This document shows positions 1 to 64,000 of a stretch of 64,000 nt of DNA, one piece after another. A program made the position numbers and the translations under genes. Source of the stretch: Candidatus Uhrbacteria bacterium. GTDB taxonomy: Bacteria; Patescibacteriota; Patescibacteriia; JACRJV01. The notes under the pieces were generated by a model, which did not search any database, had not been told where the DNA came from, and saw only the letters and a list, made by a program, of their open reading frames with translations. The DNA lies in the NCBI GenBank assembly GCA_016215325.1, contig JACRJV010000019.1, forward strand, positions 9,959-73,958, given 5' to 3'. The number at the start of each line of letters is the position of its first letter. Positions within the stretch are counted from its first letter, which is position 1.

Positions 1-235
1 TTCCAGAACGTCGATCCCGTTCGACTTGTGCGATGTCCTTATCCAAATCCGGAAAATCTTTCATGACTTCAAATGTCTCCTGCCATGATTCAAACTCTTC
101 CGCAGACATCATGACCACTGTTGGTTTTCCTTTCTCAGTAAAAGTATAGTGGGTGCCAGGGATCTGCACCCTTTTAGCAATATCAAAAATCTTCGTTCTC
201 GCCTGGGAGATAGGTAATGTAGTTTTCGTATCCAT
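1..235 (-). CDS. Phd/YefM-family type II antitoxin (partial, C-terminus beyond window edge)
   Basis: Reverse-complement translation from ATG at 233-235 reads MDTKTTLPISQARTKIFDIAKRVQIPGTHYTFTEKGKPTVVMMSAEEFESWQETFEVMKDF..., the typical Phd/YefM N-terminal pattern. Not in the ORF track because it is truncated by the window start. Confidence 0.55.
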   Translation of the reverse strand, partial: MDTKTTLPISQARTKIFDIAKRVQIPGTHYTFTEKGKPTVVMMSAEEFESWQETFEVMKDFPDLDKDIAQVERDRRSG

Positions 236-276
236 AAAATCTTGTATAAATGACTATATGTACATTATAATGTACA

Positions 277-1524
277 TCAATGTATTCTGTCAACACCCAA
301 TACTAAATTCGGATTGACATCGAGTTTCTTCCACGGCGTGAATTGTTTTTTGAGTGCATGGAAGTATCCGGCAATCGCGATCATGACGGCGTTGTCGGTG
401 CAGAACGAAGGTATTGGTAATTGGTAATTAGTAATTGGTAATTCGCGAGCAACAGCCGCCGCGAGTTGCTCACGAAGTTGTTTGTTGGCGGCCACGCCAC
501 CGGCGAGAATGACTGTTTTAATCTTGTATTCTTTTGCCGCGCGTATTGTTTTTGCCACCAGTACATCAACGACAGCTTTTTGGAAACTGGCGCAGATATC
601 CGCAACAACAACAGGAGTTAGCTTGTAGCTTTTAGCTTGTAGCGTCGTCACCCTACCAGCTAATTTCCTAATTTCCAATTCTTTTACCTTGTAGAGCACC
701 GCCGTCTTAATCCCGGAAAAACTAAAATCATAATCATTGCTCTTGATCATCGGGGCGCTGAAAGGGAACACGGTCGGGTCGCCACTTTCTGCAAGACGCG
801 AGACCACCGGCCCTCCCGGATACTCTAACCCCAAAATCTTTGCCACTTTATCAAACGCTTCTCCCACCGCATCATCGCGCGTGGCTCCGATGATTTTATA
901 ACCCAACGGTTTTTTCATGAGCACAAGCTCTGTGTGACCGCCCGAGACGACGAGGGCCAGGGCGGGATAGGGTATGGGGGTTAGGGTATGGGGGTTAGGG
1001 TCGGTTTTCACGCCTAAACCCTGGACCCTGAACCCTATACCCTTTCGCTGCAGCCAGGCTGCAGCGATGTGTCCTTCCATGTGGTTGACCGCCACCAACG
1101 GAATCTTCCATGCCCACGCGAGGGTCCGCGCTGTTTCGACGCCGACCATCAACGAGGTGATCAGCCCTGGGCCATAGGTGACTGCAATGGCATCGATCGG
1201 GGGTTTTGTATTTAGTATTTTGTATTTAGTATTTGTTTCGGATTTCGGATTTCGAATTTCGGATTTTCGCCCTGCTGAGACGAGCGCCTTCTCCACTACC
1301 GGAATAATCTTCTCTACATGCTCCCGCGCTGCCACCTCCGGCACCACCCCACCGGTCTTCCGGTGTGTCGCAATCTGCGAATGCACGACATTGGAAAGAA
1401 TTTTCACGTCAATATTCCCCGACCAAAGGCTCCGTCGAGACGGGGCCTGCGTGGAGGGGCTCGAAAATTCGAGTACCGCCGCAGCCGTCTCATCGCAACT
1501 GGTTTCAATCCCAAGAATTCTCAT
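277..1524 (-). CDS. tsaD: tRNA N6-adenosine threonylcarbamoyltransferase TsaD (Kae1/Gcp), with four in-frame repeat insertions
   Basis: MRILGIETSCDETAAAV..., GGVVPEVAAREH, HMEGH, VVSGGH, AFDKVAKILGLEYPGGP and FCTDNAVMIA motifs. The track ORF starts earlier (1593); the conserved start MRIL is at 1524. The protein is about 75 aa longer than typical TsaD because of four low-complexity insertions. Confidence 0.9.
   Translation of the reverse strand: MRILGIETSCDETAAAVLEFSSPSTQAPSRRSLWSGNIDVKILSNVVHSQIATHRKTGGVVPEVAAREHVEKIIPVVEKALVSAGRKSEIRNPKSETNTKYKILNTKPPIDAIAVTYGPGLITSLMVGVETARTLAWAWKIPLVAVNHMEGHIAAAWLQRKGIGFRVQGLGVKTDPNPHTLTPIPYPALALVVSGGHTELVLMKKPLGYKIIGATRDDAVGEAFDKVAKILGLEYPGGPVVSRLAESGDPTVFPFSAPMIKSNDYDFSFSGIKTAVLYKVKELEIRKLAGRVTTLQAKSYKLTPVVVADICASFQKAVVDVLVAKTIRAAKEYKIKTVILAGGVAANKQLREQLAAAVARELPITNYQLPIPSFCTDNAVMIAIAGYFHALKKQFTPWKKLDVNPNLVLGVDRIH
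410..447. repeat. Tandem repeat GGTAATT(A/G)GTAATTGG inside tsaD (encodes ...LPITNYQLPIP...)
   Basis: The string ggtattggtaattggtaattagtaattggtaattcg is visible; it is an in-frame insertion relative to the conserved TsaD C-terminal FCTDN region. Confidence 0.6.
618..690. repeat. Tandem repeat AGCTTGTAGC / TAATTTCC inside tsaD (encodes ...LQAKSYKLTPVV...)
   Basis: gttagcttgtagcttttagcttgtagcg followed by taatttcctaatttccaatt. The coding frame is maintained. Confidence 0.55.
964..1043. repeat. Palindromic repeat (GGGTATGGGGGTTAGGGT x2 ... CTAAACCCTGGACCCTGAACCCTATACCC) inside tsaD
   Basis: Two GT-rich direct copies are followed by their approximate reverse complement. It translates in frame as GIGFRVQGLGVKTDPNPHTLTPIPYP, inserted between the HMEGH and VVSGGH motifs. 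Confidence 0.65.
1203..1268. repeat. Tandem repeat GTATTTAGTATTT / TTCGGATTTCGG inside tsaD
   Basis: gttttgtatttagtattttgtatttagtatttgtttcggatttcggatttcgaatttcggatttt. It translates in frame as ...SEIRNPKSETNTKYKILNTKPP... between conserved TsaD segments. Confidence 0.65.
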
Positions 1525-1528
1525 ACCA

Positions 1529-2347
1529 TTACCGTAAAAGAACATCTTTCTTCCTTTTGTTCGTAAAATCAACAACTGTTTCCCGCTGCTCATCTCCCAT
1601 CATCTCCCACATCACCTCAAAGATTGACTTGAAAATGTCGACCATGGCCGGGACCGCCACGACCACGGCTAACGAACTCAGGTGCGGGCTCACGATGAGA
1701 ATTTGATCCGGATAAATATCAATCGTGCTTTTAAAAGTATACTTGGCGGGGAGGTATCGTACATCGCGCAATAGTTTAGGATCGGCCGGATTGTCCGTAC
1801 GCGAATCAGCGGTGAGGAGCAACCGTGTTTTAATGTTTGTCCGCCCGCGCTCCACGCGAAACCGCTTGAAAAATGCCGGATCAATATCTTCCCAGCCATG
1901 CAACGAACCAATAATGCAGTATTTTTTATTCTTGTACCGCATCAGAAGACTGGTATAGAACGCTTCTAATTCTTCTTTTGTTTCGATGAACCGTAACCCC
2001 AACTGCTGGTCTTGTTTCCTTCCCAACGACTCAAGCGTTGGGATAATATTAGTAAACAACTCTAATTTTTTCTCAAAATACTGCGCCAACCGCTGCGGCT
2101 TTTCGGCGTAGTAATAGCGCTTGTTCTTACGAAAATATACCGAAACAAAACCCTTGTCTGATAAGGTCTTGAGGATAGCGTAAATTGTCGTGCGCTTCAA
2201 ACCAGCCTCTTTGGCAACCGTGCTGGCAAGCGACCCACCGATTTTAAGTAATGCTAAATAAACACTCACTTCCGGCTCTGAAAGGCCGAGGTTTTTGAGG
2301 ATTGCAATGTTTTCCATAGTGTCTAAATTGTACAACACTTTATTCAT
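1529..2347 (-). CDS. TrmB-family HTH transcriptional regulator
   Basis: N-terminal ...LKNLGLSEPEVSVYLALLKIGGSLASTVAKEAGLKRTTIYAILKTLSDKGFV (TrmB-type wHTH). Start probably at the internal MENIAIL (2317). Confidence 0.7.
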   Translation of the reverse strand: MNKVLYNLDTMENIAILKNLGLSEPEVSVYLALLKIGGSLASTVAKEAGLKRTTIYAILKTLSDKGFVSVYFRKNKRYYYAEKPQRLAQYFEKKLELFTNIIPTLESLGRKQDQQLGLRFIETKEELEAFYTSLLMRYKNKKYCIIGSLHGWEDIDPAFFKRFRVERGRTNIKTRLLLTADSRTDNPADPKLLRDVRYLPAKYTFKSTIDIYPDQILIVSPHLSSLAVVVAVPAMVDIFKSIFEVMWEMMGDEQRETVVDFTNKRKKDVLLR

Positions 2348-2351
2348 AATG

Positions 2352-2366
2352 TCAATATTATATTGA
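2352..2366. promoter_or_regulatory. Palindromic candidate operator TCAATATTATATTGA in the divergent trmB-like promoter region
   Basis: Perfect 7+1+7 inverted repeat. A near-identical TCAATATATATTGA lies upstream of the TrmB paralog at 42499. Confidence 0.4.
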
Positions 2367-2499
2367 TTCTGTTTGATATTTCACTATTTATCCGTCATCA
2401 ATTGTAGACTGATATTCTCAACTTTGCTATGCTCCCCTGTTCAGATGAACAACCGATTCAGCTGGACGGACAGGACTTTGACAGGAGGCTTACCCATCC

Positions 2500-3027
2500 A
2501 TGGACAGCATCAACCGATTCATCTTCTTCACCCTGGCAACGTTGATGAATGACTGCGAGGAGAAATGGGGCAAGATATTCGGAGAAAGGTTCGCGTGCGC
2601 AAAAGAATATTTCCGAGACACAACCAATGGCAAAGTGTCCACCCGCCTCTACTTTAACGAGAGCGACGATGCCTTTTACGATGGGAATGTGCTGGAGTTG
2701 CTTCCGTTCTTACAGCATTACTCCCTCCTCATTGCCGAAGACTTGCGGCATTGGGAAAGCATTCACGCTACCGTTTACATCCATCTGGGGTGCGATGGAG
2801 AAGCGTGGGGACGAACTCTCTTGGAGGCAACGCTGCAAGCAATCCTTACCATCCAACTTCTACCAAGACCTGACGCGATCACGGTCTGGAGTTGCCGGTG
2901 CATCCACCAGTTCGTCCGCACTATGTTGCCGCATTCCTATCACAAGATCTGGCCATGTGGGGAAAATGGCTGCGATAAATTTCTGGAGACTGTGGTCAAG
3001 ATCAGCCAGTCTGGTGATACGTTCTAA
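2500..3027 (+). CDS. hypothetical protein
   Basis: 175-aa ORF with plausible composition and no recognisable motif. Immediately upstream of a receiver-domain gene. Confidence 0.4.
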   Translation: MDSINRFIFFTLATLMNDCEEKWGKIFGERFACAKEYFRDTTNGKVSTRLYFNESDDAFYDGNVLELLPFLQHYSLLIAEDLRHWESIHATVYIHLGCDGEAWGRTLLEATLQAILTIQLLPRPDAITVWSCRCIHQFVRTMLPHSYHKIWPCGENGCDKFLETVVKISQSGDTF

Positions 3028-3043
3028 GTAAAAGGGAGTAGCG

Positions 3044-3418
3044 ATGCTTAAGAGTAAAGTTCTTATCGTGGAGGATGATCCGGGTTTTATACGGAAGTAC
3101 CAGCACGAACTGGCTGATGTTGCCGGCCAGGCACAATTCATCTACGCCAGCGATACGCGACAAGCCGAGGCGCTCTTCCGAGCAAATCCCGATATCGTCC
3201 TCATCACCATGGACGCTGCACTGGAAACCGGAAGCCCCCAAGATGGAGTCGAGCTTACGAAAAGATTCCGGTGCGTATTCCCGGGGCCGATCATCGCCGC
3301 GGCGGCAACGCTCAACAACAAACACCTTGTAAAGGCGGGGTGCGACCACTGCTGCGAAAAGTACGAACTCGCACAGAAGGTGCGGGATCTGCTCCAGCGG
3401 CGATCGATGCAGCGCTGA
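3044..3418 (+). CDS. single-domain response regulator (CheY-like receiver)
   Basis: KVLIVEDDPGF..., conserved Asp pocket (VLITMDA) and Lys near the C-terminus. No kinase is adjacent. Confidence 0.75.
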   Translation: MLKSKVLIVEDDPGFIRKYQHELADVAGQAQFIYASDTRQAEALFRANPDIVLITMDAALETGSPQDGVELTKRFRCVFPGPIIAAAATLNNKHLVKAGCDHCCEKYELAQKVRDLLQRRSMQR

Positions 3419-3627
3419 CAGCGCGAAACACTCGGCGGACGCGATTCGGGCCCTCACAAGCCCCGCGCGTTCGCCTCTTTCCTTTTTTCAACACCTCACT
3501 TCCCCCCGTCTTTGTGCTAACGTATTAATACGATAGTACAAAGGATCTTGTTTGACCTACCAAACAATTTCGCGTACGCTGTACATACGAAGAGAATCCC
3601 TTTGAGGATCTCGAAGCATATGCGAAT

Positions 3628-4140
3628 ATGTCGAAAAAAATCGTTCTTGTGCTATTGGTTGTGGGGTTTATTGGTCTTGGATACTACTTAATCTCTCCAG
3701 TATTTCGTGTCGTTGAAACAAACGAAGCATCTCCGCTAGCGCAGACGCCTCCGACAACGACCTCTCAACCGCCCACACCACAACCGCAAGACACAACAAC
3801 GCAAACGCAAGCCATCGTACAACCATCGGTTGTTGCCCGTGGCACCTTCCTGCCCCATGCGCATGCCGTAAACGGCACCGCGATGGTGATCCAAGACAAG
3901 CAAAAAACAACCCTTCGCTTCGAAAATTTTGATACCGTTAATGGTCCAGACCTCCGCATCTACCTGGCAACCGACCTGCGAGCAAAGGATATTGTCGACC
4001 TCGGCCCCATCAAAGCTACCAAAGGGAATGTAAACTATGCGCTCGACCGAAATATCGATATTTTGAAATATCGATATGTGTTAGTGTGGTGCCGTGCATT
4101 TAGTGTCCTGTTTAGTTCGGCTGAACTCCAGACATTATGA
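3628..4140 (+). CDS. DM13-domain protein, membrane-anchored
   Basis: N-terminal TM helix, Pro/Thr/Gln-rich linker, then GTFLPHAHAVNGTAMVIQD...LRFENFDTVNGPDLRIYLA, the characteristic DM13 pattern. Confidence 0.6.
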   Translation: MSKKIVLVLLVVGFIGLGYYLISPVFRVVETNEASPLAQTPPTTTSQPPTPQPQDTTTQTQAIVQPSVVARGTFLPHAHAVNGTAMVIQDKQKTTLRFENFDTVNGPDLRIYLATDLRAKDIVDLGPIKATKGNVNYALDRNIDILKYRYVLVWCRAFSVLFSSAELQTL

Positions 4141-4712
4141 AGCTGTTTATTGTCCGCCATGGCGAAACCGAAGAAAATCGCAACGGCATCCTCCAGGGCC
4201 AAGGGATGGGGACGCTTTCGGCGTTGGGTCTAGAACAAATCCGCAAACTCGCTGGGCGGTTTGCCCAGGAACGGTTCGATGCCATCTACAGTAGTGATAT
4301 TACCCGGGCGCGCAAAACAGCCGAAGAAATCGCAAAACATCATCCGAATACACCGCTCACGATCACACGGCAACTGCGCGAAGTGAACATCGGCGCATTC
4401 AGCGGCAAACACAAAGACAGTGTCGATTGGAATAACTTGCCTCCAGACTTTGAGCATGATCATCAACTCGTGGATCGAGCGTCACAATTTATCCAGTCGC
4501 TCATGCCTCAACACTTTGGGCAGAGTATATTGTGCGTTGCACATGGCCGGATCAATGCAGCGCTGTTATCGGTATTGCTCGAAAAACCGCATTCGTGGAT
4601 CGATGAAATCGAAAACCTTGGGAATACCTCGGTCAATGTACTCGAGCGCGAACATACCGGCGCCTGGAGGATGGATCTCTTTAATGATACTGGACATCTC
4701 AACGACCTGTGA
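4137..4712 (+). CDS. histidine phosphatase family protein (phosphoglycerate-mutase-like)
   Basis: LFIVRHGETEENRNGILQG (RHG catalytic motif) and SSDITRARKTAEEI. Confidence 0.8.
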   Translation: MKLFIVRHGETEENRNGILQGQGMGTLSALGLEQIRKLAGRFAQERFDAIYSSDITRARKTAEEIAKHHPNTPLTITRQLREVNIGAFSGKHKDSVDWNNLPPDFEHDHQLVDRASQFIQSLMPQHFGQSILCVAHGRINAALLSVLLEKPHSWIDEIENLGNTSVNVLEREHTGAWRMDLFNDTGHLNDL

Positions 4713-5470
4713 GCTTCACATCCATCGCGATCACTGTCGTACTACTGTCCTCGATGCCAGTTTTAACGCATGCACAATCTGCCTCGATCGATACGGATGG
4801 CGACGGCCTGAGCGACGAACAAGAAACGACCTTGTACCGTACCGCAACCCACAACCCCGATACGGACGGGGATGGGTACAGCGATGGTCAAGAAATTAAA
4901 AACGGCTACAGCCCGCTGATGCCAGGCCCTCAGTCGAAGCTCTCCACCAGCGATACGGATTGGGATGGACTCTCCGATGGACTGGAATACAAATTTAAAA
5001 CAGATCCCACGAACCCTGACACCGACGGGGATGGATATTCTGATGGAGCAGAAATCCGCAATGGCTACGACCCGACCGACAAAACAGATCGCGATAAAAA
5101 ACTTGCCAAGCAAATCGAAATCAATCTCAAGGGGCAGCGCATGAAAAAAATTCTCGGCGGTGTGGTATTGGCCGAGTATCCCATCTCCACCGGCAAATGG
5201 AAAACGCCAACGCCCAAAGGCACCTTCAAAATTCTCAACAAAACCCCGCGCGCATGGAGCAAAACGTACGGGCTGTATATGCCCTGGTGGATGGCGTTCA
5301 CCCGGCAAGGTCATGGGATTCATGAACTGCCCGAATGGCCCAACGGGTACAAAGAGGGGACAAACCACCTCGGCACTCCGGTATCGCATGGCTGTGTACG
5401 GCTCGGCATTGGACCGGCTAAAGATATGTACGATTGGGCGCCGGTGGGCACACCAGTGGTGGTGCGCTAA
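4709..5470 (+). CDS. L,D-transpeptidase (YkuD domain) with N-terminal thrombospondin-type-3-like DxDxDG calcium-binding repeats
   Basis: Signal peptide, repeated DTDGDG(L/Y)SD motifs, and C-terminal GTPVSHGCVRL (catalytic His/Cys of L,D-transpeptidases). Confidence 0.8.
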   Translation: MSFTSIAITVVLLSSMPVLTHAQSASIDTDGDGLSDEQETTLYRTATHNPDTDGDGYSDGQEIKNGYSPLMPGPQSKLSTSDTDWDGLSDGLEYKFKTDPTNPDTDGDGYSDGAEIRNGYDPTDKTDRDKKLAKQIEINLKGQRMKKILGGVVLAEYPISTGKWKTPTPKGTFKILNKTPRAWSKTYGLYMPWWMAFTRQGHGIHELPEWPNGYKEGTNHLGTPVSHGCVRLGIGPAKDMYDWAPVGTPVVVR

Positions 5471-6090
5471 ACCTGCACGATTTTCGCAGCCTTGCGTTCG
5501 ATCGGCTCTACGCGACGCAGCATCGCGATCATCGAACGCGACAGAATCTTCTGATGCGGTGAGTGGTCAAGCGCGTCAGAAATATCCCAAAGGTCATCCT
5601 CGGAAACGATCCAATCTTGTTGTTGAATGTACCGAAGATCAAACGCTTCTGAAAACGCACGCATTGTTTTCTTGCCACTGGGCAGATGATACTCGTGGAA
5701 ATAACTCATGGCTAGTTCCCGGACACTTGCGTATACCGGATCGCGATATCGTAACACCGCATGTGTTGTCTTACTGATCGCGCCCCAGTATCGGCCGCGG
5801 CGGAATAACGCAACGACATGCTCATCATCGTCAGTGGTTGTTTTAAGATCCAACAGCAACGGCGGCCGACCATGGTACCACAACGCTGCGGCGGCGAACA
5901 ACGCGCCTTCCAAACAATGCGCGACGCGATCGCGAATAACCCGCCGCGGACTCCGGCAGGTTTCGCCCTCCTTCTCATAGTTAAAGGGGGTACGATTAAG
6001 AGCATCCTGGATCCGAGATGGCGAGGCCAGTCGCAGAAATAACCGATGCTCTCCCGCATTGAGAGACTGATACGGAAACATATATCCCAT
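5467..6090 (-). CDS. hypothetical protein (possible Cys/His hydrolase or acetyltransferase-like fold)
   Basis: 207-aa ORF containing TCRSP...AHC...DDDEH. It resembles the Cys-His-Asp arrangement of NAT/transglutaminase-like folds but is not diagnostic. Confidence 0.35.
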   Translation of the reverse strand: MGYMFPYQSLNAGEHRLFLRLASPSRIQDALNRTPFNYEKEGETCRSPRRVIRDRVAHCLEGALFAAAALWYHGRPPLLLDLKTTTDDDEHVVALFRRGRYWGAISKTTHAVLRYRDPVYASVRELAMSYFHEYHLPSGKKTMRAFSEAFDLRYIQQQDWIVSEDDLWDISDALDHSPHQKILSRSMIAMLRRVEPIERKAAKIVQV

Positions 6091-6167
6091 TGTATCGCAT
6101 TGCCCAGAATATCGACAATTGACCCGATGCCAGTATTTCGATAGTATTAGAATGCTTTTTGCATGTT

Positions 6168-6242
6168 GCCGCCATCGTCTAGTGGTTAGGACATCAGGTT
6201 TTCATCCTGGCAACCGGGGTTCGATTCCCCGTGGCGGTACCA
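6168..6242 (+). tRNA. tRNA-Glu (anticodon TTC)
   Basis: Cloverleaf read by hand: acceptor GCCGCCA/TGGCGGT, D-arm GTCTAGTGGTTAGGAC, anticodon stem TCAGG/CCTGG with loop TTTTCAT, T-arm CGGGGTTCGATTCCCCG, encoded CCA. Confidence 0.9.
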
Positions 6243-6274
6243 TCCTTCGCTCAAGCTTCGGATGGCAGGTCACC

Positions 6275-6296
6275 AAACCGGCTCAATGCCGGTTTC
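6275..6296 (+). terminator. rho-independent terminator after tRNA-Glu
   Basis: ccggctcaatgccgg hairpin followed by TTT. Confidence 0.5.
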
Positions 6297-6311
6297 AATA
6301 TATCTTAATAT

Positions 6312-7232
6312 ATGAACGCTGAATTCTCCCTATTCATCCTCTTTGCCGTAACGGTGATTGGATTCTTAATAGCCGATCTTGGTTATTTTAACCGGAGATC
6401 ACACACTATTTCACCCCAATCGGCGCTTACCCAATCGTTATTCTGGATCGCAGTTTCGTTTGCCTTTGGCTTCCTGGTGTTCTTGTTTTTGGGACGCGAT
6501 TCTGCCGCAGAGTTCATGAGCGCGTATGTCACAGAGAAAATGTTGTCCGTTGATAATCTTTTCGTCATCTTGCTGATCTTCAGCTTCTTTAAAATCGAAC
6601 CCCAATATCACCACCGTATACTCTTTTGGGGGATCTTAGGCGCGATCGTTTTTCGAGCCATATTCATTACCGCCGGGGCCTATATCGTGAGTCAATTCCA
6701 CTGGGTGCTCTATATCTTCGGCCTCATCCTCATCTATACAGGGATCAAACTGCTCGTTGAAAAAAAGGAGGAGCACGCCAATTTTCATAACAATCCCCTC
6801 CTGCGATTCGTTCGCCGATATCTGCCGTTCACATCAAGTCCACATGGGGGTAAATTCTTTGCGCGAGAACATGGGAAGTTGTACGCCACAACACTCATGA
6901 TGGTGCTGATCATCATTGAAGCGACAGATATTGTCTTTGCCGTGGACTCCATCCCCGCTGCGTTTTCGATCTCTCGCGATCCGTTTGTGATTTATACCTC
7001 AAACGTTTTTGCTATTTTGGGATTGCGGGCATTATTCTTCCTCATCGAAAGCGTGGTCAATCGCTTCCACCATCTCCAAAAGGGGCTTTCGTTCGTTCTC
7101 ATCTTCATTGGGCTCAAAATGCTGGCGGACCTGGTCGATATCCATATTTCCTCACTTGTTTCGTTTGCAGTGATCATGGCCGCCTTCGGCGCAACGATCC
7201 TCCTATCCATATTGTTCCCTAAAAAAATTTAA
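6312..7232 (+). CDS. TerC-family integral membrane protein
   Basis: Multiple TM helices and the signature ...KMLSVDNLFVILLIF... Confidence 0.8.
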   Translation: MNAEFSLFILFAVTVIGFLIADLGYFNRRSHTISPQSALTQSLFWIAVSFAFGFLVFLFLGRDSAAEFMSAYVTEKMLSVDNLFVILLIFSFFKIEPQYHHRILFWGILGAIVFRAIFITAGAYIVSQFHWVLYIFGLILIYTGIKLLVEKKEEHANFHNNPLLRFVRRYLPFTSSPHGGKFFAREHGKLYATTLMMVLIIIEATDIVFAVDSIPAAFSISRDPFVIYTSNVFAILGLRALFFLIESVVNRFHHLQKGLSFVLIFIGLKMLADLVDIHISSLVSFAVIMAAFGATILLSILFPKKI

Positions 7233-7272
7233 GGTATACTGATCTCACATTTTATATTTTCACTTTCACAAT

Positions 7273-8106
7273 ATGAATGATCTTCCCATCCCCACCAACG
7301 ACCAACCCATGTTTTCCACACCCACACAACCCGCGCGAGGGTTTTTTGATGCGATCCCCGCAAAGACGGCGTACTGGATGGGGATTGGCACAGGGCTGGC
7401 AATCACTTTTACTGTGGGATTCTTCCTCCTATTGGGCATGTACGCTAAAGGAGTAGAATTCCCACGGAAAACGGCGAATGGCGCAGGGGCGAACACGAAC
7501 CAGCCAGCGCCGAGCAATCCAACGGATACCGATCCCTCTGCGCAACAACCAACCGCCATTCAAGTTGCCCCGGTGAGCGATTCCGATCATATTCGTGGTG
7601 ATAAGAACGCCCAAGTCACCATTATCGAATTTTCGGATACAGAATGCCCCTTTTGCAAACGATTTCATGTGACCATGAAACAACTGCAGGAGGCGTACGG
7701 CGGAAAGGTAAGTTGGGTCTATCGCCACTTCCCGCTGGATTCCCTGCACCGCAAGGCTCACGACGAAGCGCATGCAACAGAATGCGCAGCAGCACAAGGG
7801 GGCAATGACGCATTCTGGAAATATATTGATCGTCTCTTCGAAATTACCCCCTCCAATGATGGGCTTGATCCCGCAGAACTTCCAAAAATCGCCCAGCAGA
7901 TTGGGTTGGACGTAAAGAAGTTTAATGAGTGTCAAACGGCCAAGACATACGCTGGGAAAATCCAAGAACAAGAAAACCAGGGTGTTGCAGCGGGCGCACA
8001 GGGCACGCCTTACTCGGTGATCGTTTCGGGCGATCAAAAAATCCCCATCAATGGAGCTCTCCCCTTTGATCAGATCAAACCCGTCCTGGACTCACTCCTA
8101 AAGTAG
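7273..8106 (+). CDS. DsbA-family thiol:disulfide oxidoreductase (thioredoxin fold)
   Basis: N-terminal TM helix; IIEFSDTECPFCKRFH (CPFC active site). Confidence 0.8.
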   Translation: MNDLPIPTNDQPMFSTPTQPARGFFDAIPAKTAYWMGIGTGLAITFTVGFFLLLGMYAKGVEFPRKTANGAGANTNQPAPSNPTDTDPSAQQPTAIQVAPVSDSDHIRGDKNAQVTIIEFSDTECPFCKRFHVTMKQLQEAYGGKVSWVYRHFPLDSLHRKAHDEAHATECAAAQGGNDAFWKYIDRLFEITPSNDGLDPAELPKIAQQIGLDVKKFNECQTAKTYAGKIQEQENQGVAAGAQGTPYSVIVSGDQKIPINGALPFDQIKPVLDSLLK

Positions 8107-8114
8107 GATCTGCG

Positions 8115-8147
8115 CCTCCCCTCCGGTAAACCCCGGAGGGGTTTTGT
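8115..8147 (+). terminator. rho-independent terminator downstream of the dsbA-like gene
   Basis: cccctccggtaaaccccggagggg hairpin followed by ttttgtat. Confidence 0.6.
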
Positions 8148-8172
8148 ATATAAGCAAACAGGCGTTGCAAAT

Positions 8173-8589
8173 GTGCCTCCGCTGCGGTATTGTGATGGGA
8201 CTATGCAGCGCCTGGAAAATGCCATTGTACGCCCAATACTCTCCGGTATTGCGATGGGCCTTATTGTCGGATTCGTGCTCATGATTCGAATACCAGTTCC
8301 GACGCCCCAGACGCTTCCAGCAACATCAGTGGTCAGCCGAGCGCAAGCAGCAGGGCGTCTCCAAGCCGCAGAAGCGATCGTGCCACTTGTCCAACGATTG
8401 CGAACAAAATGGGATGGATCGGACGAAGAGGCGGACAAAATAATCCAGGATGCTCAGCAACTCCTGCAACGGGCGCGAGACGCGTTTACACGTTCCGATT
8501 ACGACACAGTGTTTTCCGATGCAACGGCGAGCATTATCCAAGCAGAACACGCTCGTCTGCGCCTTGAACAATTACAACTCGATGAATAA
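8173..8589 (+). CDS. hypothetical membrane-anchored coiled-coil protein
   Basis: One TM helix (ILSGIAMGLIVGFVLMI), then a charged helical region. Probable start at MQRLEN (about 8203). Confidence 0.4.
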   Translation: MPPLRYCDGTMQRLENAIVRPILSGIAMGLIVGFVLMIRIPVPTPQTLPATSVVSRAQAAGRLQAAEAIVPLVQRLRTKWDGSDEEADKIIQDAQQLLQRARDAFTRSDYDTVFSDATASIIQAEHARLRLEQLQLDE

Positions 8590-8594
8590 GTGTT

Positions 8595-10634
8595 ATGCCG
8601 TTTACTCTCGTTCCACCCTATCCCCCTTCTGGTGATCAACCCCGTGCGATCCAACAGCTCACAACTGGGGTCCGCTCTGGCGCCCATGATCAAGTATTGT
8701 TGGGCGTAACCGGATCCGGCAAAACCTTCACGATCGCCAATGTGATTCAATCCGTTCAAAAGCCGACATTGGTCATCGCTCACAACAAAACGTTGGCCGC
8801 ACAACTCACGCAAGAGTTCCGTACGTTCTTCCCCAACAATGCGGTGGAATACTTTGTCTCGTATTATGACTATTACCAACCAGAGGCCTACCTCCCATCC
8901 ACGGATACCTACATAGAAAAAGAGACGCAAATCAATGAGGAGATTGATCGCCTCCGCCATGCGGCCACCACCGCCATAATGACCCGCACCGACGTGATTG
9001 TCGTGGCCACGGTCTCCTGTATCTACAGTCTCGGCTCCCCAAATGAATACAAAAAAATGCTGATTGGGCTCGTGGTCGGCCAGCCGACTGAACGCCAAGC
9101 ATTGTTAGAACAATTGATTACGCTGCATTACACCCGCAACGATATTCTCAAACGCGGCTGCTTCCGGGCCAAAGGGGAATTATTCGAACTCATGCTGCCA
9201 GACAAAGAACAGATCATCCGCGTTGACTTGAGTGGCGGCGTGGTGCGCTCGATCGAGGTGTTTGATGCCGTGAGCCGCGCACAGCGCGAAAGCGTCCAAC
9301 AGCTGCTCGTGTTCCCGGCCAAGCATTTTGTGGTCGCCGAAGGAGTCAAGGAGGCGGCACTCCAGGCCATCGAACAAGAACTCAACCAACGCCTGGCTAC
9401 TCTCGACAAAGAGGGTAAGTTGTTGGAAGCCGAACGCCTCAAACGCCGCACGCGCTATGATCTGGCTATGATCCGAGAGATCGGTTATTGTAGTGGAATT
9501 GAAAATTACTCGCGCTATTTGTCTGCTCGGCCGCCTGGCAGTCCTCCGTACACACTCGTGGATTATTTCCCCAAAGATTTTTTGATGGTGATCGATGAGT
9601 CCCACGTGACGGTCCCTCAAATCGGCGGCATGTATGCCGGGGATCGCAGCCGCAAACAAACATTGGTCGAGCACGGGTTCCGCCTGCCCTCGGCGCTGGA
9701 CAACCGACCGCTCCAATTTAGCGAATTCGAAGAGCGCATGCCGCAGACAATTTACACCAGTGCCACACCGGGGAAGTATGAGCTTGGCAAGACGAGTCCC
9801 GCCGCAGCAGGATCCCGCACGCTGCGGGATAAGTCAAGCTCCGCCGATTCTTCATCTCTTCATCTCTTCATCTCTTCATCTCCCCTCATCATCGAGCAAA
9901 TCGTCCGCCCCACTGGCCTTGTAGACCCCGAAATTGTTCTCAAGCCCGCAGACAACCAAATCCCGGATCTTGAGAAAGAAATAGGGAAAGAAATAGAGAA
10001 TAAATGCCGGGTACTGGTGACCACGCTCACGAAAAAAATGGCAGAGGACTTGAGTGAGTATCTCCATGATCGCGGATACAAAACAAAGTATCTGCACAGC
10101 GATGTGGATACGATGGACCGAATCCGGGTGTTGGAAGACCTGCGCCGCGGCACCATCGACATCTTGATTGGTGTCAACCTGTTGCGGGAAGGGCTCGATC
10201 TCCCGGAGGTTTCGCTGGTGGCCATCTTGGATGCCGACAAAGAAGGGTTCTTGCGCAGCGACACGTCACTCATCCAAACCATGGGCCGTGCCGCCCGCAA
10301 CATCCGCGGCCGGGTGATCCTCTACGCCAATACGGTGACCGGCTCCATGAAGCGCGCCATTACCGAGACCAGCCGCCGCCGCAAAAAACAAGTCGAGTAT
10401 AACCTCGAGCATGGCATCACTCCCAAGTCCATCGAAAAGGCCATCCAATCCATTGTGGATTACGAACTCAAGCCGGAACTGCCGAGTGAATTTGTGGAGA
10501 TCGAAAAGTTCGAGGATGTCCCGGGGCTGATCAAAATAAAAATGAAAGAAGCCGCGCAGAGATTGGAGTTCGAACGGGCGGCTTTGATCAGAGATGAAGT
10601 AGTCCAATTAAAAAAACTCATCAGCACCCGATGA
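8595..10634 (+). CDS. uvrB: excinuclease ABC subunit B (UvrB) carrying a 33-aa in-frame repeat insertion
   Basis: Walker A GVTGSGKTFT, VIDESHVT, beta-hairpin region, helicase motif VI and the C-terminal UvrB-C domain (EAAQRLEFERAALIRDE). Confidence 0.95.
   Translation: MPFTLVPPYPPSGDQPRAIQQLTTGVRSGAHDQVLLGVTGSGKTFTIANVIQSVQKPTLVIAHNKTLAAQLTQEFRTFFPNNAVEYFVSYYDYYQPEAYLPSTDTYIEKETQINEEIDRLRHAATTAIMTRTDVIVVATVSCIYSLGSPNEYKKMLIGLVVGQPTERQALLEQLITLHYTRNDILKRGCFRAKGELFELMLPDKEQIIRVDLSGGVVRSIEVFDAVSRAQRESVQQLLVFPAKHFVVAEGVKEAALQAIEQELNQRLATLDKEGKLLEAERLKRRTRYDLAMIREIGYCSGIENYSRYLSARPPGSPPYTLVDYFPKDFLMVIDESHVTVPQIGGMYAGDRSRKQTLVEHGFRLPSALDNRPLQFSEFEERMPQTIYTSATPGKYELGKTSPAAAGSRTLRDKSSSADSSSLHLFISSSPLIIEQIVRPTGLVDPEIVLKPADNQIPDLEKEIGKEIENKCRVLVTTLTKKMAEDLSEYLHDRGYKTKYLHSDVDTMDRIRVLEDLRRGTIDILIGVNLLREGLDLPEVSLVAILDADKEGFLRSDTSLIQTMGRAARNIRGRVILYANTVTGSMKRAITETSRRRKKQVEYNLEHGITPKSIEKAIQSIVDYELKPELPSEFVEIEKFEDVPGLIKIKMKEAAQRLEFERAALIRDEVVQLKKLISTR
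9795..9893. repeat. Repeat element inserted in frame in uvrB (GTCCCGCCGCAGCAGGATCCCGCACGCTGCGGGA hairpin plus (TTCATCTC)x4)
   Basis: Translates as SPAAAGSRTLRDKSSSADSSSLHLFISSSPLII between the conserved TSATPGKYELGKT and EQIVRPTGLVDP. The same GTCCCGCCGCAGCGGGATCCCGC word recurs at 18575-18610. Confidence 0.6.
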
Positions 10635-10641
10635 GCTCAAA

Positions 10642-11184
10642 TCATCCTTGCTCCTTCATGAGTCGAGCAAACTCTTTCCGCGCGTGCTCCAATTTGGGCT
10701 CAATCACAAGCTGGCAGTATCCATCGCCCTTATTCTTGTTATAGTAGTCCACGTGGTATTGTTCCGCCGGGTAAAACTGATCCAACATCATTACCTCTGT
10801 GACGATCGGCTGGCCCTTCGATGTGGAATCGTTGAGCCGTTGAATATAGCGCTCGGCCGCCGCACGCTGCGGCTCGGTGGTCACAAAGATGGCGGACCGG
10901 TACTGCGTACCCACATCGTGCCCCTGACGGTTGAGGCTTGTGGGGTCATGGGTAGCAAAAAAGACACTAAAGAGATCGTCCACGGATATCACCGACGGAT
11001 CATACATCACTTGGATCACCTCGGCGTGACCCGTGCAGCCACTAGAGACCTGCTCATAACTCGGTGCGGAAGTGGCGCCTCCCGCGTATCCTGGCAAAAC
11101 CGAGACAACGCCCTTCAGGCGTTGGAAGATGGCTTCGGTGCACCAAAAGCACCCGCCGCCAAACACAATGGTTTCTACTGACAT
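10642..11184 (-). CDS. msrA: peptide-methionine (S)-S-oxide reductase MsrA
   Basis: TIVFGGGCFWCTEAIF and GHAEVIQV...DP motifs. Start chosen at MSVETIV; the track ORF extends to 11214. Confidence 0.85.
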   Translation of the reverse strand: MSVETIVFGGGCFWCTEAIFQRLKGVVSVLPGYAGGATSAPSYEQVSSGCTGHAEVIQVMYDPSVISVDDLFSVFFATHDPTSLNRQGHDVGTQYRSAIFVTTEPQRAAAERYIQRLNDSTSKGQPIVTEVMMLDQFYPAEQYHVDYYNKNKGDGYCQLVIEPKLEHARKEFARLMKEQG

Positions 11185-11408
11185 AGGATAATGCATGGAT
11201 ATTTCCCTCTTCAAAGGGGAAATCCTTCGCCTTCTATTGACAAGTTATAAAATGTATGCTATACTATATTTTGTACTGCAAGAACTGAACTGGAATACTC
11301 TTCTCGCTGTTCGCTAGTCCCGATTGCACCGATCCTAGATAATTACCGATACGGATGCCTCAGAATGAATCGAATGGCGAGAACAGTATTTCACCCTTGC
11401 TATCCCAT

Positions 11409-11438
11409 TATACCCCCGCCATGGCGGGGGTATTTTAT
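11409..11438. terminator. perfect palindromic hairpin TACCCCCGCCATGGCGGGGGTA followed by TTTTATT (terminator-like)
   Basis: Visible in sequence. It lies between msrA and the aro-operon end and could act bidirectionally. Confidence 0.45.
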
Positions 11439-11513
11439 TACTTGTTTTGAAAACATTCATAATTCGATTCGCGCAAGATACGCGCAACAATCGTGCAAGA
11501 AAAGTTCGCTTCG

Positions 11514-12680
11514 TTACTTTGAACCCAAAAATGTTTTGAGCGCCTGAAGGGCCGCTTCCAATTCTTCCTTTTCCGCTCCGAAGGAGAATCTCAGATATCC
11601 TTCTTGCCCAAAGGCTACTCCTGGAACTGTGGCGATGTTGCCCTCTTCCAAAAGTCTCAATGCGAACTTCATGGAGTCGGTCTCTTGGCTCCCCAGGGCC
11701 TTGAGCGAAACAAAACTGTAGAGCCCTGAAGGCGCCGACAGAATGCTTGCGCCAAACAATTTGTTAAAAATTTTGGTAAACACATCGCGGCGTTCACGCA
11801 TGGGGGCTCGCACGGAGTCGATCACGGCCCGTGCATTGTGCACCCCTGCCAATGCGGCCCACTGGCTTATACTGGAAGTGCCCGTGGTGCTTTGGCCCTG
11901 AATGGTGCTCAATCGCGATATCACCGGCTCGGGAGCCAACACAAACCCCACGCGCCAGCCGGTCATGGCAAAATGCTTGGAACAACTTTGGATCACCACA
12001 ACGTTCTCCTGGAATTCGGGGAATGACCCGCACGACACAAATTCATTGTTGTCGTACATGAGCCCGCTATACACTTCATCGGAGACGACCGTGATGTGTT
12101 TCGATGCGGCAAACTCAAGAATGGAGCGCAATTGCTTACGAGTATACAATGTGCCCGTCGGATTGCTCGCGTTGTTTAAGACCAATATTGTTGTTTTAGC
12201 AGTACTGACCCGTTCAATATCTTCACGACTCACGCGCCATCCATTTTCTTCTTTTGTCGAGGTCACCACAGGCACCCCGCCAAACATTTCTGTGATACCG
12301 GAATAGGATACCCAATAGGGTGCAATCATCACCACTTCATCGCCCGGGTCCAGTATGGCCTGGAACAAGGCGTAGAGCCCAAACTTCCCTCCACAGGTCA
12401 CAATACAGTTTTTTGAAGTATAGACGGTCTTGTACGTGGTGTTCATCCAATCACTAAATGCTTGACGTAATTCCGGGATCCCGGCAACCGGAGGGTAATG
12501 CGTTTTGCCCTCCCGCATGGCGCGCTCTGCCCCCTCAATGATACTGGGGTGGCAATCCACCATGGGCTCGCCGGCGCTCAAGTTAAACACGCGGATCCCG
12601 GCGGCTTTCTTTTGGAGGGCGAGTCCGTTCATTTTGATCGTCGCGGAAACAGACAGTTTGAGGGTGGAGGAGAGTTTCAT
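11514..12680 (-). CDS. class I/II PLP-dependent aminotransferase (aspartate/aromatic type), last gene of the aro operon
   Basis: LSAGEP...DCHP, NPTG, SCSKHFAMTGWRVG (PLP Lys region). Confidence 0.85.
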   Translation of the reverse strand: MKLSSTLKLSVSATIKMNGLALQKKAAGIRVFNLSAGEPMVDCHPSIIEGAERAMREGKTHYPPVAGIPELRQAFSDWMNTTYKTVYTSKNCIVTCGGKFGLYALFQAILDPGDEVVMIAPYWVSYSGITEMFGGVPVVTSTKEENGWRVSREDIERVSTAKTTILVLNNASNPTGTLYTRKQLRSILEFAASKHITVVSDEVYSGLMYDNNEFVSCGSFPEFQENVVVIQSCSKHFAMTGWRVGFVLAPEPVISRLSTIQGQSTTGTSSISQWAALAGVHNARAVIDSVRAPMRERRDVFTKIFNKLFGASILSAPSGLYSFVSLKALGSQETDSMKFALRLLEEGNIATVPGVAFGQEGYLRFSFGAEKEELEAALQALKTFLGSK

Positions 12681-12937
12681 AATTTTTGAATTCTTTTAGA
12701 CTCTTTGACAATTAAACGAAACACTTGTTCAACCCATCGTGGATCGAGATGAAGATGTAGAGAAAGCTTGCATCGATCCTCTCGCATCCGCAGTTCCCGT
12801 AAACGATCCGTTACTGCCAACCTCCCTTTCTTTTTTTCTTTGCCAATGGCCTCAGAGAACCGCAGTCGCTGTGCAAGAATTTTAATGATTGATCGATCTG
12901 TTGCGTCAATTTTTTGTCGGAGAGTTGTGATGTTCAT
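12677..12937 (-). CDS. chorismate mutase (AroQ class, monofunctional)
   Basis: 86 aa; LRQKIDATDRSIIKILAQRLRFSEAIGKEKK pattern. Overlaps neighbours by 4 nt. Confidence 0.7.
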   Translation of the reverse strand: MNITTLRQKIDATDRSIIKILAQRLRFSEAIGKEKKKGRLAVTDRLRELRMREDRCKLSLHLHLDPRWVEQVFRLIVKESKRIQKL

Positions 12938-13620
12938 AGAGTACGCTCAATGCGTTGAAGATTCTGTACGAACGTTTGCCGCATACGTTTACTATACGGG
13001 TTATAGTTCTGCAGGTCACGGAATAACTGTTGCGTGTCATGGTGAACCAAATCCGTCATCCGTAACAATGTCTCATAATCGGGGGTTGCAACCAACTGAG
13101 GGCGCAATCGGAGTGGCTCGAGCCCGCGACCGATAAAATGCACCAACGCTTGCGAACGCGCCATCTGTTGGTCATGCCGCTGCGCTGTGGAGAGAATACT
13201 GGTGAGTTGGAGTGTCTGGAGGATCTGCTCAAATCGTTTCTGCTGCGCCGAAGACGCTCGCAGATACGACACGACGATCTTTTTGCCCTTGATCCCGCTC
13301 TGCCGTACCGAGTCTGGACCGAATAATGGGTGGGTCGCAATCAAGGGTTGGGTGCGATGAAAAACGGTACGCATGACACGCGCCGGATACATCTTCACTG
13401 AACAGGCATCCACTACAATCGTGGATAGAGAAAGTAGTGGTGCTACCTTCTTGCAGCACTGCTCAAACGAAGAGATTGGAACGAGCAAAAAGAGGAGATC
13501 TGTATCGATGCGTTCTTTCCGGATTCTGGGGTCATACATTTTTACTACGTACCCCTTCCCTTTGAGGCTCTTGGCCCAGAGTCTCCCAAATCGACCGTGA
13601 CCGATGATGCCGATGTTCAT
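12934..13620 (-). CDS. tyrA: prephenate/arogenate dehydrogenase
   Basis: MNIGIIGHGRFGRLWAKSL (Rossmann GxGxxG) and a TyrA-like C-terminal region. Confidence 0.75.
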   Translation of the reverse strand: MNIGIIGHGRFGRLWAKSLKGKGYVVKMYDPRIRKERIDTDLLFLLVPISSFEQCCKKVAPLLSLSTIVVDACSVKMYPARVMRTVFHRTQPLIATHPLFGPDSVRQSGIKGKKIVVSYLRASSAQQKRFEQILQTLQLTSILSTAQRHDQQMARSQALVHFIGRGLEPLRLRPQLVATPDYETLLRMTDLVHHDTQQLFRDLQNYNPYSKRMRQTFVQNLQRIERTL

Positions 13621-13744
13621 AAAACTCGAAATCCGAATATCGAAATCCGAAAAAAATCTAAAATGTTTAAAATTTTTGATATTTGAATTTTACTATTGTC
13701 TCGAATTTCAAATTTCGTGCTTCGGATTTTTAATGCAGTCGACA
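13617..13744. repeat. Intercistronic palindromic repeat (CGAAATCCGAA ... TTCGGATTT family)
   Basis: cgaaatccgaatatcgaaatccgaa ... cgaatttcaaatttcgtgcttcggattttt. It is the reverse complement of the TTCGGATTTCGG word found inside tsaD. Confidence 0.6.
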
Positions 13745-14320
13745 TCATAATTTCTTCACCACGATAAACGTTGTTAGGTTGGGATGCTGATCCTGAATCC
13801 CTTTTTCCAAAACCTCGAGACCATAGAGTTGGGCAGATCGTGCCGGCGCAATAACAGCAGTTTGCGCATCCAATATCCCTGCCCCAAGATCGCGAGCCGC
13901 TTTGGCCGTATCGTCCCAATCTTTGAGCGGCACCCCTTCAAACGCTTGCTTGAGGTATCGTTCGCATTGCGAAAATGCCTGGGGGTGACTGGCAATCCGT
14001 TTAATCTGATCCCGTGTTGTGCCGGGTTTTACCAACAGACACTGTTGCACTTCAATCCAAATTTCATCCACCAGGGTAAACAAATGGTGTCCCATGGCTT
14101 CAAACGCAGTTTGCACCAATCCGCCACGCGAATTCACCACCGGAAAAATCCCAAGCTGAGCCTCGCCCTGTTCCACCGCGGTCAACACACCCTCCATATC
14201 AATCGCGTAGATCATGGAAGGCGCAAATCCTTCGCGCCCAGCATAGACAAGTCCTGCTTCTTCCGAGAAAGAACCGGCATCACCGGAAACAGCAAGTGTA
14301 ATCGTTTTGGTATTATTCAT
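13745..14320 (-). CDS. pheA: prephenate dehydratase (PDT domain only)
   Basis: ITLAVSGDAGSFSEEAG..., TRD..., ESRP-like region; no ACT domain. Confidence 0.8.
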   Translation of the reverse strand: MNNTKTITLAVSGDAGSFSEEAGLVYAGREGFAPSMIYAIDMEGVLTAVEQGEAQLGIFPVVNSRGGLVQTAFEAMGHHLFTLVDEIWIEVQQCLLVKPGTTRDQIKRIASHPQAFSQCERYLKQAFEGVPLKDWDDTAKAARDLGAGILDAQTAVIAPARSAQLYGLEVLEKGIQDQHPNLTTFIVVKKL

Positions 14321-14400
14321 AAGTCAATAATGATTCGCGGTATTCGGATAGTAATTCGCGGTATTCGCATTATGTTATTGGTTTTGTGCCTTATGTCGTA
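14321..14400. repeat. Intercistronic repeat (ATTCGCGGTATTCG x2 family)
   Basis: gattcgcggtattcggatagtaattcgcggtattcgcatta; related words occur at 34520-34550 and 58483-58500. Confidence 0.5.
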
Positions 14401-15460
14401 AATAATGATCCATCATCACGAGTGCTGCCATCGCATCGACAATGGGGACGGCACGTGGCAATACACATGGATCATGCCGCCCTGCTGCCTCCAACGTAAC
14501 CGATTCTCCACTGGTTGTCACGGTATTTTGTTTCTGACCAATCGTTGCGACGGGCTTAAACGCAACGCGAAAGTAAATCATCTCACCACTGGAAATCCCC
14601 CCGAGTGTCCCGCCCGCATTATTTGTTTTAGTACGGATGCTTCCTTTTTCAGCAGGAACGAACTCATCATTGTGTTGACTACCCTTAAGCCCCACACTCT
14701 CAAACCCCAACCCAATATCAAAGCCTTTGACGGCATTGATCGAGAGCATGGCCTTACCCAAATCCGCTGGGAGTTTATCAAATACCGGCTCCCCCAAGCC
14801 TGCCGGGACGTGGCGGATCACCCCACGGATAATCCCACCGATTGAGTCTTTTGCAGCGCGCACTTCTTCAATTTTATCAATCATCTGTTGCGCCACTTTC
14901 GAATCAGGACAACGGACCATACTGGAATCAATTCCAGAACGAGAAACAGTGTTCAAATCGACCGTTGTTTTAATGTCCCCCACCTGCTGCACAAAACTCA
15001 CAAATTCCATCCCGAGCTTCTCTCGCAAATATTTTTGAGCGATCGCTCCGACCGCTACCCGCGCCAATGTTTCTCGCGCCGATGCCCGCCCCGACCCTCT
15101 CCACTCCCGCAATCCATACTTTGTCACATAGGTGTAGTCCGCATGCGAAGGCCGCAGCACGTCCTTCATGGCCAGATAATCTTCGCTCTTCGCGTCCTCG
15201 TTATACGCCACCAACAATATGGGTGTGCCGGTGGTCAGCCCATCTGTAACACCCGAGAGAATATGGATCGTGTCTTTCTCGCTTCGGGGTGTGGTAATGG
15301 CGCTCTGCCCTGGCTTGCGACGATCTAATTCTTTTTGAATATCTTCTTGGGCAATCGCAAGGCCTGGAGGACAGCCATCGATAATCACGCCAATAGCGCC
15401 CCCGTGCGATTCGCCGGCCGTCGTAATCCGAAATAATTGTCCAAAGGAGTTACCGGGCAT
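14375..15460 (-). CDS. aroC: chorismate synthase
   Basis: MPGNSFGQLFRITTAGESHGGAIGVIIDGCPPGL... The track ORF has a spurious N-terminal extension read through the upstream repeat. Confidence 0.9.
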   Translation of the reverse strand: MPGNSFGQLFRITTAGESHGGAIGVIIDGCPPGLAIAQEDIQKELDRRKPGQSAITTPRSEKDTIHILSGVTDGLTTGTPILLVAYNEDAKSEDYLAMKDVLRPSHADYTYVTKYGLREWRGSGRASARETLARVAVGAIAQKYLREKLGMEFVSFVQQVGDIKTTVDLNTVSRSGIDSSMVRCPDSKVAQQMIDKIEEVRAAKDSIGGIIRGVIRHVPAGLGEPVFDKLPADLGKAMLSINAVKGFDIGLGFESVGLKGSQHNDEFVPAEKGSIRTKTNNAGGTLGGISSGEMIYFRVAFKPVATIGQKQNTVTTSGESVTLEAAGRHDPCVLPRAVPIVDAMAALVMMDHYLRHKAQNQ

Positions 15461-15477
15461 ACCACCGAGTAAATTAA

Positions 15478-15535
15478 GCAAGATAAGCGAGATAAGTAAA
15501 TTAAGCGAGACACGCAAGATAAGCTATTTTTACAA
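15478..15535. repeat. Intercistronic repeat (GTAAATTAAGC / AAGATAAGCGAGATAAG family)
   Basis: taaattaagcaagataagcgagataagtaaattaagcgagacacgcaagataagc; the same words flank the 4HB gene at 62400-62882. Confidence 0.55.
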
Positions 15536-16607
15536 TTGCATCATTCAACGGATGCGCGTACTGCCCATTGTTCACATATACTTTTCCAATTTTTTCTAAA
15601 AGGACATAGCGTGTCTGACCCGCGCGTACCTTCTTGTCATTCTTGGTGGCATTGATAATTTGCGTTGAAGAATATCGGCGCAGGACGGCAAATGGCAAGT
15701 TCCATGGCGCGAGTACCTCTTGAATTTTATCAAACTCTTTCTCTGGCAGCACGCCCAGTGTCTGCGCAATCTTCGCTTCGACAAGAACCCCAACCCCGAC
15801 AGCCAAACCGTGGTGGATGCGGTACCCGCTTACCTGCTCCAGAGCATGGCCAATGGTATGCCCGAAATTGAGCACAGCCCGCTGCCCTTGTTCGGTTTCA
15901 TCCCGCGCGATCACCCCAGCTTTGATCGTGACCGCGCGACGAATAAAATCAATCGCGTCCTGAAGTCGATGGGTTTTACGAAATCGTCCGACAATCTCCA
16001 AGGATGCCGGATCAGAAGTGATAAACATCTTAACCGCCTCCATCATTCCGGAGGTTATCTGCGGCTGCGACAGCGTCTGCAGATATTGCACATCAATAAT
16101 CACACGACTCGGCTGCCAAAATGCGCCGATTAAATTCTTTCCTTCTGGCGTATCAATCCCCGTTTTGCCGCCAATCGAACTGTCCACCATCGCCAGCAGC
16201 GTTGTGGGGACTTGAATATAGGGGATGCCCCGCAGGTAGGTGGCCGCCACAAATCCAGCGACATCACCGACCACTCCGCCGCCCAACGCCACAATCACCG
16301 TATCCCGTCCGCAGCGCTGGCCAAGCATCGCGCGCTCCAGCGCGGTTTTCGTTGTTTGATTTTTTGCGCCTTCGCCATGCGGCATGGAAAGTATGATGGT
16401 TTTGGAAACAAAACGCCGGATGCGTCGTGCCAATGAGCTGGCATACGTCCGTCGCAGATGCGTATCGGTAATAATCACGCACGCCACGGGATTGATAGCG
16501 CGGATCGCTCGATCCATCTCGGATACCAGAGATCGCCCGACGACAATATCGTACGAACGTGGTTGGAGTACCGGCAGATCCACATGAATTGTAGAGAGGA
16601 GAGGCAT
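15501..16607 (-). CDS. aroB: 3-dehydroquinate synthase
   Basis: ALGGGVVGDVAGFVAATYLRGIPYIQVPTTLLAMVDSSIGGKTGID and NFGHTIGHALE. Confidence 0.9.
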   Translation of the reverse strand: MPLLSTIHVDLPVLQPRSYDIVVGRSLVSEMDRAIRAINPVACVIITDTHLRRTYASSLARRIRRFVSKTIILSMPHGEGAKNQTTKTALERAMLGQRCGRDTVIVALGGGVVGDVAGFVAATYLRGIPYIQVPTTLLAMVDSSIGGKTGIDTPEGKNLIGAFWQPSRVIIDVQYLQTLSQPQITSGMMEAVKMFITSDPASLEIVGRFRKTHRLQDAIDFIRRAVTIKAGVIARDETEQGQRAVLNFGHTIGHALEQVSGYRIHHGLAVGVGVLVEAKIAQTLGVLPEKEFDKIQEVLAPWNLPFAVLRRYSSTQIINATKNDKKVRAGQTRYVLLEKIGKVYVNNGQYAHPLNDAIVKIAYLACLA

Positions 16608-16613
16608 AGGGTG

Positions 16614-17648
16614 CTAGGATCGCCCAAGTTCTATCAACGTCTCTTCTGTTTGCTCCCACGAAAGGCAGGGGTCGGTGATGGATAGCCCATTACGATTGAT
16701 GGTTTCCGATGTGCACCGCGCCACACTCTGTGAGCCGCCGGTCAAGAAACTCTCGATCATAAATCCTTTAACGTATTTTTTGAACTCCTTCTCGCGGTTC
16801 ATCAATTCCATTGTTTCACACACGACCGTCATTTGCCGGGCGTATTCTTTCTTCCCATTGATCTTGCAATTGTCGTGGCTGGCGTCGATGAGGATCGCTG
16901 GGTTTTTCACGTTCGCTTTCTCCAAGATTCCAACCGCCTTCGCGATATTTTCCTGGTCATAATTTGGTGCAGAGTTTCCGCCGCGTAATACCAAGTGGGC
17001 AAAGTCGTTCCCGCGCGTTTCTACCTGATACCCGTTAAACACAGTCGTGTGGCCATGTTGAGCAGCAATAATCCCATTCACCCCTATCTCAAGGTTCCCG
17101 CTGGTGGGATTCTTCATTCCTACCGCGCACTCTACTGCCGACGCAAAGATGCGGTGCTCTTGATCCTCGGTCGAACGAGCGCCAATGGCCACCCAACTTA
17201 ATAGCTCAATAAATCCCCGAGCATTATGCGTGAACACCGCCTCGTCGGCAATCGGCAACCCCATCTCAACCGCCCGCACCATGAGACTGCGGGAATACGC
17301 AATCCCCTTTTCAATGTCCGGAGGCAAAAAAGGATCCGGCTGATTCACTGGGCCTGTCCATCCCTTGGTTGTCCGCGGTTTTTGGATATACAACCGCAGC
17401 ACTACTTTCACACGATCTTGGATTTGATCCGAGACAGATTTGAGTCGCTTAGCATACTCAATCACGCTTTCGTAAGGCCATGCGGAACAAGGGCCGACCA
17501 CCACGAGCATGCGATGATCTGAACCCGAAAGGATCGCTTTTACTTCCTCGCGGTCACGGGCAATGCGAGCATGCCCCTCCAATGATAATGGGAAGGCGTT
17601 GATAATTTCTTCTGCGCTCGGTAATTTTTTTATCGTTGTAAGATTCAT
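16614..17648 (-). CDS. aroG: 3-deoxy-7-phosphoheptulonate (DAHP) synthase, class I-alpha
   Basis: MLVVVGPCSAW..., KPRTTKGWTGPVNQPDP, ...CKINGKKEY... Confidence 0.9.
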   Translation of the reverse strand: MNLTTIKKLPSAEEIINAFPLSLEGHARIARDREEVKAILSGSDHRMLVVVGPCSAWPYESVIEYAKRLKSVSDQIQDRVKVVLRLYIQKPRTTKGWTGPVNQPDPFLPPDIEKGIAYSRSLMVRAVEMGLPIADEAVFTHNARGFIELLSWVAIGARSTEDQEHRIFASAVECAVGMKNPTSGNLEIGVNGIIAAQHGHTTVFNGYQVETRGNDFAHLVLRGGNSAPNYDQENIAKAVGILEKANVKNPAILIDASHDNCKINGKKEYARQMTVVCETMELMNREKEFKKYVKGFMIESFLTGGSQSVARCTSETINRNGLSITDPCLSWEQTEETLIELGRS

Positions 17649-17700
17649 ACAAATAATGCGAATAACCATTCGTCATTCTGGCTTGGCCAGAATCCGATCT
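17649..17700. repeat. Intercistronic hairpin repeat (CGTCATTCTG...CAGAATCCG family)
   Basis: aatgcgaataaccattcgtcattctggcttggccagaatccgatc; related words at 18551-18565 and 61141-61170. Confidence 0.45.
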
Positions 17701-18539
17701 GATCCTGCCTGCCCCGCCTTGGCGGTGGGTCTCGGCCAAGATGACAACACCTCGCGCCACTCTTGTGGATCAACGCCGATACCAGACCACAATCGGATCT
17801 GTTCAACCCCTTGCGCGATAAACATTTCAATTCCGGATATTGTTTGCGCGCCTGCTAACCGCGCTTGCTTGAGCAATGCCGTCTCTAACGGGTTATACAC
17901 GCAGTCCATAACCTTCTGATACTGCTCAAAATGATATCCGGGCAGCGGGGAGGCGCTGCTATCAGGATGCATGCCAATGGGCGTGGTGTTTACAATAATG
18001 TCCAAGGGCTGTTTGTAAACATCTTCGATAGTTTTAAGTACAGTACCGCCAAATTGTTGTGCGAGGATTTGTGCCTTTTGCGGTGTGCGGTTCCAATAGT
18101 ACTGCGCGGCTTTCTTTTTGGAAAGAGTTACGGCAACCGCTCGTGCTGCCCCTCCGGCACCGAGGATCAGTGTATTCTTCCCTGCGATGTCGATCCCCCG
18201 CAGGGCATGCTCAACGCCAATGACGTCGGTATTATATCCCCGCAACATCGAATTCTCCGAAATCACCGTATTGACCGCACCGACCTCGCGCGCTGAATCA
18301 TCCAGTCCATCAAGGTATGGAATAATCGATTCCTTATGTGGGATGGTTACGGCCGTAAGGCCGATGCCAAGCGTGCGAATTGCCTGGACCAGCGCCGAAA
18401 CATCAGGGTGTGGGAATGCCAGCATGATTGCGTCGATTCCAGCCGAAGCGTAGCTTGTGGTATGCAGCAATGGACTCATGCTATGGGCAAGGGGGTAGCC
18501 AATAACCGCATTGAGTTTTGTTTTGGTAGTAATATTCAT
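17673..18539 (-). CDS. aroE: shikimate dehydrogenase
   Basis: VIGYPLAHSMSPLLH, GYNTDVIG, GAGGAARAV motifs. Confidence 0.85.
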   Translation of the reverse strand: MNITTKTKLNAVIGYPLAHSMSPLLHTTSYASAGIDAIMLAFPHPDVSALVQAIRTLGIGLTAVTIPHKESIIPYLDGLDDSAREVGAVNTVISENSMLRGYNTDVIGVEHALRGIDIAGKNTLILGAGGAARAVAVTLSKKKAAQYYWNRTPQKAQILAQQFGGTVLKTIEDVYKQPLDIIVNTTPIGMHPDSSASPLPGYHFEQYQKVMDCVYNPLETALLKQARLAGAQTISGIEMFIAQGVEQIRLWSGIGVDPQEWREVLSSWPRPTAKAGQAGSDRILAKPE

Positions 18540-18660
18540 AATTTGAGCATCGTCATTCTGAGGCTAAAACCGAAGTCCCGCCGCAGCGGGATCCCGCCCG
18601 AGGCGGGAAATCCTCAACTACAAGGTCCTGCGCAAAACTCAGGATGACACAACGGACTCG
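18540..18660. repeat. Intercistronic composite palindromic repeat (CGTCATTCTGAGG...CTCAGGATGACA with inner GTCCCGCCGCAGCGGGATCCCGCCCGAGGCGGGAA hairpins)
   Basis: Read directly from sequence; it shares the GTCCCGCCGCAGCGGGATCCCGC word with the uvrB insertion. Confidence 0.6.
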
Positions 18661-19100
18661 TTCACTCTCTTCAAATGTTCAGCAAGGATTTTTACCGCCT
18701 CTTGATACCCTTGTTCTTTCTTCCCGCTGACTTGTGCGATACATGCCGGTGCAATCACAGAATGCGCCCGCCACGATTCTCGGGCATGAATATCCGAAAG
18801 GTGCACTTCCAGGCAAGGGAGCTTCGTGTCCAGCAGCGCGTCATACAAAGCATAACTGTAATGCCCAAGTGCCCCGGGGTTCATGATGATTCCCGCTGCC
18901 GTTGAGGCATTTTCCTGGAGCCAATCGATCAAAGCACCTTCATGATTCGATTGAAAGGCGCGGATGATATACCCTAGAGCCTGCGCCGTGGCGCGCGTCT
19001 GTTGCTGGAGGGCATCCAGCGTCAACGTCCCATACAATTGTGGATCGCGTGTACCAAGGCGATTCAGGTTAGGCCCATGGATAAGGAGGATGGTGTTCAT
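18639..19100 (-). CDS. aroQ: 3-dehydroquinate dehydratase, type II
   Basis: MNTILLIHGPNLNRLGTRDPQLYG...QSNHEGALIDW... Confidence 0.9.
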   Translation of the reverse strand: MNTILLIHGPNLNRLGTRDPQLYGTLTLDALQQQTRATAQALGYIIRAFQSNHEGALIDWLQENASTAAGIIMNPGALGHYSYALYDALLDTKLPCLEVHLSDIHARESWRAHSVIAPACIAQVSGKKEQGYQEAVKILAEHLKRVNESVVSS

Positions 19101-19633
19101 ATCATGCCGGCGCGTAAACATAATGCTAATTTTTCGGTAACTTCACCGATAGAACTATTGTTGGCAATGGTGAACGTCGCTAATCGCTCATAGATTGTCC
19201 GGCGCTGCTCCCACATCCGCTCAAAGGCATCATAGGGGTTTTCGTCCGGGGCAAAAAATGCTGGACGCCCATTGACCATGATGCGTTCGAACACCTGTGA
19301 TTTGGGGGCGGTCACATGGATCACGATGTGGCGGCCGATCATCGGCTGATGCTCGCTCTGGAGGATGGTGCCTCCGCCTAATGAGATCACGATTTGCTCT
19401 TTGGCGGCGAGAACGTTGCGTAATACATCCCCTTCCAACTGACGAAAAAACTGTTCTCCGTGTTCATTCATGATCTGGCGAGCCGTAAGCGTCTGATGAT
19501 GCGTCTGCTCATAGAATTGCTCCAGCTCCCGATCGAGATCACGATACGGCAACTCCATGGTCCGTGCAAGCTCTCGGCCAATGGTTGATTTCCCAACATT
19601 CTTAAATCCAATAAGGAGAATGTGTCTGGTCAT
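19097..19633 (-). CDS. aroK: shikimate kinase
   Basis: ILLIGFKNVGKSTIGRELA (P-loop) and a LID region. Confidence 0.9.
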   Translation of the reverse strand: MTRHILLIGFKNVGKSTIGRELARTMELPYRDLDRELEQFYEQTHHQTLTARQIMNEHGEQFFRQLEGDVLRNVLAAKEQIVISLGGGTILQSEHQPMIGRHIVIHVTAPKSQVFERIMVNGRPAFFAPDENPYDAFERMWEQRRTIYERLATFTIANNSSIGEVTEKLALCLRAGMI

Positions 19634-20934
19634 ACTAAGTTAATTCGTGCGCCCAAAGATTGCATCATCGATACAAAGTTTGGGAACGTTTTGTTAATGC
19701 CTTCGGCCGTGGTAATGATTGTACCCCCTTGGGCGCACAGTCCCGCGATACTCAATGCCATAATGGTTCGATGATCATGATAGCCGTGGAGTTGGGCCCC
19801 AGACAATGACGATTGCCGGATTGTGAGGCTATCAGGTTCTTCTGTAATGTCTGCCCCCATCTTGGCTAATTCTGTGCGCATCGAACGCAGTCGATCGGTT
19901 TCTTTTAGCCGCGCCTGTGCGACGTTCACTAAGTGCGTTGTGTCTTCTGCTTGTGTGGCAATCACCGCAAGGGTTGGGACTAAGTCGGGGATGTCGTTAC
20001 AGTCGATGGTCATGCTATTCAAACTCCGTCCACCCCGAACAATAATACCTTCTTGATTGACCGATATATCTGCGCCCATTTCTTGGAGGATGGAAATAAA
20101 GCGTTTGTCCCCCTGCGCATCATTCATATCGAGCCCATTGAGCACGACCTCTCCTCCGCGCAAAACCCCGGCGGCAATCAAATACGATGCAGAGGAAAAA
20201 TCCCCAGGAATACTTTTTTCAAATGAACGGTAGCGTTGTCCGCCGGAAATGTGGAAGACATCGCGACCACCTTGCGATTGCCACTGATAACGGATGGCTT
20301 GTTCATCCAGCCATCGCGTGGTCATTGCCACATACGGGCGCTCATGGAGGTTCTCCACCGTAATGACAGAATCCTCCGGAGCACAGGGCAAGCTCAACAG
20401 CAGCGCCGAACAAAATTGCGAAGTAATGCCATCGACCCTCGCCGATCCGCCCTTCAGTGGTCCCTCACAGAAAAACGGCCAACCATGATGATCCGGCGCG
20501 GCTGTGACGCGCATCCCAAGGGTGCCAAGAGCATCCACGAGTGGCGTGATTGGACGCTGCCGCATTTGAGGCCCGCAATCGAACTGAATCGGATCCAGCC
20601 CGGTACGCAACCCCAGCATTGGCAGAACAAACCGGGTGGTAATACCAGAGTCACCGGTGAATACCGTTTTGGAAGCCGGACGCAGTGGTAATCCATTGCT
20701 TTCAACCTCTATATCGATGCGATGATTGGACTGCGCGTAAACCTTCACCGTTGCGCCAAGATCGCGGCAGACCCCGACGGCCTGATCGGTATCATCCGAG
20801 GCGAGCGCGTTCAAAAGAGCGCTGGTCCCGCTGGCCATGGTTGCCAACAGCAAAGCGCGCACCGTATGCGATTTTGAACTCGGCGACGTCACAGTGCCAG
20901 AGATAGTCTCGGTTTTTCGAACTTGTATTTCCAT
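19630..20934 (-). CDS. aroA: 3-phosphoshikimate 1-carboxyvinyltransferase (EPSP synthase)
   Basis: GTVTSPSSKSHTVRALLLA, LGAT..., DHRTIMALSIAGL motifs. Start at MEIQ; the track ORF starts earlier. Confidence 0.9.
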   Translation of the reverse strand: MEIQVRKTETISGTVTSPSSKSHTVRALLLATMASGTSALLNALASDDTDQAVGVCRDLGATVKVYAQSNHRIDIEVESNGLPLRPASKTVFTGDSGITTRFVLPMLGLRTGLDPIQFDCGPQMRQRPITPLVDALGTLGMRVTAAPDHHGWPFFCEGPLKGGSARVDGITSQFCSALLLSLPCAPEDSVITVENLHERPYVAMTTRWLDEQAIRYQWQSQGGRDVFHISGGQRYRSFEKSIPGDFSSASYLIAAGVLRGGEVVLNGLDMNDAQGDKRFISILQEMGADISVNQEGIIVRGGRSLNSMTIDCNDIPDLVPTLAVIATQAEDTTHLVNVAQARLKETDRLRSMRTELAKMGADITEEPDSLTIRQSSLSGAQLHGYHDHRTIMALSIAGLCAQGGTIITTAEGINKTFPNFVSMMQSLGARINLV

Positions 20935-21184
20935 ACAATGAGTTCTTCGTATCTCGTTGTAAAAAAGAAAAAACCTCTGGCCGAGGTTCTTGTTGCATTT
21001 CATCCTTTTATCGATTTTGGGTTTACACAATGCCAACAATGTCCTCGGAGGTTGAGGGGGTAAAAATGAACCAAAAAGAATACTGTTTGCATTGCATTAT
21101 CATATGGGTAAACAATAGCGCATTGACGATAGTATGTCAATATGCGCTGGCGTTTTTGGGTGATGTATAGTAGAATTACCCCTT

Positions 21185-24085
21185 ATGGAAAAAATCATCG
21201 TGCGTGGTGCCAAAGAACATAACCTCAAAAATGTGAACCTCGAAATCCCTCGGGATAAGCTTATCGTATTTACCGGGATCTCGGGATCGGGTAAATCCAC
21301 CCTCGCGTTTGATACCATCTTTGCCGAAGGCCAGCGCCGCTATTTAGAATCTCTTTCTTCGTATGCCCGCCAATTTTTAGGGCAGATGAAAAAACCGGAC
21401 GTCGAATCCATCGATGGACTCTCGCCCGCAATTTCGATCGACCAAAAAACCGCATCGCATAATCCGCGATCCACTGTCGGCACCGTCACCGAAATCTACG
21501 ACTATCTGCGATTGCTGTATTCCAAGATCGGCCTCCCGCATTGCCTGGATTGCGGTCGCGCGATCCAGCAACTCACCATTGATCAGATCGTGGAGTCAAT
21601 AATCGATGAGTTCAACGGGCAAGAGGTGATGATCTTTTCCCCGGTCGTGCGCGGGCGCAAAGGCGAATATCATACTCTGCTCAACGACTTCTATCTCAAA
21701 GGGTATGCCAAAGCGCGGGTTAATGGCGCCCTGGTGGCTCTGGGGGAGCGTATTGTGTTGGATCGCTATAAAACCCACACCATCGACATATTGATGGATG
21801 CGGTCATCGCGACCGTTGAGAACATGGGTCGATTGTTTGAGGCCGTCGAATTTGCCACCGGCAATGCCGAGGGAAATGTACTTGTCGCGAGTAAATCAAG
21901 CGGGTCAAGTAAATTAAGCTTGTCGCGAACGAAGAAAAAAAACTCTCTAGAACCTAGCGCCTATAACCTAGAACCTCAAACCGAACGCCTCTATAACCTC
22001 AAACTCGCGTGCCCCTATTGCAATTTGAGTTTTCCCGAAATTGCTCCACGCCTTTTCTCTTTCAACAGCCCCTACGGCGCTTGCCCGACGTGCACGGGGT
22101 TAGGAATAAAAAAAGAAATTGATCCAGAACTGATCATCCCTGACAAAACGAAAACGATCGAAGAAGGCGGAATCCTCCCAGATTCCTACAGCCAATTTAA
22201 TTATTATGGATCGATCTTGCGCTCACTGGCGGATCACTACCACCTCCCCAGCAACCGCCGCATCAAGGACCTCCCCAAAGAAACACTCAATGCCATCCTT
22301 TATGGCGCAGAAGATCCCATTCCTCTGCGTGTCAAATACTACATGAATGGACGGCCGCGCGTCTTCAAGACTCGCTTCCCAGGACTCATCCCATTGTTAG
22401 AGGAACGCTATCAAAAAACAGAATCTGACACGGTGCGATCGGATATCGAGGCGTATATGTCCAGCTCCGATTGTCCCACGTGCCACGGAGCGCGGCTCAA
22501 ACCCGAAGCATTAGCTGTAAAAGTCAGTACCCAGTCGATTGTTGATATCGCGCAACAATCCATCGCCAGCGCATATCAGTTTTTCCAAACGCTCCCCGCG
22601 ATACTCAATGCACGGCAAACACTCATCGCCGATCGCATCCTCAAAGAAATCACCAATCGGCTCAAATTCTTAGTGAATGTCGGCTTAGAATATCTCACCC
22701 TGAGTCGCACCGCCAATACCTTGGCCGGCGGCGAAGCACAACGCATTCGCCTCGCCAGCCAAGTGGGCAGCGCCCTCACCGGCGTGCTCTATGTACTGGA
22801 TGAGCCGTCGATTGGCCTCCATAGCCGAGATAACGCCAAACTGTTAGAGACCTTAAAACACCTGCGCGATATCGGCAACACTCTGATCGTGATCGAACAT
22901 GACGAAGAAACTATGCGAGAAGCCGACTGGCTCGTGGATATCGGGCCCCGCGCGGGCAAGCACGGCGGCACGATCATCGCCAGCGGCCCTCCCGAGCAGG
23001 TGATCAAGCACCCAACATCGTTGACCGCTCAATATTTGCGCGGAGAGCGCTCAATACCAGTGCCAGAGCAACGTCGAAGGCCACGCAAAAACTCTTTAAT
23101 CATTCGCGGGGCTCGCGAACATAACCTTAAAAACATTGCGGTCGAAATCCCGCTGGGGGTGCTTGTCTGTATTACCGGTGTATCAGGCTCGGGAAAATCC
23201 ACGCTCATAGAGGATATCCTCTATCCGGCGCTGGCGAAGAAACTCCATCATGCCAACACCCGGGCGGGACTCCATACAACCATCGAAGGAATCGAACACA
23301 TTGATAAGGTCATTGTCATCGATCAATCGCCCATCGGCCGCACACCGCGCTCGAACCCCGCCACCTATACGGGGATGTTTACGCCCATCCGAGAACTATT
23401 TGCCGCCACCAAGGGGGGGCGCATCCGAGGCTATGGCCCGGGGCGGTTCAGTTTTAATGTCCGCGGCGGACGGTGCGAAGCCTGCCAAGGGGACGGCGTC
23501 CAGAAAATCGAGATGCAATTTTTGCCTGATGTGTATATCCCCTGCGATGTCTGCGCCGGCAAACGCTATACCTCTGAAACACTGGCGATTACGTACAATG
23601 ATAAAAACATTGCAGACGTCTTAGCGATGACTGTTGAAGAAGGATATCTATTTTTTAAAGATATTCCCCAAATTGCCGACAAGCTAAACATCCTTAATGA
23701 TGTCGGCTTAGGGTATATTGAGTTGGGCCAGTCCGCCACCACGCTCTCCGGCGGCGAAGCGCAACGGATTAAGCTCGCCACCGAGCTGGCGCGCCGCGCC
23801 ACCGGCAGAACATTCTACATCCTCGATGAGCCGACCACGGGCTTGCACTTTGAAGATATCCATAAGCTCCTGTCGGTGCTCGAGCGCCTGGTGGATGCCG
23901 GCAATACCGTCTTAGTGATCGAGCATCAACTCGACGTGGTCAAAACCGCGGATTGGATTATTGATCTTGGCCCCGAAGGAGGAGACAAGGGTGGCAGTAT
24001 TGTAGCCCAAGGCACGCCCGAGCAGGTCGCCAAGATGAAACAAAGTTACACGGGACAGTTTTTAAAACCTCTTCTCAAGCAATAA
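21185..24085 (+). CDS. uvrA: excinuclease ABC subunit A (UvrA) carrying an in-frame repeat insertion
   Basis: Two ABC modules ([15 protein letters not shown]; [13 protein letters not shown]), LSGGEAQRI signature twice, and zinc-finger CxxC pairs. Confidence 0.95.
21890..21985. repeat. Repeat element inserted in frame in uvrA (GTAAATCAAGCGGGTCAAGTAAATTAAGC plus TAGAACCTAG/TATAACCT words)
   Basis: Translates [31 protein letters not shown] between the conserved ...NAEGNVLVA and [13 protein letters not shown]. It shares the GTAAATTAAGC word with 15478-15535 and the 4HB flanks. Confidence 0.55.
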
Positions 24086-24871
24086 TCATTGACGCTGTCC
24101 GCTGCCGGGCTGTTCGAGGGTATTGAGGAGCCGTTGAAACTCGGCCGATGATTTAAATTCAATCGGCCGCGGATGCGGATACCCGATCGGAGTGTCCAAT
24201 ACGATCCGCGATCCCGCCTGCTGTGAACGGTCTTTGGAGAGCTTGATGACCCGCGTTCCCAAATAAATTGCTTCGGGCAAATCGTGTGTGACAAACACGA
24301 TGGTCATTTTTTCGCGTTGATACACATCGAGCAAAAATTGTTGCATCTGTTGTCGGCGCGCAGAGTCCAACGCGCTGAATGGCTCATCCAATAGTAAGAC
24401 CTTGGGGTGTGTAATCACCGCTTGTGCAATCGCGACCCTCTGCTCCATGCCACCCGAAAGTTGGTATGGGTATTTTACTGCCGCATCTTCTAACCCCATA
24501 TCACGAAGGTACTGCCAAACATGGGCCGACTCTTCGTTGTGGTTCGTAAGCGTACGCAGTCGTTGGGCGCACAATCCAAACACAATATTTTCAAATACGG
24601 TGAGATGCGGGAACAATGAATATTGCTGATACACAATGGTGCAACGCCGATCCGGCATGGTTTTCAACTCCCCCGCAACCATAATACTCCCCTCCCATGG
24701 TTGCTCGGCACCGACCAGGAGTCCTAAGAGTGTTGATTTGCCGCAGCCCGATGGGCCGACAACGGTCACAAACTCTCCCTCATGGACAGAAAGGTTCACC
24801 CCGTGGAGTACGGGTGTCTGTTCGTACCCGTGACGGACACCAGTGATTTCAACGACAGGATTATGAGACAT
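24086..24871 (-). CDS. ABC transporter ATP-binding protein (nitrate/sulfonate/bicarbonate NitT/TauT family)
   Basis: GPSGCGKSTLLGLL, LSGGMEQRVAIAQA, LLLDEPFSALD. Confidence 0.85.
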   Translation of the reverse strand: MSHNPVVEITGVRHGYEQTPVLHGVNLSVHEGEFVTVVGPSGCGKSTLLGLLVGAEQPWEGSIMVAGELKTMPDRRCTIVYQQYSLFPHLTVFENIVFGLCAQRLRTLTNHNEESAHVWQYLRDMGLEDAAVKYPYQLSGGMEQRVAIAQAVITHPKVLLLDEPFSALDSARRQQMQQFLLDVYQREKMTIVFVTHDLPEAIYLGTRVIKLSKDRSQQAGSRIVLDTPIGYPHPRPIEFKSSAEFQRLLNTLEQPGSGQRQ

Positions 24872-24875
24872 ACGG

Positions 24876-25700
24876 TTATCGGGTATACCACGGATATCGA
24901 TGAGCGATCCACCATGCAATCAACGCATCAAATGTAAACGACAATGCCGCGATCCACAAGACATACGGGATGATCACGTCCATCGCCAGGTATCGACGAA
25001 CCAAAAAAATTCGATACCCCAGGCCGTTACTGGAGGCAATGGCTTCCGCAGCGATGAGAAATATCCAGGCGTTTAATAACTGCAATCGCAATGATGTGAG
25101 CGCTGGGGGCATGATCTGCGGCAGAACCACCCGTCGAATTATCGTGGGTGTTCGAGCTCCGAGTGCGAGAGCGCTGATGAATTGTTCTTTGGGCATGCGC
25201 TTCACGCTAAAGTACACGTCCAAAATAATCGTGGGAGTAATACCGATGATAATCAATGCGATCTTCGTGGTTTCTCCAAGACCCGAAATAATAAACACAA
25301 TCGGCAGGATCGCAAGAGGCGGCACCTTGCCAAAATACAAAATGAAACGAAACAGGATTGCTTCCACGATGGGAAAGAGCGCCAGACTCATCCCAATAAT
25401 CACACTCATGCCAAAACTCGCGACTACTCCAACACCAAGGCGCTGAAGACTCGCGACGGAATCTTCAATGAGCAACATTCGTTCATTCTCGCCGGGTGAC
25501 AATACATAGCGGACTCCGCTTACGAGCTGCGCGATATTCGGAACGATTTTATCATCGGGATTCCGTACATGGCGGATGCGCGACACAATCCCGTATCCGA
25601 CCAACACCACCATGAACGCGAGGATGCTCAATGCCAAGCGGCGTCGGTATGCAATCGTGGTATACACCGAAAGACCGAAGAATGATCGGAGACCGTTCAT
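24876..25700 (-). CDS. ABC transporter permease (NitT/TauT family, BPD_transp_1 fold)
   Basis: Six predicted TM segments and an EAA-like loop (ALGARTPTIIRRVVLPQ). Confidence 0.8.
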   Translation of the reverse strand: MNGLRSFFGLSVYTTIAYRRRLALSILAFMVVLVGYGIVSRIRHVRNPDDKIVPNIAQLVSGVRYVLSPGENERMLLIEDSVASLQRLGVGVVASFGMSVIIGMSLALFPIVEAILFRFILYFGKVPPLAILPIVFIISGLGETTKIALIIIGITPTIILDVYFSVKRMPKEQFISALALGARTPTIIRRVVLPQIMPPALTSLRLQLLNAWIFLIAAEAIASSNGLGYRIFLVRRYLAMDVIIPYVLWIAALSFTFDALIAWWIAHRYPWYTR

Positions 25701-25707
25701 ATCCCGA

Positions 25708-26835
25708 TTATTGTTTATCGGTAGCGGCTTCCTGCATGAACTGATCGGTATATCGAATCTTCACATTATTGTTGTCACCAAAGATGCTCCCGTCGGGGAA
25801 TGATACGCCAACGGCCTCGGCCGATTTTGCATTGGGCCCATACAGGCCGTGCTTAAAACTAAATTCAGCCACTTGGGGGGTTATATCCTTGATGGTTTGA
25901 CTGCGCGTGATTTCGGCAGCCTCCTTGGGTGTGTACCACAGGTTCGTCGTTTTGAGTTGTTGTTTGTAGAGATCAACACTCGTGCCACTGCGATCCGCCA
26001 TTTGCTTGAGTGCCCGCTCCGCTTCGGGAGACGACGCTTTCATTATTGCAAGCGTTTCGTACCAAGCACCGGTTAAGGCGCGGGCAAGCTCGGGGTGTGC
26101 CGTTACCACATCGGTCCGAACAAACATGATGTCTAAAATTTCGTAGGGGATTTGAGATGAGTCAAATACTTTCTTTGCTTCGGGCACCTGTGAAAGAATG
26201 GTGAGCAACATCGGGTTCCAGGTCACGACCGCGGGTTGAGTGGCGTTGGAAACAAACACCGGGCCGATATCGCTGTCGCTGGCGTTCACAATATGCAAAT
26301 CTTTTTCCGCTGATTGCCCCGTACACTCTGTTTCGAGAGCGCGAGCGAGCAAATAATGCGAAACAGAATACTGTACCAGATTGATATTTTTATTCTTGAG
26401 GTCGCAGAGCCCCAATCCATCACGGGTAATCACGGCATCATTCCCGTTGGAATAATCGCCCATAATAATCGCCGTTGAATCAATGCCACCCGTACCCGCA
26501 AAATTCATCGCATCCATATTGGTCATGAGTACCGCGTCCGCTTTGCCTGCCACATATGCCTCAATGCTAGGGACATAATCAGCTTGTTGGAGATTGATTT
26601 TGATTCCGTATTTGCACCCCCACGTGTCCAGGATTCCCGATTCTTGAGCATACGGCCACGGCATCCATCCCGCGTAAATTGACCAGAGCACCGTGAATGT
26701 TTGCGTCGTCTTACATTTGCCGATTGAAGATTGGGCGTTCGGAAGCGGCGCACGGCGCTCTATCCCATAGATTGCAATACCCGCCATCGCAACAATAACG
26801 AGTGCTCCACCAAATTTTTTGAATGTATTGGTCAT
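25708..26835 (-). CDS. ABC transporter substrate-binding protein (NMT1/THI5-like)
   Basis: Signal anchor, then a periplasmic binding-protein pattern. It sits in an operon with the permease and ATPase. Confidence 0.75.
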   Translation of the reverse strand: MTNTFKKFGGALVIVAMAGIAIYGIERRAPLPNAQSSIGKCKTTQTFTVLWSIYAGWMPWPYAQESGILDTWGCKYGIKINLQQADYVPSIEAYVAGKADAVLMTNMDAMNFAGTGGIDSTAIIMGDYSNGNDAVITRDGLGLCDLKNKNINLVQYSVSHYLLARALETECTGQSAEKDLHIVNASDSDIGPVFVSNATQPAVVTWNPMLLTILSQVPEAKKVFDSSQIPYEILDIMFVRTDVVTAHPELARALTGAWYETLAIMKASSPEAERALKQMADRSGTSVDLYKQQLKTTNLWYTPKEAAEITRSQTIKDITPQVAEFSFKHGLYGPNAKSAEAVGVSFPDGSIFGDNNNVKIRYTDQFMQEAATDKQ

Positions 26836-26973
26836 AGGGCATTTCAGGCCTCGTGGCATTAATAATAGAACGGTGTATCATACTGATAAGTACGATAATC
26901 GTCAATGAATTTATTGTATTTCATTAAAAATTTTACTAGTATTATTGACATTCTGTGAATAATATGATAAAAT

Positions 26974-26992
26974 TCGTCAATAAAGTTGACGA
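26974..26992. promoter_or_regulatory. Palindromic candidate operator TCGTCAAtaaagTTGACGA (plus ATTATT...AATAAT at 26941-26965) in the divergent ABC-importer/trmB-like promoter region
   Basis: Perfect 7-bp inverted arms, 22-40 bp upstream of the trmB-like start at 27014. Confidence 0.4.
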
Positions 26993-27013
26993 TTATATAC
27001 CCCCATTCTCCCT

Positions 27014-27769
27014 ATGGACAACTCACTCCTTCAGCAACTCGGGCTTCACGAAAAATCGGCGCGTGTGTTCCAAGCAGCTCTGGAATTGGGTGAGGCCACG
27101 ATGACAGAAATCGCCAAAAAAGCGGGACTCAAACGCCCGACCACCTATCTTGTCGTCGATGACCTCGAGTCGATGGGTCTCATCTCGCGAATACTCAAAG
27201 GCAAACGGTTCTACTACTCCCCGGTGCATCCCCGTCGCCTTCAGGATATTGCACGGTTGCGCGAACGGCGAATTGCGGAATCTCTCCCCGAGCTCGTGGC
27301 CCTCTATAACGCATCGACGAATAAACCAAAAATTCAAGCGTTTGAGGGGCTGGAGGGCATGCGCCTCCTCTATAACGAACTCTACCAATCCCTGAACAAC
27401 AAAGAAGAGGCGCTCTTTTTTACCCGCATTGGAGCGTTACGCGAAGTGCTTCCTCAAGCTCTCACCGAATATAAACAGATGCTTGGACAATTAAAGAACC
27501 CCAAGATCCGTGAATTAAACTATGGTGACGATGCGGGGAAACAGTGGTATCACGAAATGCGTAGATTTTATAATAAAAACTTTCAAATGCGCCTCCTCCC
27601 AACAACGCACGAATTTGGTAATTGTGACAACCTTATCTTTGGGAATAAATTAGTTATTTTCTCACTCAAGAACGATGTCTTTGTGATTGTGATTGAAAGC
27701 CCTGAGATCGCCAAAACATTCCGAGCGCTCTTTGACTGGGCGTGGAAAATGGGAAAGGAAGCATCGTAG
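27014..27769 (+). CDS. TrmB-family HTH transcriptional regulator
   Basis: LLQQLGLHEKSARVFQAALELGEATMTEIAKKAGLKRPTTYLVVDDLESMGLI. Confidence 0.7.
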   Translation: MDNSLLQQLGLHEKSARVFQAALELGEATMTEIAKKAGLKRPTTYLVVDDLESMGLISRILKGKRFYYSPVHPRRLQDIARLRERRIAESLPELVALYNASTNKPKIQAFEGLEGMRLLYNELYQSLNNKEEALFFTRIGALREVLPQALTEYKQMLGQLKNPKIRELNYGDDAGKQWYHEMRRFYNKNFQMRLLPTTHEFGNCDNLIFGNKLVIFSLKNDVFVIVIESPEIAKTFRALFDWAWKMGKEAS

Positions 27770-27772
27770 AAT

Positions 27773-28558
27773 ATGTACAGCGCCCGGCAGGTCATGAAGA
27801 CACACGGGACAATTCCTCAAGACTGTGTTACAGTAACACCATCTTATGGTAGGTCTATATTCTCTATGATGCGACGCAATATTCGAGCTTCTGCGCTGCC
27901 AATCGGTATCATGATGATTGCCCTTTTTTCTTGGAATACTCCCAGTGCTCATGCGTTGAGCCTTTGGCAATCACTCCGATCTCTCTTCACGCAAAATCAA
28001 ACAACAGAGGCCCGTGTCGTGACGCCCGCAAGACCCCCGCAACTCCCGGTTACTCCGACTGGCTATCGCAAACCCGCTCCGGCGCCGACTCGTCGCAATC
28101 CCCGCCCTGCAACGCCCGCCTATCGGCCAAAACCAGCAGCCTATCGAGCACCGGTGCAACGACCGACCCCTAAACCCGTTCCAGCATATCGGCCACTGCC
28201 TCCGGCGTATCGACCTCGTCCTATCGAATATCGGACCCCGGCCTCGAGACCCGTTCCGACACCCGCCTATCGACCCGTCACGCCTGCCTATCGCCTTCCC
28301 ACACCTGAATATCGACGCCCACCGGAATACCGGACCCCTGCCCGCCCAGCGCCTCCGCCACCGATAGAGCCCCCAGTAATTCGAGTTCAACCGGCATACC
28401 GTTTTGTGCCACCTCCAGCACCTCTTCCACCGGCATCGGTCATAGATCCCGCTCCGGTTGTCATTCCCCCTCCAGAATACCGTACAAACCCGTCTGGATA
28501 TCGCAGTCTTCGCAACCGTCCAATCAGCACTCTCACGCCATGGTGGTATCAACAATAA
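27773..28558 (+). CDS. secreted proline/tyrosine-rich repeat protein ((P)AYRP(x) repeats)
   Basis: Signal peptide (IGIMMIALFSWNTPSAHA), then about 20 copies of xYRxP / PAYRP. Probable start at the internal MMRRN. Confidence 0.5.
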   Translation: MYSARQVMKTHGTIPQDCVTVTPSYGRSIFSMMRRNIRASALPIGIMMIALFSWNTPSAHALSLWQSLRSLFTQNQTTEARVVTPARPPQLPVTPTGYRKPAPAPTRRNPRPATPAYRPKPAAYRAPVQRPTPKPVPAYRPLPPAYRPRPIEYRTPASRPVPTPAYRPVTPAYRLPTPEYRRPPEYRTPARPAPPPPIEPPVIRVQPAYRFVPPPAPLPPASVIDPAPVVIPPPEYRTNPSGYRSLRNRPISTLTPWWYQQ

Positions 28559-30492
28559 AAAAAATATTCCACATTAAAGAACACTGGATTCTCTCCAGTG
28601 TTCTTTGTTGGTGTACATTCACAATCCTCGCAAGTGTATTCTACATAACCATCGGCATTTCTCTCATATCGTCCGTTGCTGCCCTTGCTCTTGCGATCTA
28701 TTCTACTCAGTCTCTGGTGAAAAAAACAATGCAATGCTCACAGCGACTTCCCATAGAACGGTTGCCAACCACGAGACAAAGGATCGCCATTCTCTCAGCA
28801 ATACTCGTTGATGTATTCCTCCTTTCAATCGTGTGGTCACTCCGGACTGATTGGGCGCTCCAAACCCCATGGGTCGCTGTCACGATTCCATTTTTCCTGG
28901 CCCTTGGGATATCAACGGCCTTATTGTTATTCGCAGCACAGCAGAAGTCATCATACCTAACTCTTGTGGGTATGACTGCCCACTGGGCGCTCTTGTATGG
29001 AGTTGCACTCATCGCGTTTCGCTACGGCTACGGCTATGATCCGATCATTCACCAAGCGGCAGAGCGCACCGTAGCAGAGCATGGGTCGATTCAGCCCTTC
29101 CAACCTTTCTATATCGGCCAATACTCAATTGTCGGTGCACTCCATGCCCTCACCCGTATTCCAACCGATTTCATCGATCGCATGCTCGTCCCCGTGTTTG
29201 CAATCACAACTCTGCCGACCATCATTTGGTATGGACTCGTACGCGGATACAAAATTCCTTCACACGCAGCAGCCCTCGCTGTACTCGCTCTGCCGATCAT
29301 TCCATTATCAGACCTTACCTACACTGTCCCATATACCCTGACAGTCCTCTATGCAATTTGGTTCGTTTTTCTGTTGCCTGTAAGCATTGACAGCCCTCTG
29401 GCCCGTTGGACCATCGCCATGATTGCCATCGCTGCAGTGGTCACGCATCCTCTGTTGGGTGTCCCCCTTCTACTGCTCAGTCTATGTGTACTGATCAGCG
29501 CTCGAATAAAACAGCAAAAACTTTTGTCGTTATTATTATTTTTCGCCATTCCGACGACTCTCATCGGAATGTTCGGCATATTCCGGCTACTCCATGAACA
29601 ATCTTTTTTTGCACCATGGAGTATTTCGGACTTCTGGACGAATGCCATTGTGGTCTTCTCTATGCCCTACCCATTCAGTGAGGTGGCATGGTACTGGAAA
29701 TTCCTGTATCAATATGAACACTATGGTCTGCTCATCGGCCTGATTATTATGGGCGTGATCGCCCTGATGAAAACAAAAAATGGTCACGATCAACGCCCGC
29801 TACTGGCACTGGTTGCGGGAATGCTCGTCACTGTTGTGCTCCTGCCCACACTGATTGCCATCCCTGGCGTGGTTGAGTATGAACAATATGAGTTCGTTCT
29901 CCGGTTGCGAGATTCGATCGTCCTTTTTCTTCTTCCAATACTGCTTGTAAACATCGGGATGCTACTGCAAAAAACACGATCGATGCTGGTACGATGGGCG
30001 ATAATCGGCGCTATGGGGATACTGACATCGATCGGCTTTTACCTCACCTATCCACAGATTAATCCTGTTGTCCAAGCATCCGGGTGGAATATGGGTCGGC
30101 ACGATATCGATGCGGTCCAAGCGATTGAAGATGATGCTCGAGGGAATCGATTCGTGGTGATCGCCGATCAACTGTTATCCGCTGTAGCATTGAGGGAGCG
30201 CGGATTTGATCAAACACTGCCTACACCTCAACAAGGGGGCATTTACCCTTATGCGATCTCCCCGTCAGAGTTCCTATTCCCCTATCGAGAAGAAATTTTG
30301 TATAGTCAGTTGCGACCAGACGTCGTCACGGGATTATTCGAATATCTTGATCTTGAGTATGTGTATGTCGCGGTTCACGAATATTGGTATCGAGTGGACG
30401 CCATTGAACAAGAAATTATTGACGCGAGCGGTGAGATCATGGTTGGACCCGCAGGAGTAAGGCTCTACCGTTTCCAGAGAGCTCCGAGATAG
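28540..30492 (+). CDS. large polytopic membrane protein (possibly a glycosyl/arabinosyl-transferase-like envelope enzyme)
   Basis: 650 aa with at least 12 hydrophobic segments and a C-terminal soluble domain; no diagnostic motif recognised. Confidence 0.45.
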   Translation: MVVSTIKKIFHIKEHWILSSVLCWCTFTILASVFYITIGISLISSVAALALAIYSTQSLVKKTMQCSQRLPIERLPTTRQRIAILSAILVDVFLLSIVWSLRTDWALQTPWVAVTIPFFLALGISTALLLFAAQQKSSYLTLVGMTAHWALLYGVALIAFRYGYGYDPIIHQAAERTVAEHGSIQPFQPFYIGQYSIVGALHALTRIPTDFIDRMLVPVFAITTLPTIIWYGLVRGYKIPSHAAALAVLALPIIPLSDLTYTVPYTLTVLYAIWFVFLLPVSIDSPLARWTIAMIAIAAVVTHPLLGVPLLLLSLCVLISARIKQQKLLSLLLFFAIPTTLIGMFGIFRLLHEQSFFAPWSISDFWTNAIVVFSMPYPFSEVAWYWKFLYQYEHYGLLIGLIIMGVIALMKTKNGHDQRPLLALVAGMLVTVVLLPTLIAIPGVVEYEQYEFVLRLRDSIVLFLLPILLVNIGMLLQKTRSMLVRWAIIGAMGILTSIGFYLTYPQINPVVQASGWNMGRHDIDAVQAIEDDARGNRFVVIADQLLSAVALRERGFDQTLPTPQQGGIYPYAISPSEFLFPYREEILYSQLRPDVVTGLFEYLDLEYVYVAVHEYWYRVDAIEQEIIDASGEIMVGPAGVRLYRFQRAPR

Positions 30493-30579
30493 CAACATAA
30501 AAAGAGCGCGCCCGGCAGGTCCCGATGAGGGAACGCTGCCGGGCGTTTTTTACGACGACGCAAACGAAGTGGCGTTCAC

Positions 30580-31234
30580 TCAGGGAATCAGATAAACTCT
30601 GTCCCATTCTTTCGCGCCGATCATCTCGGGTTTGATGACCGAAAGAACAACCTTCAACTCCGGGTACCGCTCCTGGAGAACCTGCCGAGCCTTGTACTGG
30701 ACCTCGATATGCTTTCGCAACTCGGCATCCGGTCCCGTGCCCTTGAGTTCGGGGTATTTGGCTGCCATTGCCGCGCAGCCGGCCTCGCAGCCTTTTGTGT
30801 GGCCTTGAAGAATGACGACCCTGTTGTGGTGCGCATTCTTCAAAATTTCCACTTGACGGAATACGAACTCCGGGTCGTCCTGATGCAACGGATCCACGAT
30901 TGCAAGCCCCCCCGCCCGGAACCGAAATATCATCGTACGATGTGGTCTTGAGCGCCTCACGAACCGATCGGCGAGTGTTGTCACCATATCGCCCATCCGA
31001 ACACCGGAGCAGAATGGCCTCGAACCCGTGCGCCTTAAAGGGCGCTTGATGGATCGCCGCGAAGATCGGGGTCGACTTCAACACCTTTTCCGCAACAGCG
31101 TTGATGCGCCCGGGCAGCGAATTAGGCATTGTCTCGTGGGGGACGAAGATGCCCAGAATGGGGAAGATTCCCAGAATCAAGGCAACTGCAACTCCAAGTA
31201 CTATTGTGTTGTGAACGTTGTTACTAATCTTCAT
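30580..31234 (-). pseudogene. membrane-anchored beta-carbonic-anhydrase-like protein interrupted by a +1 frameshift in a G7 homopolymer (30907-30913)
   Basis: Frame 1 reads ...AILLRCSDGRYGD...ISVPGGG and frame 2 reads LAIVDPL...NRVVILQGHTKGCEAGCAAM. Removing one G from GGGGGGG joins them. The CxDxR ... G-G ... GH..C pattern resembles beta-CA. Confidence 0.5.
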
Positions 31235-31424
31235 TGGAAACCCTCCGTTTCCTTGGCGTCTCGTGCCGAACAATGGTGATTCGTCGTGAAGCCCATTTTC
31301 GGCATTCTATAGTATACGAGGATGCGAAGGGTCCTCAAGGGTAGTACCCTTGACAATTTGCCAAATTTGTGCATCAAAAAACCGCTCTTGCGGCGGTTTT
31401 CACATTCCATCATCTCGCACATCT

Positions 31425-32504
31425 TTAGTGTTTATCCTTCTCGTGTCGCTCCAGCACATCCACTGCTCGAGTGTTATGATCAATGGTCACCACCAACCGT
31501 CTCAAATACGGGATAAGCTCTGGGACGCGCTGGCCAATCACATCCAACGCAAAGTTATCTAAGAAGAGCGCTTTCTCTTGCGCCAACAAACGTTCTGGTC
31601 CGGCAGGATCTCGATAGGGCGCCGAGGAAAGCAACACCACGCCGGTATCCTTCGAAATCCGGCCTTCGTCAAGATTGCCTTTAATCAACGTTGCGGCCGT
31701 GGCAATGGCATCGGCAAGATACGGATCAAAAGGGCCCACGATCAAAGCCATGTTAATTTCGTGGAGCCAATCAAACCCCCGACCAACCCCTAATACCCAC
31801 TCGCGATGCTCTGCTTCGACATCAGGCCGATTGGAAGATCGGATTTTTGCAATATGCTGGATGTTGCCTTGCAATAACGGGATGACATCCGGCACAATTG
31901 CCTGAGGCATATTGGGATATAATCGCGATAGTAACGAAACAAGAGCATCAGTCGAAGTGTCAATCACATCGGCCATATCCACCATTTCGCCATTGCTGCC
32001 GTGGAGGATCAAACTTTCGTAATCCGTCTCAATGCCGCATTGGAGGGTGTAAACAACATTCGTTCCAAACACGCGATCAAACTGTTGTTTGAGGTTATGC
32101 GTATACCGCTGCGCTTCATCGGCATCATAATTAAACCCTCGGCACCCCCGATGGGTATTGCCACGCGCATAGTGATAGGTGACCAAGATGAGGCAATGAC
32201 GGCCGCGATGGACAGCGTACTTGACCCACGACTCAATGGATTGTTGAAACGCGATCCATCCAAGGTTAAATCGACCTCCGAGGTTTCTCCAAGGCTGAAG
32301 GATTCCTAAAGCGGTGTTCGTCATCACCGCTGCGTGCAGGCGTCCATCCATACACTTGAGCACGCCAATTTCGGTCGGATGCTGAGCCCGATACAACCGC
32401 CGCTCGAGCGCGGTGCCGGGATTGCAATATGTTTCGGAATTTTCTTTATTGAGCTCTAAGAGATACTCGATCCCGGTCATTCCTTTTGGGATACGGCTGG
32501 ACAT
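31425..32504 (-). CDS. hypothetical protein with a CxDGR motif (VLKCMDGRLH ... THRGCRG), possibly distantly related to the adjacent beta-CA-like gene
   Basis: 359-aa ORF whose motif arrangement is similar to the neighbour; no confident family call. Confidence 0.4.
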   Translation of the reverse strand: MSSRIPKGMTGIEYLLELNKENSETYCNPGTALERRLYRAQHPTEIGVLKCMDGRLHAAVMTNTALGILQPWRNLGGRFNLGWIAFQQSIESWVKYAVHRGRHCLILVTYHYARGNTHRGCRGFNYDADEAQRYTHNLKQQFDRVFGTNVVYTLQCGIETDYESLILHGSNGEMVDMADVIDTSTDALVSLLSRLYPNMPQAIVPDVIPLLQGNIQHIAKIRSSNRPDVEAEHREWVLGVGRGFDWLHEINMALIVGPFDPYLADAIATAATLIKGNLDEGRISKDTGVVLLSSAPYRDPAGPERLLAQEKALFLDNFALDVIGQRVPELIPYLRRLVVTIDHNTRAVDVLERHEKDKH

Positions 32505-32509
32505 AAATA

Positions 32510-32962
32510 TTATTGTGAAACATTAGACGATGATGTACCGTGCCGTGACCGATGCTTGCGCGCTACCCGCAGCCGCGCCAGAGAACGCTCCAATGCCGCG
32601 GCGGCTTCGGCGCCCTTGACATCATCTTTAAATCCTTCTTCGCGCATGATCTTTTGTGCGCGTTCCATAGCTTCTTTCGCCCGTTCTTCCCGAATCGCTT
32701 CCGCGGGTTCAGCCGCGTGGGCCAAGATCAAAACCTCATCGCCTTCTTTCACTTCCACAACCCCGCCGGTCACCAAGAAAGAGTTGAGCAATGTTCCACC
32801 CATGCCGGATTTAAGCTCTACTTCACCGGGGACGAGTTCAGCGATGAGTGCGCGATGCCCGGGGAGAATGCCAAGCTGGCCCATAGTGGTGGGCAACAGC
32901 ACCTCACCAGCCTCGGCCTTGAGGAGGATTTTTTCTTGTGAAATTAGTTGGATGTGCAGCAT
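32510..32962 (-). CDS. atpC: F-type ATP synthase epsilon subunit
   Basis: MLHIQLISQEKILLKAEAGEVLLPTTMGQLGILPGHRALIAEL. Start at MLHIQ; the track ORF reads through the upstream repeat. Confidence 0.85.
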   Translation of the reverse strand: MLHIQLISQEKILLKAEAGEVLLPTTMGQLGILPGHRALIAELVPGEVELKSGMGGTLLNSFLVTGGVVEVKEGDEVLILAHAAEPAEAIREERAKEAMERAQKIMREEGFKDDVKGAEAAAALERSLARLRVARKHRSRHGTSSSNVSQ

Positions 32963-33083
32963 AGGAAATTGGTTACTGGAAATTGGAGAATAGTAATGGA
33001 ACATGGAAATTAGTGTTTGAATACGTTTCCAATCTCCATACACCAATATCTATTACCATTTTCTATTTTCTAGCAACCAGTTT
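32963..33083. repeat. Intercistronic palindromic repeat (GGAAATTGG / TAATGG words and complement)
   Basis: ggaaattggttactggaaattggagaatagtaatggaacatggaaattag ... tttccaatctccatacaccaatatctattaccattttc. Confidence 0.5.
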
Positions 33084-35454
<2,371 letters not shown>

Positions 35455-35459
35455 AATCC

Positions 35460-36974
35460 TTATTGCTGATTAAATTCTGTGAGCACTTCTTTCAGCTTGT
35501 CGATTGTCTTTTCTTCCAACTTCCCCGTTTCAGTAATGGCTTTCACGACTTGGGGCGCATTGGCAGCAACATACGCATGCATTTGTTGTTCGCGCTCACG
35601 GACATCGGCCAGAGGAGTCGCATCAAAGTACCCATTGGTGCCGGCAAAGATGCTCAGCACTTGGTTCGTGACACTCATGGGTTTGAATTGGTCTTGTTTG
35701 AGAAGCTCAGTGAGACGTTGTCCGCGTTCAATCCGCTTGCGGGTTTCCTCATCCAAGTCTGTCGCGAATTGCGCAAAGGCCTCAAGTTCTCTAAACTGTG
35801 CGAGTTCCAAACGAAGCTTACCGGCTACAGACTTCATGGCTTTGGTCTGGGCGCTACTGCCCACACGAGAGACGGAGAGACCCACGTTCAACGCCGGACG
35901 CACGCCTTTGTAAAACAAATCGGTTTCCAAATAAATTTGTCCATCGGTAATCGAAATGACATTTGTGGGAATATAGGCTGATACATCCCCTGCCTGTGTT
36001 TCAATAATCGGCAACGCCGTCAACGATCCGCCGCCGTTTTCTTTATTGAGTCGCGCGGCACGCTCCAATAACCGAGAGTGTAGGTAGAAGACATCACCAG
36101 GGTACGCTTCACGACCAGGTGGGCGGCGCAACAGGAGAGACACTTGACGATACGCCCACGCGTGCTTGGAAAGATCGTCGTATACGACGAGCGCGTCTCC
36201 CCCCGACTCCATCATAAATTCGCCGATGGTAGCGCCACTAAATGGCGCCATAAACCACAACGGTGCGGGGTCTGATGCTCCAGCCACCACCACCACCGTG
36301 TGTTCCATCGCACCATGCTCTTCGAGTTGTGCCACGATCCGAGCCACCTTGGATTCTTTCTGGCCAATCGCAACATAAATACAGGTGACACCCGTCCCCT
36401 TTTGGTTAATAATCGTATCTAAAGCGACTTGAGTCTTCCCAGTTTGGCGGTCCCCAATAATAAGTTCACGCTGCCCACGGCCAATCGGAATCATGCCATC
36501 GATGGCCTTAATGCCGGTTTGAATCGGTGTGTTTACCGCCTGCCGCGTAATAACACCGGGAGCAATTTTTTCGACCGGATCAAACCGATCCGAGACAATA
36601 GGACCTTTGCCGTCGAGCGGTTCGCCCAAAGGATTGATGACACGTCCGACAATCGACCTCGAAACCGGAATGGATAATACACGATTCATTGCCCGTACGG
36701 TGTCGCCCTCACGAATCAGTTTATCGTCTCCCAGCACTACGACCCCAACCGTATCTTCTTCCAAATTTAAGGCAAATCCTTGGCCCAAGGGCTTCGCTTC
36801 GCCTTCGCGAAAAAACTCTACCATCTCCATGCTGCGGACGCTTGGTAACCCAGTAAGGCGGGCCACCCCATCCCCGACCTCCACCACGCGACCCACTTCT
36901 TCTTTGGTGGCCTTGGGAGTGAGGCTGGCGATTTTCTGTTCAATGATGTGGATCAATTGTTTCGCGTCTTGCAT
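35460..36974 (-). CDS. atpA: F-type ATP synthase alpha subunit
   Basis: [19 protein letters not shown] and the ELIIGDRQ P-loop. Confidence 0.95.
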
Positions 36975-37053
36975 AACGATAGAATTTAGAGTCCAGAATT
37001 TAGAATCTAGATTTTTGAACGGTCCCGTTCCTAACTTCTAGATTCGAGATTCT
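36975..37053. repeat. Intercistronic palindromic repeat (AGAATTTAGAATCTAGA ... TTCTAGATTCGAGATTCT)
   Basis: Visible inverted repeat between atpA and atpH. Confidence 0.5.
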
Positions 37054-37449
37054 TTATGAGACAAGTTGCCCGAGTGCGTCCGCGACTGAGGCGCGAATCA
37101 AATGTGTATCGGTTTGCGCGCGTACTCCACCGACGACGTTCGGCTGTTCTTTATACTGTGGCACAACTTCTTTTCCCAACAATTGTGCTAAGAGGGGGGC
37201 GAGAATTTTTTTTGATGCCTCGCCAAGGCTTCGTGCGCTGCTGACTTCCACGCGCACCTTTCCATTCTTTTCCAATATCAATTTCTCAACCTCTGCGTGA
37301 ATCATCGGCAGATGCCGGCCAAGGCCATTGCGATACAACCATTCCCCAATCGTCTCCAGCGTCTGTTTCAATTCACTTCCACTCCACTTCTCACTCACAT
37401 CAACAATGAGGCGAGCAATGGAGTGAATGGTTGCGCGACGATTTTTCAT
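37054..37449 (-). CDS. atpH: F-type ATP synthase delta (OSCP) subunit, N-terminally short (131 aa)
   Basis: The C-terminal OSCP pattern ...VVGGVRAQTDTHLIRASVADALGQL is present. The usual ~45-aa N-terminal domain is absent and stops occur upstream. Confidence 0.7.
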   Translation of the reverse strand: MKNRRATIHSIARLIVDVSEKWSGSELKQTLETIGEWLYRNGLGRHLPMIHAEVEKLILEKNGKVRVEVSSARSLGEASKKILAPLLAQLLGKEVVPQYKEQPNVVGGVRAQTDTHLIRASVADALGQLVS

Positions 37450-37576
37450 ACCAGTGTAGTAGAACTTCGATTATTTTCTTAACTAAGGCTAGAAAGTGGA
37501 CTTTCCTCAGTGATCACCTTAAAGTAGTAACTTCTTTATTTTCAGTTTTACTATCGAAGTTTCACTACCGGGCATA

Positions 37577-38092
37577 TCAAGAGTGGAGCGATTTGGCCAT
37601 CTGTTCAATCATTGTTTCGTCGTCTTTGGCGTTCATTTTTTTTGTCAAGAATTTACTAGCAACATCGACGACCAATTTAGTCATGCTTTTCTCCAACTCT
37701 ACCATAGCTGCCCTCTGTTCTTGTTTAACAACCTTCTGCGCCTCGGCCATCATGGTATCGATTTTCTGCTGGGCCTGTGTCTTGGCTTGTGTTATCATTT
37801 CCGCCGATTGCGCCTGAGCAACAGCTACTACCTCTTGCGCTTGCTTGCGGGCAGAGACAAGCATTTCCTGATGCTCGCGATTCCAAGTTGTACGTTGTTC
37901 ATCCATTTGTTTGGCATCATCCACGCCTTTTTGAATTTTCTGTGCGCGCTCCGTCATGAGGGTGGTCAGCGGCTTGTAGGCCACTTTCCACAGCACGAAG
38001 AGCAGGATCGCAAAATTCACGATCTGTGCCAACAGCAACTTACCTTCAATGCCAAGAGTTTGTATGAGTTCCACAATAAAAACGGTTAACAT
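37577..38092 (-). CDS. atpF: F-type ATP synthase subunit b
   Basis: N-terminal TM helix then a long charged helix. Confidence 0.8.
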   Translation of the reverse strand: MLTVFIVELIQTLGIEGKLLLAQIVNFAILLFVLWKVAYKPLTTLMTERAQKIQKGVDDAKQMDEQRTTWNREHQEMLVSARKQAQEVVAVAQAQSAEMITQAKTQAQQKIDTMMAEAQKVVKQEQRAAMVELEKSMTKLVVDVASKFLTKKMNAKDDETMIEQMAKSLHS

Positions 38093-38144
38093 TTAGGGTA
38101 TAGCGTTTAGTTCTAAACGCTGACCGCTAAACCCTAGACCCTTT
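38093..38144. repeat. Intercistronic palindromic repeat (TTAGGGTATAGCGTTTAG ... CTAAACCCTAGACCC)
   Basis: Shares GGGTAT/CTAAACCC words with the tsaD 964-1043 insertion. Confidence 0.5.
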
Positions 38145-38396
38145 CTAGACAAACTTCACGATGAGCGAAATCACCAACGAATAGATGGCGATGGCTTCAG
38201 CAAACGCGATCGCTAAAATCATAGCTGTCTGGATTTTGTTTGCCGCCTCTGGGTTACGGCCGATGGCATCCAAGGCGTGTGCGCCGATCTTCCCAATCGC
38301 AATGGATGGGAACACCGCACCTAAGACAATGGTGGCGGCCGCGGCAATATTTTTTACCGCAGCAAGGGACTCGTTGAGATTGGCAGGTTCTGCCAT
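38145..38396 (-). CDS. atpE: F-type ATP synthase subunit c
   Basis: Two TM helices, GAVFPSIAIGKIGAHALDAIGRNPEA...AIAFAEAIAIYSLVISLI. Confidence 0.9.
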   Translation of the reverse strand: MAEPANLNESLAAVKNIAAAATIVLGAVFPSIAIGKIGAHALDAIGRNPEAANKIQTAMILAIAFAEAIAIYSLVISLIVKFV

Positions 38397-38411
38397 AGAA
38401 GTAATAATGTA

Positions 38412-39143
38412 TTAATGATGGCTACTTGTCGCCATGGAAAAAAATACTAAGGTGAGCATCGTAAACACAACCGCTTGGATCAGCCCCACAAACAATTCCA
38501 ACCCGTAAAACGGCAACGGTGCTAAGAATGGGGCAATAAATCCGACAATCATCAGCAGCACCTCACCGGCAAAAATGTTCCCAAACAACCGGAACGCAAA
38601 CGAGATGATCTTGGCGAATTCACTCACAATCTCTAAAAGGCCCACAAAGAATAACACGGGATTGCTAAAATTAAAATAGCGCTTGAGGTACCCCGCGCCA
38701 TTGGCCATAAAGCCGAATACCTGCGTCATGACAACCGAAATGACCGCGATGGCAACGGTCATATTGAGATCGGCATACACAGAACGTAAGAGCGGCAGGA
38801 ACTCTCGTTCGCCCTCGTGGATCTTGTAGAACCCAATCGTCCCAAATCCTGGGAATATCCCAAACCAATTGCTCAACACAATAAATAGGAAGAATGTCAC
38901 AAGCAACGGGAAGGCCTTCTTAGCCATTTCCTTGCCGAGCAGGGGTTCAACTAATTCTTGTCCGGCTTCAAAGACAGTCTCCATCACATTCTGAATCCCG
39001 GTTGGCACCAAAGAGAGCGATCGGCGCAACAACAATGCTCCAATAATAAACACCCCCATGACAATCCAAGCGGTGACGAGGGTGTTGGTGATCGGGAATC
39101 CCCAAATATGTCCGAGCACTTCTGCCGCTAAACTGATATGCAC
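38412..39143 (-). CDS. atpB: F-type ATP synthase subunit a
   Basis: Five TM helices and the conserved Arg region (...SFAFRLFGNIFAGE...). Confidence 0.9.
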   Translation of the reverse strand: MHISLAAEVLGHIWGFPITNTLVTAWIVMGVFIIGALLLRRSLSLVPTGIQNVMETVFEAGQELVEPLLGKEMAKKAFPLLVTFFLFIVLSNWFGIFPGFGTIGFYKIHEGEREFLPLLRSVYADLNMTVAIAVISVVMTQVFGFMANGAGYLKRYFNFSNPVLFFVGLLEIVSEFAKIISFAFRLFGNIFAGEVLLMIVGFIAPFLAPLPFYGLELFVGLIQAVVFTMLTLVFFSMATSSHH

Positions 39144-39245
39144 ATTAACGGGAATTACGAATCATGAATAATGAATCATGGATTTTTTGTATCGTGCCCT
39201 GATTCCTTATTCCCAATTCCTGATTCCTGCGACATTTCCTTCGTA
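39144..39245. repeat. Repeat (GAATCATGAATAATGAATCATGG ... TGATTCCTTATTCCCAATTCCTGATTCC) overlapping the atpZ 3' end
   Basis: Tandem/inverted low-complexity words are visible; the atpZ-like C-terminus reads through part of it. Confidence 0.45.
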
Positions 39246-39448
39246 ATTTCCTTCATCTTCATCGCCAACCATATACTGGTAATGACGAAGGCAGCAGCCA
39301 CCCCAACAAGCAACATAAGAGGTGAGCTCCCCCATTGCTTATCCAGCCATCGCCCGAGCAGTGCTAAGGCAACCAGGGGGATCGCGATCACATACCCTAA
39401 GTCCCAGGCCAACCCCAACGCCGTCCAAAGGGAATCGTATCTGCGCAT
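39176..39448 (-). CDS. AtpZ/AtpI-like small membrane protein preceding the atp operon
   Basis: Two TM helices (LGLAWDLGYVIAIPLVALALLGRWLD...LMLLVGVAAAFVITSIW). Confidence 0.5.
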   Translation of the reverse strand: MRRYDSLWTALGLAWDLGYVIAIPLVALALLGRWLDKQWGSSPLMLLVGVAAAFVITSIWLAMKMKEITKEMSQESGIGNKESGHDTKNP

Positions 39449-39557
39449 AGTGCCTTAATGGTAAGTAAAAATGCGAAACTGTCAAGGGTTTGGAACCTCA
39501 TTACAAACTTCATTCCCCGTGCATTGATTAGGATAGAAATTCACGGAAAACACAAGC

Positions 39558-40322
39558 TCACTGACAAACGTACTGATAAAAATCGGCCTTTCCATTTTCT
39601 CCTTCTTTATAATCGCTGAATTGCTGAATGGATACAAACCCGGACTCGCGTAAGCGCTGACGTAATTCTCCGCGTTTAAATGGGTACATTGTCAGCGTTC
39701 CGCGCTCCCCTGTTTCTTGATGCCGGTATTCAAATATAACGGAATCGTCGTGAATTTCGATCGGGCGAGCGTGGACCCGTTCGCCGCAATAGACATACTT
39801 CCCGCTATACTCAAATTTCCCCGCGGCAATCTCATTGCGATGATCCAAAATATATTGATAATTCCGCTCGTCGATTATCAGTACACCATCGAGTTTGAGA
39901 ATTTTCTTAAACTGTCGGAGAGCAGCAAGTTGATCTTGTTTGGTAAAAAGGTAAGTAATGGAATTGCCCAACAGGATCACGGCATCAAAATGGTTATTGG
40001 AAAATTGAGCATCAAGCGCCCGCCAATCCAGTGTCGTAATTTTCAAATCAACATTTTCTTTCCGGGCATTTTCGATCGCCGTTTCCCGAAAGACAGAGTC
40101 CAGCTCATTACTGGTGACATCAAATCCTTGTTTGATCAGATAAATAGAATCGCAGCCATCCCCCAACGACGCCTCCAGAACCGTCTTCGCTCCATATTCC
40201 TGCAATGCCCGCACCAAAAACCCGTTTTCGCCCTTTCTGCGTTTTTCCCAATCAATAAATTCTCCCCAGATATTGGCGAGGTGTAAATTTTGGTAGTTTC
40301 CCGGAACAATACCATTGCTCAT
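39558..40322 (-). CDS. class I SAM-dependent methyltransferase (glycine/sarcosine N-methyltransferase-like)
   Basis: VLEASLGDGCDSIYL (motif I) and DAVILLGNSITYL (post I/II). Start at MSNGIVP. Confidence 0.75.
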   Translation of the reverse strand: MSNGIVPGNYQNLHLANIWGEFIDWEKRRKGENGFLVRALQEYGAKTVLEASLGDGCDSIYLIKQGFDVTSNELDSVFRETAIENARKENVDLKITTLDWRALDAQFSNNHFDAVILLGNSITYLFTKQDQLAALRQFKKILKLDGVLIIDERNYQYILDHRNEIAAGKFEYSGKYVYCGERVHARPIEIHDDSVIFEYRHQETGERGTLTMYPFKRGELRQRLRESGFVSIQQFSDYKEGENGKADFYQYVCQ

Positions 40323-40434
40323 ACGAATCTCTTTCTGGATCATAGCAGACAAGGAGCGAAAGAAAAGGACCTCCCAAGCTTGGCCCAGGAGGTTCCTATA
40401 TTTCGTCACGAAGAGACGAAATCGGAGTAGTGTC

Positions 40435-41880
40435 TTACACAGGGTCTAGCAAGAAGCCGCCGACGCGGTGCGGCGGGAGGTACTGCTCGGCCGTCTTAAT
40501 CATGCCCTGCAGAGCATAGTGTATGCCCATCGGTGTCATGCCGGTGAGATGCTCGACCCCGAGGCGCTGAAGAACATGGTAATCAGGGTTGTCGTCGCTC
40601 GCGAGATCGCAACCCACGGCCCTCCCGTATCCCTCCACGATGCCCGGCGTACGCAAGAACTCCTCGAACATCGGTGTCCCCCGCAGTGCCATCACGATCG
40701 AGAGGTAGATCCGCTCCACATGGCCGGTCGCCAGCAATACTTCGAGCGATCGGAGATTTTGTTGGCAGCTTCGGGGCGACTCGCCAGGCAGCCCCAAGAG
40801 ATACGCCATAGTCGTGCGGATTCCGTTACTGCCCAATGCGGTGATCACGCGCTTGCAGTCTCCAATGCTTACTGCCGCTTTGTTCACCCGCGTGATCTGC
40901 TCCAGTCCGAAGCTCTCTACCCCGAAGAAAAGGCTGAATACGCCAATGACGTGTAATGCGGCTATCATGCGATCGAATTCCACCGGAGTAAGCGCAATGA
41001 AGTCCGGCATATAGGCGTAGGCGCGAATCATCGGCGTAGGAACGCTCATTGGCTCGGCCGTCGCGAGTTGCTCCATGCGAGTCAGACTCACGGGGAAAAT
41101 GTCATCCGCCATATAGAAGAGCGTCGCCCCATAGTTTTGCCGCAGGAATTCGATCTGCCTCCAGAACGCATCGGGATGCAATACCCGGCCGACAGTTTCG
41201 GCCGATGTGCAGTACGTGCACACACCTTCTTTGATCGCCTTCATGCACCCGCGGAAACTGAACATGGTCAGTGGCGGCACCAGCCACGGATCGAAGCCCG
41301 TCTCGCCTATGCTAGCGATTGCGTGAAGATAGGGAGCGAGTCGACGATCGCGATGCTCAAAACTCTCGAAGTCCCACAATGGGAGTGCGTCCATTGGCGT
41401 GAACGTAGGGTGCGTAAACCGCACGTAGTTACCATCCCGATACCAGCAGTTCGGGAGAATCCGCACTGGTGCTCCGCTTACAATCCTCTCGAGCGCTTGT
41501 TCACCATCGCGCACGACGACAGTGTCGATGAACGAATACTTCTGGAGCATCAAGCGTGCGACCCCACCGGTGTTCGGGCCGCCAACCACGACGTGTGCGT
41601 CGGGATTCTTTTCTTTCGTCATTTTCGCGATCCCGACCACCCGTTCGTGATTGGAGAACCAATCCGTGAATCCGATCACATCGTATTCGGCCGCTCGCTC
41701 TGCGATCTTTTCGTCATCACGATCAGGATCAAGGCAAATGACTTCCGAATGACCATGTGCGCGTAGGTACGAACTGAGTACGGCCAAACCCGTTTCCGGC
41801 GGACGAACCGTTGACTCGTAGGCTTGCCGAGCGCCGTAGCGCTCATCAGCGTTGGGTTGGACGAGCGCAATTCTCACCAT
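40435..41880 (-). CDS. B12-binding-domain radical SAM protein with non-canonical Cx8Cx2C cluster motif
   Basis: N-terminal cobalamin-binding fold (RIALVQP...GLAVLSSYLRAHGHSEVICLD...DVIGFT), then FRGCMKAIKEGVCTYCT and a TIM-barrel-like remainder. Confidence 0.75.
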   Translation of the reverse strand: MVRIALVQPNADERYGARQAYESTVRPPETGLAVLSSYLRAHGHSEVICLDPDRDDEKIAERAAEYDVIGFTDWFSNHERVVGIAKMTKEKNPDAHVVVGGPNTGGVARLMLQKYSFIDTVVVRDGEQALERIVSGAPVRILPNCWYRDGNYVRFTHPTFTPMDALPLWDFESFEHRDRRLAPYLHAIASIGETGFDPWLVPPLTMFSFRGCMKAIKEGVCTYCTSAETVGRVLHPDAFWRQIEFLRQNYGATLFYMADDIFPVSLTRMEQLATAEPMSVPTPMIRAYAYMPDFIALTPVEFDRMIAALHVIGVFSLFFGVESFGLEQITRVNKAAVSIGDCKRVITALGSNGIRTTMAYLLGLPGESPRSCQQNLRSLEVLLATGHVERIYLSIVMALRGTPMFEEFLRTPGIVEGYGRAVGCDLASDDNPDYHVLQRLGVEHLTGMTPMGIHYALQGMIKTAEQYLPPHRVGGFLLDPV

Positions 41881-41897
41881 GTTGATTCACCTCCTCG

Positions 41898-42212
41898 TCA
41901 GTGGGGCCGTTGAATCGCGTCTCCATTCTTGTAGGACGGATCCAACTTCTTCACAAAAAGACGCTTCCACAAGGGCGCCACAGGGTCTGCGAGCACTCCA
42001 TATTGACCGCTGCGACAGATGAGGGTATATCGCTTCCGCTGGGGAATGCGGTCCACGTCGATGAACTGCCGAGTGTCGTCCAGGGCACGCAGAATTTCCT
42101 CCCAACCAGCAAAGCGACCACATACATACCCCAACCACCCTCCCAGTAACAGAGAGAGCGCTACTGTCCATAGAAATCGTTTCGCGAGATCACTTCTTTC
42201 AATCCGCATCAT
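41898..42212 (-). CDS. small membrane-anchored hypothetical protein
   Basis: N-terminal TM helix (LWTVALSLLLGGWLGYVCG); start of the GC-elevated three-gene unit. Confidence 0.35.
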   Translation of the reverse strand: MMRIERSDLAKRFLWTVALSLLLGGWLGYVCGRFAGWEEILRALDDTRQFIDVDRIPQRKRYTLICRSGQYGVLADPVAPLWKRLFVKKLDPSYKNGDAIQRPH

Positions 42213-42390
42213 GATCGCCCCTTCCAGATCGTATCCGATCTAATTTTCACCAACACCGTGTTATAAACGTGCGTTCCGGTCGACAGCCTATGCTATTGCA
42301 ATCAACGTTGTATCGTATTCAACTTTCACACTATAGTCAATGATTGTCCTAAAACATAACATTCTATCGAGAAGAATTTAATATCAATGA

Positions 42391-42404
42391 TCAATATATA
42401 TTGA
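42391..42404. promoter_or_regulatory. Palindromic candidate operator TCAATATATATTGA upstream of the trmB-like gene
   Basis: Perfect inverted repeat about 95 bp upstream of the 42499 start; near-identical to the 2352-2366 site. Confidence 0.4.
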
Positions 42405-42498
42405 CAATTTACTCACATTTTTCTATATTGATTTCATGTTGTCATAAATATCGACAAATTAAAATTGCCTGTGCTTGTCGAAGGCCTAATGAAACCCT

Positions 42499-43245
42499 AT
42501 GAAAATCGAAGATGTCCTCAAACAATATGGCCTGGATGCCGATGAAACTGCAGTTTATTTGGCAGCCCTTCAACTCGGCGGGAGCCCGGTGCAAGAAATT
42601 TCCAACCAATCGGGTGTCAAACGCACCAGCGTCTATTTAGTGGCAAAGTCTTTAATGAACAAGGGTATTTTGGGCGAATACAAAACCCGCCGGGGCTTGC
42701 ATTTGGTCGCACAACCGCCGGAATTACTGGTTTCTCAACTCGAGGAAAAGGCCAAAGCCATGGCCAGCATCATCCCCCGCCTTAAAGCCATTGCTAAAAA
42801 AGAGCCGCATAAGCCGCAAGTACAATATTTTGAAGGAAAGCAAGGTTATTTTTCGGTGTGCGAAGATACTTTGCAAAAACATGCTAGCGAACTCCTGTGG
42901 CTGGGCGACCCAGCTGAAATTTATGCTGTTATCGGCGAGAAATACGACAACGACTATTACATCCCTACCCGCGTTAAACGGAAAATCTGCCTCCGCGGAC
43001 TGTTAATAAAAAATGCTTGGTCAGAAAAACTAGTGGCCAACAATCGACCAGACCTTTTGCGCGATATCAAATTCCTCCCCGACGATTTCCCGTTTTGTTC
43101 CACTCAATTCATCTATCATAATAAAGTCGCTTTTATTAGTTCGACGAATGAATTGATCAGCGTTCTGGTCCACAGCCAAGATTTGGCTGCCATGGAACGA
43201 GCTAAGTTCGAACTTCTTTGGAGTAAATATGCTCTGTTGAGATAA
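42499..43245 (+). CDS. TrmB-family HTH transcriptional regulator
   Basis: IEDVLKQYGLDADETAVYLAALQLGGSPVQEISNQSGVKRTSVYLVAKSLMNKGIL. Confidence 0.7.
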   Translation: MKIEDVLKQYGLDADETAVYLAALQLGGSPVQEISNQSGVKRTSVYLVAKSLMNKGILGEYKTRRGLHLVAQPPELLVSQLEEKAKAMASIIPRLKAIAKKEPHKPQVQYFEGKQGYFSVCEDTLQKHASELLWLGDPAEIYAVIGEKYDNDYYIPTRVKRKICLRGLLIKNAWSEKLVANNRPDLLRDIKFLPDDFPFCSTQFIYHNKVAFISSTNELISVLVHSQDLAAMERAKFELLWSKYALLR

Positions 43246-43311
43246 TATTTTTGCTTATTGGATCTTGACCATACTAAGCGTTCTTGCTTCAATATGTCCG
43301 CAACTGGGCTA

Positions 43312-43339
43312 TTGACATCGCTCTAAATATCCGTATAAT
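43312..43339 (+). promoter_or_regulatory. sigma70-like promoter of the 23S-5S rRNA unit (TTGACA - 16 nt - TATAAT)
   Basis: ttgacatcgctctaaatatccgtataat lies about 310 nt upstream of the 23S 5' end. Confidence 0.55.
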
Positions 43340-43648
43340 AGAAAGGCACTCTAAAAAAGCTGTAAATCTTCCTTACTTACTCTTGACCCCAACGATGTGA
43401 AATCTCTCTTCTCTCTTTCCCGAATTCTCCCAAGCGGCTAAGTTTTGCTCGAAACCCGAACGCTGCTTGATGGACCAAGTAGCGTTTTTTAGTTCTTCAT
43501 TGGCGATGGCGATGTTGCGACACGATGATAGCGAAGGCCCCCCTTCCCTGTGACCGGTTCACAACCAGAACGCAAATTGACAATTCGGTAGTAGTAAACC
43601 ATGCAACAAATTTAGTGGTCCATTAAGAGGGTTACATGCTCTTTTAAT

Positions 43649-46758
<3,110 letters not shown>

Positions 46759-46793
46759 ATTAAAAGGCATGGAATACATCTATTCTCTTCAGT

Positions 46794-46920
46794 GTGGTCT
46801 TGGTGATCTCAAGCGGCATGGAACCACCTCTTCCCATCCCGAACAGAGTCGTGAAACGTGCCAGCACCGATGATACTTGGGTTAAACCAAGCCCTGGGAA
46901 CGTAGGCCATTGCCAAGACC
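46794..46920 (+). rRNA. rrf: 5S ribosomal RNA
   Basis: CCCATCCCGAACAGAGTCGTGAAACGTGCCAGCACCGATGATACTTGGG... with complementary ends tggtcttggtga / ccattgccaagacc. Confidence 0.8.
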
Positions 46921-46936
46921 ATATTGAAGAGAATGA

Positions 46937-46968
46937 AAACACCCCCAATCAAAGGGGTGTTTCTTATT
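46937..46968 (+). terminator. rho-independent terminator of the rRNA unit
   Basis: aaacacccccaatcaaaggggtgttt hairpin followed by cttattgttt. Confidence 0.6.
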
Positions 46969-47041
46969 GTTTCATTGTAAGATACTCTTAATCTCAACGT
47001 ATTGTATACTATAGGAGGCTACCACTGGTAGCATTTTCATC

Positions 47042-48235
47042 ATGATTACTCCTTCCTCAATTATGAGCTCCATTAGCAAAACTTCACTTTTATCTCTGAT
47101 TGCCTCCATCCTATTAGGAGGTGCCGTTGTCGACACTATATGGCAAATGCCAACGACACAATCAGCAGGCAATCCTGCCACGATCGTTGTCCCCGAAGAA
47201 CAAGCAATTATTACCGCAGTAAAAAAAGCACGCCCAGCTGTTGTGAGCATTGTGGCCAACAAGAAGGTGACGGTGCAGCCGCCTATTATTTTCCAATTCC
47301 CCAACGATTTCTTTAATGATCCATTCTTCCAACTCCCACGCCAACAACCGCAAACACAGCCCCGAGAGGAAGAACGCGAGGTCGGCAGCGGCACTGGATT
47401 TATCGTGGACCCCAATGGCATGATTGTCACCAACAACCACGTTGCCGGGGATCCGAGCGCAACATATAAGGTCATTCTCAATGATGGTCGTTCGCTTCCA
47501 GGAACTATTATTGCTACCGATCCGGTCAACGATATCGCGGTACTCAAGATTGCTGCCACTGGGCTTCCAACAATCCCGTTGGGTAATTCTGATACGATTG
47601 AAATTGGCCAAACGGTGGTGGCGATCGGAAATTCCCTGGGCCGCTATCAAAACACGGTCACGCGCGGGGTCATCAGCGGGACCGGACGCAATGTGGTGGC
47701 CGGTGACAACCGGGGGCGTGCCGAAGAACTCACGAACATTTTACAGACCGATGCAGCAATTAACCCCGGCAACTCCGGTGGGCCACTGGTCAACAGCAAG
47801 GGTGAAGCAGTCGGGATGAACACGGCAACGGATTTGCAGGGCCAAAGCATCGGTTTCGCAATCCCCATTAATGTGGTCAAAGAAGTGGTGACATCCGTTC
47901 GAACAACCGGCAAGATCATTCGCCCCTGGCTCGGTGTCCGCTTTGTCATGATCACTCCGGAGATTAAATCCCAACGACAAATCAACGTATCGGACGGCGC
48001 ATTACTCGTTTCTGGTGGCAGTGGTGAACCGGCGGTCATCGAATCCTCGCCCGCATTCCGGGCAGGGATGCGAGAAGGCGACATCATTCAAACGATTGAT
48101 GGGGAAAAGCTCCAAAGCACCAAGACATTGCAAAGTATTATTGCGCGTCATAAGGTCGGCGATAATCTCAAGCTCAAGGTACTACGCGATGGGAAAACAA
48201 TAAACGTCAACGTGCGGCTCGAGCAAGCCCCGTGA
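47042..48235 (+). CDS. htrA: HtrA/DegP-family serine protease (trypsin-like domain plus PDZ)
   Basis: GSGTGFIVDPNGMIVTNNHV, ...INPGNSGGPLVN (catalytic Ser), C-terminal PDZ (GDIIQTIDGEKL). Confidence 0.85.
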   Translation: MITPSSIMSSISKTSLLSLIASILLGGAVVDTIWQMPTTQSAGNPATIVVPEEQAIITAVKKARPAVVSIVANKKVTVQPPIIFQFPNDFFNDPFFQLPRQQPQTQPREEEREVGSGTGFIVDPNGMIVTNNHVAGDPSATYKVILNDGRSLPGTIIATDPVNDIAVLKIAATGLPTIPLGNSDTIEIGQTVVAIGNSLGRYQNTVTRGVISGTGRNVVAGDNRGRAEELTNILQTDAAINPGNSGGPLVNSKGEAVGMNTATDLQGQSIGFAIPINVVKEVVTSVRTTGKIIRPWLGVRFVMITPEIKSQRQINVSDGALLVSGGSGEPAVIESSPAFRAGMREGDIIQTIDGEKLQSTKTLQSIIARHKVGDNLKLKVLRDGKTINVNVRLEQAP

Positions 48236-48261
48236 ACAGTACAAATCGATCCGAATACAAA

Positions 48262-48290
48262 AACGCTCTGTGCTATCAGAGCATTTTTGT
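48262..48290. terminator. rho-independent terminator between convergent htrA and trxB
   Basis: gctctgtgctatcagagc hairpin followed by atttttg. Confidence 0.55.
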
Positions 48291-48312
48291 CATATTCGGT
48301 TTTATTCGGGCG

Positions 48313-49254
48313 TCATTCGGATCGATTCGTACTCATCAGACCACCCACGTACTGATACGCGCTCGTTGCCGCCATCGATCCTTGTGCGGCGGCCACAATA
48401 TCTTGTTTAAATCCTCCAGTCTCATTACAGAGATCACCGGCTACCATGACGCCGGGAATATTGGCTTGCATAAAGGGGTCGACTTCCACAAATCCCCGGG
48501 CATCCAACTCGACACCCAGTGATTTGGCAAGATCGTTATTCGGCAATGCCCCCACCTCCACAAACAGTCCCCCAAGGGCTAGTTCGACGGAACCGTTCAA
48601 GGGTTTACTTAAAATAATTTTTTCCAATCGATCAGCTCCAATAATCTCTTTGACTTCTGTCTCATACACCATCTCAACATTTTTCTTTTGCGTGAGCCGG
48701 GCGTAGTTCACCGGCTCTGCATTGACCGCTTTCCCTCGCGCGATCAGATAGACCTTTTCGGCATAGAGCGCCGCAAGGTTTGCTCCCTTTACCGATGAAT
48801 CCCCTCCACCGATTATTGCAATGGTCTTCCCCTTGTACAGTGGCGCATCGCACGTTGTGCAGTAGGATACCCCTTTGCCCGTGAGCGCTTCTTCGTTGGG
48901 CAAATTCAACCGGCGGCGGCGCGATCCCGTGGCAAGAATCACGCTTTTAGCCTCCAGAGTTTCTCCGCTACCCAGTGTTGCGACAAAGTGGCCTTCGGCT
49001 TTCTTGGTAATCGCCGTCACCCATCCGGCCATGATTTTCGCACCCACATGCTCTGCTTGTTCCTTCATCTTCACCATCAAATCATACCCGTCAATCTCAA
49101 TGTAGCCCGGGTAATTTTCAATCAGTGCCGCCACGGCCGTCTCGCCGCCAAAATCTTTCCCTTGGACAATCACGGTATTCAAAAGATATCGACCGGCATA
49201 AATGCCAGCAGAGAGCCCCGCTGCGCCAGAACCCACAACAAGAAGATCGTACAT
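48313..49254 (-). CDS. trxB: thioredoxin-disulfide reductase
   Basis: DLLVVGSGAAGLSAGIYAGR (FAD), SYCTTCD (redox CxxC), IIGGGDSSV (NADPH). Confidence 0.85.
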   Translation of the reverse strand: MYDLLVVGSGAAGLSAGIYAGRYLLNTVIVQGKDFGGETAVAALIENYPGYIEIDGYDLMVKMKEQAEHVGAKIMAGWVTAITKKAEGHFVATLGSGETLEAKSVILATGSRRRRLNLPNEEALTGKGVSYCTTCDAPLYKGKTIAIIGGGDSSVKGANLAALYAEKVYLIARGKAVNAEPVNYARLTQKKNVEMVYETEVKEIIGADRLEKIILSKPLNGSVELALGGLFVEVGALPNNDLAKSLGVELDARGFVEVDPFMQANIPGVMVAGDLCNETGGFKQDIVAAAQGSMAATSAYQYVGGLMSTNRSE

Positions 49255-49343
49255 AAAACTAGTATATGGTATGAGGTATAGGGTATAAAGTATACGCCGA
49301 AATCATTAGGAAACGTCGCGCGGTATACCTTATACTTAATACC
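49255..49343. repeat. Intercistronic palindromic repeat (GTATAGGGTATAAAGTATAC ... GTATACCTTATACTTAATACCTTATACC)
   Basis: Inverted repeat of GGTAT/ATACC-rich words between trxB and the glutaredoxin-like gene. Confidence 0.5.
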
Positions 49344-49610
49344 TTATACCCCGATACCAAGTGCGCTTGCCAACGCCGACTGATCAAACCCGATAATTAA
49401 TTGCTCATTGCCGCCATCTTCGTCCGAGATGGCAATCACCGGTACCCCCATTTGACCAGACTTATTAATCATTTCATCGGCCGCCGATTGATCGATCGCC
49501 ACATCTTTTTCAATGTAGGCGATGTTATTATCCTTAAAATAGGCCTTTGCCATCTTGCAATAGCCGCAGGTCGGGGTGGTGTAAATTATAACCTTCTTCA
49601 TATTTGCCAA
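49344..49610 (-). CDS. glutaredoxin-like (NrdH/YruB-type) small redox protein
   Basis: VIIYTTPTCGYCKMAKAYF (CxxC), ...GVPVIAI... Confidence 0.65.
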   Translation of the reverse strand: MANMKKVIIYTTPTCGYCKMAKAYFKDNNIAYIEKDVAIDQSAADEMINKSGQMGVPVIAISDEDGGNEQLIIGFDQSALASALGIGV

Positions 49611-49656
49611 ATTAATAAATTGAGTAGATGGAGTATATCAACACATTGGTCTCGCG

Positions 49657-50997
49657 TCAATAATTGGCGAGCAGCCGCCTCGTTACCGTTTTGTACTCTT
49701 CCACATTGGGTTGGTCGAACGCGTTCACGCCCAACAGCTTCCCAAGGAACATCATCTCGATCATCTTCCACTGCATAAATGCACCGAAGTTGAATTCATT
49801 GAGCTCTGAGAATGTTGCCTGCATAAAAGGATGCTTCTTGCGGGCATACGCCGCTTGAGTTCCTTTGAGAATTGCTTGGAGCACTTCATCGGTCGATCGT
49901 CCGTCAATCACGCCGCCGACCAATGAACCAAGGGCTGTTTTTTTTGGTAATCTCATATTGTCATCCTGGCCCCATACAGCAATAAACGTCGTTACCTTAT
50001 CCTGCGGCCCGCCGAGGTACAGCTGCCCCATCGAATGCAGATCAGTCGAACCAATTGATACCGTTGGCATCATCCCATTCCCTTCTTTACCAATGCTCTC
50101 ACCCATCAGTTGGCGATACCATTTTCCGAGTGATTCCAAGTCTGTCCGGAAGAAAAAATTGTCATTGATTGCGCGCCCATGCGTGGCATGGTGATACAGC
50201 ACGCTCGCGCTCTTTACTGCGGGGCTAGAGTGTAAAGATCCGAGACATTGCCGAACCGCCCACCGGGCTCCGGAGAGCATGGCGGCGACATCAAGATGAG
50301 CGATTGCTAATGGGAACAATCCGACCGCTGTAAAGACCGAGTATCGACCGCCGACAATCTTTGGGATTGCCAACACATGGTATTCTGATTTTTTCGCCAA
50401 CTCCCACAACGGCGAATGTTCATCCGTGGTGACGACGACATCTTCGGGTTGGAACGGCCCGGCCTTTTTTACAAGAAGTTCCGCATTCATGATCGTCTCT
50501 GTCGTGCTGCCGGATTTGCTGATGATATTGAGGATCACGCGCCGTTTTTGCCGACGCGCAATAGCGATTTCATTCTCAATATGCGAGAATTTAAAACGAT
50601 CAACCGTATCAGCGAACAACAATTCGCCGACATTGCTCGCACCCATCACCACTGCGGATGGCCCCCGCAACGCTTCGTACACGGCTTGTGCCCCAAGATT
50701 GGATCCGCCAATACCCACGACGACCAGCAACGGCGCCGGTGCACGAAGGCGATCGACTAGCCGATCAACATCACGGATGATCCGTCGGTCGCCGGGCAGC
50801 GCAATCGACGTCTCGTGTACGGTATAGTCCTTTTGGCGGGCGGCCTTCTTGAGTCGATCAACATAGCCAGCGACCCGGCTGCGATATCGCTTGTACTCAT
50901 CGACACTCAGTCCACTATTGCGGAATGACCAGGTAATCATAGGATGCAATTTTTCCTGAATGACCAAACGCCCAATAACGAAGTTCGGGTCCGTCAT
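49657..50997 (-). CDS. pgi: glucose-6-phosphate isomerase
   Basis: LLVVVGIGGSNLGAQAVYEAL, SKSGSTTET, the catalytic region ...GGRYSVFTAVGL... Start at MTDPNF assumed. Confidence 0.85.
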   Translation of the reverse strand: MTDPNFVIGRLVIQEKLHPMITWSFRNSGLSVDEYKRYRSRVAGYVDRLKKAARQKDYTVHETSIALPGDRRIIRDVDRLVDRLRAPAPLLVVVGIGGSNLGAQAVYEALRGPSAVVMGASNVGELLFADTVDRFKFSHIENEIAIARRQKRRVILNIISKSGSTTETIMNAELLVKKAGPFQPEDVVVTTDEHSPLWELAKKSEYHVLAIPKIVGGRYSVFTAVGLFPLAIAHLDVAAMLSGARWAVRQCLGSLHSSPAVKSASVLYHHATHGRAINDNFFFRTDLESLGKWYRQLMGESIGKEGNGMMPTVSIGSTDLHSMGQLYLGGPQDKVTTFIAVWGQDDNMRLPKKTALGSLVGGVIDGRSTDEVLQAILKGTQAAYARKKHPFMQATFSELNEFNFGAFMQWKMIEMMFLGKLLGVNAFDQPNVEEYKTVTRRLLANY

Positions 50998-51082
50998 TAC
51001 CCTCGATACAAACACTATTGTAGGCATTATAAAACAAAATACCCGCACGGCATAGCCGCACGGGTATCATCCGAGCAAAGAT

Positions 51083-51418
51083 TTATTTCATCTCCCGGTG
51101 AAGCGTATACCCCAACATAAACCGTGCCAGCACCAGGACAATCAACGTGATCAGAGTGTTCGGGGTTGAAGCAGTGGCAGCCGTAATCACCTGTGCTGCA
51201 ATCAAAAATTCAATTCCAACGAGCAGGCGTTTGCCAAAATTTTTGCGGATTTCTTCCCAGCGCTTGAGGGGCTTGAACATGTTGTAGAGTGCCACTAATG
51301 CGTAGGAATACATCATGCTGATGCCAATGATTGTAAGGAAAAATCCAAACAAATCATTGAGGTACACCAGTACATCGTTGGAAAAAAATGTTCCCATAAC
51401 AAATTGTAAAAATGACAA
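51083..51418 (-). CDS. hypothetical small membrane protein (3 TM helices)
   Basis: 111-aa hydrophobic ORF. Confidence 0.45.
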   Translation of the reverse strand: MSFLQFVMGTFFSNDVLVYLNDLFGFFLTIIGISMMYSYALVALYNMFKPLKRWEEIRKNFGKRLLVGIEFLIAAQVITAATASTPNTLITLIVLVLARFMLGYTLHREMK

Positions 51419-51484
51419 GCAGTCATACTATACCATATGTTACAAAAATTAGGAAAAAAGTATCCACACCCATTGCTCAATGTT

Positions 51485-51531
51485 AAAACCGCCACCCCTA
51501 TCCCTCCTTTCAGGTTGGTGTGGCGGTTTTG
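51485..51531. terminator. rho-independent terminator (AAAACCGCCACC...GGTGTGGCGGTTTT) at the 3' end of the GC-rich gene
   Basis: Long hairpin with flanking A/T tracts on both sides. Confidence 0.55.
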
Positions 51532-51533
51532 AT

Positions 51534-52310
51534 TCAGTCGGTGATTGTTTCAAACTGCCCCGCAACGACGACCGGGGCAGTCAGCCGGGCAAGCGCTGCT
51601 TCGAGCACGGCGTTACCAATGCCGTCGTGGCCGTGCTCGTAGCGGAACATCGCCCTGGCAAGGGCGAACAGCCGCGGCTGGTTCACCTGGCCGGCCTGGA
51701 TGAGGCCGAGGTCCTGGTGGTCGCGGACGCCGGTAAACCGGCGAATCGTAGCCACGTAGCCGGATCGATCGTCCTCCACCGTGGTATAACGCGCCACGGT
51801 TTTGGATGGGGTCCGGAACCCGCCCTGGCGGTAGCGCACCAGGACGCAGTCCATCCAAGCGGCGACACCGTCTTCCAACGTCGCAAAGACGATGTGCCCC
51901 CGGCGGTCGCGGCCAACCTCGCCGGGCCATGGACCCTTGCGGCGAGGTTTAAGATTCCCGGGATTGTTGTTGCGCCAGGGAATCGTGGGCTCGTCGACCA
52001 GCCCGCTGCTGTGACGCGACCGCGATGGTGCGATGGTCGGGCTCTGGTCTTTTCGCACGGTCCTCGGGGTTGCGGACGCAGACTCCGCTTCCTGCCAAGG
52101 ATTGCACGCGCGAGAGTCGGGCGCCGTGCTGGCCGCCTGGGCAGCCGCCTTGGTCGTTGCACCCACCGTCGGGTCCTCCTCGTCCCACGGGCTGCACGAT
52201 CGCCCGTCGGCTTGGCTCTGGGGGTAGACGGGCTCGGCGCCCAAGACGAGTGCCGCAGTGACCACGGCGATCGAGATCAAAAGTCTCATCGCAAAACCTC
52301 CAAACATCAC
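51534..52310 (-). CDS. secreted hypothetical protein encoded on strongly GC-rich (likely foreign) DNA
   Basis: Signal peptide MRLLISIAVVTAALVLGAEP. The composition shift is visible (long runs like gccgggcaagcgctgcttcgagcacggcg). The antisense 307-aa ORF is Arg-rich junk typical of high-GC DNA. Confidence 0.5.
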   Translation of the reverse strand: MMFGGFAMRLLISIAVVTAALVLGAEPVYPQSQADGRSCSPWDEEDPTVGATTKAAAQAASTAPDSRACNPWQEAESASATPRTVRKDQSPTIAPSRSRHSSGLVDEPTIPWRNNNPGNLKPRRKGPWPGEVGRDRRGHIVFATLEDGVAAWMDCVLVRYRQGGFRTPSKTVARYTTVEDDRSGYVATIRRFTGVRDHQDLGLIQAGQVNQPRLFALARAMFRYEHGHDGIGNAVLEAALARLTAPVVVAGQFETITD

Positions 52311-52444
52311 CGGTTTTTGGTACTCAATTTTGTAGGTACTCTCAAGAAAAACGAACCGAGCAATATACCATTTTATTTCGAATTCGTCAACCTTTCGGAC
52401 TAATTTCGGACTAATTCAATACCTTTGCATCACCGAGAGCGACA

Positions 52445-52472
52445 TAAAAAACCGACCCTCTATCGGGTCGGC
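52445..52472 (-). terminator. rho-independent terminator after the 52496-53530 gene (ccgacccgatagagggtcgg plus TTTTTTA on minus strand)
   Basis: Read from the reverse complement of accgaccctctatcgggtcgg preceded by aaaaaa. Confidence 0.55.
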
Positions 52473-52495
52473 CTCAGCATCAATGCCAGGATATC

Positions 52496-53530
52496 TTACA
52501 ACTTGTACTGTTTTTTGAGCTTTTCCCGCAGTGGCCGCAGGGCATCCTGGTCCAATCTCCGTGCTCCTGAACGCGGCGCATGTTCCGTCATCCGCAGTAA
52601 TTCTTCTGCCTCTGGCTTGGTAAGATACACCACCTCGCCCAAGAGGTTCACGAGGCGATCAGCGGCAATGGCAAACCCATTGTACGTCGCACCGTGGGGA
52701 TTGCCGGGTCTTACCATGCGCCGGAGCTCACGCAATGCATCCTGTTTCTCATACTGCAGCGTGACGTCCTGGACTCGACCGTCATCGATGGCATTTTTAA
52801 TGCGCGGGTGAAGGTTGCGGTACCGCGTCTGGAAGCTTAGGAGCTTATCATCGGTTGGGAACGTCTGTAAATACTGTTGATAGGCACCCATCCACAACCG
52901 TGCCGCAGCGGCGCGCTCCGAACCAGACACGACCTGCATGGCGGGGTTGTTATATGTTTCCAACAAGGCAAACTGCCCCTCCAATGTGGCCTGCGCTCTT
53001 GCCCGTTCCTGCCGCAACCGATCCTCGCGTGTGGGGAACTCTGCCTGATCGAGCTCTTGGACTTTCTCTACAAGCCCGGGGATGTTCGGCAACATCACGA
53101 TCGACTTCTTTTCTTCACGGATCTGATTGATCAATCGCTTGATCGACTGTACAGAGACCATCGTCCGGGTCTCCGGGTCCCAAAGCGTACCCTTGCCAGA
53201 ACCCAATGCGGCAAATAATTCGACAAAATTATTGGCACGCTGGAATTCGGGAGAAAATGGAGGATTTTCTATCATTAAATCAGGGTCGGTCAACGCAATA
53301 ACCTTCTGCAGGGTACCATCGCCAGCATCTGATCGCTGAACAATCGCCTTACCAGAGTGTTCGTCGTAACCGACAATCGTCCACCCCTCCTCCACCGGCC
53401 GCTGCGGGTCGCCTTCTTTTCCCCGACGTACTTTCACAATGGGTCCTAACATGATCTCCGACGGTTTGCGGGCAGCGTCCGGGCGCTGGGGATTGGCAGC
53501 GACGATCTTCGATGTTTCAGCCGGGTGCAT
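52496..53530 (-). CDS. hypothetical protein (344 aa), function unknown
   Basis: A long ORF with coherent composition. It contains DPDLMIENPPF, but no SAM-binding motif is placed appropriately. Confidence 0.45.
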   Translation of the reverse strand: MHPAETSKIVAANPQRPDAARKPSEIMLGPIVKVRRGKEGDPQRPVEEGWTIVGYDEHSGKAIVQRSDAGDGTLQKVIALTDPDLMIENPPFSPEFQRANNFVELFAALGSGKGTLWDPETRTMVSVQSIKRLINQIREEKKSIVMLPNIPGLVEKVQELDQAEFPTREDRLRQERARAQATLEGQFALLETYNNPAMQVVSGSERAAAARLWMGAYQQYLQTFPTDDKLLSFQTRYRNLHPRIKNAIDDGRVQDVTLQYEKQDALRELRRMVRPGNPHGATYNGFAIAADRLVNLLGEVVYLTKPEAEELLRMTEHAPRSGARRLDQDALRPLREKLKKQYKL

Positions 53531-53846
53531 AGAGAGAAGGTCAACGGTCGAATCAGTATCTGTACGACTCCGCTCGAACCTTTTTCAATCAGGGCTCCCG
53601 ACGAAGTCGGGACGAGCGCGGAGGGCAGATTTAGGTTGCATCCATTGTATCAAATATTACTCGAATTAGCTAGAACAGTGCCCCGTATGATTCTTCCGAA
53701 CATGTTTCTTCGGGAATTTCTTTCGGAATTTTAGGGGCAAAGCGGACACATAATATTTACCAAAATCCAATTTCTCAAAAAATAACAGACGCTATGCAAC
53801 ACTTGAATACGAACGATGCTGTAAACTGGAATGGCCCCAGTGAACC

Positions 53847-55436
53847 TCAACTACTAACGAAATTTACTGACAACTTTTTATAATACCGTTGCCGTTGCTT
53901 AAACTGCCTCTCGAGAAATGGAATTTGCGCATCACGGTAATCGATAATCGTCTTTTGGCTGCCAATATCTCTGAGTCGCCCGATATACTGAACGAGCTTA
54001 CCCTCGAATGCAAAAGGAAACGCCAATATCAAACAAGAAATTCCACGAATATCGATGCCCTCGCCAAAGAATTGTCCAGTGGACAAGATGACTCGATAAT
54101 GTCCCGACTCAATTTGTTTCAGCTTTGATGTTCTTGACCGAGCAGAGTCGTCCCCGGAAATAACGATCGTCTCGCACTTCCCCTTAAGATACAGGGCTAA
54201 AATTTCCAAATGTTCCTTTCGTTCGCTTAACACCAACAGTCTTTTGCCGTCGCTCACATTGCTCAAGATGTCTTCAATAATCATCTGATTCCTCGCTGTA
54301 TCGAAACAGACAACTTTTGCCAAGAGTTGAAAATTATCAGTGGTAAATTTAAATGGTAGAGCTAAAGTTGTTGTGTGGATGAGTACTTCCGGTGGCTGAC
54401 GTGAAAGTTCAGAGACTGGGGCGATATCAGAAGCTTCCATACGAGCGACGATGTCGCCGATATACACATAGATCAATTTTTCATCGTTGTGCTTTCGCTT
54501 TGGAGTCGCCGTCAGACCGTAGAGATATTTTGGATTTAACTCTGCAATGACTTCACGGAACGTTGCAGCCGGAATGTGGTGACATTCATCCACAATAATC
54601 GTTCCGAATGTATCCCGTAGCTCTGTGAGGTTGCCTTTGCGAGCCAAGCTCTGCAACAGACCGACGGTTATTTGCTTGCCCAATTTTTTCTTCGTTCCAG
54701 AATATTGGCCAATATGCGCTTTCGCAATCCCTAAAAATGTCTGGATTCTTTCAACCCACTGATCGAGCAATTGTTTGCGGTGGACAAGAATAAGCGCCGG
54801 TAGCTGCCTTCGGGCTATCAGTTCAAGGCCGATAACCGTTTTGCCGCTCCCGGATGGAGCAACAATGAGATTACCAAAACCGGCTCCGGTCAACGTGTCT
54901 TGATTGGGGAACAAGCGATCAAAACTGACTTCCTTTTCAAACTCAGAGACATGAAATGCTCTGCGGATCAGCTCAAGCGCGATTTGTCGGCTCTTGTAGC
55001 ATGGATAGGCTTCAGAAAAGAACATCCAGACATGACCGCCGTTGCCAGAGCGTGAACGCTCCAGATATGCAGAAAGTCCGACTTCCGCGCAAGCTACGCT
55101 AAAGGCTTTACTATCAGCGAGCCAATTCTCGCCATCAAAATCTGCCACAATAAAATACGATGTGTTGTCTGAGAGTATCGGATACATTCCGATAACGTGG
55201 CCTCCGAGGGGATGTTTTTTAACAACATCATTCGTTAGCGCTATCAGCTTCTTATATTCGAAATCTTTCATGGAGCCTCCGCGCCGCTTATGCGCCATGA
55301 ATTCATCCCAAATAAAATCATAGGCCGGACTGTATCCAGACCGGCCTTCTTTTTCCCATCGGCGAGCATAGACATCCGTACGCCCATGAAATAGCGACAT
55401 GTATAACTCAAGTTGTTGCTCGCTGATAACAACCAT
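53847..55436 (-). CDS. fusion protein: N-terminal archaeo-eukaryotic primase-polymerase (AEP/PrimPol)-like domain plus C-terminal superfamily-2 DEAD/DEAH-box helicase
   Basis: N-terminus: YFIVADFDGENW (DxD), RSRSGNGGHVWMFF (sG-G-H), SFDRLFPNQDTLTG (motif III-like). C-terminus: APSGSGKT (Walker A), IIVDECHH (DExH), LTATP (III), QYIGRLRD (VI). Confidence 0.65.
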   Translation of the reverse strand: MVVISEQQLELYMSLFHGRTDVYARRWEKEGRSGYSPAYDFIWDEFMAHKRRGGSMKDFEYKKLIALTNDVVKKHPLGGHVIGMYPILSDNTSYFIVADFDGENWLADSKAFSVACAEVGLSAYLERSRSGNGGHVWMFFSEAYPCYKSRQIALELIRRAFHVSEFEKEVSFDRLFPNQDTLTGAGFGNLIVAPSGSGKTVIGLELIARRQLPALILVHRKQLLDQWVERIQTFLGIAKAHIGQYSGTKKKLGKQITVGLLQSLARKGNLTELRDTFGTIIVDECHHIPAATFREVIAELNPKYLYGLTATPKRKHNDEKLIYVYIGDIVARMEASDIAPVSELSRQPPEVLIHTTTLALPFKFTTDNFQLLAKVVCFDTARNQMIIEDILSNVSDGKRLLVLSERKEHLEILALYLKGKCETIVISGDDSARSRTSKLKQIESGHYRVILSTGQFFGEGIDIRGISCLILAFPFAFEGKLVQYIGRLRDIGSQKTIIDYRDAQIPFLERQFKQRQRYYKKLSVNFVSS

Positions 55437-55455
55437 AGATTACAGAAAACGCCAG

Positions 55456-56427
55456 TCATCGCACATCTGTGCGGTCCAAAATTTTGAATCCGTCCATAAC
55501 AGCTTCACAGAGAAAATCTTCTAATTGGCTCTGGTCTTCTTTCGTTTGGGCCTTGTAAAGATAGGTGTAATAAAGTTGTTTTTGTTCCTGACGGATAATC
55601 GCGGGGGCAAAATTTGCATTAAGCAATATTGCATTCATGAGCAAACGGCCAACACGGCCATTCCCATCAGAAAAAGGATGAATTTGCTCAAATGTGCTGT
55701 GTACACCGGCAGACAACGCGATGATATCTTTTGTTTTTTTATTAATGCGAACCATAACTTCCGGTATTAATTTCGGGACACTGACATAATTCGCAGTCGG
55801 CAAATTTACGCCGGTGATTCTGACGGCGTGATTGCGATAGACTCCAGCATCCGGGCGGACTCCATTCATGAGAATGCTATGGAGCTTTAATACTAAATCC
55901 TCATCAATTTTTTCTTCTTTGGCGATATAGTCAAACAAGTAGTTAAGAGCTGTTTGATGATTTTTTGCTTCCAGTTGCTCGGTCAGACTTTTGTGAGGTA
56001 AGGCTACATTGTCAAAAAGAATCGCCGCAGTATCCGGTTCGGTCAATGTGCTCCCTTCGATGCTATTGCTATGGTATGTGAGTTTTAAGATAAATTGATC
56101 ACGAATATCAGGGTTGGCTATAATGTTATTTACAACATTTTTGTGCTCTCTCATTTTTTTTCGTAAGACGTTTTTTTTGGCGGTGAGCTGATCATCGGGG
56201 ATTATTTTCTGCCCCGTCACTTCCAAAAAGAGTTCATCAATGGATGCTTGCATCTTTGGCCTCGGGATGGACTTGCCAGTCCACCAGCTGTTAAAGGCAA
56301 CAAAAGATACGCCAAACTTTTCAGCTAACTTGGTTTGGGTTAAGCCGAGCATTTTTTGAATTATTTCTAATTTTTGTCGTATAGTCATAGGATTGTGTTT
56401 ATTCGTTAATCGACCATTTATTGACAT
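55456..56427 (-). CDS. Fic-family protein with N-terminal XRE-type HTH
   Basis: HTH (TIRQKLEIIQKMLGLTQTKLAEKFGVS) and Fic motif HPFSDGNGRVGRLL. The track ORF starts at a TTG (56454); ATG starts are at 56427 and 56388. Confidence 0.8.
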   Translation of the reverse strand: MSINGRLTNKHNPMTIRQKLEIIQKMLGLTQTKLAEKFGVSFVAFNSWWTGKSIPRPKMQASIDELFLEVTGQKIIPDDQLTAKKNVLRKKMREHKNVVNNIIANPDIRDQFILKLTYHSNSIEGSTLTEPDTAAILFDNVALPHKSLTEQLEAKNHQTALNYLFDYIAKEEKIDEDLVLKLHSILMNGVRPDAGVYRNHAVRITGVNLPTANYVSVPKLIPEVMVRINKKTKDIIALSAGVHSTFEQIHPFSDGNGRVGRLLMNAILLNANFAPAIIRQEQKQLYYTYLYKAQTKEDQSQLEDFLCEAVMDGFKILDRTDVR

Positions 56428-56434
56428 ATTATCA

Positions 56435-56448
56435 AACTTTATAAAGTT
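56435..56448. promoter_or_regulatory. Perfect palindrome AACTTTATAAAGTT at the 5' end of the fic gene (candidate autoregulatory operator)
   Basis: Visible; a second half-site, TATAAAGTTTGA, lies 20 bp upstream. Confidence 0.35.
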
Positions 56449-56695
56449 AGTCAATATATCAAGATTCTATAAAGTTTGAAATCTTGTCAAGTATACTTTA
56501 CAAGTAGTATAAAATGTAGGAAAACAAGAGCAATATCAGCTTGAAATGCATGATTCTCTTGTTACCAATCTATACTTGAAGATGTGAACGTATTGAAAAA
56601 CAGGGGGGAAACGCAATGGACGGCCCTAGTGGCCGCCCATGAAATCGCATCGCGATCTTCCCAAAATTCTGTTCAAATCGACGTTTGTTTGATTC

Positions 56696-56770
56696 TGGAG
56701 CGGGTAGCGGGAATCGAACCCGCCTGTGGAGTTTGGAAAACTCCCATAATAACCACTATATGATACCCGC
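56696..56770 (-). tRNA. tRNA-Gly (anticodon TCC)
   Basis: Reverse complement folds as acceptor GCGGGTA/TACCCGC, D-arm, anticodon stem GGAGT/ACTCC with loop TTTCCAA, T-arm GCGGGTTCGATTCCCGC, encoded CCA. Confidence 0.9.
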
Positions 56771-56861
56771 CAACGCATACGTGCTTTGGCGAGGCTCGCC
56801 CAAGGGGCGGCCCGCCTTAGCACAGATCACAGATTGCGCAAAATATTCTACCATCCCAATT

Positions 56862-57278
56862 TCATTGCCGCAAGGCAAAAATCACGCACGCGGCTGCAAT
56901 CTTAAATGCCCCGGCAAACAGTTGGAGCATCGTATAGCGGGTGCCAACACGAAAATATAATCGATCCGATACGGCAGTAGGGACAACAAACACCGCCCAA
57001 AGCAATCCCGCAACCGCCAGAGCGGTCTTCCACGAGAGTCCTGCCAAACCGCTCCATTCCCCAAATATGCTAAACATGATCCCAGAAAAAATGGTGATGA
57101 TGACCGAGGTCATCATGGTGCGGCGTTGCGCGCCGCTGGTGCTCTCCCCCGGCCGGGGAGGCGTCCAGATAGCGCTGTCCATCCGAGCGTACACCGCGCG
57201 TTGCACCCATGATGATCCGTACAACACCCAGTCCAAAAGGCTCCACGCAACGACAATCGCGATCATGGTAAAAATCAT
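56862..57278 (-). CDS. hypothetical membrane protein (4 TM helices)
   Basis: Start assumed at MIFTMIAIVVAW so it does not overlap the upstream PLD-like gene. Confidence 0.4.
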   Translation of the reverse strand: MIFTMIAIVVAWSLLDWVLYGSSWVQRAVYARMDSAIWTPPRPGESTSGAQRRTMMTSVIITIFSGIMFSIFGEWSGLAGLSWKTALAVAGLLWAVFVVPTAVSDRLYFRVGTRYTMLQLFAGAFKIAAACVIFALRQ

Positions 57279-57285
57279 AAGAGGT

Positions 57286-58380
57286 CTATAGGTAGGGTTG
57301 GAGGATATTGACGAAGCGCTCCAGCACCCGGTGGACAATGCCGCGGTGAACAGTGCGGACGTTGATCCCGGTGGTCGCATCAGACCATTGGCGAATGATG
57401 CGCGAAAGCTCCCGCACCATATCCCGGCGCCGGAACACGATATTGGCTTCAAAATTGTTATCAATACTGTTGGCATCGATATTCGTCGAACCAATCATCG
57501 CTTCACTCTCATCAATGAGCATCGCCTTGGAATGATTCATGCTGCTGCTTTTTGAAAACCGAACATCAATCCCCCGTCGCTGGGCCTGGCACGCAGAGAG
57601 GCGATTAATGAGGCTAAAAAATTTCTCGCGGGGGTCCTTGGGCAACAGAACGCGCACGCGCACGCCCCGCGCCCGCGCCCGCGCGAGTCCTTCCAAAAAC
57701 CATCCATGCGGGATAAAATACGGCGTTACGATGGTGATGGAATCTTTGGCTCGATCAAAGCTGCGTTGGTAGAGTCGCTGGAGGTGCGAGGATCCTGCCC
57801 CAGGGACATGGGCAAGATAATAGGATTTTGCCCGGTGAAGCCAACCGCCACGCATCCGCTTATGCCGGAGAGTAAGTACCGCTGGCTCGGTTCCGCCGCA
57901 AATCTCGTAGGATCGGGCGAACGAACGCAGCAAATGCTGCACAATCGCCCCTTCCAGTCGGACATGGAGGTCAAACCAACGCGCATAGGCATGCCCCACA
58001 TTCACTCCGCCCAAAAACCCTACGCGCTCATCCACCACCAACACTTTGCGGTGGTTGCGGGTAAACCACCAATTGCGCATGCGTACCGGATTCCACCATG
58101 GGACCAAGCGATTAAAATAGAGCACTTCCACCCCGGAACGCTCTAATGATTCCTTCAGATGTCGATTCTGCCATCCCCAGAACATTCCAATGCTGTCAAC
58201 GACCACTTTGACGGCCACACCAGAGCGCGCCTTGCGTTGAAGAAGTTGATAGAAATCATGCCGCCGCGTGTCATCCATCAAAATATAACACTCCCAGTAA
58301 ATGGATTTCTGGGCGCTGGCGATCTCCCGATACATGGCGTCCCATGCGGCTCGCGTTTTTGTGTAAAATCGATATTTCAT
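57286..58380 (-). CDS. phospholipase-D-family protein with two HKD motifs (ClsB-like cardiolipin synthase)
   Basis: HRKVLVVDERVGFLGGVNVG and NHSKAMLIDESEAMIGSTNID. Confidence 0.75.
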   Translation of the reverse strand: MKYRFYTKTRAAWDAMYREIASAQKSIYWECYILMDDTRRHDFYQLLQRKARSGVAVKVVVDSIGMFWGWQNRHLKESLERSGVEVLYFNRLVPWWNPVRMRNWWFTRNHRKVLVVDERVGFLGGVNVGHAYARWFDLHVRLEGAIVQHLLRSFARSYEICGGTEPAVLTLRHKRMRGGWLHRAKSYYLAHVPGAGSSHLQRLYQRSFDRAKDSITIVTPYFIPHGWFLEGLARARARGVRVRVLLPKDPREKFFSLINRLSACQAQRRGIDVRFSKSSSMNHSKAMLIDESEAMIGSTNIDANSIDNNFEANIVFRRRDMVRELSRIIRQWSDATTGINVRTVHRGIVHRVLERFVNILQPYL

Positions 58381-58482
58381 AGTTGCTGCAATATCCGCAG
58401 ACTGGTGGCGGTCGCCCCTCTTTCCTATCCTACGTTCAATTTTGCCGAGTGTCAAAATACGCTCCAATTTGCTCGGAGCGTA

Positions 58483-58545
58483 TTTTTATTCGTAGTATTC
58501 GCATACCCGACCGGCGGTTGCCGATGTCGGGTATTCGTGTTATAA
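58483..58545. repeat. Intergenic repeat (TTATTCGTAGTATTCGCATA ... GGGTATTCGTG; ATTCGCGGTATTCGCATTA family) with inner hairpin CCCGACCGGCGGTTGCCGATGTCGGG
   Basis: Visible between the PLD-like gene and hup. Confidence 0.4.
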
Positions 58546-58818
58546 GATCGCTTCTTTCGCGGCTTTTGCAACACGGAACTTGAGTACGGTCTTTGCCGGG
58601 ATTTGGATTGATTCCCCGGTTGCCGGGTTGCGGCCCTGTCGCGCTTCGCGATGTTTCTTGACCATCTTGCCAAGGCCCGGGAGGCTAAACTCTCCATGAG
58701 ACTTGGTTTCTCGGTACGCCACTTCGACTAAGGCGTCCATGAGCTCTGCCACTTCTTTGCGGCTTTTCCCGCACTTCTCGGCAAGCTCTGCGTACAGCGC
58801 TGACTTTGTCATTTTCAT
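58540..58818 (-). CDS. hup: HU-family DNA-binding protein
   Basis: MTKSALYAELAEKCGKSRKEVAELMDALVEV...GRNPATGESIQIPAKTVLKFRVAKAAKEAI. Confidence 0.85.
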   Translation of the reverse strand: MKMTKSALYAELAEKCGKSRKEVAELMDALVEVAYRETKSHGEFSLPGLGKMVKKHREARQGRNPATGESIQIPAKTVLKFRVAKAAKEAIL

Positions 58819-58939
58819 AGACAAACAATCAGTTAATGCGAATAAACCATTATGCAAAACAAAACGATTTCTCCCCCTAGTATATGGTTTTGCTTGTAAA
58901 AACGCAAGGTCAGACACCATCGGGGCAGTCAAGGGGAGC

Positions 58940-60160
58940 TTATGCATCAATACTCCCGTCCTCCGGCGTGGCAACAGGTAAGCGGCTGCTAGAAAGGGTA
59001 ACCCCCTCTAATTGCTCGGTTTCCTTGATTTTTCCGCCTAAATTGCGGGTCCGCTCGATCTGGGGGAACACCCGCGTTTGCCATGAATTCACCGCTTTTT
59101 CCCACCCTTCGGCGGCTTTGCGTATCCCGCCGCCCACTCCCTGCAGGTGCCCGACAAAAGCGGCAAGGCGCCTGCCCAATTCCTCCACGGCTGAACCCAA
59201 AACGCGGGCGTTTTCTGCCAGCTTCTGCTGTTGCCAGCTATGGCGGATGAGTTGGATGAGCGGGATCACGGTCATGGGGCTGGCCAAGATCACTTTTTTG
59301 GTAACTGCTTCTTGGAATATCGCGGGGTCCGTTGCAAACGCAGCGCGGATCGCCGCCTCACTTGGGATAAACATCACGACAAACGGGACATCCGCATCCA
59401 AGCGCTCTTGATATTCCTTGCGCGAAAGCAGCTGTACGTTGGAGCGGATATTGGCGACCAATTTCTGATAATGCTCGCGCTGGGCATTCGGATCTTCGGT
59501 CTCCTGTGCAAGCACATACTCACCGGCCACTTCCTTAGAGTCGATGATCAACTTTTTCCCGCCCGCCAACCGGACGACAAAATCTGGGCGCACGTCATCC
59601 ATGCCGTTTTCTCCGCCCACGGCCACCTGCGTGTCATAATGAATACCGCGCACCAGATCATTTTGTTCCAAAATTTCCTGGAGCACGTGCTCCCCCCACT
59701 TCCCTCGGACTCCGGAGGAAGACGTGAGAACCTTCTTCAGACTGCTCGTCTCTGCCCACAGCTGTCGCTCGGCATTCAGCACCTGGTTCATCGATTCTCC
59801 AAGCCTGCCATAGATCGTAGTGCGTTCTTTCTCAAACTGGACCACCAATTTTTGATATTCCTCTAACTTGGTTTTCATCTCTGCCACGGTATGCGCAATC
59901 TCCTGTTTCTGCCGCCCCACAGAATCATCTGTTTCGGTCTTCACTTGCCGCAGGTCCTTCATGGCGGTTGTCAAAAACTGCTCCGCGCTCTTTTGCAGCG
60001 TTTCGGTAGCGGCAGCCTTGAACTCCGTGCGAATCCGTTCCCCGGTGTCGCGCTGGGCATCGAGTTGGGCCTTAAGCCCGGCGCTTTTGGACGCACTCAT
60101 AGCCCAAGCGACGACCGCGCCCAAGATAAAACCAATAACGAGATAAAACAAAGTATACAC
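58940..60160 (-). CDS. rmuC: DNA recombination protein RmuC
   Basis: N-terminal TM, long coiled coil, then a C-terminal RmuC nuclease-like region (...DFVVRLAGGKKLIIDSK...VMFIPSEAA...). Confidence 0.8.
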   Translation of the reverse strand: MYTLFYLVIGFILGAVVAWAMSASKSAGLKAQLDAQRDTGERIRTEFKAAATETLQKSAEQFLTTAMKDLRQVKTETDDSVGRQKQEIAHTVAEMKTKLEEYQKLVVQFEKERTTIYGRLGESMNQVLNAERQLWAETSSLKKVLTSSSGVRGKWGEHVLQEILEQNDLVRGIHYDTQVAVGGENGMDDVRPDFVVRLAGGKKLIIDSKEVAGEYVLAQETEDPNAQREHYQKLVANIRSNVQLLSRKEYQERLDADVPFVVMFIPSEAAIRAAFATDPAIFQEAVTKKVILASPMTVIPLIQLIRHSWQQQKLAENARVLGSAVEELGRRLAAFVGHLQGVGGGIRKAAEGWEKAVNSWQTRVFPQIERTRNLGGKIKETEQLEGVTLSSSRLPVATPEDGSIDA

Positions 60161-60178
60161 AGTCAGCGCGTAAGTCTG

Positions 60179-60853
60179 TTATGAATCAAAGATATCTTTT
60201 TCTAATTTTTTTGCCTGCGCAACAAAAAAATTCCTCCATTCTTCATGATCAATTGTTGTGATCATTCGCGGAAGATCCTCAACTTCGATCGCTTGCAGTA
60301 ACCGTGCTCCCAATTGTGCGGCATCAATATGCCAATCAAACTTGATTTTTGCTGCCTTGAGAAGATCGGCAAAGCTATATGAGAACGTTTGGAGAATAAA
60401 ATAAATGTCTATATAGTCACGTGATCGTGGCTTCATGACAATCGTATGCACCTTATTTACGGCAATATCGTAGCAACTATCAACAGTAACGCCGTGATGC
60501 CGTAACCCCTTCTCGATGCGTGGAAACGGATAATAGTTAAAATCGACTTTCAAAGAGTCTCCATTCGGGAATGAATAGAGGAATGTGTGAAGCCCAAAGT
60601 AGTTTTGATAATCAACACGTTGCGCGCCGATCTTCTGCTGAACCTTTTTTACAAACGGCCGCACCAAGGTAACATCGAACTCTTCCTCGCAAAACAAATC
60701 GATGTCTTCAGAGTATCGATGTTGAAGATAAAATTCTGCCAACGCTGTCCCTCCGGTGAGATAAAAACGCTGAGAAAATTTTTTTTCATCCCCAAATAGT
60801 TCTAAAAATTGCGTTTGCTCTTTGGTGAGAATGCTTTTGGGAGTCTTCCCCAT
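60179..60853 (-). CDS. AbiEii/AbiGii-family nucleotidyltransferase (type IV toxin-antitoxin toxin)
   Basis: FYLTGGTALAEFYLQHRYSEDIDLF matches the GGTAL...RxSxDIDL signature of the AbiEii (DUF1814) family. Confidence 0.65.
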   Translation of the reverse strand: MGKTPKSILTKEQTQFLELFGDEKKFSQRFYLTGGTALAEFYLQHRYSEDIDLFCEEEFDVTLVRPFVKKVQQKIGAQRVDYQNYFGLHTFLYSFPNGDSLKVDFNYYPFPRIEKGLRHHGVTVDSCYDIAVNKVHTIVMKPRSRDYIDIYFILQTFSYSFADLLKAAKIKFDWHIDAAQLGARLLQAIEVEDLPRMITTIDHEEWRNFFVAQAKKLEKDIFDS

Positions 60854-61122
60854 AATAGAAATTCAAAGTACTGAGCTTTCAGTGGGTCAAGTGATAACTT
60901 ACTCCAATACCGCTTCAAATCACTTCTACTAATCTTACTCCCTCGCAGTCCGTAATTAATCTGTTGTTCTAACTTCCACTGCTCGAATTTACCGGCCTTT
61001 TTCAGAGCGGTTTCATCAGTCGACCAGTTATAATAAGATGGGGACGATTGTTTCATACCACTGTAGTATAGCATAGAATGCCCAATGAATCCAGTGTTCG
61101 GACCGACGCATTTCACCATCAT
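60802..61122 (-). CDS. small ORF upstream of, and overlapping, the AbiEii-like gene (possible truncated antitoxin partner)
   Basis: 84-106 aa with no recognisable HTH; the 52-nt overlap with the toxin start suggests translational coupling. Confidence 0.25.
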   Translation of the reverse strand: MMVKCVGPNTGFIGHSMLYYSGMKQSSPSYYNWSTDETALKKAGKFEQWKLEQQINYGLRGSKISRSDLKRYWSKLSLDPLKAQYFEFLLWGRLPKAFSPKSKRNF

Positions 61123-61265
61123 TGCGAGCCGCAGAGAAGCGATCCAGATCGGATTCTGGATAAGACCAGAATGACGAGAAAAAGAAAAGGCTCCGGGCGA
61201 TGCATGCGTGGATACAGAGCGCCCGGAGACCTTGAAGTTGGTTTGAATCGTTGGCCGTGCGAGGC

Positions 61266-61814
61266 CTACTTTTGGGAAGCGTGCTCTTCCCTAAGTGCGG
61301 CGATGGCCACCTCGCCCACGACAGCCTGTGCGCGGACACACACTTCTTCCGCGATCGTCTGACTCTTGAGAACGGCCTTGATGATCTCGTCGGCGATCTG
61401 GGGCTCGCCGACGCCACACAATCGTGCGATGACTCGCTTCGTGGCCGGGCGCGAGTCGCCGAATCCGAATTTGAACAGCTCCAGCCGATACCCGCGCGAC
61501 TGCGGTGAGCTGAGCCAGTACCCAAAATGGACCGCCGCCGATGCCACAACAATGACGGCCGCCGCAAATGAGCGGTACTGATAGGCCATCACTCCGAAGA
61601 TGCCAAAGAACGGCACGACACCATACTGTACCATCCACTTGTGCAGCCGCTCGTTCCGGTCGAACGACGCAAACGTGACCATCAGTGAGGCGCCGAAAGC
61701 GGTCACCGAGACGGCGGTCACCGCCGCGAATATCCGCTCGGTGCTGTCCAACGGTGAGATGACCTGCAGTACCATACCCAACAGAACCATTACGATGTAC
61801 CAGAACATTTTCAA
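61266..61814 (-). CDS. hypothetical membrane protein on GC-rich DNA
   Basis: Four TM helices plus a C-terminal soluble region. Antisense ORFs are Arg-rich junk. Confidence 0.4.
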   Translation of the reverse strand: MKMFWYIVMVLLGMVLQVISPLDSTERIFAAVTAVSVTAFGASLMVTFASFDRNERLHKWMVQYGVVPFFGIFGVMAYQYRSFAAAVIVVASAAVHFGYWLSSPQSRGYRLELFKFGFGDSRPATKRVIARLCGVGEPQIADEIIKAVLKSQTIAEEVCVRAQAVVGEVAIAALREEHASQK

Positions 61815-61905
61815 TCAGTCCTCCTTTAAGGACTTGTGAGCACGCCAGACGAGGCGCGCTCATTAATGTTGATTCGACGCGACGTCATACACGACGGCCC
61901 AACCG

Positions 61906-62298
61906 CTAGCGTTTCAGCAGTCGGTATGGGTGTCTCACCGCGGGGGTGAGACCTTCGGCCTTAACGGCCGAGATGATGTCCTTCTCCAGCCACCCCACTG
62001 CGGCCCACCCATCAGGATAAATCACAGCACCGGTGCCAGTGGGGTTGATCTGTTCCCCGAACGGGCTTGACTCCCATCGCACGAGCCATTCCCCATCCCT
62101 GCCCTTAATCTGGAAACGCCCCGTGCAAAAGGTGATTGGTATCATCACCTTTTCACTCGTCCAAACGCTTACGCCCTCCTCCTCGCCGATGGCCAAGGTA
62201 TGCTGATAGTCGAGGTTGGCCAATGTTGGGTAGCAGACCCCCTGGCCTCCGACTCTGTCAAACCTCAAAACCGATCCCTCGGATGGCTTCACAAACAT
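61906..62298 (-). CDS. hypothetical protein on GC-rich DNA
   Basis: 130-aa ORF with coherent composition and no motif recognised. Confidence 0.35.
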   Translation of the reverse strand: MFVKPSEGSVLRFDRVGGQGVCYPTLANLDYQHTLAIGEEEGVSVWTSEKVMIPITFCTGRFQIKGRDGEWLVRWESSPFGEQINPTGTGAVIYPDGWAAVGWLEKDIISAVKAEGLTPAVRHPYRLLKR

Positions 62299-62399
62299 GA
62301 TTGAATCCTCCAATTGTCAGCGTTCGTGCCTTGACCAGAACGCGGTAGCATAGTATACTCTAAATGAGTGGTCAATATCGCCACGTGGTGATTAGTAGC

Positions 62400-62459
62400 A
62401 CCTTATTACGAGCAAGATAAGCGAGATAAGCAAGACAAGTAAATTAAGCACGACATGCT
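62400..62459. repeat. Left inverted repeat flanking the 4HB gene (AAGATAAGCGAGATAAGCAAGACAAGTAAATTAAGC)
   Basis: Its reverse complement is found at 62836-62882. Confidence 0.6.
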
Positions 62460-62834
62460 ATGGGAAACATTCATTCATTCCGCGACCTTTTAGTCTGGCA
62501 AAAAGCACACCAGTTGGTGCTGGAAATATATCGTCTTACCAAGAAATTCCCTTCGAACGAAATGTTTGGCTTAGTCTCTCAGATCCGTAGGGCCACAGTC
62601 TCCGTTGCTTCCAACATCGTAGAAGGCTTTAACCGCTCCAGTGTTCAAGACAGTCTGCATTTCTACACCATGGCCCATGCGTCACTCGAGGAAGTAAAAT
62701 ATCAGCTGCTCGTCGCCCGTGACTTGCAGTACATTACTCAACAAGAATACAATCATACACTTTGTTTAGGAGAAGAAGTGAGTAAATTATTGCGATCCTG
62801 GATCAATAGCCAGAAAGAGAATACGAAGGCGTAA
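62460..62834 (+). CDS. four-helix-bundle protein (23S rRNA intervening-sequence protein / Avd family)
   Basis: FRDLLVWQKAHQLVLEIYRLTKKFP...EMFGLVSQIRRATVSVASNIVEGF...HFYTMAHASLEEVKYQLLVARDL is the classic family pattern. Confidence 0.85.
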   Translation: MGNIHSFRDLLVWQKAHQLVLEIYRLTKKFPSNEMFGLVSQIRRATVSVASNIVEGFNRSSVQDSLHFYTMAHASLEEVKYQLLVARDLQYITQQEYNHTLCLGEEVSKLLRSWINSQKENTKA

Positions 62835-62835
62835 C

Positions 62836-62882
62836 GGCTTAATTTACTTATCTTGCTTATCTCGCTTAATTTACTTCGTATG
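62836..62882. repeat. Right inverted repeat flanking the 4HB gene (GCTTAATTTACTTATCTTGCTTATCTCGCTTAATTTAC)
   Basis: Near-perfect reverse complement of 62405-62452. Confidence 0.6.
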
Positions 62883-63689
62883 GATTCCCAACTCTTCGAA
62901 CAACTCGGCCTGTCCCCCAACGAGGCCAAGATCTACGAGTCGCTCCTGCAAAACCGGCGGGTGGCTGTCTCGACGATTACGCTCAAGTCCGGAGTACACC
63001 GACGGAATGTGTATGATGCCCTCCAACGCCTGATCGAAAAGGGGTTGGTGTATCGCATTATCGGCGAAGGGGAAAATCGCTTCGAAGCCGTGCACCCGCA
63101 CAAGCTCATGGAAGTAATAAAAGAAAAAGAGCATCGCCTTGACACGGCCATGCCCGAACTTGTGAAGCTCTTTGAAAAAGATGCCTCTAAAGAATCCGTA
63201 GCGATCTATAAAGGCGTTGAAGGATTTAAAAACTATATGCGCGATTTGGTGCGCGTGGCCCAAGACACCTATTTCCTCGGGGCCAAGGCGCTGTGGTACA
63301 GCCCGGGCGTGGACCGCACCTACCTGGATGATTTCGTGCGGGTGTCGAAACAGAAAAAACTCAAGTACAAAACGCTCTACGACCCACGGGTGCCAGAAAA
63401 ATTCCCCCAGGCCCTGAAGAACGTGGGCGGGCAATACAAGATCCTTCCCAGGGGGTACGAAACCACCGGGGTTTTAGATATCTTCGGCGACTATGTGGTG
63501 ACGTTCACCAGCGTGGACGTTGCCAACTTCGGCGAGGATGGCACAATCGTCGTCATGGTCAATAGAGAACTGGCGGAGAGCTACCGCACCTGGTTTAATC
63601 TCATCTGGGATTTATGTCCATCGTTCAATAACTCCATGAGGTCTCGAAGCGCGGGCAACGCCCCTACCCCTTCTTCTCTCGCGTTTTGA
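62853..63689 (+). CDS. TrmB-family HTH transcriptional regulator
   Basis: LFEQLGLSPNEAKIYESLLQNRRVAVSTITLKSGVHRRNVYDALQRLIEKGLV. Confidence 0.7.
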   Translation: MLISLNLLRMDSQLFEQLGLSPNEAKIYESLLQNRRVAVSTITLKSGVHRRNVYDALQRLIEKGLVYRIIGEGENRFEAVHPHKLMEVIKEKEHRLDTAMPELVKLFEKDASKESVAIYKGVEGFKNYMRDLVRVAQDTYFLGAKALWYSPGVDRTYLDDFVRVSKQKKLKYKTLYDPRVPEKFPQALKNVGGQYKILPRGYETTGVLDIFGDYVVTFTSVDVANFGEDGTIVVMVNRELAESYRTWFNLIWDLCPSFNNSMRSRSAGNAPTPSSLAF

Positions 63690-64000
63690 GCAGCACCGCT
63701 GCCAAGGCGGTGCTAATCGGCACAGCCATAATCAGTGTGGCGCTGCCCACCAATGTCCGCACAATCTCCTCTGCCAAAAATTCGCTATTTAAGGTCACCC
63801 ACAGGGGACGGTCTCCTCCCAGCACCAACAGCAAAAACAGCGGGAACGATGCCCCAGCGTAGGCGAGGATCAAGGTATTCACCAGCGACGCAATGTGCTC
63901 GCGTCCCACCGAAAGCCCCCGGCGGTATAATTCCCATGGTTTAAGCCGCGGGTTGGCTTTGGCGATTTCGTCCACCACCGCAGTTTGGCCCGTGGTGATA
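63664..64000 (-). CDS. integral membrane protein, C-terminal part (possibly YibE/F-like); N-terminus beyond window end
   Basis: TM-rich C-terminus ...LILAYAGASFPLFLLLVLG...TLIMAVPISTALAAVLL. Confidence 0.35.
   Translation of the reverse strand, partial: ITTGQTAVVDEIAKANPRLKPWELYRRGLSVGREHIASLVNTLILAYAGASFPLFLLLVLGGDRPLWVTLNSEFLAEEIVRTLVGSATLIMAVPISTALAAVLLKTREKKG

Follow-up and report, generated by a model that had tools for sequence, protein, structure and literature searches.

The extra DNA carried by tsaD in a CPR/Patescibacteria genome probably belongs (at a rough probability of 0.6) to a genome-wide population of heptanucleotide arrays of ~4-4.5 units (~30 nt) that are generated locally and evolve in concert. 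The gene was analyzed within a 64,000-nucleotide stretch (the window) of a metagenome-assembled genome with a GC content of about 50% (about 49-52%; broader range 45-55%), and the top TsaD relatives were Patescibacteria/Uhrbacteria-type MAGs. TsaD is essential in most bacteria. The window protein matched the Pfam TsaD family (PF00814; E = 1.5e-85) and, as the closest solved structure in the PDB, Thermotoga TsaD (6nak_B; E = 2.5e-69), the profile and structure matches over the full length placing it in the TsaD/Kae1/Qri7 family. The blocks MRILGIETSCDETA, HMEGH, VVSGGH, and FCTDNAVMIA were all found in the open reading frame, residues H148, H152, S194-G195-H197, D377, and N378 were invariant across 120 homologues, and the metal-binding His-x3-His, the Asp of the C-T-D-N motif, and the GGH/VSGGH nucleotide-binding block were all present. 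The product is ~75 residues longer than canonical TsaD, and its full-length AF2 model reached a mean pLDDT of 91.2 and a pTM of 0.91. The gene and the repeats within it, with tandem repeats in the window called by TRF, were arranged as follows:

277-1524, minus strand: tsaD coding sequence, 415 aa, ATG at 1524-1522 and TGA at 279-277, reading frame intact.
1411-1464, minus strand: extra segment 1 (aa ~21-38), imperfect GC-rich hairpin DNA with no heptamer array.
1236-1266, minus strand: heptamer array, plus-strand unit TTTCGGA (sense AAATCCG, 4.4 copies), covering the first half of extra segment 2, which spans aa 87-108, called by TRF.
1204-1234, minus strand: heptamer/14-mer array, plus-strand unit TTTAGTA (sense AAATACT/AAATACA, 4.4 copies), second half of extra segment 2, TRF period 14 with 100% match.
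1013-1043, minus strand: heptamer array, plus-strand unit CCTAAAC (sense GGGTnnA, 4.4 copies), forming the 5' arm of the extra segment 3 (aa 160-186) hairpin and containing a G3N4 x4 motif.
964-1001, minus strand: 14-mer array (sense CCCTAACCCCCATA, 2.7 copies), forming the 3' arm of the extra segment 3 hairpin.
660-680, minus strand: weak octamer repeat, plus-strand unit CTAATTTC (2.8 copies), which encodes ELEIRKL where helix 270-290 ends.
619-643, minus strand: heptamer array, plus-strand unit TAGCTTG (sense AAGCTAC, 3.6 copies), in extra segment 4 (aa ~283-303), with the short inverted copy TTAGCTGGTAG upstream.
413-443, minus strand: heptamer array, plus-strand unit ATTGGTA (sense ATTACCA, 4.4 copies), encoding LPITNYQLPI before FCTDNA, no insertion.

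Four true insertions (aa 21-38, 87-108, 160-186, and 283-303) together make up the ~75 extra residues. They coincided with low-pLDDT stretches of the AF2 model (66 for aa 21-30, 61-76 for the residues encoded by 1236-1266, and 65 for aa 291-300) and with gaps relative to solved TsaD, and are predicted to form low-confidence surface loops between conserved elements. The 410-447 segment is equal in length to insert-free homologues, and its 413-443 array encodes what is confidently modeled as a core strand (pLDDT 97 for strand residues 366-368). The repeat DNA consists of six in-frame tandem heptanucleotide arrays, typically ~31 nt or ~4.4 units long (range 25-38 nt), and with a 7-nt DNA period every unit is read in all three frames, generating a 7-residue peptide period such as LPITNYQ. 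Predicted peptides across the inserts, which would be translated as part of the protein, include KSEIRNPKSETNTKYKILNTK, GIGFRVQGLGVKTDPNPHTLTPIPYP, and LQAKSYKLTP. RNA folding identified 955-1050 as the sole strong hairpin among the tsaD segments (-39.3 kcal/mol, z = -4.0), weak structures for extra segment 1 (-23.8 kcal/mol, z = -1.6) and 610-695 (z = -1.9), and none for 1195-1275 and 400-455 (z = +0.8 and +1.0) or for the 1236-1266 array. The common feature of the segments is 7-nt tandem periodicity rather than palindromy. The first-pass annotation had correctly recognized tsaD and its conserved blocks and the size of the addition, while its set of four segments had included 410-447, which adds no length, and had missed ~1411-1464; its expectation that the inserts map to loops on a TsaD structure agreed with the four true insertions but not with the core strand at 410-447, and its description of tandem or palindromic repeats was accurate as to tandem 7-nt units and, as to palindromes, for the 955-1050 hairpin only.

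Related elements were identified elsewhere in the window:

13627-13729, minus strand: intergenic hairpin with heptamer arms of the CGAAATC / GATTTCG family, with 6 nt between its end and the start of the downstream prephenate dehydrogenase gene.
21947-21976, plus strand: in-frame heptamer array (CTAGAAC, 4.3 copies) in uvrA, in the stretch linking the UvrA interaction domain to the DNA-binding domain.
36980-37053, minus strand: intercistronic heptamer-armed hairpin of the TAGAATT family, with atpA 5 nt downstream.
38093-38144, minus strand: GGGTnTA/CTAAACC-family hairpin that directly adjoins the ATP synthase b subunit start codon.
39152-39229, minus strand: heptamer-armed hairpin (GAATCAT / ATTCCTG) lying upstream of the a-subunit gene atpB, RNA z -3.6.
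49262-49350, minus strand: heptamer-armed hairpin (GGTATAn / TATACCn), with a thioredoxin-reductase-like gene 7 nt downstream, -39.1 kcal/mol, z -5.3.

The five intergenic heptamer hairpins separate co-directional genes and are within 0-7 nt of a start codon, in a genome in which Shine-Dalgarno motifs are nearly absent, and by analogy with REPs probably act as mRNA hairpins. CGTC/GTAG-tagged REP-like hairpins also occur outside tsaD at 17671 (plus) and 61176 (minus). Unit families of tsaD recur at 13632-13652 and at 38124-38141 / 49267-49291, against a chance expectation of 0-0.1. At a threshold of at least 17/21 lag-7 matches, 7 window segments were recovered compared to 0 in shuffles and 0-2 at other non-multiple lags, and at 14/21 there were 15 segments compared to 1.4 in shuffles. 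Five of the six coding period-7 arrays (14/21) sit in tsaD, which makes up ~2.3% of the window coding DNA (binomial ~4e-8 by our own estimate). At least nine different units were present among the ~15 arrays in 64 kb, the loops were unlike between copies with the same unit, and the window arrays displayed no terminal duplications and no consensus beyond the 7-nt unit. The 23S/5S rRNA genes contained no period-7 arrays.

In relatives, the same five tsaD hot spots are occupied by period-7 arrays whose units differ. The unit preceding FCTDNA was AATTACC in the window, ACTTACC in P0002, TTATACC in P0003, AAATACC in P0004/P0007, and AGATTCC in P0009, and units preceding Y/F-P-A-L across tsaD were CCTAACC/CCCATAC, ATTACCA, AATATCC, TATAAGC, GAACCTA, and CCAGTTA. 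One A/C difference between the window and P0002 is repeated at the same position in every unit of the array; P0002 also shares the 964-1001 14-mer, with C to T in both copies, and keeps the hairpin insert and the ATTACCA-site array with substitutions. The tsaD sequences of three P0002 assemblies were identical, as were those of two P0008 assemblies. Relatives P3/P4/P6/P8 have octamer arrays at the site of extra segment 1, and close relatives contain true CGTCAT-tagged REP-like hairpins inside the same tsaD loops. Among 104 tsaD genes, all with intact reading frames despite the arrays, 75 arrays had period 7, eight period 8, one period 9, none period 6, and one period 5. Arrays were 13- to 25-fold enriched in tsaD: ~101 tsaD genes contained 68, whereas the flanks, with ~5.5 times as much DNA, contained 29, of which 14 fell within other ORFs and 15 between genes. 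Array density in coding DNA outside tsaD was low. Array length peaked at 27-32 nt whatever the unit and was not geometrically distributed, an inverted partner accompanied 13/91 arrays, G3/C3 tracts occurred in 6/91, and the sense strand was G-poor (10% G) in tsaD and other ORFs alike. Some units (AAATCCG, ATTACCA, GAACCTA, and AAATCAA) reappear in genomes, and at sites, that are unrelated to one another. Units also often run on in phase into conserved F/Y-Pro codons (e.g., AATATCC followed by AATATCCCGCG and CAATTCC followed by CAATTCCCAATG), and the 964-1001 array of the window continues straight into the conserved Tyr-Pro codons (TAT CCC); the conserved 5 nt matched the bases 7 nt upstream at 1.96/5 positions versus 1.15/5 for other lags, a modest effect (Wilcoxon p = 0.003).

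Autoregulation via A-rich arrays that enrich ANN codons specifically in the t6A gene was considered and rejected as tsaD-specific, since arrays in other ORFs are no less A-rich (ANN fraction 0.51 versus 0.43 for the tsaD arrays). Among the distant TsaD matches listed, period-7 arrays were also present at Pyrinomonadaceae, Chloroflexota, Nitrospirales, and Desulfobacterota loci.

The different units at orthologous sites, the same base change in every unit, and the flank phase argue for in situ reiterative copying and concerted evolution and not for a fixed mobile insert. A 7-nt seed, often adjoining native codons, may be recopied in a 7-nt register through replication or repair slippage or template switching, with an occasional snap-back copy giving the inverted partner arm, and the arrays would then be homogenized locally and evolve in concert. 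Coding arrays, plausibly neutral, would persist only at tolerant protein sites and when oriented so as to be stop-free and A-rich/G-poor. The tolerant sites of TsaD would be the four surface loops and one strand, where native "hydrophobic-Pro" codons spaced by 21 nt may permit "heptamerization" without a change in length. Several observations count against simple local slippage under neutrality: the 27-32 nt peak suggests that selection or some process setting the length may be at work, neutrality alone does not account for the 13- to 25-fold enrichment, and shared units at unrelated sites and genomes speak against a local origin. In addition, a single 7-nt slip within an ORF is a frameshift, so that in-frame growth requires three units together or compensated events. 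A dedicated seed-templated process, operating in environmental bacteria including the CPR, that writes fixed-length (~4.4-unit, ~30-nt) heptamer arrays and their inverted counterparts, with tsaD either a preferred target or a gene where selection keeps the arrays, is conceivable but improbable. As the arrays overwrite a structured strand, the conserved LPxTxYxLP motif would under such writing correspond to TTACCNN read in three frames, and the arrays could be hypervariable surface loops or cis-RNA elements.

The first-pass annotation had rightly pointed to the same repeat words in window spacers and to their unusual density in one gene, and its proposed ortholog comparison recovered arrays at the same sites, indicating repeat-prone positions, with units that differ and so disagree with fixed inserted copies. 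Its interpretation of landed copies of dispersed elements became doubtful in view of the unit diversity, the dissimilar loops, and the differing orthologous units. Transposition into tsaD of small mobile palindromes (RPE/REP/MITE-like), retained since they are in frame, is accordingly an unlikely origin. It would account for the recurrence of two unit families in the window and of some units across genomes, the one strong hairpin insert, and the CGTCAT-tagged hairpins in the same loops of relatives together with the two tagged hairpins outside tsaD, and intragenic REPs/RPEs are documented, notably in uvrA and uvrB (PMC3733652). RPEs and CGTC/GTAG-tagged REPs include the short RPE-4/-6, palindromes that bear a CGTC tag and fold into an 8-9-bp stem with a 4-5-nt loop, and RPE-1, a longer palindrome (Di Nocera et al., 2013; PMC3733652). 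The tsaD inserts lack such stem-loops and are mostly non-palindromic, the arrays being mostly single and unstructured and rarely accompanied by an inverted partner, and the host is a member of the Patescibacteria and not of the Rickettsiales to which Rickettsia belongs. Compared with RPE descriptions, the inserts showed no CGTC tag and no family consensus, the arrays sharing nothing past the 7-nt unit. The unpaired tag, short imperfect palindrome, and 3-bp tail of GTAG/CGTC-tagged REPs were likewise absent from the tsaD arrays, the REP tag being present in the window hairpins at 17671 and 61176 and in the relatives' tsaD inserts; the segments (25-80 nt) also differ from MITEs (70-300 bp) in having boundaries without terminal inverted repeats or target-site duplications. 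Moreover, the 413-443 array replaces core sequence without a change in length, and units at orthologous sites differ and change in concert, favoring local generation over transposition. What the arrays share with RPEs and REPs is residence in frame within conserved genes including uvrA, presumably tolerated at permissive surface sites, and intergenic copies between co-directional genes as RNA hairpins. The suggestion of RPE-like behavior is thus retained for dense, in-frame repeats at permissive loops (an intact ORF with inserts in predicted low-pLDDT loops between conserved elements) but not for RPE identity, and the tagged hairpins in relatives fit the analogy to the loop sites and not to the window's own inserts.

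Selected cis-acting elements that regulate tsaD expression or mRNA fate, as binding sites of a 7-nt-repeat protein, G-quadruplex/hairpin switches, or unstructured C-rich/G-poor RNA, are also a doubtful explanation. The sharp length mode irrespective of unit, the G-poor sense strand, the strong tsaD enrichment, and the intergenic copies abutting start codons in a genome nearly without Shine-Dalgarno motifs are consistent with it, as are the similarly placed Beggiatoaceae TAACTGA repeats proposed as regulator-binding sites (PMC4679880) and the GGGTnnA arms matching the G3N4 quadruplex motif (PMC4692102). However, the great diversity of units, seen also within a single orthologous site, speaks against a reader that recognizes a specific sequence, close relatives hold unrelated REP-like hairpins in place of arrays in the same loops, G3/C3 tracts are scarce, and no candidate binding protein was identified. 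A contingency locus, in which gain or loss of one 7-nt unit would toggle t6A synthesis, is very unlikely: heptamer SSRs drive phase variation elsewhere (e.g., Haemophilus) and five to six arrays per gene would increase the frameshift rate, but none of the 104 tsaD genes was out of frame, the arrays are short (~4 units) and mostly imperfect, the gene is normally essential, and the P0002 and P0008 assemblies are identical, which is weak evidence as each set possibly represents one population. Finally, assembly or sequencing artefacts, to which repeats in a MAG are prone, can practically be dismissed given the intact reading frame, the same hot spots being filled in dozens of independent assemblies, the conservation with substitutions of the hairpin insert and ATTACCA-site array in the independent relative P0002, and the exact agreement of its three assemblies.

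The closest known kin of the window arrays are heptameric long SSRs, comprising cyanobacterial STRR, the Xanthomonas/Nostoc GGGNATC repeats (Rehm et al., 2015; PMC4692102), which are scarcer in coding regions, and the Beggiatoaceae/cyanobacterial TAACTGA repeats (MacGregor, 2015; PMC4679880). Heptamers are over-represented long SSRs in many bacteria, and those of Xanthomonas/Nostoc prefer four units, lie near ORF starts or ends, and often form inverted pairs, with polymerase slippage proposed as their cause (PMC4692102; PMC4679880). Likewise, the arrays described here are head-to-tail 7-nt units over-represented relative to other unit sizes, have about four units, are dispersed within a few to ~50 nt of ORF starts and ends, include inverted (convergent) pairs capable of forming stem-loops, vary in unit and length between close relatives, and, as in the known families, occasionally lie within ORFs or RNA genes. 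They differ in the CPR host, in the coexistence of many, mostly non-G-rich units in one genome, and in coding location: the known repeats are few in coding DNA or at protein termini, whereas these are concentrated in frame at conserved hot spots of one essential gene, tsaD far exceeding other ORFs and intergenic DNA, and one window array encodes a structured core strand. G-quadruplex formation was rejected as the cause of the four-unit preference, since non-G-rich units coexist and G3/C3 tracts are rare. No literature on heptamer arrays in CPR/Patescibacteria was found.

A further parallel is offered by Plasmodium proteins, in which slippage in a compositionally biased genome has produced low-complexity Asn/Lys-rich inserts. 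Common to both are A-rich codon tracts for hydrophilic disordered loops that separate the conserved blocks of housekeeping enzymes and are fast-evolving and probably near-neutral, but the DNA period here is 7 nt, unlike the mostly 3-nt codon or homopolymer repeats of Plasmodium.

A universal and normally essential enzyme can hold five to six non-triplet arrays in frame, which provides a natural map of the permissive sites of TsaD. A DNA process in a 7-nt register is thereby tied to protein evolution through 7-residue periods, fast-turnover loops, and a "heptamerized" core strand. The four-unit preference with non-G-rich units challenges the G-quadruplex account for Xanthomonas/Nostoc and suggests a more general length-setting mechanism in heptamer repeats. 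In CPR annotation, repeat DNA and not functional domains may often underlie long "insertions" in conserved proteins, and the same may often hold for CPR hypothetical proteins with 7-residue periodicity.

The product of tsaD, an intact 415-codon ORF on the minus strand (277-1524; starting at MRILGIETSCDE) in a window of 45-55% GC, matched Pfam TsaD (E = 1.5e-85) and the solved TsaD structures from Thermotoga, E. coli, and Salmonella (best E = 2.5e-69). The conserved blocks HMEGH, VVSGGH, and FCTDNAVMIA named in the first-pass annotation were all found, the metal-binding and nucleotide-binding residues were invariant across 120 homologues, and the nearest proteins came from Patescibacteria/CPR metagenome bins with Candidatus Uhrbacteria among the named matches. 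Tandem Repeats Finder resolved the flagged segments of the gene into tandem arrays built on a 7-nt unit and of markedly even size; an additional octamer repeat, at 660-680, is weak.

Tandem arrays in tsaD (Tandem Repeats Finder, plus-strand units)
413-443, unit ATTGGTA, 4.4 copies
619-643, unit TAGCTTG, 3.6 copies
964-1001, 14-mer GGGTTAGGGTATGG, 2.7 copies
1013-1043, unit CCTAAAC, 4.4 copies
1204-1234, unit TTTAGTA, 4.4 copies
1236-1266, unit TTTCGGA, 4.4 copies

A lag-autocorrelation scan of the window (threshold of at least 17/21) gave seven segments at lag 7 and five at lag 14 compared to none in shuffles and 0-2 at other lags, while the laxer 14/21 threshold gave 15 segments at lag 7 vs. 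1.4 in shuffles. The unusual density proposed for tsaD was borne out, as 5/6 coding period-7 arrays (14/21 threshold) fall within the ~2.3% of coding DNA that it occupies (binomial estimate ~4e-8). A strong RNA hairpin was limited to the 964-1043 pair (-39.3 kcal/mol, z = -4.0), with weak structure at 610-695 and 1400-1470 and none at 1195-1275 and 400-455. Therefore, heptamer periodicity rather than palindromy unites the tsaD repeats, and the earlier description as tandem or palindromic holds for the former but for the latter only in this pair.

Alignment to insert-free homologues and Thermotoga TsaD together with an AlphaFold model (mean pLDDT 91.2, pTM 0.91) placed the true extra segments at aa 21-38, 87-108, 160-186, and 283-303, which are the sole internal low-confidence stretches of the model (10-residue pLDDT means of 61-76). 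Three of the four insertions claimed previously are thus extra loops, but 410-447 adds zero residues and encodes LPITNYQLPIP, including a strand (366-368) at pLDDT 97. The aa 21-38 insertion (~1411-1464), a GC-rich imperfect hairpin lacking a heptamer array, had been overlooked. Most CPR TsaDs have E-L-P-x-T/V-x-L-F-I-P ahead of the C-T-D-N motif, encoded with two "hydrophobic-Pro" codon pairs spaced by 21 nt. The stretch between these pairs was replaced by three further heptamer copies in the clade of the window, such that the peptide (L/I)PxTxYx(L/I)P is TTACCNN in three reading frames. The same replacement occurred independently in a few other loci (L098, L095, and L143/L155), and the heptamerised site has the same length and predicted structure.

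The tsaD DNA was compared with eight relatives at 55-73% amino-acid identity (among them P0002, P0003, P0004, P0006, P0007, P0008, and P0009) and about 90 more distant tsaD loci, mostly CPR, among the matches listed. In the codon alignment, two orthologous sites carried a period-7 array in every close relative; the arrays are thus shared between orthologs but their units are specific to each.

Units at the two orthologous tsaD sites
Before FCTDNA: AATTACC, window; ACTTACC, P0002; GCTTACC, P0006; TTATACC, P0003; AAATACC, P0004, P0007, and P0008; AGATTCC, P0009
Before the conserved Y/F-P-A-L: CCTAACC/CCCATAC, window and P0002; ATTACCA, P0003; AATATCC, P0004 and P0007; TATAAGC, P0006; GAACCTA, P0008; CCAGTTA, P0009

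The window and P0002 differ by an identical A/C difference in each unit of one array and an identical C->T difference in both 14-mer copies. The altered base hits all three codon positions, which excludes protein-level selection, and these parallel changes amount to concerted evolution at the DNA level. The unit phase often runs on into conserved codons, as in three AATATCC copies followed by CGCG and three CAATTCC copies followed by CAATG. For 24 genes with arrays, agreement of the 5 conserved nt with the bases 7 nt upstream was 1.96/5 compared to 1.15/5 at other lags (p = 0.003), a signal that is real and modest in size.

Among 104 tsaD genes, all with intact ORFs, there were 75 period-7 arrays, eight of period 8, and two of periods 5, 6, and 9 together, grouped at five hot spots of the alignment (core positions ~73, 132-139, ~205, ~240, and 299-306) with 41 arrays at 132-139. 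With duplicate loci removed, array density was 0.53 per kb in tsaD vs. 0.04 per kb in the flanks (68 tsaD arrays compared to 14 within other ORFs and 15 between genes). Array lengths in the pooled loci (526 kb) were bimodal with a second mode at 27-32 nt, which persisted in the 85/91 arrays without G3/C3 tracts. The sense strand of coding arrays was 43-52% A and 10% G, alike in tsaD and other genes.

Repeats elsewhere in the window
13627-13729, 36980-37053, 38093-38144, 39152-39229, and 49262-49350, intergenic hairpins with heptamer-repeat arms
21947-21976, in-frame heptamer array in uvrA
9849-9882, in-frame octamer array in uvrB, perfect TCTTCATC x4.2, between the interaction and helicase-C domains
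34824-34859, in-frame octamer array in atpG (ATP synthase gamma)
17671-17698 (plus strand) and 61149-61176 (minus strand), two CGTCAT-tagged short palindromes, CGTC ATTCTGGC TTG GCCAGAAT CCG and a variant, both with CGTC-type REP architecture

In relatives, the N-terminal tsaD loop holds octamer arrays as well. The five intergenic hairpins (fold z = -1.9 to -5.3), three of them within the ATP synthase operon, lie between co-directional genes with the 3' arm 0-7 nt from the next start codon. The recurrence of tsaD repeat words in spacers was confirmed for the TTTCGGA and GGGTnTA families (chance expectation 0-0.1 matches). Between atpD and atpC there is a repeat of 20-nt period along with weak heptamer repeats (32964-33014 and 33043-33080). 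Since the Pfam domain of atpC starts at residue 30, its listed TTG start (33046) was probably placed too far upstream, and these repeats are therefore likely intercistronic. A loose Shine-Dalgarno-like motif (-18 to -4) preceded only 9/56 long ORFs, and most starts follow A/T-rich sequence or, immediately, a heptamer-armed hairpin, which suggests that initiation is SD-independent in this organism. A 124-aa ORF (62460-62834) from the "23S rRNA intervening sequence protein"/bAvd-like family (PF05635, 2.1e-37) lies between nonamer arrays in inverted orientation (upstream, AGCAAGATA x4.4, 62411-62450; downstream, its complement CTTATCTCG x2.4, 62847-62868). A near-identical nonamer array is present at the aroB/aroC junction (15468-15524), and the arrangement may represent a small cassette or a further class of repeat. 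The 23S rRNA (43650-46759) has 3110 nt against a 2925-position model (surplus ~185 nt), contained no period-7 arrays, and is followed by a 5S rRNA (46799-46918) with no 16S directly upstream within the window.

The feature is real and was partly mis-described in the first-pass annotation. The tsaD arrays share with Rickettsia palindromic elements (RPEs) their in-frame position within conserved genes, but they are not RPEs: the host is Patescibacteria/CPR and not a Rickettsia, a family consensus and CGTC tag are absent, and most arrays are non-palindromic (PMC3733652). The CGTC-type REP superfamily includes the short Rickettsia RPE-4/-6 (PMC3733652), and the lineage's own CGTC-type REPs, as CGTCAT-tagged hairpins unlike the heptamer arrays, fill tsaD loops other than the two orthologous array sites in P0002, P0003, P0004, and P0006. 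These loops thus act as permissive sites whose content turns over fast.

The best-supported reading is that the tsaD arrays are heptameric long simple-sequence repeats, as known from cyanobacteria (STRR), Xanthomonas/Nostoc (GGGNATC; PMC4692102), and Beggiatoaceae (TAACTGA; PMC4679880). This class prefers four units, lies near ORF starts and ends, frequently forms inverted pairs, and has been proposed to originate by polymerase slippage (PMC4692102; PMC4679880). Simple slippage fails to account for the fixed ~30 nt array length, 7-nt steps remaining in frame, and the strong tsaD preference. The tsaD arrays appear to arise and be homogenised in situ through a putative copying mechanism, are probably translated as disordered loops, and are presumably kept as neutral sequence only at harmless sites.

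No report of heptamer arrays in CPR genomes was found in the literature. Loci from Acidobacteriota, Chloroflexota, Nitrospirales, and Desulfobacterota likewise carried period-7 arrays and heptamer-armed hairpins. Inverted pairs with heptamer arms and extended heptamer arrays (L055 1850-1936, 3869-3954, and 10539-10643; L040 15726-15823; L080 8722-8892; L014 1361-1471) were common in Pyrinomonadaceae (Acidobacteriota), Desulfacyla, and Chloroflexia loci, and the phenomenon therefore reaches well past cyanobacteria, Xanthomonas, and CPR. The in-frame concentration of this known repeat class in the essential tsaD gene is notable, and its concerted evolution is clear.

What the first reader, a model, noticed from the sequence alone, without database searches (positions are those of the whole stretch)
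410..62882. Several interrelated families of short palindromic low-complexity repeat elements (REP/RPE-like) are dispersed across the window
At least 25 loci of 30-120 bp share a small vocabulary of words, usually one purine/GT-rich arm followed by its approximate reverse complement. The word families are: (A) GTAAATTAAGC / AAGATAAGCGAGATAAG at 15478, 21890, 62400, 62836; (B) CGTCATTCTG...CAGAATG and GTCCCGCCGCAGCGGGATCCCGC at 17649, 18540, 9795, 61141; (C) ATTCGCGGTATTCGCATTA at 14321, 34470, 58483; (D) TTCGGATTTCGG / CGAAATCCGAA at 1203, 13617, 48240; (E) GGGTAT...CTAAACCC at 964, 38093, 49255; (F) AGAATTTAGAATCTAGA at 36975; (G) GGTAATTGG / GGAAATTGG at 410, 32963. They are neither CRISPR nor classic IS elements. 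They are likely hairpin-forming when transcribed.
Basis: seen in the sequence. Interest (0 to 1): 0.7.

Follow-up and report, generated by a model that had tools for sequence, protein, structure and literature searches.

The report
IVS-like short-period repeat hairpins in CPR genome
A candidate-phylum (Uhrbacteria) genome carries many small elements made of degenerate 7-9-base tandem repeats, often paired as hairpins; they lie between genes and in frame inside essential genes, and they have the same build as the stems of ribosomal-RNA 'intervening sequences', which carry a small four-helix-bundle gene.

Summary
All named loci exist. Arrays of period 7 (10 in the window against 0.07 in shuffles), period 14 (8 against 0) and period 9 (5 against 0.13) are far above chance. 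About 23 loci are involved, roughly 3% of the window.

The building block is a degenerate tandem array of about 30-45 nt with 7-, 8- or 9-nt units, not a fixed REP sequence. About half the loci are hairpins: a purine-rich array, a loop, then the complementary pyrimidine-rich array.

They fill intercistronic gaps of the shikimate and ATP-synthase operons and flank a terminator. Seven lie in frame inside TsaD (four), UvrB, UvrA and AtpG.

Reader family A (9-nt units) forms the two inverted arms around a PF05635 '23S rRNA intervening-sequence protein' (Avd-like) ORF at 62460-62834. All 10 homologous ORFs examined in other CPR contigs are flanked the same way, above all 71 control genes. Cyanobacterial and Azospirillum homologues also carry heptamer arrays. 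The published Coxiella 23S IVS has heptamer repeats beside the same kind of ORF.

Best reading: IVS-like selfish palindromic elements and their ORF-less derivatives, which behave like Rickettsia RPEs when inside genes. They are not REP/RAYT, CRISPR or IS elements. How they spread is unknown.

The parts
405..450 (-). E1: single heptamer array (AATTACC x5 on the coding strand) in frame in TsaD, peptide LPITNYQLPIPS. It is not a length insertion relative to homologues.
   Evidence: fold z about 0.
610..685 (-). E2: arrays TAGCTTG (616-647) and CTAATTTC (660-680) in frame in TsaD. The segment is absent from relatives P0005, P0007 and P0008.
   Evidence: z -2.7.
955..1050 (-). E3: hairpin of heptamer arrays (GGGTATA/GGGTTNA ... 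CCCTAAC/CCCCATA) in frame in the TsaD loop after HMEGHI. The orthologous copy is present in L081.
   Evidence: (dG -39, z -3.5).
1196..1272 (-). E4: two adjacent non-complementary heptamer arrays (TTTAGTA x4.4 and TTTCGGA x4.4 on the + strand) in frame in the first TsaD loop.
9793..9895 (+). E5: GC-rich hairpin (GTCCCGCCGCAGCAGGATCCCGC...) followed by an 8-nt array (TCTTCATC x4.2), in frame in UvrB. It is a 31-aa insertion (aa 398-428) where solved UvrB has about 2 residues.
13621..13744 (-). E6: hairpin of CGAAATCCGAA / TTCGGATTT arrays in the pheA-tyrA intercistronic gap.
   Evidence: (z -2.0).
14321..14374 (-). E7: 9-nt array ATTCGCGGT/ATTCGCATT (reader family C) in the aroC-pheA gap, directly upstream of the pheA ATG.
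15461..15526 (-). E8: family-A 9-nt array (GTAAATTAA / GCAAGATAA / GCGAGATAA) spanning the aroB stop codon and the aroB-aroC gap.
17649..17750 (-). E9: GC-rich composite hairpin (...GGATTCTGGCCAAGCCAGAATGACG...) that forms the last ~25 codons of the aroE ORF and the gap before the DAHP-synthase ATG at 17648.
18540..18638 (-). E10: GC-rich multi-hairpin element (CGTCATTCTGAGG...GTCCCGCCGCAGCGGGATCCCGC...) in the aroQ-aroE gap.
21885..21995 (+). E11: family-A array (AGTAAATCAAGCGGGTCAAGTAAATTAAGC) followed by a CTAGAAC/CTATAAC heptamer array, in frame in UvrA. It is a 31-aa segment (aa 235-265) where solved UvrA has 5 residues.
32963..33083 (-). E12: 121-nt hairpin of GGAAATTGG-type arrays in the atpD-atpC gap. 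In Uhrbacteria locus L209 the same gap holds an IVP cassette.
   Evidence: (dG -34, z -4.6).
34464..34560 (-). E13: hairpin of ATGCGAAT / ATTCGCA arrays (family C) in the atpG-atpD gap.
   Evidence: z -2.6.
34820..34862 (-). E14: 8/16-nt array (TCTTCACC-type on the + strand) in frame in AtpG, peptide [11 protein letters not shown]. It shares 13-mers with the UvrB array.
36975..37053 (-). E15: hairpin of TAGAATT/TAGAATC heptamer arrays in the atpH-atpA gap.
   Evidence: (z -2.0).
38093..38144 (-). E16: hairpin (GGGTCTAGGGTTTAGCG...CTAAACGCTATACCC) in the atpE-atpF gap, ending at the atpF ATG.
   Evidence: (z -3.3).
39144..39240 (-). E17: hairpin of GAATCAT and CCTGATT heptamer arrays directly upstream of atpB.
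   Evidence: z -2.6.
48236..48312 (.). E18: bidirectional terminator-like core hairpin (AAAAACGCTCTG...CAGAGCATTTTT) extended by ATCCGAATAC / TATTCGG arms, between convergent htrA and trxB.
   Evidence: (z -5.6).
49255..49343 (-). E19: hairpin of GGTATAN / TTATACC heptamer arrays in the grx-trxB gap. The same vocabulary occurs at a non-orthologous site in L083.
   Evidence: (z -4.3).
58468..58545 (-). E20: family-C arrays (ATTCGTAGT ATTCGCATA) flanking a GC-rich core hairpin, upstream of the PLD gene.
   Evidence: (z -3.6).
61123..61200 (-). E21: GC-rich hairpin element sharing GATTCTGG...CCAGAATGACGA with E9 and with L081.
   Evidence: z -2.5.
62395..62459 (+). E22a: left (purine-rich) family-A arm of the IVP cassette (TACGAGCAAGATAAGCGAGATAAGCAAGACAAGTAAATTAAGC).
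   Evidence: pairs with E22b, score 30, 38 of 44 matched.
62460..62834 (+). ORF in the loop of the family-A hairpin: 124-aa four-helix-bundle protein (PF05635 23S_rRNA_IVP, bAvd-like, TIGR02436).
   Evidence: E 2e-37; PDB 2gsc and 2rld, 5 chains each.
62835..62880 (+). E22b: right (pyrimidine-rich) family-A arm (GCTTAATTTACTTATCTTGCTTATCTCGCTTAATTTACTTCGTA). It overlaps the possible TTG start of the downstream TrmB-family gene.

Best explanation
The window comes from a Candidatus Uhrbacteria (Patescibacteria/CPR) genome that carries a population of small selfish or neutral elements.

What the element is (shown):
- The building block is a degenerate tandem array, usually 4-6 copies (about 30-45 nt), of a 7-, 8- or 9-nt AT-rich unit.
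- In about half of the loci a purine-rich array is followed, after a loop, by the complementary pyrimidine-rich array, which gives a 20-40-bp stem. The loop runs from a few nt to more than 100 nt and sometimes holds a GC-rich or terminator-like core hairpin.
- This is the architecture of bacterial 23S-rRNA intervening sequences (IVS): terminal inverted repeats that contain short direct repeats, with or without an S23p/IVP four-helix-bundle ORF in the loop.
- One complete cassette of this type, arms plus ORF, lies at 62395-62880.
- Copies survive where they are tolerated: intercistronic gaps of operons, terminator flanks, and variable surface loops of proteins, where they stay in frame and stop-free.
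- The arrays turn over by gain, loss or replacement of whole units.

What is inferred:
- The other loci are ORF-less hairpins or solo arms of the same or sister families.
- The in-frame copies are translated as low-complexity peptide loops, as Rickettsia RPEs are.
- When transcribed, the long stems are double-stranded RNA substrates for RNase III, as IVS stems are. Intercistronic copies could therefore cut or stabilise segments of polycistronic mRNA.
- The elements spread between sites by an unknown copying mechanism, possibly involving the pentameric IVP protein.
For: Non-randomness:
- (see observation check).

Anatomy and folding:
- About half the loci fold as strong hairpins.
- Across the loci pooled (window, the GTDB loci L001-L080, and L081 and L083), 41 of 182 arrays have a reverse-complement partner within 130 nt, against 2 in controls.
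- The 5' arm is purine-rich in 18 of 21 pairs and the 3' arm pyrimidine-rich in 15 of 16.

In-frame copies in conserved genes:
- TsaD.
- UvrB: aa 398-428 align to about 2 residues of solved UvrB.
- UvrA: aa 235-265 align to 5 residues.
- AtpG.

Intercistronic placement in the aro and atp operons:
-.

Link to IVS and IVP:
- ORF 62460-62834 is PF05635/bAvd/TIGR02436. It lies between inverted family-A arms, score 30.
- All 10 IVP ORFs in 9 CPR contexts have inverted array flanks scoring 12-30. The 71 control genes have a median of 7 and a maximum of 11.
- 15 of 18 IVP ORFs, including cyanobacterial and Azospirillum plasmid copies, have a period 7-9 array within 90 nt, and 7 have one on both sides. 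Among control genes the figures are 27 of 70 and 2 of 70.
- In L224 the IVP flanks are period-7 and period-8 arrays whose units resemble the window's E1 (GTAATTG) and E2 (TAGCTTG) types.
- In the Coxiella 23S IVS, a 28-bp terminal inverted-repeat stem is cut by RNase III. The S23p ORF sits in the loop and is preceded by tandem heptamers GACAGAT whose number differs between strains (PMC4990558).

ORF-less family-A hairpins:
- At least 23 distinct hairpin copies occur in metagenome contigs, with sharp ends and unrelated flanks.
- A subgroup (L150, L151, L105, L185, L186) has the same ends as the window cassette but a 15-nt loop.

Dispersal signal:
- Arrays more than 300 nt apart in one genome share the identical unit 9 times more often than arrays from different genomes (4.5% against 0.5%).

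Unit turnover:
- Window and L081 differ at the orthologous hairpin by the same C/T change in both 14-nt repeats and by replacement of a unit, with no change in length.

Site turnover:
- The first TsaD loop holds three unrelated elements in three related genomes.
Against: - Only one of about 23 loci carries an IVP ORF. No IVP gene lies near the 173 arrays of the window and the 80 TsaD loci, or near the other family-A copies. The link for arrays outside family A therefore rests on shared architecture and on resemblance of their units to IVP flanks elsewhere.
- About three quarters of arrays have no complementary partner.
- No target-site duplication was seen at the sharp ends. No strain-level presence/absence pair was available, because the only duplicate contigs were identical. 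Mobility is therefore inferred, not shown.
- Array E1 occupies a TsaD segment of normal length. The same site is period-7 with different units in the relatives L081 and L083, and more distant relatives (L006, L003, L030) show a 7-aa periodic peptide there. This fits in-situ slippage better than insertion.
- RNA folds are no better on the sense strand than on the antisense strand, so nothing points to selection on RNA specifically.
- An RNase III-cleavable stem inside a coding region (E3) would be costly. Either it is not cleaved, or the RNase III inference does not hold for all copies.
Confidence: 0.55

Rival explanations
1. The loci are purely local simple-sequence repeats: 'long simple sequence repeats' with a heptanucleotide preference. 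Replication slippage and template switching generate them in place at any tolerant site. There is no mobility and no link to IVS elements.
For: - Heptanucleotide repeats are reported as the commonest 5-11-nt class in prokaryotes and are attributed to polymerase slippage (Mrazek 2007, as summarised in PMC4679880; PMC4692102 abstract).
- E1 is not an insertion, and the same TsaD site is periodic with different units in several lineages.
- Unit-level turnover occurs without length change.
- There are 118 distinct units among 182 arrays, forming a continuum.
- No target-site duplication was seen.
Against: - Exact words of 13-19 nt are shared between distant loci in both orientations.
- Unit sharing is 9-fold higher within a genome than between genomes.
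- Family-A hairpins have identical ends and unrelated flanks in many contigs.
- IVP ORFs are systematically flanked by arrays.
- Arrays stay short (5th-95th percentile 28-45 nt) and degenerate, unlike slippage-driven microsatellites.
Confidence: 0.2
2. The loci are functional cis-elements kept by selection: RNase III processing sites, mRNA stabilisers or attenuating terminators between cistrons, or binding sites for repeat-reading proteins such as the pentameric IVP or the abundant TrmB-family regulators. They are not selfish DNA.
For: - Nearly every operon-internal gap longer than about 20 nt in the aro and atp operons holds one.
- Arrays extend bidirectional terminator hairpins.
- The orientation, purine-rich arm first, is that of an A-tract / stem / T-tract terminator.
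- TAACTGA heptamer sets just upstream of start codons in Beggiatoaceae were proposed to be translational regulators (PMC4679880).
- The TsaD hairpin E3 is retained between genomes whose TsaD proteins are 73-79% identical.
Against: - The same arrays occur inside coding loops of unrelated housekeeping proteins, where such functions are implausible.
- Units differ from locus to locus.
- 30 of 66 CPR loci have none.
- The element at a given site is replaced by unrelated ones in relatives.
Confidence: 0.15
3. The loci are scars of double-strand-break repair. A telomerase-like or primase-polymerase activity adds the same short repeat to both 3' ends, and joining then gives [X]-junction-[reverse complement of X].
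For: - This would explain the inverted arms and the strong bias for a purine/GT-rich 5' arm, the heterogeneous loops, and insertion anywhere, including inside genes.
- An AEP primase-helicase gene lies in the window.
Against: - No precedent is known to me.
- Most arrays are solo.
- It does not explain why IVP ORFs sit in the loops.
- The AEP gene matches a TOTE conflict-system domain and sits next to a Fic gene.
Confidence: 0.05
4. The loci are classical REP/BIME elements mobilised by a RAYT (IS200-like tyrosine transposase) encoded elsewhere in the genome.
For: They are short imperfect palindromes in extragenic positions. The GC-rich class (E9, E10, E21 and part of E5) looks REP-like.
Against: - The genome has no single conserved palindrome.
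- No Y1 transposase is found in the 64 kb (Pfam).
- Copies occur inside genes.
- The arrays are tandem repeats, not REP sequences.
Confidence: 0.04
5. The loci are assembly or chimera artefacts.
For: Low-complexity sequence can be misassembled. Many IVP homologues lie on very short contigs.
Against: - Reading frames run through seven copies without stops.
- An orthologous copy exists in an independent assembly.
- The same features occur in SAGs and MAGs from many studies and in finished cyanobacterial plasmids.
Confidence: 0.01

Closest known systems
23S rRNA intervening sequences (IVS) carrying an S23p / PF05635 ORF (Coxiella, Leptospira, Xanthomonas-type)
   Same: - Terminal inverted repeats form a long stem.
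- A four-helix-bundle ORF of the same Pfam family sits in the loop.
- Short tandem direct repeats lie in the arm next to the ORF: heptamers GACAGAT in Coxiella, with strain-variable number.
- Both ORF-containing and ORF-less forms exist.
   Different: - Here the cassette and its ORF-less relatives are not in rRNA. They lie between protein genes and inside them.
- The arms of the window cassette use 9-nt units.
- RNase III excision is not shown here.
- The window's own 23S has expansions, but they are not made of arrays.
Rickettsia palindromic elements (RPE)
   Same: Both are small palindromic repeats inserted in frame into conserved protein-coding genes, apparently tolerated in loops, and also present in intergenic DNA.
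   Different: - No sequence relation was tested or is expected.
- RPEs are families of 100-150 nt with a conserved consensus. Here each copy is a different permutation of 7-9-nt units.
- The phylum is different.
Heptanucleotide 'long simple sequence repeats' (Mrazek et al. 2007), cyanobacterial STRR heptamers, and TAACTGA repeats of Beggiatoaceae (PMC4679880)
   Same: - The tandem period is 7.
- There are 2-6 copies per set.
- Sets are frequently placed just upstream of start codons that lack Shine-Dalgarno sites.
- Phylogenetic distribution is sporadic.
   Different: - Here there are many different degenerate units per genome rather than one.
- Arrays are frequently paired as inverted arms.
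- Copies lie in frame in genes even though the period is not a multiple of 3.
- Arrays are associated with IVP ORFs.
REP/BIME and MITEs
   Same: They are short, dispersed, hairpin-forming and non-coding. Family-A ORF-less copies have sharp ends and unrelated flanks, as MITEs do.
   Different: - There is no RAYT or transposase in the window.
- No target-site duplication was seen.
- The arms are internally repetitive.
- The 'autonomous' partner would encode an Avd-like protein, not a known transposase.
Borg tandem repeats that create disordered protein regions (PMC9879509)
   Same: Nucleotide-level repeats arise inside genes and add low-complexity peptide segments.
   Different: Borg repeats are perfect direct repeats, with unit lengths that are multiples of 3 inside genes. 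Here the units are 7-9 nt, degenerate and often inverted.

Membership tests
23S rRNA IVS / S23p cassette | Terminal inverted repeats able to form a long stem | tested here: met
   The arms 62395-62459 and 62835-62880 align as inverted repeats with 38 of 44 positions matched, score 30. Control genes reach at most 11.
23S rRNA IVS / S23p cassette | ORF of the S23p / PF05635 four-helix-bundle family in the loop | tested here: met
   PF05635 E 2.1e-37, bAvd 9.6e-12. TIGR02436. PDB 2gsc and 2rld. Met for one locus only; the other loci have no ORF.
23S rRNA IVS / S23p cassette | Inserted in a 23S rRNA helix (9, 25 or 45) | tested here: not met
   The cassette lies 15.6 kb from the 23S gene (43650-46759), between protein genes. 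The 23S expansions near model positions 280 and 312 are not arrays.
23S rRNA IVS / S23p cassette | Excision of the stem by RNase III | not testable with these tools
   This needs transcript-end mapping or an in vitro cleavage assay. It has been shown for Coxiella (PMC4990558).
REP/BIME (RAYT-associated) | One conserved 20-40-nt imperfect palindrome repeated through the genome | tested here: not met
   Units differ at nearly every locus. Only short words are shared.
REP/BIME (RAYT-associated) | Cognate RAYT (Y1 transposase) gene | tested here: inconclusive
   None was found among about 70 ORFs of the window scanned against Pfam. The rest of the genome was not available.
REP/BIME (RAYT-associated) | Extragenic location | tested here: not met
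   Seven copies lie in frame inside TsaD, UvrB, UvrA and AtpG.
Rickettsia palindromic elements | In-frame insertion in conserved protein genes without disrupting them | tested here: met
   UvrB has a 31-aa extra segment and UvrA a 31-aa segment relative to solved structures. The TsaD loops are shown.
Rickettsia palindromic elements | Sequence membership in an RPE family consensus (Rickettsia lineage) | not tested
   No RPE consensus was available in the tools. The organism is a CPR bacterium, so the claim is 'works like', not 'is a member of'.
Heptanucleotide long simple sequence repeats | Tandem direct repeats of a 5-11-nt unit, longer than chance allows | tested here: met
   Period 7: 10 against 0.07 expected. 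Period 9: 5 against 0.13.
Heptanucleotide long simple sequence repeats | Copy-number polymorphism between strains (slippage) | tested here: inconclusive
   No strain pairs were available, because L081/L082 and L083/L084 are identical. Unit replacement is seen between genomes whose TsaD proteins are 73-79% identical. Strain variation is documented for the Coxiella IVS heptamers.
MITE | Terminal inverted repeats with sharp ends, multiple copies, unrelated flanks | tested here: met
   Family-A hairpins in at least 23 distinct metagenome copies.
MITE | Target-site duplication and a cognate transposase | tested here: not met
   No duplication is visible at the aligned ends. No transposase is found in the window.
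CRISPR array | Direct repeats of 23-47 nt separated by unique spacers of similar size | tested here: not met
   Units are 7-9 nt and contiguous. Arrays are 30-45 nt long.

The most novel reading that the evidence does not exclude
S23p/IVP (Avd-like, pentameric four-helix-bundle) genes are the autonomous core of a cross-phylum class of hairpin elements whose arms are arrays of about five 7-9-nt units. The class would occur in CPR bacteria, cyanobacteria and proteobacteria, and possibly Firmicutes. ORF-less derivatives of these cassettes would then be the common origin of three things so far treated separately:
- rRNA intervening sequences;
- the unexplained heptamer repeats (STRR, TAACTGA-like) of cyanobacteria and other bacteria;
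- the low-complexity in-frame insertions that lengthen CPR housekeeping proteins.

The pentamer would read one repeat unit per subunit and take part in propagating or processing the element.
Probability: 0.2. Interest if true: 0.85.

Novelty: new variant of a known kind. Interest (0 to 1): 0.66.

Why it matters
Three phenomena have been described separately and left without a mechanism: sporadic heptanucleotide repeats in bacteria, 23S-rRNA intervening sequences with their enigmatic S23p ORF, and RPE-like in-frame selfish DNA.

Here they meet in one genome:
- The same repeat vocabulary forms the arms around an IVS-type ORF.
- It fills operon spacers.
- It lengthens loops of TsaD, UvrA, UvrB and AtpG.

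If the link holds, three things follow:
- The large PF05635 'four helix bundle' family, which has no known function outside DGR Avd, gets a testable role.
- Part of the protein-length inflation and assembly fragmentation seen in CPR genomes is explained.
- Gene callers and aligners can be warned that these segments are nucleotide-level repeats, not conserved protein sequence.

Tried and rejected
- **Cis link between IVP genes and arrays in general.** tblastn of the window IVP against the window, the 80 TsaD loci (1.2 Mb) and 120 metagenome loci (0.72 Mb) found only the window's own copy and one distant hit 2 kb from the pattern. Arrays are usually not next to an IVP gene. The association holds only in the other direction: IVP genes are next to arrays.
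- **Strain-level presence/absence.** The duplicate contigs L081/L082 and L083/L084 are 100% identical. The window's own protein P0001 is not on record in the contig index.
- **UvrB homologue search to date the insertion.** The search was flooded by partial UvrB fragments from many phyla and returned no close relatives.
- **Rfam.** There is no family for any element; only 23S, 5S and two tRNAs were found.
- **RNA-specific selection.** Sense and antisense folds are equally stable.
- **'Five conserved plus two variable positions' per heptamer.** Mismatches are only moderately concentrated, with 0.59 of them in the best adjacent column pair against 0.51 in the null. This is not strong enough to argue for a protein footprint.
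- **A small conserved vocabulary shared by all CPR.** Rejected: there are 118 distinct units among 182 arrays, forming a continuum.
- **CRISPR, TIGR arrays, IS elements and RAYT.** None fits the anatomy or the gene content.
- **Literature.** I found no description of such elements in CPR/Patescibacteria, nor of stand-alone PF05635 cassettes with array arms. The library is incomplete, so this does not prove novelty.

Full report
**1.

- Tandem Repeats Finder reports many short arrays of period 7, 14, 8 and 9, typically 2-5 copies and 20-55 nt long.
- With a fixed criterion, period-7 arrays number 10 in the window against 0.07 in dinucleotide-preserving shuffles. Period 14 gives 8 against 0 and period 9 gives 5 against 0.13. 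The remaining periods tested (4-15) give 0-2 loci.
- A looser scan gives 26 loci against 0-6 in shuffles.
- I count about 23 distinct loci totalling about 1.9 kb, roughly 3% of the window.

- Family A is confirmed strongly.
- Families B and C are confirmed moderately. B is really two GC-rich hairpin motifs.
- D, E and G are related only by shorter words, and F is a single locus.

**2. What the unit is**

The common denominator is not a palindrome. It is a degenerate tandem array of a 7-, 8- or 9-nt unit, AT-rich, with a median length of 36 nt and a 5th-95th percentile range of 28-45 nt.

About half the window loci fold as strong hairpins: a purine-rich array, a loop, and the complementary array, with z from -2 to -5.9. 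The others are solo arrays or adjacent non-complementary arrays with no structure.

Sense and antisense strands fold equally well, so nothing singles out RNA as the level of selection.

Across the loci pooled (window, the GTDB loci L001-L080, and L081 and L083):
- 41 of 182 arrays have a reverse-complement partner within 130 nt, against 2 in controls.
- The 5' arm is purine-rich in 18 of 21 pairs.
- Some loops contain a GC-rich or terminator-like core hairpin. An example is the window element at 48236-48312, between convergent genes.

**3. Where the elements sit**

The TsaD homologues place the organism in Patescibacteria, with the best genome hit at 48% identity. NCBI names the source Candidatus Uhrbacteria.

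Pfam scans of about 70 ORFs give the gene map:
- a shikimate/aromatic operon at 11.5-21 kb;
- an F-type ATP synthase operon at 32.5-39.1 kb;
- uvrA, uvrB and tsaD;
- a 23S-5S rRNA unit;
- defence-like genes;
- no transposase, RAYT or reverse transcriptase.

Elements occupy the intercistronic gaps pheA-tyrA, aroC-pheA, aroB-aroC, aroQ-aroE, atpD-atpC, atpG-atpD, atpH-atpA and atpE-atpF, the region upstream of atpB, and the grx-trxB gap. They often end exactly at the start codon. Genes in this window generally lack Shine-Dalgarno sequences.

**4. Copies inside genes**

The ORF at 277-1524 is TsaD and contains four elements in frame.
- Alignment with 22 homologues shows that two of them lie in loop insertions absent from non-CPR TsaD. 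Alignment with closer relatives shows that a third is absent from some of those relatives.
- UvrB has a 31-aa segment (aa 398-428, nt about 9786-9879) where solved UvrB structures have about 2 residues.
- UvrA has 31 aa (aa 235-265) where solved UvrA has 5.
- AtpG carries an array in a variable region.
- Two further elements overlap the 3' ends of aroB and aroE.

This is the behaviour that made Rickettsia RPEs notable.

**5. Dynamics**

I aligned the TsaD DNA of the window with two relatives: L081 (P0002, 73-79% identical) and L083 (P0008, 64-71% identical).
- The first loop holds three unrelated elements in the three genomes: heptamer arrays, a CGTCAT...ATGACG GC-rich hairpin, and a GTAAGAC hairpin.
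- The second loop holds the same GGGTATA hairpin in the window and L081. The two differ by the same C/T change in both copies of a 14-nt repeat and by replacement of one unit, with length unchanged. L083 has three different arrays there.
- The C-terminal site is period-7 in all three genomes with different units, and it is not a length insertion. This last point fits in-situ slippage better than insertion, and I leave it unexplained.

The arrays are patchy among genomes:
- 36 of 66 CPR loci have them, up to 15 in 21 kb, and 30 have none.
- Two Firmicutes MAG loci also have them.

Arrays more than 300 nt apart in one genome share an identical unit 9 times more often than arrays from different genomes.

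**6. The link to intervening sequences**

ORF 62460-62834 is a PF05635 '23S rRNA intervening sequence protein' / bAvd-like / TIGR02436 four-helix-bundle protein. It is related to the pentameric PDB entries 2gsc and 2rld.

A metagenome scan for a 17-nt family-A word returned many contigs.
- At least 23 distinct copies are hairpins with sharp ends and unrelated flanks.
- One subgroup has the same ends as the window cassette (ACGAGCAAGATAAG ... GCTCGTAT) but only a 15-nt loop. This is an ORF-less version.

I then fetched nine IVP homologues (56-74% identical to the window protein, plus one more distant paralogue) in other genomic contexts.
- One of them lies between atpD and atpC of another Uhrbacteria genome. 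In the window that same gap holds hairpin E12.
- All 10 ORFs have inverted array flanks scoring 12-30. The 71 control genes have a median of 7 and a maximum of 11.
- In L224 the flanks are period-7 and period-8 arrays whose units resemble the window's E1 and E2 types.

A tblastn of plasmids found homologues almost only in heterocystous cyanobacteria, plus Azospirillum.
- Seven of the eight I examined have arrays of period 7-8, mostly heptamers, beside the ORF.
- Overall, 15 of 18 IVP ORFs have a period 7-9 array within 90 nt, against 27 of 70 control genes. Seven have arrays on both sides, against 2 of 70 controls.

The literature gives independent support (PMC4990558).
- The Coxiella 23S IVS is a 428-nt selfish element with a 28-bp terminal inverted-repeat stem cut by RNase III.
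- It has an S23p ORF in the loop and three tandem heptamers (GACAGAT) just upstream of the ORF, whose number varies between strains.

**7. Interpretation**

The best-supported reading is that the window carries IVS-like palindromic elements. There is one complete cassette, and many ORF-less hairpins or solo arms belonging to the same or sister families. They are tolerated at permissive sites and are remodelled by unit slippage.
- Shown: non-randomness, anatomy, placement, the in-frame copies, the association of IVP ORFs with array arms, and the ORF-less copies with sharp ends.
- Inferred: mobility, RNase III processing of the stems, translation of the in-frame copies, and any role of the IVP pentamer.

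Rivals are in-situ slippage alone, selected cis-regulatory function, break-repair scars, REP/RAYT, and artefact. They are weighed in the report sections. The first two are not exclusive of the main reading.

**8. Comparison and novelty**

The elements work like IVSs in architecture and ORF family, and like RPEs in their in-frame insertion. They share the period of the heptanucleotide repeats known from Mrazek's survey, from cyanobacterial STRRs and from the Beggiatoaceae TAACTGA sets.

They are not members of REP/BIME, CRISPR or IS families. They fail the defining location of IVSs, which is rRNA.

I found no paper describing such elements in CPR, nor stand-alone PF05635 cassettes with array arms. 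The library is partial. I therefore rate this a new variant of a known kind, of fairly high interest because it ties three unexplained phenomena together and makes the PF05635 family testable.

Noticed in passing
window 53847-56454 (- strand): A fusion protein of an AEP primase-polymerase domain (PF22548, TOTE conflict system) with a ResIII/DEAD helicase lies next to a Fic/DOC protein. RmuC, HU, a PLD-like nuclease and AbiEii follow at 57.3-60.9 kb. This looks like a defence or conflict island.
   Followed up: partly
window 43650-46759: The 23S rRNA is 3110 nt against a 2925-nt model. It has extra segments of about 57 and 86 nt near model positions 280 and 312 (domain I). They are not made of short-period arrays. 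5S follows at 46799-46918 and no 16S lies upstream in the window. Inverted 13-mers at about 43.6 and 46.8 kb probably form the processing stem.
   Followed up: partly
window, 40 nt upstream of about 47 start codons: Almost no gene has a Shine-Dalgarno motif. Starts are typically preceded by ...TT or ...AT directly before ATG. This holds whether or not a repeat element is present.
   Followed up: partly
window 1529-2347(-), 27014-27769(+), 42499-43245(+), 62853-63689(+): Four paralogous TrmB-family HTH proteins of 250-280 aa occur in 64 kb. Two or more also lie next to TsaD in the relatives L081 and L083. Their targets are unknown. One begins inside the right arm of the IVP cassette.
   Followed up: no
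window 11514-21039 and 32510-39143: A complete shikimate/aromatic amino-acid operon and a complete F-type ATP synthase operon are present. As far as I know, this is more metabolism than is usual for Patescibacteria.
   Followed up: no
L232 (Picosynechococcus sp. PCC 7003 plasmid, NZ_CP016476.1 126170-127287): A four-helix-bundle (IVP) gene with GGAGATAA-type array flanks is wedged between cas10/cmr2 and cmr3 of a type III-B CRISPR operon.
   Followed up: partly
L056 6176-6344 and 9784-9955; L068 1056-1230 and 4303-4771: Two Firmicutes MAG loci (Bacillota, Acutalibacteraceae) carry heptamer-array hairpins. The CAGAATC/CAGAAGT units of L056 resemble those flanking IVP genes on Nostoc and Trichormus plasmids.
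   Followed up: partly
L081 9040-10269 (TsaD of relative P0002): GC-rich elements bounded by CGTCAT...ATGACG are inserted in frame in two TsaD loops and translate to peptides such as HPEFISGSQ and RHPGRDQDPDSGQARMT. The motif GATTCTGG(N6-7)CCAGAATGACGA is shared with window loci 17.7 kb and 61.1 kb.
   Followed up: partly
one search hit list (IVP homologues P0121-P0240): Most close homologues of the IVP protein are known only from contigs of 0.6-2 kb. This is as expected if the gene or its repeat arms break metagenome assemblies.
   Followed up: no
L234 (Azospirillum lipoferum 4B plasmid AZO_p2, 13992-15142): An unannotated IVP-like ORF is flanked by long complementary GGACAGA/GGACGGA heptamer arms (score 23.5). 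The units resemble the Coxiella IVS heptamer GACAGAT. It may lie within an rRNA gene, which the plasmid gene table does not list.
   Followed up: no

What the first reader, a model, noticed from the sequence alone, without database searches (positions are those of the whole stretch)
9795..9893. uvrB carries a 33-codon in-frame insertion made of a dispersed hairpin repeat plus (TTCATCTC)x4
The sequence between the universally conserved TSATPG..ELGKT and EQIVRPTGLVDP has no counterpart in canonical UvrB. Its DNA contains GTCCCGCCGCAGCAGGATCCCGCACGCTGCGGGA. This is a near copy of the GTCCCGCCGCAGCGGGATCCCGCCCGAGGCGGGAA hairpin in the aroE-aroQ spacer (18575-18610). A perfect 8-bp x4 microsatellite follows. 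This is a second example of repeat-element colonisation of a DNA-repair gene while the frame is preserved.
Basis: partly seen in the sequence, partly recalled or inferred. Interest (0 to 1): 0.6.

Follow-up and report, generated by a model that had tools for sequence, protein, structure and literature searches.

The report
Repeat-built in-frame insert in UvrB linker
The DNA-repair gene uvrB of this Candidatus Uhrbacteria (CPR) genome carries a translated insert of about 29 codons built from the genome's own small dispersed repeats, at a linker that about half of the sampled CPR UvrBs have also filled with repeat-like sequence; this resembles the palindromic elements of Rickettsia and is not specific to repair genes.

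Summary
uvrB (8595-10634, +) is intact. Solved UvrB structures align up to residue 398 and resume at 428, leaving about 29 residues without a counterpart.

The insert has three modules:
- remnants of a 9-nt tandem array;
- two tandem GC hairpins (9797-9829), 31/35 identical to an intergenic copy at 18574-18608;
- a perfect (TCTTCATC)x4.2 tract (9849-9882).

Four relatives show a layered history. The array and a tail of the same length as the 8-mer tract are shared. The hairpin pair is intact in only two of five. A fifth relative lacks exactly three 8-mer units.

The site is the connection between helicase domains 1a and 3, not the 1b/2 boundary. It holds inserts of at least 5 residues in 56 of 120 CPR UvrBs. 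Among 80 UvrB loci from many phyla, only one, a Saccharibacteria (CPR) locus, had an insert.

The same hairpin family occurs in many low-GC, CPR-like contigs. Copies sit in frame in a class I aminoacyl-tRNA synthetase, Fmt, TrmD, GatB and PheT, and one sits inside a 23S rRNA gene. uvrA and tsaD in this window also carry repeat inserts.

Verdict: an RPE-like, largely neutral colonisation of a permissive site, with new element families. Moderate interest.

The parts
8595..10634 (+). uvrB coding sequence, 679 aa, intact, with all helicase motifs
   Evidence: ORF. Pfam ResIII, UvrB_inter, Helicase_C, UvrB and UVR. Solved UvrB chains match at E down to 1e-240. 100% identical to an NCBI Candidatus Uhrbacteria UvrB.
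9789..9875 (+). Segment with no counterpart in solved UvrB structures (aa 399-427, about 29 codons); boundaries ambiguous by 2-3 codons
   Evidence: HMMER alignments to 9gy7_E and 1d9z_A break at query 397/398 and resume at 428/429, with the chain passing from residue 401 to 402-404. AlphaFold2 pLDDT is 53-55 for residues 401-420, against 85-95 in the flanks.
9789..9797 (+). AAGACGAGT: left remnant of a 9-nt tandem array (three units in relatives L004 and L001)
   Evidence: Codon alignment with relatives. Same family as arrays D1/D3/I1 in the window.
9797..9812 (+). Hairpin 1, TCCCGC-CGCA-GCAGGA (one C·A mismatch in this copy)
   Evidence: The outer pair covaries U-A (24) / C-G (8) across 34 copies.
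9813..9829 (+). Hairpin 2, TCCCGCA-CGC-TGCGGGA (perfect 7-bp stem)
   Evidence: A-T here and in L001 versus C-G in the intergenic copy is a compensatory change.
9831..9839 (+). AAGTCAAGC: right-hand unit of the 9-nt array (AAATTAAGC in L004 and L001)
9849..9882 (+). (TCTTCATC)x4.2 perfect microsatellite, encoding SSSLHLFISSS by cycling through all three frames of the unit
   Evidence: TRF. L004 has one mismatch and the same length. L001 and L002 have the same length but are not repetitive. L089 lacks exactly 24 nt, i.e. three units.
18574..18608 (+). Intergenic copy of the double hairpin, between the shikimate-pathway ORFs 18639-19121(-) and 17673-18539(-) (called aroQ and aroE from sequence motifs, not Pfam-tested)
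   Evidence: Folds as two adjacent hairpins, -23.6 kcal/mol, z = -2.9.
18552..18648 (+). Larger palindromic element (GTCATTCTGAG ... CTCAGGATGAC) that encloses the intergenic double hairpin
   Evidence: Fold of 18540-18652: -41.6 kcal/mol, z = -3.4, 0 of 200 shuffles fold as well.
21887..21979 (+). In-frame insert of about 26-30 aa in uvrA, made of a 9-nt array (GAGTAAATCAAGCGGGTCAAGTAAATTAAGC) plus (CTAGAAC)x4.3
   Evidence: The solved UvrA alignment breaks at query 234 and resumes at 266, with the chain passing from 254 to 260. TRF 21947-21976. Sequence.

Best explanation
The segment is a translated, repeat-derived insert in the surface connection that follows helicase motif III (domain 1a) and leads into the second RecA-like domain (domain 3) of UvrB.

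It was built in steps from small dispersed repeats that are common in CPR/Patescibacteria genomes.
1. An ancestor of this Uhrbacteria clade acquired a 9-nt (3-codon) tandem array plus a short tail.
2. One 8-nt unit in the tail expanded by three units (24 nt, so the frame was kept).
3. A 33-nt pair of GC-rich hairpins entered between array units. It is intact in the window and in L001, absent in L004 and perhaps a remnant in L002.
4. The window lineage lost two array units (18 nt).

Every step is a multiple of three because only such variants leave uvrB functional. All three repeat types can be read through without a stop, so they survive wherever the protein tolerates extra residues.

This linker is by far the most permissive internal site of UvrB. 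That is why many CPR lineages carry unrelated repeat-like peptides at the same codon position.

The N-terminal two-thirds of the insert behaves as unstructured filler whose DNA or RNA structure, not its peptide, is conserved. The C-terminal third (the 8-mer tract) appears to have been absorbed into the protein as a short hydrophobic helix.

Shown: the anatomy, the family membership of the repeats, the presence/absence pattern, the site hot spot and the restriction of that hot spot to CPR in this sample. Inferred: the order of events, neutrality, and the permissive-site filter as the reason for recurrence. The enzyme or process that spreads the repeats is unknown.
For: - Break in the alignment to solved structures at exactly this point, with an intact domain set.
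- The hairpin has a second copy in the window, with 0 expected by chance.
After filtering to contigs of at most 58% GC it gave 58 copies (53 distinct). They usually sit between short AT-rich (often heptamer-like) tandem arrays.
- About 10 of these copies lie inside long ORFs in three reading modes (PAAAGSR, SRRSGIP, RDPAAAG). Pfam identified six of the ORFs: a class I aminoacyl-tRNA synthetase, Fmt, TrmD, an epimerase, GatB and PheT.
- One copy lies in a 23S rRNA gene.
- Compensatory changes keep both stems.
- The 9-nt array in relatives' uvrB matches arrays in this window, both intergenic and inside uvrA.
- The hairpin pair is 30/33 identical between the window and L001, against 73.5% gene-wide and 47.7% at third positions.
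- The 8-mer tract plus tail is 55/57 identical between the window and L004, with 0 of 19 third-position differences, against 58.6% third-position identity gene-wide.
- Site hot spot: 56 of 120 CPR UvrBs have inserts of at least 5 residues here. The next internal site has about 8 of 120 with inserts of 5 or more.
- Insert-bearing and insert-free sequences interleave on a neighbour-joining tree.
- Control: of 80 UvrB loci across phyla, the 75 I could read at this site have a linker of fixed length, except one Saccharibacteria (CPR) locus with +35 aa.
- AlphaFold2: the core is confident and the insert is low confidence.
- tsaD and uvrA in the same window carry inserts of the same kind. The tsaD insert is 57/64 identical in DNA to the UvrB-linker insert of a distant CPR, L210.
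- In-frame insertion of small repeats into protein genes is an established phenomenon (Delihas 2011, PMC3184786).
Against: - No transposase or Y1/RAYT gene was found in the roughly 30 window ORFs scanned with Pfam, so the means of spread is unknown.
- There are no terminal inverted repeats and no clear target-site duplication at the uvrB insert.
- Only two copies of the hairpin lie in 64 kb, so its copy number in this genome is unknown.
- Gains cannot be told from precise losses. An ancient insert with fast turnover would explain part of the hot spot.
- Insert-bearing UvrBs tend to have L, I or M after 'YE' while insert-free ones have K, R or Q. This hints at shared ancestry or co-adaptation rather than purely independent hits.
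- The tail segment 'SFQAIIASSPLIV' is identical in L001 and L002 despite about 7 synonymous differences. Part of the insert is therefore not neutral.
- Translation of the insert has not been shown experimentally.
Confidence: 0.75

Rival explanations
1. The insert is an adaptive, lineage-specific extension of the interdomain linker. CPR UvrBs would use a longer connection between domains 1a and 3 (for domain motion, partner binding or autoinhibition), and repeats are only the raw material.
For: The same site is extended in 56 of 120 CPR UvrBs but in no non-CPR locus of the control. The tail is length-conserved in four relatives. It is identical in amino acids between L001 and L002 despite synonymous changes. 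It is predicted helical with pLDDT near 80.
Against: Insert peptides are unrelated in sequence, length (7-43 aa) and composition between lineages. Close sisters lack them altogether, for example P0040 versus P0043, P0019 versus P0051, and P0006 within the Uhrbacteria clade. In the hairpin module the DNA is conserved rather than the peptide. The same elements sit in many unrelated proteins and in rRNA.
Confidence: 0.1
2. The hairpins act at the RNA level inside the uvrB mRNA, for example as a processing or stability site, a transcription pause, or a translational pause between the two helicase domains. That function would maintain them.
For: Both stems are kept by compensatory changes. The hairpin DNA is more conserved than synonymous sites. 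The intergenic copy lies inside a probable aroQ-aroE transcript.
Against: Copies occur in both orientations relative to the host gene. The closest relative, L004, lacks the hairpin cleanly. No Rfam family matches above noise. There is no T-run after the hairpins on either strand. Stem conservation is equally expected for a selfish DNA palindrome.
Confidence: 0.08
3. The perfect 8-nt x4 tract is a contingency switch. Gain or loss of one unit shifts the frame and turns UvrB off, giving a reversible mutator or UV-sensitive subpopulation.
For: The unit length is not a multiple of three and the tract is perfect. The tract has no synonymous divergence from L004, as expected if slippage homogenises it. 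L089 differs by exactly three units, so unit-wise slippage has occurred in this clade.
Against: There are only four units. The count is the same in L004. L001 and L002 keep the same length without being repetitive. No out-of-frame allele was seen in any assembly. uvrB is not a known target of phase variation.
Confidence: 0.05
4. The segment is an assembly or annotation artefact, or the gene is a decaying pseudogene.
For: Repeats can cause misassembly. The source is a metagenome-assembled genome.
Against: The frame is open across 679 codons with all conserved motifs. Independent assemblies from ENA, JGI and Logan give the same architecture in relatives. All indels between relatives are multiples of three.
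Confidence: 0.02

Closest known systems
Rickettsia palindromic elements (RPE; Ogata et al. 2000, as reviewed by Delihas 2011, PMC3184786)
   Same: Small dispersed repeats that form hairpins. They occur both between genes and in frame inside conserved housekeeping genes, leaving the reading frame and the fold intact. They are read as selfish DNA filtered by protein tolerance.
   Different: RPEs are single units of about 105-146 bp and are confined to Rickettsia. Here the modules are much shorter (a 33-nt hairpin pair, 7-9-nt tandem arrays) and combine into composites. They occur across CPR/Patescibacteria. One protein site is colonised recurrently. Sequence relatedness to RPEs was not tested and is not expected.
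REP / BIME / REPIN elements mobilised by RAYT (Y1) transposases (Di Nocera et al. 2013, PMC3733652)
   Same: GC-rich imperfect palindromes of 16-17 nt occurring as adjacent pairs, with stems kept by compensatory change, often inside operons.
   Different: REPs are extragenic by definition and carry a GTAG or CGTC tag at one end. This family has neither property. No RAYT gene lies in the 64-kb window. The two hairpins are in direct tandem, not inverted as in REPINs.
Short tandemly repeated repetitive (STRR) heptanucleotide sequences of filamentous cyanobacteria (from my own knowledge; not checked here)
   Same: Short tandem arrays of 7-nt units scattered through intergenic regions, like the heptamer arrays of this window and of other CPR contigs.
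   Different: Different phylum. STRRs are not known for in-frame colonisation of housekeeping genes or for pairing with a central GC hairpin.
Simple-sequence-repeat contingency loci (phase variation, e.g. Haemophilus and Neisseria)
   Same: A perfect tandem repeat inside an ORF whose unit length (8 nt) is not a multiple of three.
   Different: Only four units. No on/off alleles were seen. The target is a core repair gene rather than a surface or restriction-modification gene.

Membership tests
UvrB (excinuclease ABC subunit B) | Full domain set (helicase domains 1a and 3, UvrA-interaction domain 2, UvrB-specific domain, C-terminal UVR) and conserved helicase motifs | tested here: met
   Pfam ResIII, DEAD, UvrB_inter, Helicase_C, UvrB and UVR. 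Solved UvrB chains match at E = 1e-240. Invariant motif columns are retained.
RPE-like in-frame dispersed repeats | The element lies inside a conserved protein gene with the reading frame preserved | tested here: met
RPE-like in-frame dispersed repeats | Other copies of the same element exist elsewhere, including between genes | tested here: met
   Window copy at 18574-18608. 58 copies in contigs of at most 58% GC. 9-nt arrays at 15466-15524, 62409-62458 and 62837-62876.
RPE-like in-frame dispersed repeats | Palindromic, hairpin-forming sequence | tested here: met
   Folds with z about -2.9. Compensatory pairs.
RPE-like in-frame dispersed repeats | The insert sits at a site that does not disrupt the fold | tested here: met
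   AlphaFold2 model: mean pLDDT 82.6, insert 53-55, flanks 85-95. The position is between the two helicase domains. This is a prediction, not an experiment.
RPE-like in-frame dispersed repeats | Sequence homology to the RPE-1 to RPE-8 consensus and a Rickettsia host | not tested
   No RPE sequences were compared. The host is Candidatus Uhrbacteria. I therefore claim analogy, not membership.
REP / REPIN - RAYT system | Extragenic location | tested here: not met
   This copy and about 10 others lie inside ORFs.
REP / REPIN - RAYT system | Conserved GTAG or CGTC tetranucleotide at one end of the palindrome | tested here: not met
   The 5' flanks are TGT, AGT, TTT or GGC. GTAG appears only in some loops (CCGTAGCGG).
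REP / REPIN - RAYT system | A cognate Y1 (RAYT) transposase gene in the genome | tested here: inconclusive
   None in the roughly 30 window ORFs scanned. The rest of the genome was not available. A Y1_Tnp gene in L086 is flanked by unrelated hairpins.
MITE | Terminal inverted repeats and a target-site duplication | tested here: not met
   There are no terminal inverted repeats at the ends of the uvrB insert. The only ambiguous direct repeat is 'TCCC' / 'SP'.
Phase-variable contingency locus | Tandem repeat inside the ORF with a unit length that is not a multiple of three | tested here: met
   8 nt x 4.2, 100% matches.
Phase-variable contingency locus | Unit-number variation among close relatives that switches the frame on and off | tested here: inconclusive
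   L004 has the same number of units. L089 differs by exactly three units and stays in frame. No population or read-level data were available.

The most novel reading that the evidence does not exclude
CPR/Patescibacteria may carry a previously undescribed superfamily of small composite repeats that can be read through without a stop. They combine arrays of 7-9-nt units with a central GTCCCGCC..GCGGGA double hairpin. They spread between distant lineages and enter housekeeping proteins (UvrA, UvrB, TsaD, a class I aminoacyl-tRNA synthetase, Fmt, TrmD, GatB, PheT) and even 23S rRNA. The connection between UvrB domains 1a and 3 would be their most frequent landing site. This would be a phylum-scale counterpart of the Rickettsia RPEs with its own, still unknown, spreading mechanism.
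Probability: 0.45. Interest if true: 0.65.

Novelty: new member of a known kind. Interest (0 to 1): 0.5.

Why it matters
- It shows that the streamlined genomes of CPR bacteria are not free of selfish or slippage-derived DNA. Small repeats are written into core proteins and rRNA.
- This matters for annotating CPR proteins. Many 'lineage-specific insertions' and low-complexity stretches may be translated repeats.
- It matters for alignments and phylogenies built from marker genes.
- It gives a natural map of sites that tolerate insertions in conserved enzymes. Nature has tested the UvrB connection between domains 1a and 3 with dozens of unrelated peptides of 7-43 residues.
- Near-identical modules in different genes of distant CPR lineages (57/64 nt between tsaD here and uvrB in L210) point to an unidentified spreading mechanism worth looking for.

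Tried and rejected
- A mobilising enzyme in the window. Pfam scans of about 30 ORFs found no transposase or Y1/RAYT.
- The Y1_Tnp gene beside uvrA in L086. It is flanked by its own hairpins (…CACTTC/GAAGTG…), which are unrelated to the uvrB insert. I dropped this lead.
- Known RNA families. The gathering-threshold scan of the window gave only 23S, 5S and two tRNAs. Permissive scans of 9740-9920 and 18500-18680 gave only noise: C/D-box snoRNA and RsmY hits at 12-15 bits against thresholds of 36-57.
- A DNA target motif at empty sites. Ten insert-free CPR uvrB genes and 14 non-CPR ones share no nucleotide motif at the insertion point. Sequence-specific targeting is not supported.
- The partial match of the 8-mer tract at 34823-34865, inside the ATP synthase gamma-subunit ORF (atpG, minus strand). 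It is a degenerate similarity in ordinary coding sequence with no sign of an insert. I treated it as chance.
- The genome-contig scan. I reused it as the non-CPR control.
- Literature. Searches for a description of CPR UvrB inserts or of CPR array/hairpin repeats found nothing relevant. The held library is incomplete, so absence is weak evidence.
- Intein, intron or translational-bypass readings. I rejected these because there are no stop codons, there is no splicing or intein domain, and relatives show in-frame point divergence through the segment.
Full report
**1. What is in the sequence**

The ORF 8595-10634 (+) encodes a 679-aa UvrB. It is 100% identical to an NCBI protein from a Candidatus Uhrbacteria bacterium, a member of the CPR/Patescibacteria. 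Pfam finds all UvrB domains.

HMMER alignments to solved UvrB chains (9gy7_E, 1d9z_A and others) come in two pieces. Query residues 3-397/398 align to chain residues 5-401. Query residues 428/429 onward align from chain residue 402-404. About 29 residues (aa 399-427, nt 9789-9875) therefore have no counterpart.

The DNA reads AAGACGAGT | TCCCGCCGCAGCAGGA TCCCGCACGCTGCGGGA | T AAGTCAAGC | TCCGCCGAT | (TCTTCATC)x4.2.

- The 23-nt hairpin word recurs once more in the window, at 18575-18597 with one mismatch. No match was seen in 100 shuffles.
- The extended pair is 31/35 identical.
- The 8-nt tract is a perfect 4.2-copy array.

The insert is about 29 codons rather than 33, because 'SPLII' belongs to the canonical linker.

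**2. Where it sits in the protein**

The break follows helicase motif III (TSATPG) and precedes the strand IIEQIVRPTG. Pfam Helicase_C (domain 3) starts at residue 459. Domains 1a and 3 are the two helicase domains that form the ATP site (PMC3458569). The insert is therefore in the connection from domain 1a to domain 3, not at the 1b/2 boundary.

An AlphaFold2 model built from an 82-sequence alignment has mean pLDDT 82.6 and pTM 0.81.

| Residues | pLDDT |
|---|---|
| Flanks | 85-95 |
| 401-420 | 53-55 |
| 421-430 (encoded by the 8-mer tract) | about 80, modelled as a helix |

**3. History in close relatives**

I fetched the DNA of four relatives.

| Locus | Amino-acid identity to window UvrB | 9-nt array | Hairpin pair | Tail |
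|---|---|---|---|---|
| L004 | 90% | AAGACAAGC GAGATAAGC AAGATAAGT AAATTAAGC | absent | same 8-mer tract, one mismatch |
| L001 | 78% | present | CCCGCCGTAGCGGGGTCCCGCACGCTGCGGGAT, before AAATTAAGC | same length, not repetitive |
| L002 | 78% | degenerate | absent, possibly a remnant of its 3' half | same length, not repetitive |
| L089 | 76% | GAGTAAATCAAGCGAGTCAAGTAAATCAAGC | absent | lacks exactly 24 nt (three 8-mer units) |

Relatives at 73% and 65% identity have no insert.

The 9-nt array belongs to a family that also occurs in the window at 15466-15524, 62409-62458 and 62837-62876 (reverse orientation), and inside uvrA at about 21890-21922. The insert is thus layered: an old array plus tail, a three-unit expansion of an 8-mer, a hairpin pair intact in only two of five genomes, and a loss of two array units in the window lineage. 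All length differences (33, 24, 18 nt) are multiples of three.

**4. What is conserved**

- Window versus L004: uvrB is 82.6% identical in DNA outside the insert, and 58.6% at third positions. Across the 19 codons of the tract and tail there are 2 differences and none at a third position. From the gene-wide rate, 0.586^19 is about 4e-5 (my arithmetic).
- Window versus L001: the gene is 73.5% identical (47.7% at third positions), but the hairpin pair is 30/33 identical.
- The stems are kept by compensatory changes. In hairpin 2, A-T (window uvrB, L001) is replaced by C-G in the intergenic copy. In hairpin 1, the outer pair is U-A in 24 copies and C-G in 8 of 34 copies.

These patterns indicate constraint or homogenisation at the nucleic-acid level.

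The L001/L002 pair shows the opposite. The non-repetitive tail 'SFQAIIASSPLIV' is identical in amino acids despite about seven synonymous differences. Together with the pLDDT of about 80, this suggests that part of the insert has become an ordinary, selected piece of protein. The numbers are small.

**5. The site is a CPR-wide hot spot**

Among the 120 best homologues, all CPR-like, 56 have an insert of at least 5 residues at this codon position and 49 have at least 10. The longest is 42-43 residues, depending on where the boundary is drawn.

The peptides are unrelated between lineages and look like translated repeats. Examples are KSEIRNPKSETNSKFKIQNSKF, PARNASQRDAGG and CPPLPAGEGLGVRE.

The next most variable internal site, before motif II (DYF|..|FLLVIDE), has inserts of at least 5 residues in about 8 of 120, again with hairpin-type peptides.

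On a neighbour-joining tree built with the insert masked, insert-bearing and insert-free sequences interleave. Examples are P0040/P0043, P0019/P0051, P0017/P0085 and P0048/P0120. There have been many gains or precise losses.

As a control, I took 80 UvrB loci from many phyla and could read the linker in 75. It has the canonical length (+1 or +2 relative to my anchor) in every locus but one, a Saccharibacteria (CPR) locus with +35. Empty sites share no DNA motif. Tolerance of the protein, rather than sequence targeting, is the simplest reason for the recurrence.

**6. The repeats are dispersed CPR families and not specific to repair genes**

After filtering to contigs of at most 58% GC it left 58 copies (53 distinct) of the double hairpin. 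They are typically flanked by short AT-rich (often heptamer-like) tandem arrays.

About ten copies lie inside long ORFs, in three reading modes and both orientations. Pfam identifies six hosts: a class I aminoacyl-tRNA synthetase, Fmt, TrmD, an epimerase, GatB and PheT. One copy lies about 240 nt into a 23S rRNA gene.

In the window itself:
- uvrA (21185-24085) has an insert of about 26-30 aa made of the 9-nt array and (CTAGAAC)x4.
- tsaD (277-1593, minus strand, 438 aa instead of the roughly 340 I would expect from my own knowledge) is interrupted by several heptamer arrays.
- The tsaD module AAAATCCGAAATTCGAAATCCGAAATCCGAAACAAATACTAAATAC... is 57/64 identical to the UvrB-linker insert of L210. 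The UvrB of L210 is only 61% identical to the window's.

**7. Mechanism and rivals**

Best supported (0.75): a translated insert assembled from read-through-compatible dispersed repeats and local slippage, retained because this linker tolerates it. This is a CPR analogue of the in-frame small repeats reviewed by Delihas (PMC3184786), whose archetype is the Rickettsia RPE.

The spreading mechanism is not identified. There is no transposase in the scanned window ORFs, no terminal inverted repeats or target-site duplication, and no GTAG/CGTC tag.

Rivals:
- an adapted linker (0.10);
- an RNA-level cis element (0.08);
- an 8-mer phase-variation switch (0.05);
- an artefact or pseudogene (0.02).

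**8. Verdict**

It is one instance of a broad pattern of repeat colonisation of genes in CPR, not something particular to DNA repair. I found no description of these families or of the UvrB hot spot in the searchable literature. The principle itself has been known since 2000. I rate it a new member of a known kind, interest 0.5.

Noticed in passing
window 21887-21979 (inside uvrA, 21185-24085 +): uvrA carries an in-frame insert of about 26-30 aa (aa 235-265) at the end of its UvrB-binding region. It is made of a 9-nt array (GAGTAAATCAAGCGGGTCAAGTAAATTAAGC, flanked by a direct repeat CTTGTCGCGA) and (CTAGAAC)x4.3. CPR uvrA relatives vary in length at the same loop.
   Followed up: partly
window 277-1593 (-), tsaD: TsaD is 438 aa, and Pfam matches it in three separate stretches. 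Heptamer arrays at 413-443, 619-643, 660-680, 964-1043 and 1204-1266 are all read in frame, for example as KSEIRNPKSETNTKYKILNTK. The 1203-1266 module is 57/64 identical to the UvrB-linker insert of the distant CPR locus L210.
   Followed up: partly
window 15466-15524, 62409-62458, 62837-62876: Arrays of 9-nt units (AAGCAAGAT / AAGCGAGAT / AAGTAAATT) lie directly upstream of start codons, in either orientation. A role in the 5' untranslated region or promoter was not examined.
   Followed up: no
L170 about 3663-3683 (and L205): The same GC double hairpin is inserted about 240 nt into a bacterial 23S rRNA gene, so the family also enters structural RNA.
   Followed up: partly
window 43650-46918: The 23S rRNA match spans 3110 nt against a 2925-position model, so it probably contains insertions. 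It is followed by 5S. No 16S was reported anywhere in the window, so the 16S gene may be unlinked.
   Followed up: no
UvrB homologues P0005-P0008, P0033, P0048, P0059, P0097, P0102 (aa about 326 in window numbering): A second, rarer insertion hot spot in CPR UvrB lies just before motif II (DYF|..|FLLVIDE). Its peptides look hairpin-derived, for example PASSAGKPG and SHLDSLSRRGGAK. There are single cases at aa about 215 and 471.
   Followed up: partly
L002 17258-18692: In the relative's genome, a reverse transcriptase (RVT_1) and a bAvd gene lie directly downstream of uvrA. These are the hallmark of a diversity-generating retroelement.
   Followed up: no
L086 16466-17227: A Y1_Tnp (IS200/IS605- or RAYT-like) gene next to uvrA is flanked on both sides by similar hairpins (…CACTTC/GAAGTG…). 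These are unrelated to the uvrB insert of that genome.
   Followed up: partly
window 53847-56454 (-): A gene with an AEP-TOTE primase domain fused to a helicase (TOTE conflict system) lies next to a Fic-domain gene. This may be a defence island.
   Followed up: no
window 57650-57684 and 28112-28316: (ACGCGC)x6 lies inside the coordinates of the PLD-like gene 57286-58467 (-). A degenerate 21-nt periodic repeat (…CCTATCG…) lies inside the unannotated ORF 27773-28558. These are further tandem repeats within ORF coordinates.
   Followed up: no
120 CPR UvrB homologues: UvrBs with a long insert almost always have L, I or M after the conserved 'YE', while insert-free ones mostly have K, R or Q. I do not know whether this reflects shared ancestry, co-adaptation of the preceding helix, or part of the inserted DNA.
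   Followed up: no
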